Shown here piece after piece: positions 1-64,000 of a stretch of DNA of 64,000 bases. The notes below the pieces were generated by a model. That model saw only the letters and a program-made list of their open reading frames with translations. It had not been told where the DNA came from and ran no database searches. A program made the translations under genes and the position numbers. The stretch is taken from the NCBI GenBank assembly GCA_965235115.1, contig OZ249436.1, forward strand, positions 30,320,001 through 30,384,000. Direction: 5' to 3'. The first letter of the stretch is position 1. The number at the start of each line of letters is the position of its first letter. This DNA is from Laetmonice hystrix (taxonomy: Eukaryota).

Positions 1-1050
1 GTACAACAATTACACGACTTTCCCCGACCAGTCTCAGGACTTGTTTTGCGACTAGAGCTGATAGCACGACCAGTCGCATCGTCATGCGAGACAAGTCGTG
101 CGACGGGCCCTTACCACTCGCACGTAAAGCCTAGGTCCCACTAGGACCTGCGATTCCCTGCGATTAGTTCAGTCGTGCGACTAGGGCTAGTCGTGGGTAG
201 TCGTCCATATTTCTTGCGATTTGAATGTACCGGTCACATTGTAAGACCAGTCAGGAGACCTAGAAGACCTTACCCCGCTGATTAGTCTTGACCAGTGGCA
301 GAAACAACGCAGGACAACTCACAGGTAGTCATACGAGTTGTCCTCCAGTTGCACGACTTGTCTTCCTTCTTCCCCCGCCTGGTCGTCCACCCAGGTCTGG
401 TCGCACGACAGGTCGTGCCAGTGGTCGGAGACAGTTGTGCGATTGTCCTGCGACAAAAGTTTCCTACGTACATGTCACCCATGACAATGAACCAGAGATT
501 TGTGCCCAAACCATCGCACGACCATCGCAGGGCAACTGATGACTAGGTTGCGACAGGATGCGACAGGATGCGACAGGATGCGACTACTTCAGTCGCAGGC
601 AGGTTGTTGCACATGATCAACAACCTCCCTGCGATGGATTTTGGTCGTGCGACTATGGAGGACTACCCACGACCACCCAGGCCTTGTGGCAGAACCTTGT
701 CGTACAAAAGGACTGGTCGCGGGTAATCGCAGGTTCTAGTGGGACTGGGGATTTACGACAGTTATCTGCGACGAATCGTTGGGTCGGAAGAAATCTAGCA
801 GCGCTAGATTTGTCACGATAAATTGTGACAGACAAATCGTCTCAGACAAATTGTCGTAACGTGTGTCACCGCCCCCCCCCCCCTCCCACATGCAGTCGTT
901 ATTCGTATGTTCCTCGTCCAATCAGACCGGTCTGTTTGGATCATGTGACTGGTCGGTATAATCGTCGTAACGTCTATCACCCCCTTCCCCGTCGTCGTAG
1001 CCGACAAATAATATTATTGTCGGCGACAAAAAAATCGTAACGTGTAGGCC
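1..1050. mobile_element. Right-hand part of a non-autonomous DNA transposon, PIF/Harbinger-like (left end outside window)
   Basis: About 1 kb saturated with short GTCG(T/C)/(A/G)CGAC motifs on both strands, ending abruptly at ...AAAAATCGTAACGTGTAGGCC (1050). A GGCC..CAC-type terminus with dense subterminal motifs resembles Harbinger-type non-autonomous elements. The partner TIR is not visible, so the superfamily is inferred. Confidence 0.5.
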
Positions 1051-1494
1051 TATCATGTGCTTCATTGTATGATGTGGTATATCTCTGCAATGAAGGTAGT
1101 CACGGCATGACGGCCGCCGGTCGGGACGTGTGCCCGCCTTCCCGTCATGAGTCAGTGACTGCAAAATGTATAAATAATATTGGCAGCGACCGGTTCAGGG
1201 CTCCACTTAAGATTTTTCCCCCTCACTAATGAAGAGACTCTGAGACAAACTATATGTATCTTCGTGTCTACTGTTATAACCTTAGGCATCAAGTTAGACG
1301 TTTTTTATTGGTTTTCGTACAGGCTTCTATGGATATATCTTAGTTATACATTTTAATGTATCATATATTGTCTGAAATTCTTTCAGAATAGAACACATTG
1401 GATAAGGAGACATAGGCCTACGTACATTTATAAACTGTAAAAGATCAAGCCCATGAAGACACCTGACTCCCCCTCTTTTAAACTCTCTTTTTCT

Positions 1495-1997
1495 CATTTA
1501 TGTGGCCTTTTAAGTAGGGCAACCCTCAATTGTAATACCTCAAATGCAATGGTCCAATAATCCTGCAAAGTCTCCATTCTGCTATCGTTATTATGTCAAG
1601 GGGTTTAATCCAATGAGGTCCACATGCCAGTGACGGATCCAGGGGGTTGGGGGTTATACCTCCCTGGCAACCATGCATTTTTTTCTTTAGAATTTTCTGA
1701 ATTGACCATGCTGAGCCCCCCCCCTAGAATATTCTTCACCTAACCCCCTCCCTTACCAAAATCCTGGATCCGCCCCTACATGCGACTGTGGACATGTAGT
1801 AAAGACAGAACGCGAGTTGTTCAAGATTTGTACCATTTCTCTCTAATTTGTGTGGCCTTTGGGGCAGTAACACACAAAATGCAATGGTCTCTGTCGCTGA
1901 GTCCTATAATTCTGCAAATTCTTCATTCTGCCATCGTTCTATATTATATAAGTGTGAAGGATTTTAATCCAATGAGGCAGACATGCGACTATGGACG
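1495..1997. repeat. Diverged local tandem duplication (~150-200 bp); copy 1 is interrupted by a MITE
   Basis: TGTGGCCTTT..AAATGCAATGGTC..CTGCAAA..CATTCTGC(T/C)ATCGTT..TTTAATCCAATGAGG..ACATGCGACT(G/A)TGGAC occurs at ~1500-1627 plus 1779-1793, and again uninterrupted at ~1850-1997. Confidence 0.75.
1628..1778. mobile_element. MITE of CAG..CTG family with 5-bp TSD (hAT5-like)
   Basis: Imperfect TIR CAGTGACGGATCC / GGATCCGCCCCTA. CATGC flanks both sides (1623-1627, 1779-1783). The paralogous empty site at ~1982 has a single CATGC. Confidence 0.75.
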
Positions 1998-2419
1998 GGA
2001 GTTTGGTAAAGGCATGAAAGCGAGAGGTGGTCGTGATTTGTACCAGTATAACCAGTGACAAACTGGATCCCGTATATACTGACTCGATCGCGTTCCAGTA
2101 ACCGGTTATGCAAATGGCCGCCAGTGACTTCAATCTGTTTGGCGAGTCTGGCTCCGAGGCTTGTGGCTCAGCTCTATATGTAGACCGAACAAATTCGGCC
2201 GTCTGGAACCCGTGGGCATGCGCAGATCACGTGGTTGGACATTTGTAATTCCAACTGTTGGATTTATCGGAAGACCCGATAATTATGATGGTCGTAGGTC
2301 TATAGGCTATACATCTATGACTCTCGATTCGAGCATCATAATATAGTTTTGCAATATACAAATAATAGTTTTTTTCTACATAGAGAAGCATGGATAGCCT
2401 AATTACATGCAGATGTTAT

Positions 2420-2691
2420 CAGGCACGGATCCGGGGGGCGCAGGGAACACGTGCCCCCACCCCCCACCCCCGCTTCAGTTGGCCGAGCAATTTTTTTTTT
2501 TTTTCAATTCAAAAACCGCGGCATTATAAGATCGTGTTACATTATTTGGCTGCTTGAATAAATGATGTTCCTTTAGTTCAAATATCGTTGTTGTTATCTC
2601 AAGTAAGAAGTTCAAGATTAGTTTTAATGAATGCTAATTCTTAAAGTCTGTGATCCCCCTCCCCCCTTAAAAAATTCTGGATCTGTGCGTG
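2420..2691. mobile_element. MITE of CAG..CTG family (hAT5-like)
   Basis: TIR CAGGCACGGATCC / GGATCTGTGCGTG; flanks GTTAT / ATTAT (4/5); G-run and C-run subtermini as in other copies. Confidence 0.65.
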
Positions 2692-3609
2692 ATTATTGAT
2701 TGTCAACACTTACTGTAGGCCCACATACAGATCTAGGCCAAGGGAAGCAGCTTGGCCCCCGATTGATCCTTTTTTTTAGTTTAGCCTGATCCCTATTCCA
2801 TTATGGTTGCCACCTCTTGTAGATTCAAATAGAAATATACCGTAGCGATACATGCATGACTATACTGTGACCGGTCCCCCCCCCCCCCCCCCCCCGGTCA
2901 ATTTGGCTTCGAGGTTCTGTTGCAGAGGATATATATCGAGTGAGATTTCGGTGTATGTGTAGGCCCCTGTATGTGGGAGGGGGTAATATAGGAGGTGAGC
3001 CGGTATTCCCAACCTAATATACGGTACGTCGTGTCCCACCAGACCGCGGTCTGATAAACGTCAGGGGAACCGGCAAGTTAAGGGGCCATGGACGGGACTC
3101 TTATTAAAATCACAAAGGAGGGCAACAGGTAAGCAACCGCCACGGGTACATTGGCGGCGACGGGAGCGGCGGCGGCGGCGGCGGGAGTCGTGCAGGTATG
3201 GGATGCTAGAGTCGGTCAGCGGTGACGGGCAGACAACCGTGAAAGAGGGTGCAGCCTATAGCTGCTCGCGCCGGTGCTGGTTACCTGGGCTGGCCGAGCA
3301 GGCAGACAGTCGATCAGTCAGCTCCGTGACCCGCTGCCGCTACTGTAGGCGGGCCTGCATGCATGCAGGCTGAGCGGCGGCCGGTCGGGCCCGGGGCATC
3401 CCGGACGGCCTGCGCTGAGGTCTAACGACGGGAGTCCAGCAGGACGCCCGCACTGGACCATGCTTGAGGAGTCAATCACTGGGAGACCTAGGGCGACCGG
3501 CCGAACGGTAGTCCATATACACAATCTGCCCCACCCCTCACCGACTACAGGCGGTGTGGCACCATCATCTGGCAACACGAACTCCAGCACGTCAAAGTTG
3601 TACCTGCTG

Positions 3610-3760
3610 ACTTGGAAGTTGACTGCACATTATAAACAGGCCTAGACGGAGAACTTTGATGTCTGGAAGTCGAGTCATTAAAAATGTATATGAGAGGAAA
3701 CGAAAAAAAAAGAGGGAGCTGCATGCGCTGTTCGAAATGGGAGGTGTCGACAAATCGGTG
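3610..3760 (+). pseudogene. Possible decayed MADF-like segment downstream of a GC-rich island
   Basis: Manual translation LTAHYKQA*TENFDVWKSSH, then after frameshifts KMYMRGNEKK / RELHALFEMG. Loosely fits the MADF pattern LIxxYxxxxxLWxxxxxxYxxxxxK. By eye only. Confidence 0.25.
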
Positions 3761-4568
3761 GCGGTGTCTGGTATAATAGCTGGCCCTCAGCGTATAGAGC
3801 TGCGGATCCTTTACGACTCATGACGTCGGGTGACCTCCCAAAGGTGAGAGTCTATTTCATCTCCAGGTATGGAGGATATTTTAGTTGTCCTCACAATACT
3901 AAAACGACGTATATTATTGTGGTTTATAGGCATCAAGGTATTATATCGTGGTTTTAAAGCTTGTGAGGTTTAGTGGTTTGTATTATAAAAGCTCATAATA
4001 GAGTTTATACTCAAGGAAAGTGATCAAAAGGATATACAAAATTCTGTTAACCTCTATCCTAAACACACAGGACTATATGCAACAAGTCAGTCGCGACATT
4101 TGATTCATATAAGATATACAGTCTTCTCTTTTGTGAAAAGATGCATATAGAGGGCGGACGCTCAATTCATGTTATTTTCCTTTAACAAACATCACCTGGT
4201 AACCCAAAAAGAAAATCACAAAACCGTGGCAAAAACAAATCTTTTGATGTCAAGTCTTTCTTCCATATGCTATCAACTGTATTTAATACGGAATTCTTAA
4301 TAGGCTGCATTGCATATACATGCAGGCATGTGCAGGCGTGTATACATACTCTATCCAAATAGGTGTATAGCAAATATAAGGTGATTTTATTCGTGAACTT
4401 GCATCCACATCTAATTGTATATTATTTGTATAGGCTATATGTGTGGCGGACTGTATACCAAATGTACTGCATGTATACACCATAAGAGTGAACCTATAGG
4501 GCCTATAATGACAGGCATGCTTGTCATACTCCCCATGCAGTGTTGAACAACCGGCTTCTTAATCTGGA

Positions 4569-4665
4569 TGTTTATATAGGCATATAATATATGCCTATAT
4601 AAACACCATATAACATATAACACCATGCAGGGACAGGCATATTATGCCTGTCCCTGCATGGTGTT
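4569..4665. repeat. Two adjacent perfect palindromes with 1-nt loops
   Basis: TGTTTATATAGGCATATA-a-TATATGCCTATATAAACA (18-bp arms, 4569-4605) and AACACCATGCAGGGACAGGCATA-t-TATGCCTGTCCCTGCATGGTGTT (23-bp arms, 4619-4665). Confidence 0.92.
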
Positions 4666-4679
4666 TGCTCACATGCACA

Positions 4680-5000
4680 CAACTTCTCCGACCGTTGTCA
4701 GCATACACGTGCCGATCCGACGCCATTTAAGTAGTTATAACGACCTTAAAAATTAGTCGGGCGGAGTCGGTTCGGTGTACGCTTTCCCGACTACACACCC
4801 AAGAGTACTCTGGTTGGGCCTTTTCGGACAAGTCCTGGTTTCTGCTGCATGGTGACGTACATCTTGTCACCGACAGCCTTGCTCATCCCACAGCTAAACT
4901 AGTCGGGACGTTGGCCCGACCCCCTACAGCAAAGTATAGACTGGACCTGACTCTGCATGGTAGAATTGTGTCGGGTCGGTAGGTGTATAGTGTGATGGCC
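4680..5000. mobile_element. Terminal fragment of a Harbinger-like non-autonomous element
   Basis: Cluster of GTCGG/CCGAC motifs ending in GTGTATAGTGTGATGGCC (5000), the same style of terminus as at 1050. No matching left TIR found. Confidence 0.4.
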
Positions 5001-6044
5001 TTCAGAGGAGTGTTACCTGTGAGTACCAACATCAGCAGACGTCACTGTGACTGAGTTGGTGGTTGTTGGAGGGGGGGGGGGACGTGTAAAGCTCCGCTGG
5101 TGACGCCCGGCTGGAAGAACGCCTTGGCCAGCCAGGCGGACACACGACTGACTGCCCCCCGGCGGTGGCGACCACCACCACCGCGAACTGCTCGCTCGCG
5201 TCGCTCCCACTGCGAGTCGCGCTACGTGTCCAATTAGAGGGCAATGCGATTAATCAGGCGAACAACGCTAATTGATTTTTAATGGAACGATTGGTCTGAG
5301 TGTCCTTGCTTACCGTGATGCAGACGGCATGCTTCAGTCTGATTAACATTCCATCAGACGTCCGCTTTCTGTCTTCACGTTTCCATGGGGAAACAGAAAT
5401 ATATTCAAATCCCTGATCTCAATTTCACGAGGCTATGCCTCAAAGCTCCCACATAGCTAAAGATATTCAGAGCATGACAATAATTTACCGCACGACCCAC
5501 TTTCATTCATAATTATACATAACTAGTTGAAATCTCACTGACATTTCACTGGTCATGGCCTATTTCCTTAGGATCCACGTGCATACATGGCCATATAGGG
5601 ACATAGCGTGGGAGTAGGCTTGTTTGAATTATAATAAGCCTACATTGGACATGCAGAGAGAACAAAATACACTCACACCATTGATTGGTGTGGGAGAGAG
5701 GACATTCTAAGTGGAAGTCTAAGTGGAAGTTACTCAAAAGGTCATTCCCCCCCCCCCCCAATCGAATCAAAAGGTCTCGCCGTACATGTTTCACCGCTTG
5801 ACCAGTCTGACTGAACGTTTTAAGTTGATGGGGAAAAGGTAGTCGTCATCTTTAACCTAGACCCGATACCGTCGAGACGCAGCCTGCTGTCCTACAGGTT
5901 CATGGTGACAAGTCAAGGTCACGTTCTACCCGACCGTCGGCCGCGCTGGGCGCAGCTTTGTATTGAGCCATGCTCACGTACAAACTAACGCTGTTACACT
6001 AGACTAGACTCAATCAAATAAATAATGAACAGGTGCAGGATGAC

Positions 6045-6789
6045 AGGGACAGTGTACCTTCAGCGCTAGTCTGAGTATGACAAGTGTCACAAATCACGCC
6101 GAGTGAAGGGACAGTGTACCTTCAGCGCTAGTCTGAGTATGACAAGTGTCACAAATCACGCCGAGTGAAGGGACAGTGTACCTTCAGCACTAGTCTGAGT
6201 ATGACAAGTGTCACAAATCACGCCGAGTGAAGGGACAGTGTACCTTCAGCACTAGTCTGAGTATGACAAGTGTCACAAATCACGCCGAGTGAAGGGACAG
6301 TGTACCTTCAGCGCTAGTCTGAGTATGACAAGTGTCACAAATCACGCCGAGTGAAGGGACAGTGTACCTTCAGCACTAGTCTGAGTATGACAAGTGTCAC
6401 AAATCACGCCGAGTGAAGGGACAGTGTACCTTCAGCACTAGTCTGAGTATGACAAGTGTCACAAATCACGCCGAGTGAAGGGACAGTGTACCTTCAGCGC
6501 TAGTCTGAGTATGACAAGTGTCACAAATCACGCCAAGTGAAGGGACAGTGTACCTTCAGCGCTAGTCTGAGTATGACAAGTGTCACAAATCACGCCGAGT
6601 GAAGGGACAGTGTACCTTCAGCACTAGTCTGAGTAGGACAAGTGTCACAAATCACGCCGAGTGAAGGGACAGTGTATACCTTCAGCGCTAGTCTGAGTAT
6701 GACAAGTGTCACAAATCACGCCGAGTGAAGGGACAGTTTAGGCCTACCTTCAGCACTAGTATTATGACAAGTGTCACAAATCACGCCGA
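6045..6789. repeat. 62-bp minisatellite, 12 copies
   Basis: Unit AGGGACAGTGTACCTTCAGC(G/A)CTAGTCTGAGTATGACAAGTGTCACAAATCACGCCGAGTGA starting at 6045, 6107 ... 6665, 6729. Near-identical; the last two copies carry insertions at the TA. Confidence 0.98.
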
Positions 6790-6899
6790 GGTGTACTAGA
6801 GTGCCAACTTCGCACATGCATATAACGTTGGGAGTTGGGTGTTTTCTTTTTTTTTGGGGGGGGGGGGGGGCGTTACAAGTCCGTCGTATATGCGGTACA

Positions 6900-9800
6900 G
6901 GTTATATTATGGCTATACCCCCTCATCGTCAACCCCGAACTTTCCCATACCCCTCCCTGACCCAGGTCACATCAGGGGGTTGGCCATGTGACCCGACATC
7001 ATAATACCTTACCTGGCTGTATTTGTTAACATTATCGATGCCGGTGTCTCCCCCCTTTCTTTGATGACTATTCACTGTGATGCCATCATTAATTTCAATT
7101 AATTTGACAGACGCCATTGACGCCCTCGCATAACTGAGTAAAGTTCGGAAGTGTGTCGTGAAACGTAGACTTCTCCTTCCATTCAACAGCTTGTTTAAAA
7201 TGGGGTCGAAGGTCGGTTCTATCGCTGACACGGGCGCGTCCTTGAATTTCCCGCCCTCCGGCGTCCTAAGCATTGTGCACAATAGCGCCATTTTACTGTC
7301 TGTTTGAAGCCCCTTCCTTTGAATGCGTTAAGAATACCTTGTTAATGACGTTTCTATATTGTTTGCAAGGCTATACGTTCGCTGCAAAGAATCCATCTTT
7401 GTAAACTACATTAGAGTGTTCCTCGGTCGGTACAATGAACTTCAGTGGAAGGGAAACATGTATTGTGTTATATAAGACAACAGTGGCTAGGTCGGGAGTA
7501 CCTCACGGGGCTCCACTCCCGACAATACCTCACTCAATAATGACCAACCTGGACAACGCTGACATCCCCGTCCACACAACATAAACATGCATTCAACATT
7601 AAAGGAAGCTTAGATTAGGTTAGCAACACGGCCTGGCCATCTAGTGGCCATCTGACTGACCCTGCTGTGAAGGACCAATTATAAAAGGACACTATGCCTG
7701 ATTCTAGCCGGGGCATCAAAACACCCCAACCCCAAACCGGTTTCAACCCCAACCCCCACCCTATCCCAAGAAAAGAAAAGATGTAGTATAGACATGTGTA
7801 AAAAGACATCGAGGTAACAGCAGTTTATTTTTTTAACAGTATATTCAAAAATTATCATCTAATTCTGAACACTTGCTTTCGCTTCGTGAATTTTAAAACT
7901 CTTCAAAGGCGCCGAGAGATATCCAATCAGAAAATAATTTATCAGGGCTCGGAGATTCTCTCAAATTCTACAAGAGGGTTGATCTACTTGTGTCATTGTA
8001 CACGTCTTTATTAGACCTGACTGAGATAGACCACACGTCGCGTTCAGATCTAGTTCTCATAGAGTTCTGTCTATGAGAAGTAAAGTTGGATGACCGCATG
8101 CAGGATCACGTACAATCTCGCGGAAGGAACGCGATGTCAAGAGACTTTCTATCACGGTACAGCATGCAAGGACATGATTCATGAAAGTATTTGACACTAA
8201 ATGACGCCCAATCGTTGGCCTGTCATAGACTATGGCAGCGTTTTCCGGGTTTTGCGGTTTTACTATTTTTAGCCCACTCGACCGACTTCTCCAAAGGAGG
8301 CTGTAAGAAGTACTTCTTTAATTATCGCTGAAAACTTTTTCACCCTTTTTCATGATTTCGTTGTTCCAAAGGGCTCGACACTTGATAAGGTCATTTGTGC
8401 TGCAAAGCTGCCTCTTTGTCCTCTGTTCAATTGGTCGTGAATCAAAGCATTCGTATGATGACAGAGCCGCGCATGCAGCTGTTTAGCTGAAATTCGTCTC
8501 AATCTCGGCCCAGAGCATTTACGTTTAGATTGGGGTTATGGAGGACATCTGTTTGTGTATTGAGACGTGCAAAGCATGTCTGATAGACTCCCTCCCTCCC
8601 TCCCTCCCTCCCTCCCACCTCGTGGACTTATCAGGACACCCAACGGCCCCGCTTCTCACCGCACTGAAGGCGTCTTATGAACCTGTCAAGCCAAATTGTT
8701 GAGACGGTCTCCATGTGATTGTGTTTCGGTAACATGCATTTAGGAGGATATCGGCAGGTGTTGGTTGACTATAGCTCCAACCCGGGCCATGCTTTAGGGG
8801 GGAACCACGCACACACATTGGTAGTGAATACGGATGAGCGCTGAGACTGTGGCTCCATTTATAATCTTTTCTCCTGTCACTGCATCTGAGATATAAACGA
8901 CTACAGAAACTATAGGGTCCGGAGGGGGATGTAAAGGAGACAAAGCTGAACAATCAGCTAGATCCGTGTTGTTCCTTCGTGTCCTCAATGTGTTCTTCAC
9001 CTTAAACATATAAGCTCCTATAACTTCATAAAGAATGACACCCGTTTTGCCACCTGGTGTTTTCAAAGGCCGTTTCATCCTCCCCGCCAGTGTTTCAGCA
9101 GCCAATGGGACATCAGCGATGTGCATGGGTTTCAGCCGTTCCCACAAAGCCCGATTTCGTCTTTCAGAACGTCCAACGTTAACCTTTTGTGGTACAAGAA
9201 AGGGAACTATTTGGCAGCTTTATATAATACAATTATATTTCCGTGAATCACGGATGATTTGATTCTTGATTTGTGGAACAAGTCAAGTGAGCAAATTGTG
9301 AGTTTATCAGTTATCACAAAGGGGTTGTCACCCTGTGTTGGTCAGATTAATGTTTCAAACGTACAGACGTTCGCACTGTGCCCTGATATTGACACTGAAA
9401 TACTAATAGTCGAACATAAATCAGCAACCTTTCCTCATAAATAATAGTTGATGAAAAGAAACCTTATCGTTTTGGTATAATGAATAAAAGTCATTTGGTG
9501 ATACGAAACTTTTTAAGAAACCAGCCGATTCAGAATACTGTATTAGTGGACCAAAATAATGGTATCATTATGTCTCTGTCCTTGAACCTGTCCTAAGGTG
9601 GCAATTAATCGCGGATATGCCCCAGACAATGACTTTATTCTTACGCTGTTTCATAGGACACGCAAGGTTTTGCTGCCAGGGGCGTTAGTCCCTTCCCCAG
9701 CCATGCAGTGAGCGCAACGTCTGGTCGTTCACCACAAAATTGTTGAGTGGTTAGACTCTGATACATTCCTGTGTAAACTCAGTGTACTATTTGATTTACC

Positions 9801-10800
9801 TACTTCACAATTTTTACCTAACGTCTCAAAGGGTCGGGTATCAAACAGAATGTCCTGTTCTCCGGGAGGTTTCTGTTCTTTTCTTTTTAAAAGGACATTT
9901 TACTTAGAATTTGGCAGATTGAATGGGTATTTTCATAGAATACATAGGATTTTTGGCTATTTATTTAGATGCAAATTTAAAGTTGAAAGAACTATATCTA
10001 TTTCTAACCGCGTTTTCGCGGCATTTTCTAATACAAAATACGGGGGGACATGTTCGATTATACTGGCGCCCAGACAAGACATAGGCTATTATATATGTAC
10101 CTCTGGCGATGTACCTTACCTCAGCCAACTAACCACAAACCAATTCGGTCTCGTACCTTTGGCAAACCGTCCTACATGCTTCCACGCATGCATGTGTGTT
10201 AGGCTGTTGGTGTCGTATAGCATACCGACCACCAACCACACATGTCTGACCGCCGCTACCGTACTAGTTAAACATTTGGACACCAATGTCGTCTGCCTTG
10301 GCTGCTGCCCCAGTAGCCTCTTTTGGTTCTGCTAACTCTGGTTGCACGCTTTAAAATAACGCTCTGTAAAGCCTCCACTGGCGTCTATGCGGCTCAGGGA
10401 AAGACTTTGCACTCTGCCATACATGCTTTAAATATTACAATAGGTGTTTCCTCCGCTGCCACGACAGCTATGGACCCCTCGCCTCTGAAAAATATCGCCT
10501 GAGTCACCCACTCGGCAGCCCCTGGCCAGGCCAGCTTTAACGAGCTGATCGGATCCTTATGCTCACAATAAATGAACGTTATATTAGGAGGAGCTTGCTG
10601 CAAACATTGCATGAATCGTCTCTGATCACCATTCCCCCGCAGTGAGAATGTAATACTGTATGATGATTTGAAGGTCGTTAATTGAGCAACCACAGGCCCC
10701 TTTGAACCGTGGATCTGTATACATGAGTGTTATTTTGAGGGACTTTTGACCGTTTCAATGACATGCAAACTCGTCAACGTCAGTTGAGGTCGACGTATTA
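6900..10800 (-). pseudogene. Block of decayed, intronless coding-like sequence of unrecognised family
   Basis: Minus-strand ORF remnants 6929-7291, 8794-9147 and 10394-10693, plus manually read frames (e.g. from 10082 MSCLGASIIEHVPPYFVLENAAKTRLEIDIVLSTLNLHLNK*PKILCIL*KYPF...) with protein-like composition broken by isolated stops and frameshifts. Minus-strand AATAAA at ~7824-7829 follows one frame. No motif recognised. Confidence 0.35.
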
Positions 10801-11467
10801 TGTTGGTTATGGACGTTTGGAAATTGTTAAAAACAAACAAGATTTGAACAATATAATACTCCAATGACATCTCCTATAAAGGCTCTCCGACACAGTATAT
10901 CTCTACATGAAATTAAGTAGATAATAAAAAGCGTAACTTTTATGATAACATATATATGATATATCTTTAATTGCATCCCTTATTTCTTAGGCAAATTCAC
11001 AAAACTGTTGTATTGGCTGAATTTTTGGAAACTTGTGCTGGGAATGGCGGCGGAGGAAATATGAGAAAGGATGCATAATATGCTCTTACATATCATTGAT
11101 AGCGGTAAGCAACTTTTCTGTTCACTTTCTTCAAAGAGAACTTGTACAAATGAAAACAACCTTTCAAATAAAGGGGTTGCTTATGCTACACAGGACTGCC
11201 TCTTTCTATAGATGCCTCTCTCTGTCTCTCTGCATGTCTCGCTCTCCGTTTCTCTGCATGTCTCTCTCCCTCTGTCCCTATCTCTCTCTTTCCTTCTCTA
11301 TAATATTTAAAAGTGTTTGATATGAGGTGGTTTGGTTGAACACTGCAGTGGGGGTAGGTTACTGTCATATCAGTGAGGTGTATACATTATTGTATCGGGG
11401 CTTGCATGTGTCCTGCCTTTAAATGATTTGTGCTACATGTGACGTGATCCGTCTGATATAGAGCGGC

Positions 11468-12350
11468 ATAACACATCTAACTCTAACTGCACCGCCATTT
11501 CCAATTCCTTCTATGCACCTATATAACACGTCTAACTCTAACTGCACCGCCATTCCCAACTCCTTCTATGCACCTATATAACACGTCTAACTCTAACTGC
11601 ACCGCCATTTCCAACTCCTTCTATGCACCTATATAACACGTCTAACTCTAACTGCACCGCCATTTCCAACTCCTTCTATGCACCTATATAACACGTCTAA
11701 CTCTAACTGCACCGCCATTTCCAACTCCTTCTATGCACCTATATAACACGTCTAACTCTAACTGCACCGCCATTTCCAACTCCTTCTATGCACCTATATA
11801 ACACGTCTAACTCTAACTGCACCGCCATTTCCAACTCCTTCTATGCACCTATATAACACGTCTAACTCTAACTGCACCGCCATTTCCAACTCCTTCTATG
11901 CACCTATATAACACGTCTAACTCTAACTGCACCGCCATTTCCAACTCCTTCTATGCACCTATATAACACGTCTAACTCTAACTGCACCGCCATTTCCAAC
12001 TCCTTCTATGCACCTATATAACACGTCTAACTCTAACTGCACCGCCATTTCCAACTCCTTCTATGCACCTATATAACACGTCTAACTCTAACTGCACCGC
12101 CATTTCCAACTCCTTCTATGCACCTATATAACACGTCTAACTCTAACTGCACCGCCATTTCCAACTCCTTCTATGCACCTATATAACACGTCTAACTCTA
12201 ACTGCACCGCCATTTCCAATTCCTTCTATGCACCTATATAACACGTCTAACTCTAACTGCACCGCCATTTCCAACTCCTTCTATGCACCTATATAACACG
12301 TCTAACTCTAACTGCACCGCCATTTCCAACTCCTTCTATGGCACCTATAT
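11468..12350. repeat. 55-bp minisatellite, ~16 copies
   Basis: Unit ATATAACACGTCTAACTCTAACTGCACCGCCATTTCCAACTCCTTCTATGCACCT every 55 bp from 11521 to 12291, plus a partial first copy; almost invariant. Confidence 0.98.
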
Positions 12351-12384
12351 ATTGGCACGTTATCTATTTGATTGGAAGGTCCTA

Positions 12385-12495
12385 AATGGACCTGATGTCC
12401 TCAGGGGCTGTCTGCTATAGTCAATCTTATGGGAGATATACAGACAATCGGTCTCAGATGGTAAGTTCCAATGTCACATACAATATATTCCAAAG
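12385..12495 (+). pseudogene. Possible short decayed non-LTR retrotransposon ORF2 fragment (region just N-terminal of RT)
   Basis: GPDVLRGCLL*SILWEIYRQSVSDGK, then frameshifted SNVTYNIFQ. Resembles the LINE motif GPD..L..C....L..I...S...G..P..WK.ANV.PIFK. By eye only. Confidence 0.25.
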
Positions 12496-13275
12496 TTGGG
12501 CATCTATGCCCCCACCCCACCCCACCCCATCCTATATACCAAACTTCACCACCTCCCTGCCCGTCTCGCCTCGTGCTCCACCTGAAAGGCCAATACGTGA
12601 TTAGAATACCAGACCTTTGTAGAATCACCGAGTCTATGACCTCGCCACTATTTACATTTAGGTGAAGGATTCTCTGCCGACTGTGTGACATATCTATAGT
12701 CGTGGTATATATAGCGGAACGGGCGATGTAAATCTACAAGTCCATTGATCACGGTCGGTCATTGTCACGATAATTGTGATGTTTTGACTGATTATGGCCC
12801 TGAAAAAGTAAATGACGGGGTCCGTAGTGGCCGTGATAACGCTGCGATCATATCGTTGGCATTTCAAATGGACGCTGGCACAAGGAGAAGAAAGGTTAAT
12901 GCGGCTAGATGACTATAATGGTCGCAAGGATCACTGAGATATTTAATCGTATATATGTCAGTTATTATTATACTTTCACGAACAATTATAAATTTTAAGA
13001 CATTTTAATGTTAAGTATATGTTTTTGGATTGTCATATATGGTTTTGAACAATTTTATTGTTGTTTCCTTATGATGAAAACGTTATTTCAACTGCGCAGG
13101 CATGCTGGTAAGGCGGCTCTCCGTAAACATCGAAATATGGTAATGCAAACATGCATGTGAATGTTAGACACACACACACATGGGGTTCCACACGAATATT
13201 CATACGCCAACACACGTGCGCAGTGAGCTAACAAAAATTTAAGGTTGCATGCATACGCACAAGAAAATAGGCCCT

Positions 13276-14391
13276 CTAAAATGGGGCTACGTCATGCATT
13301 ATGTCATAAATTGCATTTCCGCTTCCTTTTTTGCAAACGAGGCTACCAACGGCTTCAAAACGAATATTTGAACAGTTGAAACCTGAACACTGCCTGCTCA
13401 GTGCCATTGCAGGCGACCCAGCGCAGAGGCAGACTACAGGAGTGCACCCGAGATGGCGCAATCCCAAAATTAGCCACAAACAATACCAATAGGCTTGCCG
13501 AGGCGAGGAGTTGATTGGGGAGTGACGCAAGAATGGGGAAAACATTGACACAAAGCATGCATGGGACATTAGCCCGGGTGAAACACGTAACGCGGGTGCA
13601 TCAGTTTGTCTGCACCGTATTGGAGTGTCCCGTTTAACAAGCTCTTTATCTTCATGGCATTGTTACATGATCTCTTGGCGACACAACTGTTATATATTAC
13701 CATGGGCCTCATTTACTCGCACATGTGTAGGTTTGTATGTTGTTATAACAGCTATCTGCACGGAAGAGTCTCCCAAGTCCAATATGTGGTTCGTTGATCG
13801 GGCTGATTGTATTGCAATCTGTGACGTCACAGCGAGGACCCTGGAAAAATAGGCAGAGGCCAGCCCGCGGAGGAGGAGTGGCAAATTTCCAACAATCAGT
13901 CAGATTGGAGCATATCAGCAACCTGCTATATGTGTGGGGTTTGCAAATTTGCTCAAAGTACAGACGTCTACTTGCGTTGTTGCGGGCCAGAATATGCATG
14001 TCAAAAACATGCAAAGGGCCGCATGACTATATGACACGCGAAATGCTTATAACACAACGAGAACTGCTACCGAACATTTGATTGAATAATTCCTTATTTA
14101 AATTTACACTGTGCATATCAAATTAGATTTACGGGAAGTACGCCGAGGAGAAAAACAGGGGTGGAACCCTCTTTGTTGGGAATCTTCTGTGGCTCCTAAC
14201 GATATTCGTTCAGGGAATTTCACACTTAGCGAGGCACGCAAATCAATGCACGCAGTTCTGTTTTCAAATCTGTGATGTCCTTGTGTGGCGTTGCATATTT
14301 CAATGGCCCCTGCATTGGAAACCAGTGAAATGGGACCTAGAAAGGTTGAAGTACGTAATGCAATAGGTGCACTTATTAAAGCCTCTTGCAT
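13276..14391 (-). pseudogene. Decayed intronless coding-like segment, unrecognised
   Basis: Chain of overlapping or adjacent minus-strand ORF pieces (14104-14391, 13709-14014, 13690-13884, 13276-13569) covering ~1.1 kb, as expected for one frameshifted gene. Confidence 0.3.
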
Positions 14392-15216
14392 GTAGTCCGT
14401 ATATTAAACCCCTCCCAAACATGCAAAAGTTTAATTCCGTTGAGCATCGTGTGGAAGGAAATTATACGGGATGAGACATGTTTGTGATTAATCTCAGGGC
14501 AGGGTGTGATATTATATGATCAGATGATAGATACACGCATTGTTCTGTGTCAGGGCTACTGAAGAATGGCCCAGCGTGTCCTATCGTCAGCAGGCCAGCC
14601 CGCCCCAACACCTCGCCTACCACTGCCCGTGTTTTGACCTGACCTAGTGCCCTCCACACTTTCTGTGCGCACCTTGTCCGAGTTACAACCCTGAAGGTCT
14701 CAATAGGACATTCTTCTTTTCTTTAGTTCGTGTTTGACATAATATCACGAAAAGTGTCACAACAACATAGCCACGGCAGAATTGACGAACAGGTGCACCA
14801 GACAGCTATCGCCCCCTACCATCCGTACGGGGAACCAAGACCTCATGGCGTGTCGGTATGTCAGGTCAGCGATGGCGACGGGAAGATGGCAGTGGCGCCA
14901 CCTATGGCCAGTTACTCCACATCCGTGATATGTAACTGGCTATAGTAGGGCCTACAAGTCTGAATCTCAAAACGCGTATAGGTCTAATCATAGGTGGGAT
15001 CTACAGGATAAGTTCAGTTATAGACAGGTGTATATATAGGTTGTAGGTCATTATACTGATACTGACGAGTAAAAATGTTTCGCCGTCCTTGCGTGGAATA
15101 ACCATTAGAAAATACTGTTCCAACTCCGATGTAAGGTCTGTCATTATAAATATATGGTCGGTCTGTCATTGATGTGCATCATTTTCTATATTTCGGAATC
15201 ACACCCCATTAGTCTT

Positions 15217-16006
15217 CTATCTGTAAGTATCATTATGTATGGCATATGGAGCACTGTTTTTGACATATATGCAAGGAAGATTAAGCAGACAAAAGAAACA
15301 ACATATACGCGGATTCTTTAGATCGGGACCAAAGGCGAGATGAGGGCAATTTACGTACTGTTCGCCGTGGGTGCTGGTAATTAGCGTGCGGGTTCTACAC
15401 GCCATTTCACTGGTGCTTTATGGAATATAATTCCTCAGCTGGGCGTCTTCCACGGCACCCGTCTGTTAGGCAGCCACCTTAGGGTATGTAGTATTGGCCT
15501 GGGCTTCAACTGGTGATGTCTGACAAGCCAACGACCCATCGTACAAGTTAAAAGACCGCCACAGATAGACGAAGGATAAGTACGAGTTTATGGCTTTCCT
15601 AACAAGCCTGTGCATTCAAGGGACCAAAGCCTTCGGTTTGGCGCGGCCAACTTTGAAGTTTATAGTATCGGGTGGGCAGGGTTGGAGGCGGTTCGACTGG
15701 GGTTGTCCTATTGTGGCACCCAGTTACAGATTGGCAGAATTCTTTGAAAAAAGCAGCTACCCTGCGGGTCGGTGGATATCGGTAGTCTCTTTCCCCGGAC
15801 CCAGCGGACCCCTCGCCCCTGACCCGTGCGACCCCGTAAGAGTTCACTTCAAAGACAAGGGTGAAAATGCCGAGCGGCGATGTTCGCTGTCTCCAAATGA
15901 GGTCTCTTCACTGACAATGGCAACCGGTGCTCTCCGCAGGTAACGCCGCATAATAATACAGGCGCCCAACCAATAAGTGGCGCCGACTTGCTATCTCACC
16001 CACCAT
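15217..16006 (-). pseudogene. Decayed intronless coding-like segment, unrecognised
   Basis: Two joined frames: MVGEIASRRHLLVGRLYYYAALP...*RDLIWRQRTSPLGIFTLVFEVNSYG... and ...MHRLVRKAINSYLSFVYLWRSFNLYDG...*...MACRTRTLITSTHGEQYVNCPHLAFGPDLKNPRICCFFCLL, with few isolated stops. Confidence 0.3.
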
Positions 16007-16585
16007 CCTAGCACCTATACGAACAGGTGGAATACCTTTCCAGGCTTACACGTTAACATAGGGGGCCCATATACTACCTTTCTTTTCTTACGGGTTCCTT
16101 GGGTTACATTTTCTTACAGGAACGGGGAAGGAAATTACTGTCGACTAGGAATTCAAACGGAATTGTCAGAGCGCCTTGGACCGCCTTGAGTGACCGACTT
16201 CCCAGCTGGCCTGTTGAAGACTTCAGGATAAAATATGAATGAGATGTTACACTTTGATAATACAGTATTCAACAACCATTACTTCATACTAAGGATGTTT
16301 TCTCAGAAGAACCTACACATGTTTTTCGTACATGAGCCTATGCCGCAATGCGCAGGAATTTATACGGTCGGGACTAGAACACATACAATACTCCTTTAAA
16401 CACTCTTTCATACATTTCATAATTTGTATGATGAAAAACTTCCCAAGGATAGTATGTAGTTACCAACTAAGCATGTGACAGACCTTTGAGTTATGATAAA
16501 CTAGAGTAGACTGTGATAATTCGTCCATGCAATTTGTACATGGCTGACTCCTTCACTTAGACACTTTATACAAACCTTACATTAA

Positions 16586-17045
16586 AGCAATCAGAATATC
16601 TCTCATTTTAATGACTCCAAAATGCAGACATGGGCTGTAAAGGTTAGATTAGGCCTCAGACTACATAAATCAATAAATGTTTACCCACAGAAATGGAGAA
16701 ATCTAATGAAATTCAACATTCCAGTTGCCTGTTTTCGCCATGAAACGAACGTCTCATGGCTGGTTTTTGACAGAATAGTTGACCTGGCGTTGACTTCAAG
16801 AACAGCCAATGAAATTCATTGGGCGATGAAACGATGAATTTTATTGGCTGTTCAAGATAATTTCAGGTCAACAACCAGCCATGAGGCTTTCGCTTCATGG
16901 CAACAACAAACTACTGGAATGTTGAATTTCATTATATAGATCTCTGTGGGTAAACATTTATTGATTTATGTAGTAGAAGGCCTAACCTAACCAGCTCATG
17001 TCTGCATTTTGGAGTCATTGAAATATGAGATACTCGGTGATTGCT
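16586..17045. mobile_element. Fold-back MITE, Kolobok-type
   Basis: The whole 460 bp is an imperfect inverted repeat (e.g. AATGACTCCAAAATGCAGACATG / CATGTCTGCATTTTGGAGTCATT; CTACATAAATCAATAAATGTTTACCCACAGA / TCTGTGGGTAAACATTTATTGATTTATGTAG). Ends AGCAATCA..TGATTGCT flanked by TTAA (16582-85, 17046-49). TTAA TSD with AG..CT ends matches Kolobok. Confidence 0.85.
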
Positions 17046-18065
17046 TTAACGTTGTACCAGAGAAAGTCTCCTAGTTCATTCAATACTATAGATCCATTAG
17101 GTGAATCTATATCTCTAAATCAGCATACCCGGTAACACATAACCCTGTCAGGATAACCGAGAAGTTCTTAGCAAATACTCGTAAGTTGATCATGATAAAT
17201 ATAGATAATGATATCATTATGATGCACTCCGATCAAAAAATTATATTGAATTATAATGTTTGAGTCAGGTTAGTGGGGCGACGGGTGGGTGGGTATATTT
17301 TAGAGGGTAATGGCAGAGGGTGTTTGAGACTGGGTGCGGTTGCTCTGGGCGGGTGTGAGGTGACAAAGTGACCCGGAGGTGGGCACCGGTGACCACAAGG
17401 TGAACAGCGCCTACATTCCACCGAGTCAAGTTGAAGCGGAGAGGAGTGGGAGGTGGGCGGGAGGGAAGGAGGGCCGTGGGCTGCTCCCTCCTCCACTGCT
17501 CGGCCGTGCATGTCCCCAACCCACCCACCCGCCATACCATTGCCGGCTGGCTGGCCAGCTATAGCGGGGCTGGCTGTAGCCTGTTGCAGTAACCCCCTCC
17601 TCATAGCAGGGGAGTCTGCCAGGCGGACAACTGCCATTGGCGGACGTGGCGAGTGAATACCGGCGAAATGGCAAGGGTTTGATCTGGCTGGATGTTATGT
17701 ACTCACACATACATACACAGTCACTCTCATCGGGACCTCAGTACGTCGAAAAAAGGTGCGACATGTACATTTTGCTAAGTTTTGCTTGTTAAGATTTGGG
17801 ATGGAACCGTTGGAGTCAGTCGTATGGAAGGTCATAGTTGGCGGATGAGATAGGCAGGGCTAACCGGGCGGACGCCTTCACAAACTGAGTGGGCGTCGGT
17901 TTTTCTACTCATTCCAAATGTTGGACGTTCAATGAAGATGGTAACACCCGTTTTTTTTCTTTTCCTTGGATGTACGCTTTTGGCTTCTCTATATTCCTTA
18001 CAGTAAACGCCACAATTAGCTGAATCATAACTCGCCAGGCAATGCTTTCTTTGGACGTATAGTCA

Positions 18066-18148
18066 AAGCGTGTAATGTACATTTCCACATGTATTTTTTT
18101 ATGGTATAGTCATAAAAAAATACATGTGGAAATGTACATTATACGCTT
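18066..18148. repeat. 38-bp-arm hairpin, 7-nt loop
   Basis: AAGCGTGTAATGTACATTTCCACATGTATTTTTTTATG (18066-18103) versus CATAAAAAAATACATGTGGAAATGTACATTATACGCTT (18111-18148); one mismatch. Confidence 0.92.
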
Positions 18149-19925
18149 AATGCTACATATCTACAGTTTATGGGAACAACCGAAGGTAACATGTACAGTC
18201 AGGTTCGAATAGGATATAATCAATACATGAATTCATGACAAGAAGCGATCTGGGGCGCCTATATACCGTCGTCTGGGTTGTGCAGTTAGATTGTTAAAAA
18301 AAGATATTTAATTATGTAAAATATTTCAAATATTTAATCGTCAGATGAAAGCAAGGGCCGTCACGGTTGCTTTAACTTAACACAGTTAGCGGCATACCGG
18401 TTTTATCCACTCCTTAAATTGGTCTGTCCTCGACACTTGGAGACGATCTGTTATATTTAGTGCATGACACAGCCCTATTCAGATGTTTTGTGCCGTTCTT
18501 TACAAAGAGTTGCTGCAAATGTCACATATCTTAACGACGCTTCTATTCATTTCTATGGGAATTTAACAGGTTAAAATTTATTGCAATACTTGTCACGATG
18601 AAAAGGAACAGTATTAGTTTTGTGCTCCCACGGAAGGCGCAGGCCTATATTACATGACGCCTATAGCGCCATGTCAGTCAGGACCCTTTTTTTTGCAGAT
18701 TGCCACTCATCTAAAACCTATAGCTGCTGGGTTTTCTCAACTGAAGAGTGTCAAGTGTAGTGACACAGATGACGTTCTCTCACTCGTGTACAGTCGACAA
18801 TTGGTTAAATCCCTTGGTATATAATAACATTCTCTATACTGTCGTCTGCCGCCGTCACGTGGTAGCTACGTGGCGGTCGCACGTCAGTGACCATTGGGGC
18901 GTCGGGCGATGCGGTTTGATGCAGGTGAATTGTCCACCTCAGTGCTGCCTGGTCATTCAGCCCCCATATGTACTTGTCTGGTTGACTGTGTATATGTAGC
19001 GAGAAAAACCGGACTGTCCGAGCGAGTTGAGGGCGTGGCTGCGGTCGTAAAGAAGTACTTATGCTGGTACTTTTATGGAGTGATAAGCATCTTAGAATTG
19101 GGGGGTGGGGAAGTGTAGGGCTGGGCTATTCAATGGTCAATGCTTGTTGATTGAGTGAAATCTTGGCCTCAGGCCTGTTTGAAGAAGGACGTAGCGAGGC
19201 CCACTCCTCAACAATCGTGGAATATCACGGCAGTGTGCAGTGGCCGGTACAATCATCTGGAGCGAAAACCGCGCCTTCTCATGCGTATACTCTCAGTCTA
19301 AATTACAGAAAATACTGTACGGTTTTTGGGGGTTCATCCTTATAGGTCTATGCGTGTGGCTATATCTTATTTGTAGACCTCCCGTCATTACTCTCAGTCA
19401 GTCGCGTTGTCTTTGCCTGTTGTACAATGATATACGACAATTGCAGCAACGGTGACATGCGACTTTGGGTAGTTGAATTAATGGATTGTATGATTGGTGG
19501 CAACTTTTGGCATCTTGCCGGATGGCGATTGCCTTGCAGTGCCCGCCTGCACTAGAACATCCCGCCGGCCTATAACTCCTCCTGCCATTGCTGCGTGTAT
19601 CGGCCTGGTATTGCGGAGACGGTGGTTGCAGTCGTACATACAGGACCGGCTGCCGTCGGTTGAGACCCCGACGGCAGTGTATAAACGTCACGGGCCAGCG
19701 ACCGCTCGGAATATAAGACCGACCACTTTCACGGCAGACGACAGTCATGGATCACGACATTTCAGAGATATATCGTCCTCTGAGATAATTACGCGGAGTG
19801 TTCAGTCTGGCCCCCATGTATAGGGCGAGCTGGTGGATGGAGTGGCCTCCACTTGGGCGCTGTGCATGCATGGGGGGCGGTCGGTGGGCTGCGGTAACCA
19901 AGCTGCGTGCATACCGTCAGGCTAT

Positions 19926-20068
19926 TGGTCCCAGAGAGTGAAAACTTGCTCATCCAGTTGAGCAAGAGTTTCGATATGCTCTATCTGTCCCACATACCGA
20001 CTGAGCTGTGGTTTACGAAGGAGGGGAAAGCCTGCTGAAGCAACTGCGACGATGGATTTGATGGAATG
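19926..20068 (+). pseudogene. Possible decayed MADF/Myb-like exon
   Basis: WS, frameshift, ESENLLIQLSKSFDMLYLSHIP, later ESLLKQL in another frame, ending at a consensus donor G|GTAAGC (20069). Resembles a MADF N-terminus (W....E..LI.L......LY...H). Confidence 0.35.
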
Positions 20069-21681
20069 GTAAGCAGCGTGAGGCCTGGCGGCCGACAGCG
20101 ATGGAAGGCCGTGCATGATATCAATGTGTTTGAACTGGAGGACCGCCCATCACACCACCCCAGCCTCCATCCGTTGCCCTGGATGTGCACGTTGGCAGTC
20201 TGCACCCTGAGACAGTATAGGCCGTCATGGAGTTTACCTGGATACGGTGAGGGCGGTGTAAGTGGTTGGGGGGGGGGGGGGCTGTCACCTCGCCATCATT
20301 TCCCTACTCAACGAAGACAGATCCATGTTCCCGTTCCTGTTCCCGTTCCTGTTCCCGTATAGGGCCAATCTGACGAGCCGGGCTTTCCATCGGAAACGGA
20401 ACAAGAATGCTGTTTATGATTTGTTTTTAATCGCGGATAATTCGTCGTGGTAATGATTTTATTAAGGTGCAGGGAGACTCGAGGCCGGCGCGGACTGGTT
20501 TACTAATGAGGGCATTTTTAGAGATGACAGCTGCTCAGTAATGCATCTATATATACTATTATATGTATCATTTCGTTGCTGTCTGACGCTGGTATTGTTT
20601 TGGAATCATTGGATCCATACATTTGACATGACCTTATTAGATCCGTAATTTGATGAAAGCCTGATGATTACTACTGACTGTAGTTCTATGCCTCTGTGAC
20701 TCATGCCCAGGATCCAAGATCTAAAACACAGCACACATCGTCACAATGTTGGACATTGAATTCGCGACTGATTTTTTCCCCGTTTAAAATGGAACAGTTA
20801 AATGCATGGAATCGCCTATGAAAACATTATTGTTGATAACGAAATGACTTCCAGGCATTCTTAACATTAAACAACCAACATGGAATACACCAAATCATTC
20901 AGTGCGAGGCCTATAGCCGAGTAGGCTACATCCGAAACAAACAAAAAAACATTTTAGCTCGTTTTCCATTGACAAAACAAAATGGCCTTGGCTCATGGAA
21001 ATTAAACGAGCTTTGGACGGCGGCCTATTGGAAGAACGCGTGCCCGGGAAAGGATTATAAACGCCCTGCTGAGAGCTCTTCCGATTTTACCAGAATCTTT
21101 TTTTCACTTTGACATATTTTTTGCCTTTTTGTGGTATTTATGGATAGACACCATAAACTCTTCACCAAAGTGACTGGTTGCCAATCAGGACTTTGCGCAC
21201 AGGATATCCAAGTATCAAGGCATCGCGAAAGTATCCATTGCAAGCTGAGAAGGCCATGCGAGCCCTGGTCGTGCATTCAGTACTTAGAAACCCACCAACA
21301 GGTTCGCCCTCGCCAACCAAACACCGACTCATGCGTGCATGGCGCGTGCAGGCACGCTTTGCACGTCATTGACGGGCCTGGGCCAGCAGCAGCAGCAGCA
21401 GCAGCAGCTGCCAGGCCAGTCCGGGGCCCTGTCCAGGACCCGTGTGCTTCCCTCGCTGCCCCGCTGGTGACGAGGCGCGCTGAAGAGAGGAGAGATGCCC
21501 GGGCTGCCGCGAGGGCCACGCCGGCGACGCCTGCCGAGCCGCGCCTGCTGTTTGCTGCTGCTGCTTCTGCTGCTGCTGCAAGAACGAAAGCCGGGGGTTT
21601 CCAATGCCACCAACTGCACCACCATCCGCTGCACGGCGCTCCGTCGGCGCGTGCATCTCGCCGACACTTCACCACAGTCAC

Positions 21682-21716
21682 TGCGCATGCGCCAGGCTTT
21701 GCATTTTGGCGCGAAA
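21682..21716. promoter_or_regulatory. NRF1-like and E2F-like sites in a CpG-rich island
   Basis: TGCGCATGCGCC (21682-21693; 11/12 to the NRF1 palindrome TGCGCATGCGCA) and TTTGGCGCGAAA (21705-21716; reverse complement TTTCGCGCCAAA, the classical overlapping E2F dyad), 11 bp apart. A donor-like ATG|GTAAGC lies at ~21731. Confidence 0.45.
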
Positions 21717-23029
21717 CCATCGGTGCAATGGTAAGCTACGCTTTAAATGGTAGGTGCGACCATGAACGCTGATTGACCAGGCCATGTTGTGACGTAACGC
21801 GATGCTCTCACAGGACATTTTACTATGCGGGGGCGGAGGATGACACAAGAAAGCTTTAGAAGGTGACCTTACCGTACCAACCAACTAGTCGACACCCTGG
21901 GAGAACATGGCTTTTACCAGGTCAGTCATGTTGAGAGCGGCCTGTGGAAGAGGTAAGGCTCCGACAGTTTATACGAACCGTGGTGAGGACGGTCTTATAT
22001 CGCTGTCCGACAAGTAAAGTATATAGTATGGGTTCGTCCTATGGCGCCGGCTTGGCGGGGTGGTCGTCAGTCAGTGCCTCAGTCGTACACGGGCGGGGAC
22101 TCAGCAGGTATAGTCTACCACCCGCCAACCGATCAGGCCAACCACTGGGGTTCTTCAATACACCACACAGGCGCAATTTCGTCATTATTATATCGATCCA
22201 ATTGCCTTATAATTTCTTTGGCCACAGGGAACTTCCTATATATACAAGTATGTGATCGAATGATCATTTATATTTTCGTCACAGCGAAATTTCAGCTCAT
22301 GTTGTTTAGGCTAAGTATATGCCTTCGTTGTCGTTTTTGGTTAGGGAACCAATGGCTTTCGCATAACATCATCCACGAAGAATTCGCGAGACGTAAAATG
22401 TATTGATCTCTAGATTGGCGTTGCGCTATCAAGGACAAACGCAGAGAAGGAGAGAGAAGGAGAGAGAGGGAGGGAGAGAGGGAGATGAGGAAAAAACTTT
22501 GACAAACAAGACGTGGTCGTGCTAGCAGGGGGTCGGGTTGGAGCGACGGGACAGGCAGCGTCCTATATTACCCTTGATTATCCCAGGTATAACGACTGAA
22601 TTTCACATTACAACTGGTTTTATACATGGGTAAAGTGGATAACCTTCACATAATGCCTGGATATAAAGCGAGTCACATTCACATAAGGTTGACTGTGCAT
22701 GGGTATAATGTATTGGATAGATGGGTACGAATGACTCGTACAACGGCTGACCCGTATACCTAAATGGGCATGGCATAAGGCTACACAAATATGAGCGTGA
22801 GTTGCACCCAAGCGTGTCCATTTACATTTTTTGAGGAAATGTTATTGTTTAACAAAGGTAAATTAAGGTGGCGGGAGGGTGTTGTCATATTTGGTTTGGG
22901 GTAAGGGTAGGAGCCCATAATCCTTCAGATTAAAACATGTATGACTTTACATGGTTTTAACGTGAACCCTATTTTATTTCCGGTGTTCAATAACTTGCTT
23001 GAATTGTAGACGCTTTCCTTACTCCGGGT

Positions 23030-23161
23030 TGTGACTACCCCGGAGTCTGCCTACCCTGTGTTCTGACTACCCCGTGTTCTAAATATCATATGTTCTGACT
23101 ACCCCGGCGTGTTCTGACTACCCCGGCGTGTTCTGACTACCCCGGCGTGTTCTGACTACCC
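23030..23161. repeat. 19-bp tandem repeat, ~3.5 perfect plus degenerate copies
   Basis: GTGTTCTGACTACCCCGGC repeated 23091-23161, with degenerate TGACTACCC copies upstream. Confidence 0.85.
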
Positions 23162-26044
23162 TATGTCTTGTATACGGTCCTCGTTTACGGCGATGGTGTG
23201 ATCGTTGGCCCTCGGTTTCAGGAACAACCATCGAGAGTGCAGCACGCGATTGAAATCTAGTTCACAGAAATTGTGTTTCAACATGATTAACTGAGGCATG
23301 CCCAACTTACTTTATACAGCAGTCGCTAAAGGAATTTAGCCTGCACCATGCAAGGCATGCAAATTACCGATGGCAGGTCATGTCCAAAAGTACATATTCA
23401 TGTACAATGCTTAAAGCAAATAGTTGTGAAGCATCGCGTCATAATGTCTGGCGTGCAGAACATGCTAGCGTTATTTGCAATTAAATGTAATGGTGCGAGA
23501 AAATCTAACATGCAAGGTTTCTTACACGATGCGCCCAAGGTTTCTATACCCGTTATGTCATAATAGCGTGCGGAGTGAGTAAATCTGTATAATTTGAAGT
23601 GTGGGTCTGTATAGTCACCCCCAGGTGATTGCTATGCATGCGAAGAGGTTATATAAAATAGTTAAAGAGATATACAGGGATATATATACCTACTTCAATC
23701 ATGCATATATAGTACTAAACAGTCACATAATAATAGTGCATTATGCACGTAAGAAGAGTGCATGGATTTTACAAGTCTACAAAGTTTTTCAAACCCAAAG
23801 TTGTAATGACGCCGTTCTCTGGAACAGCACATGCAACATTTCGGTATATTTTGATTAGATTCAGAGGGAGGCAGATTAGTACTGTCAGTCATTATGAATT
23901 TACATGGCAGGAGCCATCAATCTCAAGCATATCTGTTGTCCGTCAGATCGTATTTTATGCCAACATTTCATTGCCTGGATCAGACTCATGGCAAAGCCGT
24001 ATTCAGCACATCCTCATCACCAATGGTGAGCAGATCTTAATGTACATGACAGTGCAATAGTTCTTGTGCATATTCACCATCATTTTCTGAATAAGGATTA
24101 CTACCTACATACATATATATCTATACCCACGTAGGCCTTATGGTTCATTACTTACAAGTCAAAACCATGAAGGTTGCATATGTGCCAATATGATATATAT
24201 TATACAGCCCCTTTATTTGCGAAGCTACAGATTATACCACTCTCATTTGTACTATATTCAACCTCGTAAGTTAATAATTAATCAAAGTGAAAGGCACAGC
24301 CGTACTGAAGACACGAACTTATTAACACCTAAAAACGTACTTGGTGGCGCTGCGAGCGCTGTGAATCCTGTTAGGTGATGACGCAATGGTTACACGCACG
24401 CTGAGCTTGTCGAGTGCTCGCTGTATGCATGTGGTCCCTGCCCGTTACCGTGTGCACTCGCAGAGCTTCTCTCACGGTCGATATTCCATGCCATTAGAAT
24501 TCAATCTATGCCAAGTCTAGGGCCAAGGTATGACTAAGCCATCGTATTGAATTTTCAATGATCTCAACTCGCTTATATTGAATGTCAAGAGGTCCTGATT
24601 GCAATTTTAATTTTAGACCAAGGTTAGTCATTTCAGACTGGAGGTTATATACTGATGAACCAGATGCCCTTGATTTTTATTTTTATTTTTTTTTTTTGGT
24701 AACGTAGTTTTTGCAAAATAAAATAAGATTATTTATGTCTCACTTTTTCAGGGACAAGAAATTTCGCCCAACATTGTGTCGTATTTTAACTGAACGAAGT
24801 ACGTGAGCGCGAGCATGCAGGAACAGAAAGACATGAGATTCTATACTTGGTATGTATGTTCATAATACCTAATGCAATAGATTCCTTTTTCTACTATAAT
24901 ATTATGGTGTATAAATTCGCCTAAGAATGATAACAAACACATGTCCTTAAACAATTAAGGCGATCAATAACGCATGATAAAGGATCTAATAACGTAGTTA
25001 GTACGTTCTAGATATATGTGCCAGTCACTATAATCTGAGACGATGACCATTTGTGTTCAAATGAATTAACAAGGTTTTTACCCACCTGCCCCTTCCTCCC
25101 TTGAGGAAAACCAACTCTGTGGCAGATTACACCAGATTATAATATCAGTTATAGAAAATCAAGTTCACAGACATCCATATCCCTCGTAGGGGGGGGGGGG
25201 GTGAAGACCCTCTGGCCAAGGGTGCCCCTAATATTTTCAAGATTCAAAATTAAGTCGAGTTGCCATTTTTTTATTGTTCTTCTTGTAGTTGTGTACTGCC
25301 CAGATGCCCCCTTGAATTCGAATTCGCCCCACTCTTTGGAAATCATGGGGGCGCCTATGGTGACATCTGTTTGAATGTTATATCACTTAGTCGTACACCA
25401 CATTCTTTGAAAGGGGCTATATAAAAAATCAACCCCTATTTAGAATCGAAATTAGGCCTACTATAGTACACACTGAATATATAGGCCTATAATGCAATGT
25501 TTCCTTCTACTTTTTTTTGCCCCATCCGAGTGCAACGTCCTTCGCCGTCCACAACTGCTCATGCTTGGTGGCTGGCTTGCCGGATGGTGTGACGCAGCGG
25601 AAAAGAGTCCAACGCCAAGTCCTGCTGCGCATTAATATCAGTAAGGTGCGTGACGATGGTTAGCGGTTGGTGATGCTTCGATCGTCGGCCGGCTGACCTA
25701 TCCGGCTGTCTCCGGAGATGACCGAGGGGGCCTGGTCAGTCAGCCTGCCCAGCAGCAGCCTGTCGATCCGATCAGGACAGACGTGCCACAGGACAGGTGC
25801 CACGGGCGTCCACTCACACTGCCGACTGTATATATACGCCTATATCAATACTACATGTGAACCGGCCGACCAGTAAGGAATGCTCCTGATTCGACTCACT
25901 GGGCACGCCGTGGGTCCCCAGTGAAAGTGGCCGCGGAATCCTCTTATACTACAAGCAGCAGATATCCTATATAGCAGTGTATATAATGACCCGCCTTCCA
26001 CGCTGTAAGAGATACACAATTTTTTGTGAAGGAATGTTATTTCT

Positions 26045-26092
26045 TTACCTTTCTCTTGGGACCTTTCGACAAGGATGTATAAGATCGCGTGG
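26045..26092 (+). pseudogene. Possible decayed MADF-like segment
   Basis: Single frame LPFSWDLSTRMYKIAW resembles the MADF core P.LWD.S...YK...AW with an internal deletion; follows the GC-rich island at ~25540-25940. Confidence 0.3.
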
Positions 26093-27688
26093 GGCAGTCA
26101 CGATGGCATCTAACACAGCCTCCAAACATGTGTGCGGTGGTCTTCAGAAACATGTGTTGTGTGTATAATCTTCTAGATTTAGAATGCGACTAATCCATTC
26201 AATGCTTGATCATGTCATCGAACCTGTAATAGTGGCGTTCTAGAGTAGACTGGTTCGCGATTGTGATGAGGATACATATGTTATGGATATACTAACACTA
26301 TTAACAGGGTTACAAGTCGGCTCGACCAGAAGGTAGGTATAGAGTTTACGTATATATACGTGTGTCACAGTGTGTATGTATAGCGGCATGAACATGATAA
26401 CGGTTATATAATATATGTGTAATCATATACCAGGCGCAATGGCTAATAGCGTAGATCTATAGCTGCTTTTGAGTTTGCATCATAGACGCCATGCATTATA
26501 TTTACTTGCTTTCTTTTCTCTTTAACTTTTGTTGAGCTATATTCTATATTATGCTATCGTATCACTTATACCTTTCCATCATACCAGCTATCTGCATGTG
26601 ATCTACTCTTATACATTTCAAACCTACATATACTTGCAGTATGCAAAGATCTACATAATAAACATACACAAATAGTATGTGTATGTGTAGTAAACATATT
26701 TCAAGCATCTACTATAAAACTTTACAATTATTATCTGCTATATAGGGCCTACCGGTATAGTGCCCCCGGGTATTATACATTTCCAATAGAAAGATATCAA
26801 TAATTATTAACAGATACTGTACATGCATGTTATAGAATGATATTGCATGTATAATGGCAACATATGGTTATCACGTATTATTGTTATGTGGCAACTGAAG
26901 CGGCAAAATTCTATGGGCTAGTCTGAAATGCAGAAAATGTTGAGTTAGACTGAATCGAAACCATCACTATTATTTTTTTCATGACTATAACTAAATAGAC
27001 ATAAATTGGCCTATATATTGTTAAATTATTTTCTGCCTTCTGAAGACATAGACTCGTGTTGTATCCTTTTGGCAAAAGCTGTTCTGAAACTTCTATTAGT
27101 ATATATTAAAAGGGATTATTTTTTAAAATTTCGAAATGATGATCTTTGGCTTTCATTCCTTCGCTTTATCCATAAGCACCTGTCCTATCTTATTTAATGG
27201 TAAATTAATAGCTGTTTTCAGTATAGTTTCTATTTAAATAAGCAGACCACACGATGCTGGCCAGCTTCCGTCCTTGCCGTAAAAAAACATGCCTAAATTA
27301 GATATTCTAATTAAGCCTCAGTGCTAACTTTTTCCTACTAAGCTCCATAGCTTTATTGTACGGTCCAGAAGAGTCTATACAAAGATTTGTTGGGCGTGTT
27401 CTAAGATGTCAAGGACAACTGGGTCAACTCTGGCTTAATGATAAACCAATTGGAAATATTTAATTTCTAGTACACCGACTCAAAATAGACCGGGCTTTGC
27501 GTCATTCAAGAAGAAACAGGGTCGGTTGGTGGATTCTCTTGTCATTGACGTTTGACCAGTCGCCCACTCAAATCTCTTTTATTCGTGCTGTTTCCACATC
27601 ATCAAAACAATATTAACTTGTGCCATTCTTCTGTTCTGACCTTACGACGTCTCTGACCTTATCTTAGAAGAAGTCGAATCGTCGGTGG

Positions 27689-27766
27689 TATTTTGTAAAC
27701 ATTCGATTCAGGCCAGAAGCATTTATCGTAATGTTCTTGCATAATACCGAGTACCGTCTCTAAAAT
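27689..27766 (-). pseudogene. Possible decayed MADF-like segment
   Basis: Single frame ILETVLGIMQEHYDKCFWPESNVYKI, downstream (minus strand) of the GC-rich island at ~27960-28100. Confidence 0.22.
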
Positions 27767-30421
27767 ACCCGGCCGTGGAATAAACAGGTTGAACTTCGAT
27801 GATCTGCGTATACGAAGAGAACCGTTGGTCGGTTGGTTGATTGGTTTGATCCGACTGCTACTATACCAAACCCCCCTGGGGCTATATCCTGCAGCCCGTG
27901 CTCGTATACAAACGCACCTCCATCTTTACCCAGCAAGACAAAGGGGAAAGCGAACATGATCGGGCGGATGAGGGCAGGGAGGCCGGGGTGAGGGGCGGTT
28001 GGTCCGGGCAGGGGTCGCGTCCCCCGAGCCGGTCGAACTGTACACGCCGCCGCCCCTTACCCTGCCTCTTCCCATACAAAATGCCCATCCGCCGTCATGA
28101 TTTGCGCCGACTCCGATTTTTTCTTTGGTTATCTAGCTGTATGAGTGCATACGATACGTCATAAAGCTAGGTTACCAAAGCTAAAACAGGAGTCTGAACC
28201 AGCCGCAGGGACTCGACGCCAACTGCAGGTATTGAGCATGTCTTTCTTTATCTTCATGTATACGCATGCATAGGCCTACAGATGAACGGTGTGTGTATAG
28301 TTGGCCAACAAGGCGTGGCTATATACCCTGCACTTTATATGCTTGCACCTCAGTTGCATGTCCTAGATGTCTTCACGACAGCACAGTCCCTGTTTATGTT
28401 ATAATAGTTGGAATGTCTTGTCTGGATTGATTTTTGTGTCTGTAATTTTTATGTTGAAAATCTATTTGTATTCAACTGTGATCTGATTATAACTGGTATA
28501 TATAAGAAACAGATATAAAAAGGTAAAAACTGTAAAAAATAATTTTTTATTCACAATAAAAATGATTTAGAGAGCTCAAAAAATGCTTCGGTGACTCTAA
28601 TAACTTAATGTTTCATATGATTCCTGCGAAATATAAACCACCCTATTGTTTGATCGAGGCCGGTAAACGTTTTTAGACGAAATAGGTGCAGTGCAGAATT
28701 TGTGCATGCTAGGATTTTGTAAAATGCCACATTTCATGGCAACCTGACAGATACATGGCCCTCAAATGTGACAGAAAGCATTAGAGTTAAATGTTATTAT
28801 ATGCATGTTCATTATAGTTGGCTAGCGTGGGTTAATAAGGCCTCGTTTCCTGTCATTTGACGAAAAACTGACAAAAAGAATAGTAATCGGCCATGTGGGT
28901 TTTACTTGGAACTACATTCTGTCCGATATTTCCGATATATCATGCACTACATAGCGGCAGGAAAATATATTTTGATCGGTTCCATTAAAGTTCTTGATAA
29001 CCATGGTTGCGCGAGCGTTATATTTTGATTGGAAGTCAGACTGTATGCACGGCGCTGCCTGCAGAAAGGCGCTGCTCACAGAAACGTTTCGCCCGCTGTC
29101 CGGTGGGATGTCCTCAAGTCGTGGCGGGGTACGGTCCGGCCGTGCCGACGGTGTGCCGGGCCGGGGATGGGGTCCGGTCGGCCGGGTCTCCCCCGTCCCC
29201 CGGGCTGAGCCTGCCCGCCCGCACGCCCGCACGCATAAACATACCTGCCGACCGACCGCCCCTCTCTAGGATTCCCACCATAACTCCAGGGGCAATCGAT
29301 TCCAACGTGTAGGTATATAGGGCTGTATGAATCCCTCACACCACATCACACATCTTTATCTGACCCAGGAAGGTGAGACGTGAAATCAGACTGAATTCAA
29401 CTTTTACAGGCCTGAAACGAAAGGAAGAGAGCGAAATAATGAAGACAGGGAAATTAACCTTTCTTGCATGGCTGTAATTGAGAACTGTTGAAAGTTGCTC
29501 TTGTTATTGTATTGAGGATCTACCCATGATGTTATAGACTTAGTATTGAAGACCTTTGCATCCTCTTATTAGGAGCAAAAATATATGGTTATTATGTGAA
29601 ATAATTTAGATCAATCATTTTTACAATTTGGCATCGTGCGGATGACAGCTATACTGATATTAAACAGCAAACCCAGATACAATGTTAATATGCGGCAAAA
29701 TGTTGCGACTAATAATCAGAAGATGATAATTATGGCAGTCGTATATAGCGCGTTCTGAAAAATAAGCGTGGATCTTGATTTCATTTATTAATAATTATAA
29801 AAAGGATCATGTCAAAGTTGACAATATAACTTATAATGCAGTCATTATTATATTATTATTGAGCAGCGTGTTGGTATATATAGAAACAGGAATTGCGGAG
29901 GGTATAATGAAAATGCTTGCCTGTGGTGCTGACCATAGAGGTGATAGGTATATTCAACTTCCATGCACTTGGAATTTGTACTTAAGTATTCACTTGTCAA
30001 GAGTTTAAACCCTTCTGAACTTATTAATTCTACTCCGAGATCGATGCATGAACTCCATTCATTTAAATTGAACCGGGGCGGCTTTACTAATTGTCGCATG
30101 TATACACTTACGAGGCGTTTAATCGAGCTTTTAATCGCTTTGATGAGAGTATAATGAAGAAAATGATAAGATCATAAAAATAATGGAAAGAACAATGAGA
30201 TGTTTATCGTTGTAAAGGTTGAGCATGGCGAATCATCATACTTTGGAAGGTCATCACGACGTACGCCCACGTATAGGTTCATGCACGCACGCACAGTGTG
30301 TGATTCAGCCTATCGATGGTCCTGAGATGGTGGCATGCAGCACATGTGACCATCCTATATGTCGGTATCTATGTCACGATGTAAAAGGAACCTTTCAGAC
30401 ATGCCTTAATATAATTATGAT

Positions 30422-30550
30422 CAGGGCCGGATCCAAGGGGGGGCGTGGGGGCATACGCCCCCTATTTTTGGCAGAGTAATGATTTTTTTGAGACTGGAAT
30501 TTTACCAGTATTTTGCCCCCCTGAAAAAAAGGAACAGTTCTTTTCTCAGA
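30422..30550. mobile_element. Truncated left part of a CAG-type MITE
   Basis: CAGGGCCGGATCCAAGGGGGGGCGTGGGGGCATACGCCCCC matches the left ends of the family; no right end seen. Confidence 0.5.
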
Positions 30551-31852
30551 TGCCATCGGTCGACCGACCAACGGGTCGCCCATCGGCCGGTAGGCCTGAC
30601 CCATCGGCCGGTAGGCCTGACCCATCGGCCGGTAGGCCTGACCCATCGGTCGACCAACCTACGGGTTGCCCATCGGCCGGTAGGCCTGACCCATCGGCCG
30701 GTAGGCCTGACCCATCGGTCGACCGACCAACGGGTTGCCCATCGGCCGGTATAGGCCTGACCCATCGGTCGACCGACCAACGAGTTGCCCATCGGCCGGT
30801 AGGCCTGACCCATCGGCCGGTAGGCCTGACCCATCGGCCGGTAGGCCTGACCCATCGGCCGGTAGGCCTGACACATCGGCCGGTAGGCCTGACACATCGG
30901 TCGACCAACCTACGGGTTGCCCATCGGCCGGTAGGCCTGACCCATCGGCCGGTAGGCCTGACCCATCGGCCGGTAGGCCTGACCCATCGGCCGGTAGGCC
31001 TGACACATCGGCCGGTAGGCCTGACACATCGGTCGACCAACCTACGGGTTGCCCATCGGCCGGTAGGCCTGACCCATCGGCCGGTAGGCCTGACCCATCG
31101 GATTGCCCATCGACCTTCGGGTAAACCGTTGGATGATCCCCGGCGCGCCAGGTCTCGACCCATCGGCCGGTGGGTCTGACCCATGGGTGGATGGCTTGGG
31201 GCGTAGAAGCAGAGTTAAAATATTAAAGAAAAACTTGGAAATTATAGGAAAGAACTATATACTGCTTTAGATTATCCTAAAATTAGGTTTAACGTAAATA
31301 CCTAAGTGTTTTCATTTCTCCATGCCGCCTCTTCTCCCTGCTTCTATTGGCCCGTGGTACCTATACAGGGGGTTCGGTATCTGAGGATATCTTAACAAAG
31401 AAAGTTTAAGTTTGTAGAGGTTTATGCCAACCTAGTAACATGATCTATGCTCTCAGCCGTGCAGGCGGTGAGAAAATCCATTATATATCTGGTCAGATGT
31501 CAGTACGTTTCCTTGACTTACTATACTTACTATAAATAACTTTGTATACCCTACACAATAATATTATTGTGGTTAATGTTTGATTATTAGGTTTTTGAAA
31601 TATGCTTGCTTAAAAACAGGCAAGGTAACTTATTTCTTAAGGCTAAAACCTCTCCTTCCTTGTCACAAAAGATATCCACCGGTGGGTCAGATCCACCATG
31701 CAATTAACAGTGCAGACACCTTATAAACCCATCGGCAGATGGGTCACACCAACGGCAGATAATTGAGCAACGATCGAGCAGCCCATTGGTCGATCCACCG
31801 ATGGGTCTAACCCATCGGCCGATGGGTCAGATCGACCCGATGGCACGTAACA
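30551..31852. mobile_element. Putative non-autonomous DNA transposon whose left subterminal repeats expanded into the array
   Basis: Left TGCCATCGGTCGA is inverted at the right as TCGACCCGATGGCA(CGTAACA). CCCATCGG/CCGATGGG motifs recur at 31160-31190 and 31728-31845. The right end ...CGTAACA is a TGT..ACA-style terminus; the left terminus appears clipped. Confidence 0.45.
30552..31100. repeat. Compound 21-bp/27-bp minisatellite with a 132-bp higher-order repeat
   Basis: Unit A CCCATCGGCCGGTAGGCCTGA and unit B CCCATCGGTCGACC(G/A)ACC(A/T)ACGGGTTG. Block A5B at 30788-30919 is repeated exactly at 30920-31051, including the CCCATC>CACATC variants. Confidence 0.97.
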
Positions 31853-33748
31853 TTACACTCAAAACGGGAGAGCACACTCACGTTACACATGTAATGTGCT
31901 ACAGACAATTCTGATGGTCTTTTATGGTTGGTCTCTCAGGTTTTACCAACACGTTGGTTTTGTTAATCTTAAACAAAGAAAGTCATTTTGAAAAGTCGCT
32001 TTACTAACAAAAAGTGCTGCGGTGAATGTCATGCGTGGGGTGAGGATGGCCAACTCATCTCACGGTCTCTTGTCCCAAAACTACAATAAATTATTACATG
32101 ATGGAAAACGATCGTTCAGAGAATCTGGCTGTATACGACGGATGATGCATCAGATGGTGTTGTTAAAATGACTTTTAATTTACGACAGACGAGCAGTTAT
32201 GTCACCCATAGCAGACCATGTATCCTCATCAGATTTGTGTATTACAGTGTTTCATTTCACTAGGGACGTTGTGTCAAATAATATCTGTAGAACGATTCTT
32301 TTTCAAATGTATACATGCGCTTTCATCCATATCGTAGCCTACATGATACATTACACATTAAAAGAAATGTAATGAAATATATTTTATCTAGTATTTACAA
32401 ATAAAACTTTGAAATGCAAAAAAAAGTCTCATTTTTCTACTATTAGTTTGCATCTTTGCTCATAATGACCCGATAGCAAAGTAATTGGGTTACCCCTGAT
32501 GCCCGTGCATTTCAAAAGAAAAATACAGGTGGTGTATATAGTCGGGCCTCAAGATTCCGTAGACAGGGTTAAGGAATTTTTGTGGAAAACAAAACCAACT
32601 TGAATTTAAGATTAAGATTGATGTTTTTTCCATGTTCTCGGATTAAATTATTATGGGATAGTAATGATCCATAACTATACAGAGTAATTAAAACACGTGT
32701 AAAGACAAGAACCCCCATCCATTCATCATTTCAATCAAGACAATAATTTATTAATATTTGTTCAGGACAATCTTATGTGATATTTAACAAATATTTAGAA
32801 TAGTATGTATTATGTGAACGGTTGTAAGCTCCCTGCCTGCACACTAATTCAGACATTAAGAACCTACTTTATTTATCGTAAAATTTAGTGAATGCTTCAA
32901 AAGATATCGAATAACATTTTGATATGATAAAGCTTCGAAATCTAAAATGAAATCCCGAAATGTAGCTGTAACAGTCCAAATATATACAATGCGTATAAAA
33001 AATAAGGTAATGCGATTTCAAGGGGTTAGCATGCGAAGTTTATTATCCCGTTCCTCCGACTGAGGAACGGGATCCTGAAATTGTACGGTTTGGGTGTACA
33101 CTATTATTATTATTATTGTTGTAGTTAAGGTCGGGTCAATATCTCCCTCAGTTTTCAAGATATCTGGATGAAACTTTCAGGCTAGATACATCATGACATG
33201 GAGACCTCAACATATGATGGAATATGTCATATGACGTCATGACGTCATGTTATGACGTATTATGTTCGGCAACTTTGAGATCACGTGGTACACTTCCAGT
33301 CAGAGATAGACAAAAGTTATTCATGTCATCTTACTTAGGACTTGTACCTTTATAATTTACCACATACATTTGACCTTTGACCTTTGACCTTTCTGACATA
33401 CAGGTCAAGACATAGAAAACAGTCAAAATCTATCTACTCCTTCATTTTTTACAGAATCTTCTCCAAATTTGATTTATAGCTTCGTCATAGTGGGGCGGAT
33501 CGATTGATGGCAGTTTTTTTTAAAATATGACGTCATATCGCTGAGTCACGTGACTTTGAATTTTGTCTATTTTGCATGTAATGAGGAAGTTCGTGGAATT
33601 TCGTTGATATCTAATGATAATGGCATAATTCTCTTCCACTAGGCGTCCTTTATAAGCCTGCTATGACGTAACGATGGTATGACGTAACACACAGTTCTCT
33701 ACCACTATGGTGATTCATTTACAGCAACACTCAACAAATTGAGTGTGT

Positions 33749-33831
33749 GCCCGGATGGCTTAGTGGTAGAGTCTATGATCTTCATGCCAGAGGTCTCGGG
33801 TTCGAATCCCACCTGTGACAAAAATTTTTTT
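33749..33831 (+). pseudogene. tRNA-derived Pol III cassette 1 inside the Helentron
   Basis: A box TGGCTTAGTGG (33756-66), B box GGTTCGAATCC (33799-809), T-run terminator ~33825-31. The acceptor stem does not pair, so it is not a functional tRNA. Confidence 0.65.
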
Positions 33832-34007
33832 CATTTATTTATATATGTTCTACCTCCGGTAATCTTGGTAAATAGCTCTCTTACAATAGGGGACCTTTAT
33901 AAGCCTGGTATGGCGTCTCCCCGGTATGATGTAATTCATCGTTGTTTACTTCTATGCCAATGGCAATGGTCATTCATTTATTGCAGGACTCTACTAATTG
34001 TGTGCGT

Positions 34008-34095
34008 GTACGGATGGTGCTGTGGTAGAGTGTAGGACTTTCTTGCCAAGGGTCGTGGATTCGAATCCTACCCATGGCATGATTTTTATTTTTTT
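34008..34095 (+). pseudogene. tRNA-derived Pol III cassette 2 inside the Helentron
   Basis: A box TGGTGCTGTGG (34015-25), B box GATTCGAATCC (34058-68), T-run from 34083. Paralogous to cassette 1 with ~259-bp period (shared upstream CCTTTATAAGCCTG). Confidence 0.55.
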
Positions 34096-35698
34096 TAAAT
34101 ATTTTCTACTTAGTTCTTAATTACTGTGGTCATGAATTTACAGAAACACTCTACAAAATATGTGTGTGAACAGATGTGTGGGAATTTTATGACAAGGGTA
34201 TTGCCTAAAAATCCCACCTATGTCAACCCTTTTTTTTGGTATTCATTTTTAAATTTTTTATTTGGAAGAATTTTTTGTGTACACAGGTGTCTAAGTGGTC
34301 TGTCGGTACCCTATGCTCCGTACTGGTCAAAATGTATCTGCTCCCTCATTTTTTGGAGAATCTTCTCCAGATTTGGCATATACCTTCCCCACAGTCTTTC
34401 TCTTGTAACCCTATGCTCATTATTGGTATGATTGACTTGCTTTCATGCTATACAGAACCTTTCTAGATACATCCATAGAGGAACGGGATACCTGATTGCC
34501 TGCAATCTGCATGTCTAGTTAAGTTTGACCGTCTACATGTGGGTTGCCAATTAAGAGGAGCTCCTCAGCTCTCCATCTATGAGCTTCGTGCATTATTGCT
34601 GTCACACATGACCGAGTACATTTTTATTAAAATAACAGTTTAAAACGCATTTTTCCACTTTTTTTAGTAATCGGTTCAAGTCAGTAATGAATAAGTTCAC
34701 ATCTTATTTGGTTTACCAACTTAACATGATAAACAAGCAAGATTCTCTTAAGAATGATTTGAATTGATTAAAAAAAGGAGTTTGGGGAAATGTTGTAACT
34801 ACGAAAGTCCGCTGCTAAGTCGTAAGTTAAATAATCTTTTAAATTAATCCGACTGTCCCTAAACTCGCATACTGTAGGTCGGTCCTGCAGGAAAAGATGA
34901 CGTAACCAATCATTACCAAACCACCTTATAAATCTTACATAATAGGCTTGGCAGTCAAGAAGATATAGTGGCCCGTCCATTTTCAGACGGACTTGCACCG
35001 ATTTGAACTGTTTCAATAAAAACGTATTCCGGGATGTACAAGAAAGGAATCAATGGAAAGCCAAGGAGTTCCGCTTCATTGCTAAACCACATGCTAACCT
35101 CTTGAAGTCAGATTACCTGTCTTTTGGGATACGCCCTGTATATTTGTTTGTTTGTTTTGTTTGTTTGTTTGTCGGTTGGTATACTCGCTCGTTCATTCAT
35201 TCATTTATTTATTTTTCATTCATTTATTCAATATCTTTTATTTCTTGCATCACAATAAAATCTTCATCTAAGAAAGGGACACAATATAAAAAAATAATAC
35301 AGAGAACACTTTGAGGAGAGTCACTATTGTAAGATGATGGCGGTATCTACTGTAAGTGAAAACCCATGGGTAAGTCTGAAATATCAGGTATATCTACGAC
35401 AACTATCAGAATCGACCTGACCCCGAGCGAGCACGCTTTGAACACAGCGTGAACACGGTCGAGATATCGTGAAAAGCAATTCATGATTGTTCGCAATACT
35501 AATTTAAACTGAATGCTCTTGAAAGAGAGTTTTTGAGGTATATAGGCCTACATAATAGCTCGGGGTTTTCCTGAGATACACCGTCAGTGTTAAAATTATT
35601 TAAAAATGAGTACATGCCTTAGCCGTGTATAAGCCTAGAATCTATAATTACTGAAGCTAAAGGGGGGCACGCGTGGCCCCTGTGCGCCCCCCCCCCTG

Positions 35699-37188
35699 CA
35701 GGGGCGCCGCTGCCGGGGGGGACGGGGGGACATGTCCCCCCCCACTTTTGCTGGCGATCTAAAAAGGTCAAAGGCTCCTTGAAGTTGAAGCTAGGCCTAA
35801 TAAATAGATAGATCTACAGGTCTTCTTATACTCCCTAGGCCTAGCTTTTTAAGGTTAATTGCCCATGGGAGGCAAATTAAAGATAGATTTTCATCATTTT
35901 TAATCTTGGCCTTCGCAGGCCTAAGCCTATGTCATGTGTTTAGGAGATAGGTCTATGCTTTGCTGTTCTATAATTAATATGGGCCTAACCGCGGCCTAGA
36001 TCCCCTGCAGCTTCCCTGTGTACCTTAGTCCTACCACACTGGCGGGTCCAGGGTAGAGGGTCACATAGGGTCTGGACCCCCTAAAATATATATATTTCAT
36101 GGCGCGCCTCCTGCCGTTCATGGCGCCTCACGGCATTGTAGGGCTACATAAGACTTTTGACATCATTGGTCTTTAAATAGCTTTGTGCTCCAAAATGCAT
36201 CAGATTTCACCAAATTACACCTTGAATTTGAAAAATTTCCGGGGGGCATGCCCCCAGACCCCCTGGCAAGGCTTTGTGCCTTCGGCGCTCGTACAGTCAC
36301 ACCGGTTGCGTCCCTAAAAACGTTGGCCCCCCTATTTGAAAAAGCTGGATCTGCCCCTGTACCGTCTCTTGCTTAGCTCATAGACCTGAATATTCAGGTC
36401 AATCTTAAGCTCTAGGAAATCTAGGCCATGCTTAAATTATTGTCTGACAGCGTAGGCCTGCGGCCGTCAACATTTTTCACCCCCATGTTGGGCCTTCCTA
36501 TTTGATTTTGAAGAAAAATACCTCATGCGTGAATGTATTCAAATAATGAGTGAGGTTTACCAATTTTTACTAGGCCTAGTGTGGTAGAATAGAAAGTGGC
36601 AAGTAGGATGGGGACGGTCTCTATTTTATTTGGTAAAAGTGTGTTTTAGGCCTAATCGTCAACTTTTTTGGCTTCTGATAAATATTGCTTGATACTGTTT
36701 TTTGTGATGTCAACGGCCAGGTGGGACCTAAAAAATTTTTTTAGCCTCGCTACGCTCGGCATGATTTCATTGTAACTGTAGGTACTAATAGTATAATACA
36801 TCTTCATACAAAAAAAAGAAGATTTAAGGGAAGGCAAGCCCCCTGATTAATCCCTCACTGATTAATACATTAATCTTGAGCAAAAGGTCGGCACCGAAAG
36901 CTCTTTAGTTTGATGCTGAGAAGCCGGGAAATAGCACCGATGGCCTTTTATATTCCCAAAGTCGGAGCACCCCCCCCCCTTTCGGCGCGTAGCACCTTCT
37001 GACACCCCCCCCCCCCCCCCCCCCCCCCGCAAAGAAAATCCTGGGTCCGCCCCTTGGGGGGGGGGGTGAATACACTGTTATTTTGCAATTCTTATGGTAG
37101 GCGCTACATAAATCTCGGGGGGAAAGGTCAAACACACCAAGATTGTCTCCCCCCCCCCCCCACTTTGAAATAGGCAGCGGCGCCCCTG
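35699..37188. mobile_element. 1.49-kb non-autonomous CAG..CTG element with perfect 5-bp TSD, nested in another MITE end
   Basis: Perfect 16-bp TIR CAGGGGCGCCGCTGCC / GGCAGCGGCGCCCCTG; TSD CCCTG (35694-98, 37189-93). Removing it restores ...GCGCCCCCCCCCCTGGATCCGCC. Confidence 0.88.
36037..36359. mobile_element. MITE nested within 35699-37188
   Basis: CACTGGCGGGTCCAG / CTGGATCTGCCCCTG; flanks TACCA / TACCG. Internal 36165-36262 is the inverted homologue of ~54935-55040. Confidence 0.7.
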
Positions 37189-37715
37189 CCCTGGATCCGC
37201 CTTTGTGAAGCTCATAGAGAACTTCTTCCCACCGGAAGAATAATAGCAACACGCTGCTGATGATTACCAAAGAAAAAAGGTGAATAATAAAGAGAATCGT
37301 TTAAAAAGACTATTTCACGCGTGTATTTTGCACCTTTGTGTCAACTTTGTTTACGCGTCATGCAATATTTGGCCATAATTTTGTATAAAGGTCTTGTCAC
37401 TTGATCAAGTTGATTGTTTATAAAAGAGCCTCTACCAGTTAGTGGAGTCTATAGAGCCCTTCTTGACCAAAGCCATTCAAAGCGAAAACTCCCATTGAGA
37501 TTACACTTGTAATGAAGGTATACGATGCTGTTGGAGGTATAATGGTATTACCATGCAGTTAAGTAAAAAGGATATCTGTTCTTAACCACGATATACACCA
37601 GCAACCAGAAAATGTCATTCATCACCCAGAGACCTAAGATTAAACCCTCTTCATTATGACTTGGCGGTTAGATCTGTTTGGATTAACACCAGTTCCTGAT
37701 TAATTGAACAATGAG

Positions 37716-37811
37716 GAGATTAATAACAGCAGTGTACATTCCAACGGTTGTTGGCAGTCTAGAGATTAATAACTAGTAGTGTACATTCCAACGGTTGTTG
37801 GCAGTCTAGAG
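37716..37811. repeat. 46-bp tandem duplication
   Basis: GAGATTAATAAC(T)AG(C/T)AGTGTACATTCCAACGGTTGTTGGCAGTCTA twice. Confidence 0.9.
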
Positions 37812-38089
37812 CCAAACGTTCAGAACTCAACTGTCGGTCTCCAATACATTTATATTGTTGTACGTATAATACCGTGATTCCTACCTATCCAATAGCTGAT
37901 TTAATACCTGTCAGTATAAATGAGCAGGTTGTGTGGATTTGGCTGAGCCTCAGCTCCAAGGAACAATTCCGTCACCGTATAATTTACGTACTGGAATTCA
38001 CTCGAAGCATAACCTATCGTGAGATCGACTGTGTCAGTATTATGTCATTGAGAAACTTTCGGCTCTGCTGCCCCTCTCTCGCTTTTACT

Positions 38090-38146
38090 GTCTCTCTCTC
38101 TCTGTCTCTCTCTGTCTCTCTTTCTCTATCTCTCTCGCTCTCTGTG

Positions 38147-38178
<32 letters not shown>
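38090..38178. repeat. (CT)n microsatellite, imperfect
   Basis: Direct reading. Confidence 0.95.
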
Positions 38179-39249
38179 AAACTACTGACGGAATACAGGT
38201 CTGTATAGGCATAGGCCTACAACACATGAATTTCATTTTGAACCAAGACAAAGGGACGGCCACTCAAGGTCGGGTATCAACCCGGGAGGTGTGAGGGGGG
38301 GGGGGTGCTGTATGGCCGGTGCGGGTCCTCTCGCGGTCATCGCGGCAGTGCTGCATGCATGGCGAAACGGGCCGCATTATCAGATGGGCGCTGTTAGAGG
38401 GATGCTTCGTGTCCGCAAACAATTTGGGAGGAGTAGGTACAACAATAGGTTAACAATGATACCCTGCCCACTCTTTTAGTGACACCTGTGGTGAGGCAGT
38501 GACTGCTCAGGTGTGTAAAGTACAAATTACACGGCTAGTGGAGAGTGAACCACAAACCCACGCTGGCCACAAGCTGGTCGCTGACCGTGCCGACCACAAG
38601 CCAACCCCACCACCATCGCCATCCGTTATAACTCTCACACCCCAACCCCCAACCCCTCTCCGACACACACCGCCAACCACCCACTCAGACCTTTAATTAG
38701 GGCTGTCTCTAACACTGTCCCAACGATTAAAGTTAATAACTAATTCAAAATGTCTCAAACAGTTATCACTTCCGCGTGTTTGTGGAAGAGAATGCATTAC
38801 GTCGTTACCAAGATTTTGAGAATTGATTTAAGAGTCAAATAATATTGTTATTCAACGGTTACTTTCCTGATCTATCGCCAGTTGCAATCGAACCTGTTTG
38901 TAATGATAAAAATACATCTCACGTTTTCTATAGTAGATTTCATATTGCTGAAATAAAAAAGGACTTATGAGGCATAATATTTCATATCCGTGTATTTGGT
39001 TGCTGTTAAAAATTTGGGCAATATTATGCAGTGTCTTCGAAAGCAATCTTACAAAAGTATTTAATGGTTTTATTGTAACTGGTTAGGTAAACCTGTAAGA
39101 AAATATGAGCGACCCCTTAAAGACATACATGAAGTACACCAAATGTATATCTCCCCGACCCTCTCCTCCCAGGTCTCTGTGGTATACAGTCATGATGTTC
39201 ACGATATGTTGGTATATACATATTTAGTCTGTCAATGGCAGCAAACAAA

Positions 39250-39362
39250 AGAAGAAGACGAAGAAGGAGAAGAAGGAGAAGAAGAAGAAGAAGAAGAAGA
39301 AGAAGAAGAACAACAACAACAACAACAAGCAGAAGAACAAGAAAAAGAACAAGAACAAGAAC
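39250..39362. repeat. (GAA)n/(CAA)n compound microsatellite
   Basis: Direct reading. Confidence 0.95.
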
Positions 39363-39936
39363 TAGGCTACAGTGGATTTGATTGTACACTTTAATGCAGG
39401 TCTATTATTGAACAGCATTGAAAGGAGCAAACCTATATTTTTCACCAGTTAAGCGTTTCATACAGTTCTGATTAAAGAAGCATGACCACAAGAGCAAAAT
39501 AATTTAGATATTGTCATTCCCTGATAAATTGTCTCTTCAACCGGGCAAACTATAACGGTTTAAGCACTATAGCTAAAATCACAAATCTTAAACGCCTTAT
39601 ATCGTGTACGTGTGCCATATACATAAATACATGTATACAGTACGTCTTCAAATCAACCGGCGGCATACATGATTTTATTACGTCCATTTAGCTGTACACC
39701 ATTGCAAAAATGGTGTATGCAATCCAAAGGAACATAATGTAGCGACTCCATTAATGGCAAGCCCCAGTATGAAGAGTGCCTGGCCTGCAACCTTTTGGAT
39801 AATACGGTAAATTGGAAAGTGGTGTCACTTAACACATAATGCCACCAAGGGTGAACGAGGTCACGATATGAAATGTTCTTTCGTCATTTTACCAGTATTA
39901 TATTGTAATGCTTTAAAGCTTCAATTATTCAGTTAA

Positions 39937-40256
39937 AGGGAATCAGTCACCCTGTAGAGTCGTCCACCGCCAACTCCTTATCCGCGGATTTCATGCTTAA
40001 CTTGACTTATGCGCGCATGCATACTGACCGTAATTAAAATATTTGACCCCGAGTTCAGGTCAAGTTCCATTATGGTATGGCCAGTGGCGCGCGTACTTCT
40101 ATAGTTTTATTATTTTAAATTTAACAAAAAATATTTGTCGATATCGATGCGGTATAAGATGCCCATGCAAGTGATAGAAAAACATTCAGGGTATCTTATC
40201 AATTCGATTTATTTGTGAATCGATTGCATTAACCTGAATTTCGTACCGGATTACCT
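39937..40256. mobile_element. Kolobok-type MITE
   Basis: TTAA|AGGGAATCAGTCAC ... GTACCGGATTACCT|TTAA; imperfect 14-bp TIR. Confidence 0.6.
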
Positions 40257-40392
40257 TTAATATTAAGATTATATCTTTCCTTGCAATACTATAAAAAAAT
40301 ATTCCTATATTTTGTACGGTTTATCATCGTTCCTCCTTTTCTGTCTAACTTGTCTGTATGGGATAGATCTGGCCCAAAGATAGACAAAAGTC

Positions 40393-42329
40393 TTTTAGCC
40401 CCTCACACTGAAGGGGCCGGGAATTTCAATTTACCCTCCGTATACGTACGTCCCTCCGTGTACGTATAGACAGCGATTTCTCAGAAGTGTATCGGTCAGA
40501 TTGTACACAATGATCAGGGACGATCTAAAGATGATGCGCATCAAATAAACTTTTTATGTCATCTTGGATGTAGACACATTTCGAGTAATAACTCCGAGAA
40601 AACGATCCCGATTTCTTTCAAATTTGATACGGGGAAGAGACATATATGAGGGGTAACATGCCATTGTATTCTCAGTTCATAGCAAAATTGGCGACATTGG
40701 GGGCCATATTGTTTTTTGACCCCGAAAATTGTTTTGGCTCATATCTCGAAAATGGTGCCATATAACGCAATAGTTATTATTGTTGACAGAGCGGAAGTCA
40801 TAAATGGTGACCCAGCAAAATAAAATTCAGGATGAAATATTTCATGATTTATTACATAATAAATTTTGGGGAGCAAAGGGAGTACTAATCTCGTAAATGA
40901 ACGAGTATGTGGTAAATGTGTACACACATACTGTATGTACCTGTGTGTAGAAAAGGGTTGGAATTAATTTTTATATAGTTAAAAGTACTATGTAAACTCC
41001 CATCCTGAATTTTGCTAAGTCACCCTTTATATAAACTTTCGTTTGGGGCCATTTTCCATGACATTCCGTGATCTTGAAAGGTCAGTCAAGGTCATGCATA
41101 TTTTCTAAGGTTCATATCTCCGAACTTGTGTAAGATAAGCAAAGTTACTTTTTAACATGGACAGGAAGTTATATATGAAGTTTCAGTTGGCACTCAAGGT
41201 CATTCAAGGTCACGTATTTTTCCAATGGCCTGTATGCATGGACAAAACAGTTGAAAATAATGCCATAATTATTATTATTTTTATGATTATTATTATTGAC
41301 AAATAAGAAGTCATGTGTGAACTTTTGTCTGGTGCCCTGTTCCATGACCTTGTGTGAACTATAATGGTCAAACAAAGTAATGCATAGGTCAATCAAGGTC
41401 AGGCTCCTTTCATTTCTGGAAAATACTTCAAGATCACCTATACTATGAATGACCGATGAAGACATATATCAATGATGTTCATACATGGACTCTATGTAAA
41501 AAAGACAAAGTGCACATAAAACTGTTATAGACCCACAGATAATTAGCCCCTACCTAGTACTTTGCAGCAATTTAAGAACTGTCTCGGGTAGCTCATTTCA
41601 ACAAATTCAGGGTTACCATTCTTAAATTTCAATAAAGGCTTCTAACATTATAAAAAAGTGTATGCTCATAAAAATAGCCCAGTTCAAAAGTTTTTATCAT
41701 GCAAGATTTTATGATATCAGTAAGAAAACACCATGACCACCCGGACCTTTAGTCAAGCACATGGCCCATCTCATGGCCGCCGACGTCACAGCAGAGTCAG
41801 ACTTCGCAGTGATAGCAGCAGACATTCTGCTGCTTGTGCAAAAACTGGACATCTGCTATGATTCAAACTTATAGAGCAGCTTTACAATCATCTCAGGTAA
41901 AGGGCCAGGTAGTTTGAGCTCAATCACACGTATCATTATTGAGTAAACATCAAATTTACAAGAGACTTTTTGTGACAAGTATTGACAGCTGTGACCCGGA
42001 TGATAAACATTATGAGGTCAACATCCTGGCAGTTAACATTATGCCAAACAAGAAGCTCTTGCAAGGTCAAAATGTCCCAGCATTAGAAAAAGAAGTAATA
42101 CAGTGGAAAAAAGATTCCCTTTAAAAAGACATAAATATTAGGTTCAAGATCACCTACTATGAATGATCGATGAAGACATAGGCCTATATGAAGTTTCTTT
42201 GTGAATCACTTATCAATGATGTTCACACATAGACGCTATCTCAAAAAGACAAAGTGCGCATATAGTTATAAACCCACAGATAATTAGTCCCTACCTAGTT
42301 GGGGGTTGTGACTCCGACGGGGTCTTGTT
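40393..42329 (+). mobile_element. Non-autonomous Helentron (HINE/DINE-like), second family
   Basis: 5' TTTTAGCCCCT..AGGGGC hairpin followed by CCCTCCGTATACGTACGTCCCTCCGT microsatellite-like tract, CAAGGTCA motifs, 3' GGGGGTT, stem-loop GACTCC-GAC-GGGGTC and terminal CTTGTT. Internal ~135-bp duplication 41427-41560 / 42143-42299. Confidence 0.7.
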
Positions 42330-42799
42330 AAATATTAAATTTAGAAAGGAGTGTCTCTGCCATTTTCTTTGGAAGGGGGGGGGGGCAGCTGCATGTAAAT
42401 AGTCTCTCCATTGAGATCTGTCAGGGTCATCCACGAGGAGTTGCTTTATCTCGTGTTAGAAATCCGCACGCTAGTCCGTAATTATAGCCCCCTTGCTCCT
42501 GTACAGTTACATGTATACCTTTACCTTCTTCATGTTGACCACCCCCGTAGTTCTTTACCTCTGTTATCGTCCATGTTCCGTTGGGCTAATAAAAACACGT
42601 AACGGATGAGGGGAAGTATGGAACGAGATGTCTGGCGCATGAATACGGCACGACAGGTGGAGTGTCGTATTCATGCGCTCGGCACCGCGTAAAGAAAGTA
42701 AACAAGAATTAACCACAAATAATTGTTTTCTCCACAGTGCTCACAAAGTGGTAGCAAACTGGAGGGGGGGGGGGGGCTGCTGTTGGAACACCTGAGCGT

Positions 42800-42931
42800 G
42801 GGTGGGTATTTGGGGTTTTACGCCTTGCAACAGCCAGGGTCATATCACGGCGGTGAAGATGATGATGAAAGTCAGTTTTTCTTGGTGGAGGAAACCGGAG
42901 TGCCCGGAGGAAACCACCGACCTTCGGGAAG
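42800..42931 (-). mobile_element. 5'-truncated V-domain SINE (RUDI-like)
   Basis: Plus strand ...TTGGTGGAGGAAACCGGAGTGCCCGGAGGAAACCACCGACCT is the conserved V-SINE central domain in reverse. Perfect 15-bp TSD GGAACACCTGAGCGT at 42785-99 and 42932-46. Confidence 0.85.
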
Positions 42932-43100
42932 GGAACACCTGAGCGTAATTTTTAATACATGTTCCGACGCTTCCATAGGACCTCATATTTAACGTCACAT
43001 AACCCCGTGACGTGTAAAATCAAATCAGTCGCGTATGGAACGCGTGTTCCATATACGGACACAGTATGCCCCCCCCCCCCCCCCAATGGCACTGGCAGAT

Positions 43101-43567
43101 CAGGCGCGTGTCCGGGGGGCGATTTTTTGCCATGACGCTTGGAGTCAAATTGTTCAAAAAGGGTTAGAGTTAGGGTTAGAGTTAGGGATAGCATTGGTTA
43201 TTAACTCTTAGGGATTTACGGTTAGTTAGGGATAAGGATAGTGATATTCCAACACAGTTGAGAGCAGCTAGGCTAACTGTCACGTGCGTCCTGATTTGAT
43301 TGGACGAAATGGCAAACCTGTTTGGGAAAAAAATCGCGTCTGGAGGGGGGTCCAGGGGGTCCGGACCCCCCCCCCCCCGCTCCCACAAAGCATAGATTTT
43401 CTTCTAAGCATTCCCGCCGTTTTGAAACCGTTGAGCGATGAATCCACAAAATATAATGCCCTAAAATGGCCCCTAAGTGGCGGGGAATCGCGTCTCAGAG
43501 CTTCTCATTTTTTAAAATTTCCCGAGACCCCCCCCCCCCCCGGCTGAAAATCCTGGACACGCGCCTG
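43101..43567. mobile_element. MITE of CAG..CTG family with perfect 5-bp TSD
   Basis: Perfect 13-bp TIR CAGGCGCGTGTCC / GGACACGCGCCTG; TSD CAGAT (43096-100, 43568-72). Confidence 0.88.
43119..43337. mobile_element. MULE-type MITE carrying TTAGGG-like tract, nested in 43101-43567
   Basis: TIR GCGATTTTTTGCCA / TGGGAAAAAAATCGC; 9-bp flanks GTCCGGGGG / GTCTGGAGG (7/9); internal GGGTTAGAGTTAGGGTTAGAGTTAGGG. Confidence 0.65.
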
Positions 43568-44079
43568 CAGATAGAATGCGCATAATCTATATTATAATAA
43601 CAACTCTTTAACTGTCCTACTCTCTTTCGTAGAAGGCATAGGCAAAGCCTTCCAAATGTACATTGTATAATATTATGTTGAGTAGGCCTAAGGCATCTAT
43701 AACTAGGCTTATGTTTTGTAACTTTACATACAAAACACAACACATACACATGTAAATTATCAGCAATAATCGATTACGTATCTTCGTGAGTGATCCGAGC
43801 TTGATGGTCGGTGCACAAAATAAGGTTTCGAGACGGCAGCTATAGCCGAGCTCTCTCCATCAGCCCGTCTGACCGGACACTGACCCTCCCTGGTATCGTC
43901 GCGGGGGGTCGGAGTGCCGGCTGGGTGGGTCCGGAGGGCGTGCACCGATCTGTTATATTATAGGTTGATCAGAATCTCTAATATTTAGAATTTACATGCA
44001 GATTTGGGTAATAATACAATTTCATTATGTAAATCACAATGTGGGGCCTTCATTTTAAAAAGCTACCGTTTGTCCTGGT

Positions 44080-44230
44080 TTGTTGTACATCTATCGGCCG
44101 GGTGTAATACCTCAAGTCTATCAAAGCGACCGCTGCCCTAACTTGTGGACAATAAATACTAAATACCTGACCCACTTACTGGACAAGCCGAACCTGTTTG
44201 TGGGGAGGATTCTCGGCTCTCTAACCCGTG
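44080..44230 (+). pseudogene. Possible decayed MADF-like segment
   Basis: ORF 44080-44298 reads VIPQVYQSDRCPNLWTINTKYLTHLLDKPNLFVGRILGSL, fitting I..VY....P.LW.....Y.....K......I...L; follows the GC-rich island at ~43790-43950. Confidence 0.35.
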
Positions 44231-44605
44231 ACGGTGACACAGAGTCTGCAGCAGGAGAAGGTGATCCTTCATGGGGGTGGATGTGGCCTGTAGAATAATC
44301 GTATCGATCTCTGTTGTGGGTAGATTCTGACCTTAGCCTCAAACCCTGGTGATGTTACCACGGGGGATTTGTATAGGCCGCACTCATAGTGCTACCTTTG
44401 TTTATAGGGTTAGATCATCATCTGATTGACAAATAACGAGGGGTAACGGTTACTGGTAGAGTCCAGGCGGCTGCCTTTTATTGTTTTTAAAACATATGGA
44501 AAAGAAGGAAAGAAAAGAAGAGAAAAAGAAAGAAAAATCAATCGATAAATCGTCCCTCCTGGCTCAGACGGGAGACGTACCGCTTGAAACCCGCGGTACA
44601 GTATA

Positions 44606-44775
44606 CAGTGAGACCTCGTTTATCCGGACAGCTTGGTGCTCAGGAAAATGTCTTCGGATTGAGAAAAATACGGAATATTTTTAAATAGAAAATGGTAGAA
44701 GAGGTAACCAGAAAGTGTGTTCGGATTGTGAGGTATTATAGGGATTAAGAAGCACGGATTAACGAGTTCTGACTG
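44606..44775. mobile_element. Tc1/mariner-superfamily (pogo/Tigger-like) MITE
   Basis: TA|CAGTGAGACCTCGTTTATCCG ... CGGATTAACGAGTTCTGACTG|TA. An adjacent TACAGTA (44597-603) has the form of a Tc1-type footprint. Confidence 0.78.
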
Positions 44776-45317
44776 TATATAATGTACGAGTGACTGACCA
44801 ATCAAAACGTTGTTTACCCGTTTCCTAGCGACAGACGGGTGACCACCTCGTCTAAGTTATATTCTTATATATGTATGGGGTATATAATACAAATATATCA
44901 ATACCAGCACCGGTACAATACAATATAATTAATTTTGTCTAAAAAATTTTAAAGGTTCTATCAGGGGGGTTATCACGGGGGGGGGGTTATCACGAATGGG
45001 TACAGGTTATCTCGTATTTTCAAGCCAGCTTGCATGCCAAGACTAATTGATGCAATGGGTTTTTTCCCGATTGTTGATAGTTTGGTATTTTCTGCAAGAT
45101 ATAGGCCTATATGTCATGTTGATAAACATTCCTTATACAAACCCATTGTGAGACTCTGCTTGCCACAGATCACAGAGCTTCCCACCTTTATCTATATGCC
45201 TTCCTATAGTTATTATGAGCAGGGTTGTCTGTGACTTGCTGCAGTGGTATATTACAGGAATATTTTATCAGGGGGGCAGGGGGGCATTGCCCCCCCCCCT
45301 TGAATTTTGACAACGCC

Positions 45318-45595
45318 AAAAGGTCCAGAATATTAGATCTAAATATCTATACCTTTGAGCCACGTGCCGGAAAGAAAGGTCCACAATTTTGGATGCTTTG
45401 TGGAATATCATGGACCTCTGAGCCATGCACCTGAGAGAGAGAGAGAGGTCCACAACTTTGGATCTTTTGTAAAATATCTTGACCTCTGACCTAGTGGCTT
45501 ACAAAAAAAGGTCCACAATTTTGGATGTTTTGTTTTTGTCTAAACCACGCCCCTTAGAAAAAGGTCCAAAATGTATTTTAGAAAAGGTCCAAAAT
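45318..45595. repeat. Degenerate ~55-70-bp repeats anchored on AAAGGTCCA(C/A)AA, probably internal to a decayed MITE
   Basis: Six AGGTCCA cores; preceded by GGGGGCAGGGGGGCATTGCCCCCC, typical of the MITE subtermini. Confidence 0.6.
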
Positions 45596-46147
45596 CTGAA
45601 AAGTATATATGATAAAAATACCCCTGCATTCCCAGTTACACCGGTTCCCCCTCCCCCTCCTCCAACCAACACTGTATAGCAAGTGTTACCGCGCCTATAC
45701 ATGGTCGTTGCTGACGCCGCAAATCCCTAATCCATCCAGAAGCCAAGAAGGATGTCGTAAACATATTGGGCCGCCGAGAACGGAACCCGGAGCAAGACTC
45801 GCCCTTCCGCCTGAAACTGACCACTTCTGGTTGTGTATTGTGGGATAGCCCGGGACAAGTGTCAGTGTCAAGATGGACATCTGCGAGCAGTTAACTATAC
45901 TACTCACAAAATAATTATAATTAAACATTGCACGTAATACTATATCTGAGGTATACATGTAGTTTCTGACTTCATTTCATTTTCCTTAAAGATTTAAATG
46001 TATCTAATTAAATTGACTTGAAACAGTTCAAATGCAAACTACTTTGCTGGACTATTTTTTTTACCTCGTCACTGCATTTCTATCTCTTCTGTCTGCCCTT
46101 TGGCCAACGTATTCGTGATTGCGCATGCAGTGTGAGGCAACACTTAA

Positions 46148-46487
46148 AGGTGCTATTCGTCTCGCACAGAATGGCATTTCTCCTATCATACATTGTGCAC
46201 ATAGTACTAGAAAAAATTCCTACCGATACCATTGGCCTGATAAACCTTCTATTAGTTTGTGTGCAGCATTTGAAACCTATCTCGGTGCGCACCGAGATAG
46301 AGCCATTTCCTATGGTGGGGCGTGTCAGGGTCTCCACAGGCCGTCTGAGAGAGCCCCATTTGTGCCGTTATTCATGAAAAATTTTGATTTCCTTTGTTGT
46401 GAATCTATTTCCATGATAGGTGGGATCACATAAACGTCAACAAAATTAAAAATAAAAAAATTGAATTTTTGTTCACGAATAGCACCT
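46148..46487. mobile_element. Kolobok-type MITE
   Basis: Perfect 13-bp TIR AGGTGCTATTCGT / ACGAATAGCACCT flanked by TTAA (46144-47, 46488-91). Confidence 0.87.
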
Positions 46488-47699
46488 TTAATACCGCGGG
46501 GCCCTTTTCCAAAATTCTGAGATTCTCTCTATAGGCCTTGAGGAAGTCCGGACCCCCCCCCCCCCCCTCCCCATTTTCGGTAGTGTGGGTCATAACATAA
46601 TCATAGAGTCATATGCTAACTGCGCTTCGGGAAATTGACCAAAAAAATCACGCTATGCATGGTTGCCTTCTTCACTATTCACCGATCTTGGCATGATGAT
46701 GTATGATGTAATATCCGCTATCCGTCTAAATTTAGATCTCATCATAACTTGATAAATCCTTTAGGTCTATCCGAAGAATACGCCCTGAATTATGTCTACA
46801 CACTGAAAATAAGTTGGCAAAATGAAAATAAAATGTTGTGGATCATAATAAACCATGGATCTTCATAGAAAATAGTTAATCCAGATCTAAAATAACAATG
46901 AACGCGAACTTCCCACGTGGATGGATGGGGTGGGTGCCGGTGGGTTCAAGCTCATCTGATGACGTCCACGAACTCCTGTGCCATGGTAAGAAAGGCCGTT
47001 AGATGAACCCCAGGACGGGCATTCTAAGTTTGTGGGCGATAAAACTGTGCTAAGTGCATGGTCGGAGCGCGGGCGGCGGGTGCATGTTGGTGGGTCCCGG
47101 GTGGTGGGCCGCGTGTGTCCCGGGCTCTCAGGGCCCCCTGACCCGGCCAACCCCAGCCACAATGCCTCGTGGCAGCGCCTGTCTGAAGACCGGGCAATAT
47201 TTAGCCCCTGTACAATAGCCGGCCGGCCAGACTGGACTTTCGACCCCGCGTCCGTCTTTCTCCCCTTGGCAGCGTGGATCTTTATGTGTCTGGCAGAGCG
47301 GGGAGGTGGGTGGGTATATAGGGCAGGGGTTGACGACACGGCAAGGGGGCACAGATCAACCGGGGCTGACAGGAGGCTGCAGCCAGCCGTGGCTTTTTTG
47401 CCCCCACCTTTTTCTCCGGCCTGTCAGGCGCTGTGGCCTACGTTTCATGGTCGAGCGGCGAGGTGTTATCTCCCTGGGGTCGGGATCGGTGGCGCGGCCG
47501 GGCCGCCTACCCCGCCCGCCCGCCCCGCCATGCAGTCAGCCACCCGCACAGAGCCAGGCATCGCATACAAATACTTTCCCGTTGACACTGTCTCCCCCGC
47601 CTCTTCACCTTGACCTCTTCTCTCTTTATTCCTCTCACCTCTCTTGTAAAATGACCTCGGATTCCTTCCAGATAACTGTCTCTCGACCGTGTGAACGAC

Positions 47700-47835
47700 T
47701 CGCAGCTTCTTTGACCCCACACACTCGCAGAAAACACCCCCATGTCCATGCAGCAGGCCGCGATCGACGCCACAACGTTATACACAGGGTGAGATTAATA
47801 AAGAATGATAATAAAGACGTTGGGATTCATTTCGT
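47700..47835 (+). pseudogene. Possible decayed MADF-like segment
   Basis: RRKHPHVHAAGRDRRHNVIHRVRLIK with WDSF in another frame at 47821; loosely R.HP....D.RH..Y.....K...W..I; follows the GC-rich island at ~47050-47610. Confidence 0.22.
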
Positions 47836-47865
47836 TAACTCAAACCAGTGTGGAAATATTATATT

Positions 47866-48510
47866 GTGTACAGTGTGAGTAAACCAGCACACGACGGTTG
47901 TGTACAGTGTGAGTAAACCAGCACACGACGGTTGTGTAGTAACCAGCACACGACGGTTGTGTAGTAAACCAGCACACGACGGTTGTGTATAACCAGCACA
48001 CGACGGTTGTGTACAGTGTGAGTAAACCAGCACACGACGGTTGTGTAGTAACCAGCACACGACGGTTGTGTAGTAAACCAGCACACGACGGTTGTGTAGT
48101 AACCAGCACACGACGGTTGTGTAGTAAACCAGCACACGACGGTTGTGTACAGTGTGAGTAAACCAGCACACGACGGTTGTGTACTACAGTGTGAGTAAAC
48201 CAGCACACGACGGTTGTGTAGTAAACCAGCACACGACGGTTGTGTATACAGTGTGAGTAAACCAGCACACGACGGTTGTGTACAGTGTGAGTAAACCAGC
48301 ACACGACGGTTGTGTACAGTGTGAGTAAACCAGCACACGACGGTTGTGTAGTAAACCAGCACACGACGGTTGTGTACAGTGTGAGTAAACCAGCACACGA
48401 CGGTTGTGTACAGTGTGAGTAAACCAGCACACGACGGTTGTGTACAGTGTGAGTAAACCAGCACGCGACGGTTGTGTACAGTGTGAGTAAACCAGCACAC
48501 GACGGTTGTG
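47866..48510. repeat. Minisatellite, 21 copies of a 22-bp core with variable linkers (units ~24-37 bp)
   Basis: Core AACCAGCACACGACGGTTGTGT; linkers ACAGTGTGAGTA, AGTA, AGT, AT, ACTACAGTGTGAGTA, ATACAGTGTGAGTA. Confidence 0.97.
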
Positions 48511-49001
48511 CATTGATGACGTAAATCTATACAATATTCATGACCAAGGAGAAGCTGCGCGGGGGCAGGTTTTACCACACCAAACATCAGGTATGTTTAC
48601 GTAGTAACAGCATAACTGGTAACTGCCAAAATAGTAGTCCGTGTGCCATACACTCTGTTGTCCTCTATAGGTTTTATTCTACGGGTACGAACGATAAACC
48701 GATCAAGAAAATGTCTGGAAAGGTAAAACGGCTTTGATTTTTACGATAAACTATAACCTTTTCAACCTTTTAAAGATTGCGATTTGGTTCGCAGGAATTG
48801 TCCGAATATAGGAGCACGCTGAAAATAAAGCGACTATAACAGTTGCAACCGCGTATGTTGTTTCTGCTTCTCTAACCGGAGGATGGAGATGGCGAAACTA
48901 TAAATATTATTTGTTATAGCACTGGTTTATAATAATAGCCACAACAAATCTGGTTTTTAATTTCACGTATAGAGGCTATAGCTTCCCACTTTAGATTCCC
49001 T

Positions 49002-49112
49002 TATACCTTAATCCCCCACTTACCTGGAGGTCCTATTCCCGAAGTGGCCGAAAAGTTTGTAACTGCGCTGGGGAACGGGACAGATAAAATTTTAATGGCG
49101 GATTAAGGTATA
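49002..49112. repeat. Short inverted-repeat element (possible mini-MITE)
   Basis: TATACCTTAATCC (49002-14) / GGATTAAGGTATA (49100-12), perfect 13 bp. Confidence 0.5.
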
Positions 49113-50639
49113 TTAGGAAATAGATCTTACAATAAATGTATATATCCTATGATTCTCCCTTTGCAATCGGCGGATCACGTTTCGAGTTTTATGGCAGTTA
49201 AGATATACCTTTGCAAAATCGGACTAATCCGTTTTCTTCAGAATTAAAGTGCTTAAAATGACATTGTACTTAAGTGATTCAATTTGTTTCATTTTCTCTG
49301 AACATATTTACAAATTGAAAACAGTTAAAAGTTAACGCTTAGTTGTTATATTCGTTGAAAACTGCACCGTTTTTTTCTACCCGAACAGGTAGCGTTATAT
49401 CCTGTTTAGTTCATTCTTTTTTTCTTACCGCATGTCGCGTCTTAATATGATCGTTGAAAGCGTGGTTGTTGGTTTTTTTAAATTCTTATTTTATTTCCTT
49501 CAAAAAGTATATTATCCATTTAAATTCTTATAGAAAGGTTAACTGATGTAATGAACGGAAATTATTAGTTCATCATCTATAAAACGGTCTTTCTGTGAAG
49601 CTAATGAGAGAAATAAGTTATAATGAAGGTTGTCTTGCAGACATTTGAGACCTCCTTGTCATTTTTATGAGCCAGTCCATGCAATGTGAACTTTTATCAA
49701 ACGGAATTAACATTTTTTTCGTTTTCGTTTATAATTGATTGACATATTGCACACTAATTTCCCTACAAGTTGCACCTTGTATATATAACTCGATTTGTCG
49801 CCTTGCTGAAACCGAATTTTATTAGTTCCTTCTTCCATCAAATAACACATTTAACGGAACTAATGATATGCTCATTAACAGTACATTATATGTCAATGTA
49901 TAAAATTAGCGCATATAGTTCAAGTATATACGTGCCACAGTATATACAGGTGGTGATTTTCGGAGAAACTTTCTGATCGAAGCTGTGATGAGAATAAAGC
50001 TGCCGCCAATCAGGCTCTGCTTTGACAACGAAATTTGTACCCGTTCACTGCGCGTTGTGGCCACCACTTCCAATCAGACTTGTCACGAGGGGAACTTGGA
50101 AGACGTGACAGCAAATGAGATATATTCACATGGAAACTCCCAACATATGCCTGTGAATGACACCAAGCCGCCAGCAAGAAATACGCTGGATTATGTCGCT
50201 TTCCCCCAACCGTCAATATTTCGATCGATCGTTTGTGATAAACATGCGAACCATCTGCCAGGGAAAGTCCACTTGGACAGCTTTGGCGACTGAACCGTTT
50301 ATACGTGGATTATCCCAATCGGGATCTGCTGATGAAACCTTGCAGGGATAGCAAGGCCGATAACAGCAGAGGGGACACTGGCCTAAGTCCTCCGACCCCA
50401 ATGGCAATTGGAAAGTTGTCTGTTATCGTCGATATGTAACAAATGAGTTTGGATGTAGAGAGGAGGCAATAATTATTGTTTATTAATAGCGATCGAAGTG
50501 TCCCGGGACTGTGACCAGGGCCGCCTATTATGTACCCGGGTAGTGGTATACGGGCCGCGACGTTCAGAAACAACCACTCACTATATATCAGGGCTTTTGG
50601 TGTAAGGGATATGTCTTAAGTCTTATACATATCCCACAA

Positions 50640-51190
50640 ATGGCTGACATTCGAGACCAATATTATTGGCCTGCCATACTTCATGCTTGTATCATGGCGG
50701 ATAATGTTCCCAGAAAATCGCCAAGTTTCCAGGAAAGACCACATCCCTCGGGGAACATGTTTTCTCCTCTCGTTAAATTGAACTCTTTTGTTACCGGCAA
50801 ACTCATAATGGAACTCATTGGCCATTGACAATTTGTTGAAAGTATTTGTTATGTAAACGTTTACCTAATTTATATTCATAGTGGGTGGACATATTGTCAC
50901 CGAGACAAAGCTTCGATCAGTGATCAATCTCCAGCGACATTGAGCACCAGGAAATACAAGGATGAGCCCAGATTGGTCAGCCGGCTAATTACTGACGTGT
51001 GAAAGCTACGCCCTGTTCGGGTTGTCCAATATTGTTATCCAACTCGCTCCCGAAACATATGGCACAATCTAAGCATAACACATGGCAGGAGCAATCAATC
51101 ATTCAGCTCACTGGCATTGAAAGTGTAGGATGCAAACGTCTCTATACTCCACCGTCGTTTGTCGTTATTATTAATGGTGTCTATAGGTTT
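50640..51190 (+). pseudogene. Decayed retroviral-type DDE integrase (Gypsy/Ginger/GIN1-like)
   Basis: Colinear motifs across frameshifts: IRDQYYWP (zinc-binding region), MELIG-ID (first catalytic Asp region), YALFGLSNIVI (FG.P..I region), QLTGIE....LYTP....NG (L.GI....YHPQ.NG region). Confidence 0.6.
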
Positions 51191-52110
51191 GTCAAGTTTA
51201 AATGTTTATTCGTCTCTATGGTTCTTTTGTATATATGCATGTACTTGCTTCGTTCAAAGAGTTGACTTGGTGGTCTAACCTTTTCACCAAAATCTGAAAT
51301 GTTGGGAAAAGTTTCAGTATATACATGTATACTGTGATATGTTATACGGGAATTTTCGTTTTTGCTGTCGTGTTGTGTTTAGCATGAACACACAGGCGTA
51401 ACTTGGTATGAGTGCATCTGGAGATATATCTTTCTTTACATACCGGTGCATTTGAGCGTGATATTTGGTTCTTTTCTTTACAGTGTTATCCTGCAGAAGC
51501 TGCGTTGCCATTTGAATAGCTATACGCTTCACTGATGTATAGCGTCTGTTTTTGGCTCTATAATATATACTTATAGGTACATGTATTTTTAAGCTTGGTA
51601 TATTTGACCCGTTTCCCATGGTCCTACATAACGGTGCAGGTGCATGTGCTAGAGCCTACATGAAACGTATCCCAAATTTTCAAAACCTCGTTGTAAAAAA
51701 ACACGTCTACAAAAGGTTGATACGGTAGACTGCCTTGCCTTTTCTGTTAACGTTATAATGGTGTTTTCACTTTTTTTCTAAAAGGCCGTGAGGTGGGGAT
51801 GCAATTCAATATACTACACGTACACCCATACATGATGTCCCCTGGCCTGTGAACATTTTGTGTGCAACAAACATATAGTCCGCAATTACACCTAAAGAGT
51901 TGGCTTCCCACATGTTTTTTTTATGGTTAGGAAACAAATACGCAGTCAACGACAGGTATATCCAGCATCGCAGACATTAGCGGTAAAGTTATGAGCTTGT
52001 CTGAGGGTTGGGGGGGGGGGGGGTCATTGTGTTAGCAAAGTATTAACGTGATCGGCGGCCATTTATTGAGAAGTAAATCTCCAAGCCGTATATTGGCAGG
52101 GTATAGTCCG

Positions 52111-52178
52111 TTAGTTATAACCCGCCGCTCACATTAGTTATAACCCGCCGTTCACATTAGTTATCACCCGCCGTTCAC
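52111..52178. repeat. 23-bp tandem repeat, 3 copies
   Basis: TTAGTTAT(A/C)ACCCGCCG(C/T)TCACA x3. Confidence 0.9.
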
Positions 52179-52602
52179 GTTATATAGAGTGGCGTGCCGC
52201 GAGCTCCAGGAAACCAGTGAGTGATAATCGCTGACTGATTATGATTACACCATCTGTTATGAACGCTGCCAAGGGTTCATAAATCAAGGCACGCATATAC
52301 CGTCGGCTCTCAGACGAAGGGGCGAATCTTAATTTTTTTCAAATTCCAGTTAAAATCATTTTATATGTTATCTTGGTCTAAGCTTTCCATTTCCCAAATA
52401 TCAAAGAGTTCCTTCCATCGGATCCCTAATTAATTAACTAATTAAAATTTAATGAAGGGGCGAATTGTCCAGTTTTGGCCCTACTGCTGTCTGACGAACG
52501 GGCGAATACGTATTCGGCCGTTCGTCAGATAGCCCGTCATCGCCCAGCTGCTAGATACATTCTCTCACAAAGGGGCGAATGTGCATTTTCCAACACTATA
52601 GC

Positions 52603-52759
52603 CAGTGGCGGATCTAGGGTGCAGGGGACCCACCCCGCCCCCTTTTGAACCATTAAAAATAGGCCCAAATCTGGGACTTCACCACAGTGGCTATCATAAA
52701 GTCCAGCCTGCCCTGACCGCCCCCCCCCCCCCTTAGAGAAAATCCTGGATCCGCCCCTG
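52603..52759. mobile_element. CAG..CTG MITE nested in the Sola-like element
   Basis: CAGTGGCGGATCTAGG / CCTGGATCCGCCCCTG; flanks ATAGC / CTAGC (4/5). Confidence 0.8.
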
Positions 52760-52849
52760 CTAGCAGTCAAACTGGCCGCCTTTGGATGGTCAGATTGGGC
52801 ATGGCGAGCAGGAGGCTCTTATAAATCTGTTACAATGTATCAGACATGT

Positions 52850-54780
52850 AAGTCAGTCACTACTCCCCCAACCTCCATGTCAGTCAGTCACTACTCCCCC
52901 AACCTCCATGTCAGTCAGTCACTACTGCAACCTCCATGTCAGTCAGTCACTACTCCAACCTCCATGTCAGTCAGTCACTACTCCCCCAACCTCCATGTCA
53001 GTCAGTCACTACTCCCCCAACCTCCATGTCAGTCAGTCACTACTGCAACCTCCATGTCAGTCAGTCACTACTCCAACCTCCATGTCAGTCAGTCACTACT
53101 CCCCCAACCTCCATGTCAGTCAGTCACTACTCCCCCAACCTCCATGTCAGTCAGTCACTACTCCCCCAACCTCCATGTCAGTCAGTCACTACTCTAACCT
53201 CCATGTCAGTCAGTCACTACTCCAACCTCCATGTCAGTCAGTCACTACTCCCCCAACCTCCATGTCAGTCAGTCACTACTCCAACCTCCATGTCAGTCAG
53301 TCACTACTCCCCCAACCTCCATGTCAGTCAGTCACTACTCCCCCAACCTCCATGTCAGTCAGTCACTACTCCCCCAACCTCCATGTCAGTCAGTCACTAC
53401 TCCCCATGGAGGTTGGGGGAGTAGTGGCTGGCTTACATGGAGGTTGGAGTAGTGACTGACTGACATGGAGGTTGGAGTAGTGACTGACTGACATGGAGGT
53501 TGGGGGAGTAGTGACTGACTGACATGGAGGTTGGGGGAGTAGTGACTGACTGACATGGAGGTTGGGGGAGTAGTGACTGAATTACATGGAGGTTGGAGTA
53601 GTGACTGACTGACATGGAGGTTGGAGTAGTGACTGACTGACATGGAGGTTGGGGGAGTAGTGACTGGCTGACATGGAGGTTGGGGGAGTCGTGACTGACT
53701 GACATGGAGGTTGGGGGGGTAGTGACTGACTTACATGGAGGTTGGGGGAGTAGTGACTGAATTACATGGAGGTTGGAGTAGTGACTGACTGACATGGAGG
53801 TTGGGGGAGTAGTGACTGAATTACATGGAGGTTGGGGGAGTAGTGACTGAATTACATGGAGGTTGGAGTAGTGACTGACTGACATGGAGGTTGGAGTAGT
53901 GACTGACTGGCATGGAGGTTGGGGGAGTAGTGACTGAATTACATGGAGGTTGGAGTAGTGACTGACTGACATGGAGGTTGGAGTAGTGACTGACTGACAT
54001 GGAGGTTGGGGGAGTAGTGACTGACTGACATGGAGGTTGGGGGAGTAGTGACTGACTGACATGGAGGTTGGGGGAGTAGTGACTGACTGACATGGAGGTT
54101 GGAGTAGTGACTGACTGACATGGAGGTTGGGGGAGTAGTGACTGACTGACATGGAGGTTGGGGGAGTAGTGACTGACTGACATGGAGGTTGGAGTAGTGA
54201 CTGACTGACATGGAGGTTGGGGGAGTAGTGACTGACTGACATGGAGGTTGGGGGAGTAGTGACTGACTGACATGGAGGTTGGAGTAGTGACTGACTGACA
54301 TGGAGGTTGGGGGAGTAGTGACTGACTGACATGGAGGTTGGAGTAGTGACTGACTGACATGGAGGTTGGGGGAGTAGTGACTGACTTACATGGAGTCTCC
54401 TTCGTAATCCATGTAATTCAGTCACTACTCCCCCAACCTCGATGTAAGTCAGTCACTACTCCCCCAACCTCCATGTAAGTCAGATCACTACTCCCCCAAC
54501 CTCCATGTCAGTCAGATCACTACTCCCCCAACCTCCATGTCAGTCAGTCACTACTCTAACCTCCATGTCAGTCAGTCACTACTCCAACCTCCATGTAAGT
54601 CATGACCAGCCACTACTCCAACCTCCATGTAAGCCAGCCACTACTCCCCCAACCTCCATGCCAGTCAGTCACTACTCCAACCTCCATGTAAGCCAGCCAC
54701 TACTCCCCCAACCTCCATGCCAGTCAGTCACTACTCCCCCAACCTCCATGCCAGTCAGTCACTACTCCAACCTCCATGTA
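52850..54780. repeat. 27/31-bp minisatellite with two orientation switches
   Basis: Unit CCAACCTCCATGTCAGTCAGTCACTACT(CCC), in short and long forms differing in the C-run; forward 52850-53405, reverse 53406-54395, forward ~54408-54780. Confidence 0.97.
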
Positions 54781-54920
54781 AGAGCTTCACATGTGAAGGA
54801 AATAACGCACTATTTCTTTGAGCCCCACCATGGACAGAACGAAGGAGACGGTGTTCACAGCCGTGTAGAGAGGTCAATGGAGCGTGTTCCAGAAATAATG
54901 GTCCCATCGCAGCTGCCTTC
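54781..54920 (+). pseudogene. Transposase fragment, Sola-like
   Basis: RASHVKEITHYFFEPHHGQNEGDGVHSRVERSMERVPEIMVPSQL resembles the ITH.F.E.GH.QNEGDS.HS.IE motif around the last catalytic residue of Sola-type transposases as I recall it; lies inside TIRs with a 4-bp TSD. Confidence 0.7.
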
Positions 54921-54923
54921 CTA

Positions 54924-55269
54924 GGGCCTTCCTAGGGGGGTCCGGGGGCATGCCCCCCGGAAAATTTTGAAATTCAAGGTGTAATTTGTTGCAATCCACT
55001 GCATTTTGGAGCACAAAATAAGCTATTCAATGACCAATGTGACCAAGGGCAAAAGGGCCTCCTCAACTCCAACAGCAACTTTGGCTATAGCCTGAAATCC
55101 TGCCGAGCGTAGCGAGGAAATTTTTTTTTTAGGTGTTTTTTATTTTGCGACTGAAAGAAAAAACCTCTAAATTATAATGTTTGAACCCCCTAAAGTTAAA
55201 ATTTGTGTATCTGCAAAATTTCAGGGGGGGGGGTTCGAACCCCCTGAACCCCCCCTGGATCCGCCAGTG
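54924..55269. mobile_element. Left-truncated MITE abutting the transposase fragment
   Basis: Right end CCCCCCTGGATCCGCCAGTG; interior is the inverted homologue of 36165-36262. Confidence 0.7.
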
Positions 55270-55452
55270 GGTAAGAGTACACAGTCAGTAGTACAGTCGT
55301 AGTGAGTGGGTGCATTCGATGAGTGTCCGATGAAGCCAGTGACGGCGTAACGCGTGTGAAAATAGCGCATGACCCATACGGTATTTTAAAAAGTGGCCGA
55401 CTCATTTTACTGCATATCTCATTCACTAAAATCTTTCGGATGTTCTTGTTTA

Positions 55453-55695
55453 CAGGGGCAGATCGGGGGGGGCGTGGGCGCGGACGCCCCCTTTTCAAAG
55501 CTTTAAACTAAAAGTAGGCCTACATGTCCCTGTTGCTTGCTTTGGATAAAATATGCACCAAATTGCAGGAAAATGCAAAATTGCAAAAATTTTTGGGGAC
55601 ATGCCCCAGACCCCCAAATGCATACCTGCATTGATTGCTAGCTCACCACTCAGTGCCCCCCCCCCTTTCCCCAAAGAATCCTGGATCCGCCGCTG
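55453..55695. mobile_element. CAG..CTG MITE nested in the Sola-like element
   Basis: CAGGGGCAGATC / GATCCGCCGCTG; flanks GTTTA / TTTTA (4/5). Confidence 0.72.
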
Positions 55696-58600
55696 TTTTA
55701 CATTGATTTACACTGGAGGCAGAGGGCGAATATGCAATGACCCGCGTGGTCGTTATCCCACGAAAGGGCGAATGGCGGGCGAATGAGCAAAAATGCGAAA
55801 TACGTTATCTCACGAACAGGCGAATCGTACCATACCATGTTTAGAAGCGTCTAATTTGAAAAAGGTAGTACGATATATTTTTTTAAGGGCATAAACTAAC
55901 AGATATAGTCTCGTATTTAACTATTTAAAAAAAAATATCAAATTTTTAAAGAATATGTGGTGGTGATTAGCTAATTCAGTTGCACCAAATTTTCATATGC
56001 CGTTTTCTCAAATATACACTGCATGCATATTCGCCCCTTCGTCTGAGAGCCGACGATACATGCCAGCCTTTGTGTCACCGTATAATAAATACACAGTTAA
56101 CAATACCTATATCACGCTATAACTGAATGGCTGCATGAAGTCCGGACAGCACCACGTCCTGGTAGGGTCGGAGTGTTTTTTATTGGACGTTTTAAACAAA
56201 CAGTCCGTGTCGTATTTTGTATGTCTCAACGTCGTGGGGTATTTGACCAAGATCGGACAAACCGAGGGAGGAAACAGGAGAAACGCAATACGACATGAAC
56301 ATTTTCGGGTTACGGGAGTGTGCGCAAGTTGTATAGCTGTAGATCTAAGCAGTAATTATTTAGTCCCCTCGCCTCATGGCTGAGTGGACGTGCTAGAATC
56401 TCAATGACGGGGTTGTAGTGGCCGGGAATATAGACGTAACAAAGGCAGGGGGTAGACGTAACAAAGGCAGGTGGTATATATTGTATACGGCGTTGCCTTT
56501 GGAGATATTGTGCGTGTGTATTAGGAGAGTGGGGGGTTGGAATACGGGAGGGGTAGGGGTATGGAGGGGTACGGGAGGGGGGTATGGGAGAGGGGCGGGA
56601 GGGGAGGGGGAGATGGCGGTTGGAGAGGGGGGCATGCACGTGGGTGACGGGCCAATCCCGTGGGGTGGCCACGCCCCCATGTTCTCGTGGCCCATAGACT
56701 CGGCCCACAGCCGCACAACGGCCCAACCTGCACGACCCATACCGCTCGCACATTATAATAGGCACAGTGATGATCAACGCTCATTAAAAACACCAAGGCG
56801 ACACCTTATTTTGGTTGCCATGGAGTTGGAATCAACTAGTGTTGAGGGTGACCGGAAAGTTTGTATAAACTATGTGGGTTGCCGGTCGATACGAGGGACA
56901 TCCGCCTGAAACCTTAAGTACCGTAGCTATACATGGGAAAGCTGTTTCCCTTGGGGGCGGGGGGGGGGGCGAGTTGAAGGGAGTGTATGTCAAAAAATGG
57001 GGAGCTGTCAAGATATGCGCAAGCGCTGAAAAAAGCCCCCCCCCCCCCCCTCGCCCTTTAAAAACGCATCTGTACAGATACATCCTATTCAGGCAGAGTT
57101 CGATTTGAATTCCGTTGCGCTTTATGTGACCCATAATGCCATGGGGTGTTATACGAGCAGACGAAATTGACCAAACAACGACATCATTATACAGTTTGTA
57201 TATGTAATTGAACATTTATATGTCATATTAATATAAAATATTCTAACACGTTTAGTCATGTAGCCTAAATGTACTGCCAGAGTGTTTAACTGCAGTAATT
57301 TTAATGCATGGAACACAATATTCTGTCTGTTCTCCTATAGCGTTGGTTGATGCATGTCTTAGCAACGGTCTTAGCATCAGACAGAATCTTGGGGTATATG
57401 GGATAGACAAATACTATATAATGTTAAGATTTACGTGATCTCTGTTAGGTATAACATATAGTTTGATATAATGTTATAATGACCGTATACATCAGTGGGC
57501 GTCAATTTTCCCGGCACCATCAAATTAAGATGCATGGTTAAAGAGAGAACCCCATTATAACTCTGCTTATGAGCTTTTAACGCCTAAAACAAATCATAAG
57601 ATGGATAATATTATGAGGGATGAAACATATCTTAAAGAGGTTTTCCCTTTGGGAGCGGGAGAGTTCCAAAGATCAACAGAAAACATGTATTCTCTTCCTT
57701 GCTGTCTGACGAATCCATGGGGATCCACCGGTATGTAACTATAACTATTCATTCTCTGGTGCGATAATAATTATTATTAATAGGTTTGTACCCATATATA
57801 CGTCTACACTACAATGAATTACTGCCCATAAATAGATCATGCAGAGGATCATAATGAAATTAGCAAGTACATATATTTACATTTCCTATAATGCATAAAA
57901 AGTTATTGTTGGGGTATAAGTTTTTTCTTTTGACGAAAGGGACGAATTTATTTGATTCGGACCTACTTTCAGACGCAGGTGTACTTTAAAAACAGAGAGA
58001 GAAAAAAAGAGGAAAAATCACACTCTGAGTGGTTGGCCTACTTTAGAATCTTGAAAAACGATGCTTATAGCTCCGTCTATAAATGTGCTCTGCAGGACTT
58101 GCCGGCAATCAGAGCATGCATGTCAGCTCGAGCTGTCCATGGTATACAGGCACAGGGTGGTCGAGGCTGGCCTAGATCAGGTTCGACCTATTATAATACA
58201 CCTGACTAGCTACAAAGGTAACGTGAGGTCAGCGCACAAACTACCTGTGCTCGTCTTCAAAGGTCGGGGGAGCATTACATTTTACAGCACTTAATATTTC
58301 AGGTTTGGTTTGTCTTATAGCGTGTATAGGTGAGACGGGGGATCACGACAGATAATCGTGACCCTCCTTGGTTTTCTTCAAGTAATTAGTCTGAATGAAA
58401 TTGGACCGTGTTGGATGGAAATCGGTTGGATTCTTATTTCATATTTTTAATATTCTCTCCTTATCCCCACTTGAGCCAGTATTGCGGCTTGAGGTTAGGT
58501 GGTTTCTCATTCTGCTGCTTGCTGTATTAGCAACCTTGAATACGTCAACAGTATAGAGGCCTAACAGCCAATAGGATTTGACTGGACTCCACGATTACAC

Positions 58601-58848
58601 ATGTAGAAATAAATGAGAAACCATTGATCATCGGCAATCACGCCAAACATATATTTTTAGACATCTCCTTTGATGTCTGAAACGATAGACCATATCGATA
58701 CAATTACTGTTTTAAATATACCTAAAACACTCTTTTGATCTCTTGTAACAACGTTTGATGCATATTCGATGTAGAATTTAAATTTTGGCCAAATGTGCCT
58801 TGGTATTAGGCATATACACGTACTCATCTGCATACGAGATACGCATGC

Positions 58849-58880
58849 AGAGAGAGAGAGAGACAGAGAGACAGACACAT

Positions 58881-58928
<48 letters not shown>

Positions 58929-59005
58929 GGAGAGACAGAGAGACACACATGCAGAGGGAGAGAGAGAGAGACGATGAGACGGAGAGAGAGAGAGAGAGAG
59001 AGAGA
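58849..59005. repeat. (GA)n microsatellite, compound
   Basis: Direct reading. Confidence 0.95.
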
Positions 59006-59009
59006 ATGA

Positions 59010-59557
59010 GACTTTATCATGCATTTATTTTTGCTTGATTCTATCCATCAGAAATCTATAAATTTAATACAGTTCTTGTTTATGCTATAAACCTACTGTA
59101 TCGCTCAAAACACTTCTTTATTGTGCTGAACGGATGATTCGATTAATAGTTTTTTCTTTAAACTGTACTAAGATCATTAAAGAGGAAGGAAGGGTCATGT
59201 GCGTTTCATAAATAACAGGATGATGTAGATAGAGATAGAGGATATAGGAGAGAGAGAGAAAGAGAGAGAGAGAGAGTAGAGGAGATAGAGAGAGAGAGGA
59301 GAGAAAGACAGAAAGACAGAAAGAGACAGCGACCGAGGCAGAGACTGACTTTATCATGCGTTTTTTGCTTGATTCTTCATTAGAACTCTTGATTTAATAC
59401 AGCTCTTTGTTTATACTATAACCCTAACGACATCGTTCAAAAAACTTTTTTATCGGATGATTTGATTAATATTTTAAAAACTGTAGGCCTACTAAGATCA
59501 TTATAGAGCAGAGAAGTAGGGCCTACCAGGTGCGTTTGATAAATAACAGGAGGTGGA
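59010..59557. repeat. Diverged ~340-bp-period tandem duplication
   Basis: GACTTTATCATGC..TTTTTGCTTGATTCT..ATTTAATACAG..CGGATGATT(C/T)GATTAATA..AAACTGTA..CTAAGATCATTA..TAAATAACAGGA at 59010-59225 and 59348-59555, each preceded by a GA-rich tract. Confidence 0.85.
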
Positions 59558-59940
59558 TGCCTGTATAGTGTGAATTTTGTGCACGTATTTCTTACACGTC
59601 GAATGATGCAGGATAGAAATGTAGAAAAAAAAGAAGGAAATTTCATAGTGTAAAAAAAAACTCTATTGAAGTTTTTCAAATAAATTGAATGGTATGGCCG
59701 ATTTAGAGAGAAATTGGACAGGTGCGTGAGTTAGAGGTGCGGAGAGACACGTTACATAAAGATTACATGGTGCGGAGAGTGTGTCCGCGGGCCTGAACAG
59801 ATGGCGCGCCGGGCGGCCGGCTGGCCAGCTGCTGAGACTGGGCGGCCGGGTGGCTGAGCAGGCGACCGTTGGAAATACAATACACCTCTGTCTTGGCATG
59901 CCTTTCACCACGGGCCCACTGCATCAAACTGAGACCTTCT

Positions 59941-60299
59941 AGACTTAGGCCTACATCTGCAATCCTCATCAAGACTTAGGCCTACATCTGCAATCCTCAT
60001 CAAGACTTAGGCCTACATCTGCAATCCTCACCAAGACTTACAGGTCTACATCTGCAATCCTCAAGACTTAGGGCTACATCTGCAATCCTCATCAAGACTT
60101 AGGCCTACATCTGCAATCATCAAGACTTACAGGCCTACATCTGCAATCCTCATCAAGACTTATGGCCTACATCTGCAATCCTCATCAAGACTTATGGCCT
60201 ACATCTGCAATCCTCATCAAGACTTATGGCCTACATCTGCAATCCTCATCAAGACTTAGGCCTACATCTGCAATCCTCATCAAGACTTAGGCCTACATC
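59941..60299. repeat. ~31-bp minisatellite, ~11.5 copies
   Basis: Unit AGACTTAGGCCTACATCTGCAATCCTCATCA with small indel variants. Confidence 0.96.
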
Positions 60300-60305
60300 C
60301 CAATC

Positions 60306-60402
60306 CCCCTCCTCCTCCTCCTCCTCCTCCTCCTCCTCCTCCTCCTCCTCCTCCTCTCCCCCTTCCTCCTCCTCCTCCTCCTCCACCTCCTCCTCCTCCT
60401 CC
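60306..60402. repeat. (CCT)n microsatellite
   Basis: Direct reading. Confidence 0.95.
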
Positions 60403-61324
60403 TTCTGAATCATCCCGAGTGGGTGTTCAATATCGTTCCATAGAGATATACGCGGTAGCTTCCATGGAAGATATAAATGTGGGTGTCCAGAAAGAAATCG
60501 CCGTGTATGTTGGCGACATTGAATTCGAAGGACTCTAGTCCATAAAACGCCCTAAATCAGAAGCTGGGATTTATTGTATGGTATACTAAACGAACAGTTC
60601 CTGTAATACAGTATACTTTACTCGTTTGAAGGTACAGGCGATATCCTAGAAAATCCGTGATCCATGTTTACAAAGATTAGGCCTATAGTCCAAACATTAC
60701 ATCAGTGGGTGGGCGTGATTAATCTCACGTTTTGCACCAAGGGAGTTCAGTTAATATTGTTTTATACCAGCAGGTCAATTATGTAAGTTCGGACGAAAAC
60801 CGCAGCAGCAGAGATCTTCATTATACTTAAAGGGAATAGAAAAGTTCAAACTATCAATATATAAGGGTGTTCAGCATGAACAAGCTTGTTCTTACCTACA
60901 ATTCTGTGATTATCTTATCTCCTCGTGGCGAATATTTGGGAAAGTTGTCCTCGCCACATTGAATTTGACCTCGCCAATGCGAGCGTGGCGAAAGGCCTGC
61001 GCGAGCCTATGATTGTTTTTACCTATAGTTCCCTGTAATGTACTTAGCAACGGTGGCGGTAAAACTGAGACTGGAACAAATGTGCCCATTATGTTATAGG
61101 CTCCCAGGGCCTAAAGTAACGAGTTTTTACGCAACTATGTTCTCCTTTAAAGAGACATTGTCTATTTGTTTACTACTAGGCCTATTTGCTTGTTATCTGA
61201 TGTGACCATTTTCAAGATTATACCGAAACGGTGGAGATATTGAGAATTTTTTGGGTACACTCTACATTTGTACATATGTACTTAGTTTCCTTGGAGATGT
61301 TCAAATAGGCTTGGATGCGCAAAC

Positions 61325-61680
61325 GGTCGGTGGAACGTAGCAAACGTGATGGTCGGCGGAACGTAGCAAACGTGATGGTCGGTGGAACGTAGCAAACGTG
61401 ATGGTCGGCGGAACGTAGCAAACGTGATGGTCGGCGGAACGTAGCAAACGTGATGGTCGGCGGAACGTAGCAAACGTGATGGTCGGCGGAACGTAGCAAA
61501 CGTGATGGTCGGCGGAATGTAGCAAACGTGATGGTCGGCGGAACGTAGCCAACGTGATGGTCGGTGGAACGTAGCAAACGTGATGGTCGGCGGAACGTAG
61601 CAAACGTGATGGTCGGTGGAACGTAGCAAACGTGATGGTCGGCGGAACGTAGCAAACGTGATGGTCGGCGGAATGTAGCA
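61325..61680. repeat. 26-bp minisatellite, ~14 copies
   Basis: Unit GGTCGG(C/T)GGAACGTAGCAAACGTGAT. Confidence 0.97.
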
Positions 61681-64000
61681 GCCCATACAGACCGCATGAA
61701 TTTGAAAAGGCTGCATGTCCATGCAGACCTCTTCGATCGTATATCGACCATGTGCATGTCCATCGTCAATAGCTTCAAGTCAGAGGACATGAATCACAAC
61801 GCACATTCCACTCCGGAAGTTGATTCTGTACGTTTTAAATAAAAGTTTAAGGGCAATCCTCGGTTACGTAATCGTTTACTGTACATCGCTGCACTAAAAT
61901 ATATGCAGCATCTGTTACGTAATCCTAACAGAGGGTAGCAGCATAAGACCGGCTTGCAGTGAATAAACATAGGTGCCATGGAACCTGCGCAGTACCGACC
62001 TATAATCATGCAGAGACCCTGCCCTGTATGACGTAATCTGTCACGTGACCTCAGATAACCAATCGTCCAAGTCCAGGCCACAATCCGACATTACTGCGAC
62101 CTCAACGTCCCCGGCATGAGTCCATAATAAGGAATCGAATCCACATGTCAATAAATACCATCACTGCATGCATGCAAAAGGCACTCTTGTTGTATCTTAG
62201 ATAATTAAAATGTTTCATAACGAAAAGACATTGGTCCTGGTGAAGGAGCAGACTGTAAGCAGAGTCATTATGTTGGATAGGAGAGTCAAGGATCGCAGCG
62301 GTTGTATCTAATGATAATTCCAGAATCGGTCTTTGCTGATGATTGGCCTCTTTTATCCGATCATGTATGCCACGGCGCCACCTAAAACAGCCTGTATACT
62401 CAGAAAAACACATCATGGAAAACGCTTACGAAGTGAAAGCTCATTCGCTATAGGCAGCGCGCAGCTATGAATGAACATGTAGGCCTACATGTGGCTGCTC
62501 ACCATTTTTCTGTGACCTTAGCTACATTGAAGTAATGACCGGTTGGCCTTCAATTAACGTGTTGAAAAGGAGAGTTAAACATAGTCCATGCAGTACTTGT
62601 GAAATCCTTGTGCAGGAAATGCGCGTACGGATCTTCAAGTTTTATTGATTTGAAATAAAGGCATAAGCCCATAAATATATTACGTATAGGCCTAGTCGTA
62701 GATCTATTACATACATTAGTTATACAGGTCTGCATTATAGGTGCTAGGCCTATATAATAACCACTATATTAGATCGGCACCGTAAGTTGGGACCTTGGGA
62801 GGGCATCCAGTTCAACCTCCACTTGAATCTTCAGAAAGTGATATATATTGTTCTAGTTGATAATAGTCTGAAGAGTCAGTCTTAATATTAATGTAAACCT
62901 GAATGTCGTGAAAATAAATCCTTATTTTATAGTTATAAACTGTATTATTTTAGAGCACTGCTGCTCAAAAGCCTGTCCTGGCCGGGTGTCTTGTGCTTGT
63001 AAGTTGTAGAGCTATCAACACGTTCGTTGTCATCGCCTGGGCCAGAGACTGGCCGGCGACAACGTCCTCCTTATCTGCATTGGCTACAATTTTATAGCCT
63101 GGGTTCAATCTGTTTGTGCTTTCATTGTCACTTGTGACATCATAGTATAGTTAACTACGTATTTTGATACATAATATTACAATGTTTCACTGGCAAAAAG
63201 ACAATGCGTGCCTCGTTAAGTCAACTTGTGGCTGTGACGTCACAGACATGACGTGCGGTGCAGTCTTGAATAGAAGGCTAGATCTAACGTAGACTGCACT
63301 CTTTTGCTGTCTAGCTCTCGTTTTATCGAAAGATGCATTAAAATACTACATAAGCAGAAACTTAAAAGGTCAGTAGATATTCTCAGAATATTATAGCATT
63401 ATAATTTACCTTTTTAAACATCACCCTAGGCCCCTGATCCGACAGAGCTTAGTTTGGAACCTGGCTTTCTGTTGTGATATTTAACGTCATTATCAAGTTT
63501 TGGGCACTTTTGAAATTTTCAAACAAAGCTCACTATATTCATAACTATAAGGAGTCTCGCTAAAAGGATGACATCTATGGAGACCTTACGATGTGGGGAA
63601 TAATTCTGGGTACTATTTTGTATAGGTCGTCGCGACAGATTTTGCGTGGCAGCCTGCCAAACACGGAAAGGTCACACGTTTTTGGAAGTTTTCATAAAAA
63701 GTTTCTATGGTTTACATAGCTCGAAAGAAATGAAAATTATGTGTAATCTGTCTAATTTCTATACTAGCTCATAGCCTGGAATCTCTACTTTCATTTGCCA
63801 CCATTCCTGTCCCGATTGACCAACTATGCACACCGCGAGCATACTTTTAATCAACTGAGGTATCAAAAACTAAGTTTTTGGGTCCCAATTTGAGGTGCCG
63901 CACTGTAGTCACTTTTCACCAGGGCCATATTACACTGGTCCGCAAGGGCGTCCGATTAGGACAATGTAGCCTATCAATACGGTTAGTCGTAGGCCTGGTA

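Follow-up and report, generated by a model that had tools for sequence, protein, structure and literature searches.

In the genome of Laetmonice hystrix the palindrome TAGGCCTA is, with a probability that we place at about 0.84, for the most part a footprint left by the excision of DNA transposons of the pogo type that have GG at the start of their ends; excision itself is what we infer. The mechanism is of a known kind, and it is the scale that is unusual.

Abundance of the palindrome and its gain at TA sites

The window, i.e., the whole stretch of 64,000 nucleotides analysed, contains 28 exact copies of TAGGCCTA, six of them inside a 31-bp tandem array (59941-60306). The 22 copies outside this array, a number already given in the first-pass annotation along with ten coordinates that are all correct, greatly exceed the chance level (mean 0.78 and maximum 4 in 100 dinucleotide shuffles; 0.9-1.2 by order-2/3 Markov expectation). 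Of the related words that had also been reported, TAGGGCCTA is clearly in excess (4 versus 0.25 expected), whereas TAGGCTA (7) and TAGCCTA (4) are only weakly above the approx. 2.6 expected for each. The enrichment extends genome-wide, with 168,757 copies of TAGGCCTA versus 3,469 of a reversed-pattern control, a total that is partly satellite (among the first 100 places listed, most belong to one satellite of approx. 850 bp). After the masking of tandem repeats, a 641-kb sample had 184 distinct contexts versus 7.1 expected, and approx. 0.4% of all TA sites bear the word. The features of the window are the following, where a dot stands for no strand and figures such as 2+2 give the bases of the two element ends in a presumed scar:

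1045..1052,., TAGGCCTA: presumed 2+2 scar; without paralogue in sample
1413..1420,., TAGGCCTA: presumed scar; without paralogue in sample
4497..4505, +, TAGGGCCTA: presumed 3+2 scar from an element with GGG ends; class 37 versus 5.5 in sample
6045..6790, +, 62-bp tandem array: units with plain TA, TATA gain (6675) or TAGGCCTA gain (6739)
6739..6746,., TAGGCCTA: insertion relative to sister units
14946..14954, +, TAGGGCCTA: presumed 3+2 scar
25453..25460,., TAGGCCTA: presumed scar
25482..25489,., TAGGCCTA: presumed scar, 29 bases from that at 25453
26743..26751, +, TAGGGCCTA: presumed 3+2 scar
28271..28278,., TAGGCCTA: presumed scar
30750..30753,., TATA gain: one unit of a 21-bp array; 0+0 scar or slippage
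35543..35550,., TAGGCCTA: in a high-copy repeat; sole paralogue seen also GGCCTA; may be inherited with the repeat
35792..35799,., TAGGCCTA: common to paralogue; not an independent event
35836..35843,., TAGGCCTA: one-base variant in paralogue
36571..36578,., TAGGCCTA: common to paralogue; not an independent event
36647..36654,., TAGGCCTA: presumed scar
38212..38219,., TAGGCCTA: presumed scar
42179..42186,., TAGGCCTA: gained at TA of a dispersed repeat; GGCC absent from other genomic copies
43683..43690,., TAGGCCTA: presumed scar
45102..45109,., TAGGCCTA: presumed scar
48182..48186, +, TACTA gain: array unit; 1+0 type scar
48245..48248,., TATA gain: array unit
55515..55522,., TAGGCCTA: presumed scar
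59484..59491,., TAGGCCTA: clean 6-base insertion; plain TA in two other copies
59517..59525, +, TAGGGCCTA: presumed 3+2 scar, 33 bases from that at 59484
59941..60306, +, 31-bp tandem array: TAGGCCTA in six units, multiplied along with the unit; one event at most
60678..60685,., TAGGCCTA: presumed scar
61177..61184,., TAGGCCTA: presumed scar
62480..62487,., TAGGCCTA: presumed scar
62687..62694,., TAGGCCTA: presumed scar
62745..62752,., TAGGCCTA: presumed scar

The change from TA to TAGGCCTA is visible between repeat copies, and the three paralogue pairs from which it had been proposed all show a gain, one of them less directly than claimed. Among the 11 units of the 62-bp array displayed from 6105, nine have a plain TA, one has TATA (6675) and the last one, which also carries an adjoining G>T change, has gained TAGGCCTA at 6739; likewise, the comparison of 59161 with 59484 shows a clean gain of six bases, with a plain TA in a third copy (L003). 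The pair 41461 and 42179 is not clean, as the copy at 41461 lacks 30 contiguous bases; nevertheless, approx. 36 of 100 rows listed for the 42179 repeat appear homologous by eye, 12 of them with a plain TA followed by TG and none with GGCC, and because the other genomic copies lack GGCC the word at 42179 is a gain (a scar plus one more TA). The smaller TA-site gains are present as described (TATA at 6675, 30750 and 48245; TACTA at 48182). The sample searched yielded an empty paralogue that covers the two flanks for two of the 22 sites (6739 and 59484), four further sites matched only copies that also have TAGGCCTA or a close variant, and the other 16 had no paralogue. Some copies of TAGGCCTA arise within repeats and are then copied along with them. 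Indels in dispersed repeats include changes from TA to TAGGCCTA, TAGGCTA, TAGGCCCTA and doubled scars, and the six-base gain with a duplicated TA is seen inside satellites and transposon copies. The footprint of a TA-targeting cut-and-paste element (IS630-Tc1-mariner-pogo group), acting genome-wide as first suggested, is the best reading of these insertions.

Pogo-type elements with GG ends

One site of a host repeat was found, among paralogous copies rather than alleles of one locus, in three states. The single TA, which is the ancestral empty state here and in the array units, is present in 47 of 55 homologous units of the sample and in 6,317 copies genome-wide; one copy is filled by a TA[GG…CC]TA element of family F2 with the TA duplicated; and the third state is TAGGCCTA, with GGCC in all seven matches to a pattern whose four-base core was free. 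These seven scars may represent fewer than seven events (a pair of C2 rows does not differ within the pattern), and they need not derive from F2. The sole paralogue of an F1 copy at C4 has a length that fits a two-base duplication, but it reads TC, not TA.

Three families with long DDE_1 open reading frames begin with TA|GG (nine loci were examined among at least 150 listed). F1 has the ends TA[GGGGAAAG…CCTTCCCC]TA and six complete copies, all flanked by TA on both sides within unrelated sequences; F2 is TA[GGTAAC…CTTACC]TA, of 4,964 bp at C13; and F3, known from one end, begins TA|GGGTAAC. The ends of F1 and F2 match over approx. 25 bp only and their terminal inverted repeats (TIRs) are imperfect. 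DDE_1 is above the Pfam cut-off in all three, accompanied by HTH_psq plus HTH_Tnp_Tc5 in F1, by HTH_psq in F3, and alone in F2, whose scanned piece is without the N-terminus. The D-to-D spacing is 36 in F1 and F2 and 35 in F3, and the C-terminal end of F1 and F3 bears what we take to be a PHD-like cysteine motif. As judged from the DDE_1 (DDD) domain, HTH_psq in F1 and F3, the TIRs and the TA duplication, F1 to F3 are pogo-type elements.

A search pattern of the F1 end type gave 25 matches, 23 of which directly follow TA. With a TA-anchored pattern, 79 of 86 matches start with TAGGGG (2 in the control), many of them being paired ends approx. 0.5-0.9 kb apart; with a looser pattern and one satellite set aside, TAGGG(G/T)A starts 36 of the 64 rows listed. 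The ends of the GG-ended TA-duplicating elements that were found are GGGG, GGGT or GGTA. The window contains no source copy; several of the source copies retain a long open frame and a perfect duplication of TA. At the position preceding TA, G is favoured and T disfavoured in elements (G10 A8 T3 C2 of 23) and scars alike (G 0.32 and T 0.18; background 0.22 and 0.28). The source of TAGGCCTA is likely a group of pogo-type transposons with these ends, to which several GG-ended families contribute, probably with extinct ones among them.

Variants of the presumed scar, proposed mechanism and competing explanations

Observed and expected numbers in the sample are 241/10.4 for 2+2, 151/71 for 2+1, 37/5.5 for 3+2 and 8/1.4 for 4+2; the +4 form makes up approx. 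60% of the GG-type excess, and the end alphabet of GG elements (G-runs) fits this series. That the scar consists of TA, two bases of each end and TA is indicated by the 3+3 words, since that of GGG ends, TAGGGCCCTA, occurs 1,201 times versus 175 in the control (6.9-fold, with matches partly clustered in repeats), and that of GGC ends, TAGGCGCCTA, 276 times versus 172 (1.6-fold). For the CAG-ended Tc1 and Tigger-like elements of this genome, TACATGTA is enriched 3.7-fold and TACAGTA 1.0-fold, a pattern that implies a 2+2 scar without the need of annealing. Among the 60 sites listed for a seven-base-core pattern, TAGGGGGCCTA (22) and TAGGCCGCCTA (10) outnumber TAGGGGACCTA (8), the form predicted from GGGGA ends; therefore, slippage in the G-run or a still unfound contributor with GGCC or GGGGG ends is possible.

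In the mechanism proposed, a GG-ended element would insert at TA and duplicate it, as its copies display. By analogy with Tc1 biochemistry, the transposase would cut approx. two bases inside each end, leaving donor flanks with non-complementary two-base 3' overhangs; end joining that retains and fills both would produce TA-GG-CC-TA, a net gain of six bases, and retention of one, three or four bases on one side would produce TAGGCTA, TAGGGCCTA or TAGGGGCCTA. The scars, which presumably descend from such donors, show a pattern of being inherited, clustered, re-targeted and kept off long reading frames, and they thus outnumber surviving elements very roughly a thousand to one. The "very active" element invoked by the first-pass annotation is not required, because scars may just accumulate (rough mean divergence 5%).

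The same annotation had proposed GGC..GCC ends. Such ends, or GGCC ends, could leave 3- or 4-base overhangs that anneal via GC or GGCC into TAGGCCTA; the 2+2, 3+2 and 4+2 words are identical strings for either end type, the share of TAGGCCGCCTA would fit, and GGCC-ended families exist, i.e., the ISL2EU-type family C and a 389-bp MITE with 947 candidates. Nevertheless, we regard this as unlikely: the excess of TAGGCGCCTA is small, none of the TA-flanked ends listed begins with GGC, and no TA-duplicating GGC-ended family appears among the element ends searched and listed. Family C, with DDE_Tnp_4 and YqaJ genes in the layout described in PMC4482050 and GG-type ends preceded by ATA in 9 of 11 cases, was rejected as a source, given that it duplicated AT, not TA, at its one testable empty site, and that ATAGGCCTAT accounts for just 22 of 237 scars, matching flank frequencies without excess. 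The MITE was also rejected, as 29 of 30 copies are flanked by a duplicated TWA and the scar expected from it, TTAGGCCTTA, shows no enrichment (3 versus 1.6).

The palindromic nature of TAGGCCTA could also suggest a selected protein-binding site, or host repair or slippage that adds templated or untemplated bases by TA without any transposon end. In line with this, 43.5% of the copies have another within 200 bases (9.9% for random TA), only two of 280 fall in long ORFs versus 43.7 expected, and the analogous TACATGTA of Phytophthora was interpreted as a site for a transcription factor (PMC3520976). However, the core does not vary with the flank (GGCC in 7/7), the variant series tracks the G-runs of real element ends, and the gains lie in satellites and transposon copies, which makes selection unlikely; these explanations are quite improbable. 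The palindrome could also reflect hairpin-type excision (hAT, CACTA), with P-nucleotides giving TAGG|CCTA, and the genome does have a TA-duplicating CAC-ended element of 5.3 kb; but hairpin footprints, as described in PMC4561436, copy the flank and not the element, the empty sites have no GG beside TA, and the core is GGCC whatever the flank rather than an inverted flank copy, so that a hairpin origin of the core is extremely improbable and was rejected. The TATA gains may have such an origin, as hairpin repair could account for them.

Comparison with known systems

Tc1 excision is reported to leave non-complementary two-nucleotide 3' overhangs (PMC4490562), and its typical somatic footprint to be +4, with NHEJ-dependent somatic empty sites (PMC13148408); germline breaks in C. 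elegans are described as giving mainly homologous recombination or variable polymerase-theta products, the +4 scar being a somatic outcome. The scars found here resemble those described for Tc1/Tc3 (taCATGta; PMC13148408, PMC4490562, PMC3520976) in the duplicated TA, the two element bases per end and the net +6; in contrast, the +4 form is here inherited, in the order of 100,000 copies, and the element belongs to the pogo type and has GG ends, instead of being a Tc1 with CAG ends. TACATGTA is also enriched here, alongside the CAG-ended copies.

DNA transposon excision is normally invisible in genomes, and activity is judged by surviving copies. Here, a few hundred element ends were found, and the genome-wide words are very roughly a thousand times as numerous, the count of ends being an underestimate from exact patterns. 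In an animal without genetics, the number of past jumps, the choice of targets and the germline repair pathway thereby become directly accessible, and with source families named the mechanism is open to a simple excision assay. Of relevance to motif discovery, it also indicates that a strongly over-represented palindrome can be mutational debris and not regulatory. More tentatively, and at somewhat under even odds, germline repair could be mainly a blunt-type end joining that retains both two-base overhangs, each TA-targeting family writing its own TA-xx-x'x'-TA word in a fossil record of approx. 100,000 excisions; the words concerned are TAGGCCTA, TAGATCTA, TAACGTTA, TACATGTA and TACCGGTA. 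If so, an outcome confined to the soma in C. elegans would be heritable here, excisions of now rare or extinct elements would be countable, clustered in non-coding hot spots, and abundant words of this shape that have been called transcription-factor sites may, in other genomes too, be scars.

As described for Sleeping Beauty and Passer (PMC7827188, PMC9976928), the latter belonging to the pogo superfamily and leaving footprints of 0-4 bp, a staggered cut inside the element keeps the TA duplication and leaves element bases; Sleeping Beauty, however, leaves one 3-base overhang's worth (TA-3-TA), whereas here the corresponding CAG word is not enriched and 2+2 is dominant. Fot and Fot-like elements of the pogo superfamily (Gao et al. 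2020, PMC7386202) share DDE_1, HTH_psq either alone or together with HTH_Tnp_Tc5, the duplication of TA and a length of 3-5 kb. That report gives them a uniform spacing of 35 (DD35D), unlike F1 and F2, and TIRs of 40-60 bp in most members, and places Fot-like elements outside animals; with shorter TIRs, and in a comparison of domains and ends, F1 and F2 were not filed as Fot-like. A parallel in abundance is Motif-1 of Phytophthora promoters (TACATGTA; PMC3520976), likewise a hugely abundant TA-xx-x'x'-TA palindrome of non-coding DNA, for which the authors dismissed a footprint origin on account of abundance and conservation; in L. hystrix, abundance and footprint origin coincide.

The probable scar word in the window and in the genome

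The eight-letter palindrome TAGGCCTA (TA-GG-CC-TA), whose excess was noticed in the first-pass annotation, is indeed over-represented in the window, with 28 copies, 22 of them outside the 31-bp array at 59941-60306, versus 0.78 by shuffling. In the genome (627 Mb, 35 contigs, with the window at C1:30320001-30384000) it occurs 168,757 times versus 3,469 for the reversed pattern, and approximately 0.4% of all TA sites bear it; this raw count includes satellite copies and is inflated because contig C1 has, close to its start, two satellites of ~850-870 bp (C1:19565-90405 and C1:375003-512210), one of them with the word in every unit. In a 641-kb sample, partly picked around transposons and with tandem repeats masked, 184 distinct contexts were found versus 7.1 expected. 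The pattern is real and genome-wide.

Three paralogue pairs had been presented as showing that the word arises by insertion at a TA. Two of them are clean six-base gains at a TA; in the pair from the Helentron duplication the comparison copy lacks 30 bases and the direct comparison is not clean, but at this place other genomic copies (about 36 homologous among the 100 rows listed, judged by eye) have either an unaltered TA or a different small gain at the TA, never GGCC. In the sample, 2 of the 22 window sites have an empty paralogue, 4 have one sharing the motif or a variant, and 16 have none. When copies of dispersed repeats are compared, TA falls within the duplicated part in 53 of the 168 indels of 2-14 bases; the products include TATA, TACTA, TAGGCTA, TAGGCCTA and a doubled scar, as well as TAGGCCCTA, TAGATCTA, TACATGTA, TACC(C/G)GGTA and plain tandem duplications. 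One TA of a dispersed repeat, present in the window at 41425-41490 and 42142-42235, is a hot spot genome-wide, and its other copies show TATA, TATTA, TACTA, TATGTA and a TACATGTA gain, at or adjoining the TA.

The window also holds large foldback-like inverted arrays of a 31-bp unit (52845-54782):
52845-53405, forward, array of the 31-bp unit
53405-54395, reverse, array of the 31-bp unit
54408-54782, forward, array of the 31-bp unit
An inverted pair at 16650-16984, with long arms starting near GGTTAG..TAGGCCT, was discarded as a TA-duplicating element, given that its symmetry continues outside the TA. When three contig sets of one sample were compared on 25400-45200, repeats dominated the matches; at 25512-30443 same-sample contigs show numerous single-base differences to the assembly, which suggests that a second, heterozygous haplotype is present.

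Candidate source elements

We consider it very probable (about 0.84) that TAGGCCTA represents, genome-wide, the excision scars of pogo-type transposons with GG ends, two bases of each end remaining between two TAs (2+2). Among nine DDE_1 loci opened of 150 listed, all three with a long ORF start with GG directly after TA, a tally that leaves out 17 more long-ORF pogo loci. They define the families F1, F2 and F3. Six complete copies of F1 (TA-GGGGAAAG…CCTTCCCC-TA) are all flanked by TA left and right, and their insertion sites are unrelated; F2 (TA-GGTAAC…CTTACC-TA) measures 4,964 bp, and F3 has the left end GGGTAAC, its opposite end and second copy being damaged. The F1 and F3 proteins combine HTH_psq and DDE_1, with HTH_Tnp_Tc5 also in F1, and the D-to-D spacing is 36 in F1 and F2 and 35 in F3. 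These elements belong to the pogo superfamily and have a Fot/Fot-like DNA-binding layout. This layout is like that of the Fot/Fot-like elements described in excerpts of PMC7386202; however, the TIRs are shorter here and the assignment is by domain layout, so they were not filed as Fot-like. In the F1 transposase at C20:9327300-9331300, a long in-frame tandem repeat rich in Pro, Val and Ser separates the catalytic domain from a PHD-like motif at the C-terminus, and the F1 open frame varies among copies from 638 to 946 aa.

Additional families, and short derivatives with paired ends, came to light through pattern searches. TAGGGG starts 79 of the 86 matches of a TA-anchored pattern, and with a looser pattern TAGGG(G/T)A starts 36 of the 64 non-satellite rows listed; none of these rows starts with TAGGC, which tells against the TA-duplicating element with GGC ends proposed earlier. 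No F1 or F3 remnant was detected within the window by tblastn, and the nearest listed GG-type ends precede it by ~0.3 Mb and follow it by ~0.5 Mb. No MITE with GG after TA emerged when the window and the sample were scanned de novo for TIRs.

The F2 copy on contig C13 interrupts one unit of a ~146-bp host repeat. Of 55 homologous sample units, 47 have a plain TA at the corresponding site and 8 are one base off; genome-wide, the plain TA occurs at this site in 6,317 places. A genome search with TA-NNNN-TA at this site gave 7 matches, all with GGCC. Therefore, one homologous site occurs empty, full and scarred; the scarred form is derived and rare (0.11%), its seven copies being not necessarily independent nor necessarily F2 descendants. 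In the empty-site check of the F1 copy on C4, the paralogue has the right length but reads TC instead of TA.

Other elements were rejected as the source. ISL2EU-type matches (151 DDE_Tnp_4 and 100 YqaJ, with ends read from about 20 copy pairs) include a 7.2-kb family with (A)GGCC tips (C7:29207976-29215193, and a further pair of loci), whose DDE_Tnp_4 and YqaJ genes follow the layout given for ISL2EU in parts of PMC4482050 and PMC9179366. This family duplicated AT, not TA, at the single testable site, and ATAGGCCTAT accounts for 22 of 237 scars, no more than flank frequencies predict; a search for the empty site of the C7 copy matched only that copy. Its non-coding left arm carries dense TA scars differing among copies, among them, in the C5 copy, three TAGGCC in a row. 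Many other young DDE_Tnp_4 plus YqaJ families were met. In several, the outer 5-6 bases do not match and precede a TATTCACG/TATCACG core. The duplicated target is apparently TA in some families and AT in others, and head-to-tail arrays occur in some (C1:26.03-26.11 Mb, C11:22.36 Mb). In a second GGCC-ended family, a 389-bp MITE (947 candidates, copies 97-99% identical), TWA is the duplicated target of 29 out of 30 copies; its predicted scar occurs 3 times versus 1.6 expected, so that no scar is detectable. PIF/Harbinger-type elements are stated in excerpts of PMC4561436 to excise precisely.

The Tc1 elements (CAG ends) do not match GG, and neither do the DD82E-like elements (CT/GT/CAG ends; Sailor) or the Tigger-like pogo elements, for which six short-ORF loci were opened, two showing CAG ends and four no identifiable end. 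DD82E-like transposases of 490 aa are encoded by young 2.3-kb elements (e.g., C1:10729186-10732578) that have asymmetric tips, CTC and GTC after TA, and copies 97-99% identical. A 5.3-kb CACTA-like element with CACTGTAAA ends and TA duplication is nested inside an ISL2EU-type copy (locus L099, 3819-9090, C8).

Element ends and related words

The 2+2, 3+2 and 4+2 words are the same strings for GGG(G) and GGC(C) ends (observed/expected 241/10.4, 37/5.5 and 8/1.4). The 3+3 word of GGG ends, TAGGGCCCTA, occurs 1,201 times versus 175 for the control, partly clustered in repeats, against 276 versus 172 for TAGGCGCCTA, the 3+3 word of the GGC ends first suggested, which are thus disfavoured here too. 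Of the 60 sites listed for a core of 7 bases, 22 have five G and 10 are TAGGCCGCCTA, exceeding the 8 of TAGGGGACCTA, the form predicted from GGGGA ends; this mix departs from a pure GGGGA reading, and therefore a minor GGCC-ended contributor, or slippage in G runs, possibly adds to the scars left by GG-ended elements. The base before the TA is skewed toward G and away from T in element insertion sites and scars alike, for the elements from only 23 ends (P about 0.02).

Palindromic words of the form TA-xx-x'x'-TA lead the enrichment in the sample: TAGGCCTA 26x, TAGATCTA 11x and TAACGTTA 7x, followed by TACCGGTA (3.8x) and TACATGTA (3.7x). TACAGTA, the 3-base word of CAG ends, stays at 1.0x, though CAG-ended Tc1 and Tigger-like elements are present. 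Therefore the usual scar here has two bases per end, and the annealing through GC that had been invoked is not needed. TAGATCTA, TAACGTTA and TACCGGTA behave like 2+2 scars of candidate GA-, AC- and CC-ended families; save one pair starting TAGA, the looser-pattern rows listed hold no dispersed family with such ends. TACTACTA (5.5x) may have been left by the asymmetric CT/GT-ended DD82E-like family, or may result from simple slippage.

Proposed repair, age and distribution of the scars

The data establish insertion at TA with its duplication, the match of the scar content to the element tips, and the polarity of the change. The transposase would cut two bases inside each element end, and end joining would then retain both overhangs. 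For Tc1, excerpts of PMC4490562 describe non-complementary two-nucleotide 3' overhangs; the somatic footprint is typically +4 and somatic empty sites require NHEJ, and in the C. elegans germline HR or polymerase theta gives varied products (parts of PMC13148408 and PMC4490562). In contrast with this somatic +4 outcome, the +4 form is inherited here and accounts for about 61% of the GG-type excess; the gamete-forming lineage would thus use NHEJ-like repair.

The mean divergence of the scars, roughly estimated from one-mismatch neighbours, is ~5%; long accumulation therefore suffices, and neither an extreme burst nor a "very active" element is required. Footprints of the IS630-Tc1-mariner-pogo group are textbook knowledge (passages of PMC7827188, PMC9976928 and PMC4561436; general background in parts of PMC9587614 and PMC3673617), and for TACATGTA in Phytophthora a footprint origin was rejected, in the portion of PMC3520976 cited here, as too abundant and too conserved. 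In the best-ranked literature matches, neither TAGGCCTA nor a genomic word made dominant by inherited footprints is described; GG-ended pogo families may already be present outside these matches, in Repbase or in supplements such as the PMC7386202 element table. The mechanism is thus already known; the scale is unusual, and the scars are now tied to candidate source families.

The scars are clustered, 43.5% having a neighbour within 200 bases versus 9.9% of random TAs (arrays included), and those of TAGGCCTA co-occur with TAGATCTA and TAACGTTA, not with TACATGTA. Two of the six complete F1 copies have an older G-series scar no more than a few bases away. Long ORFs, mostly transposase genes, are depleted of scars (2 of 280 versus 43.7 expected).
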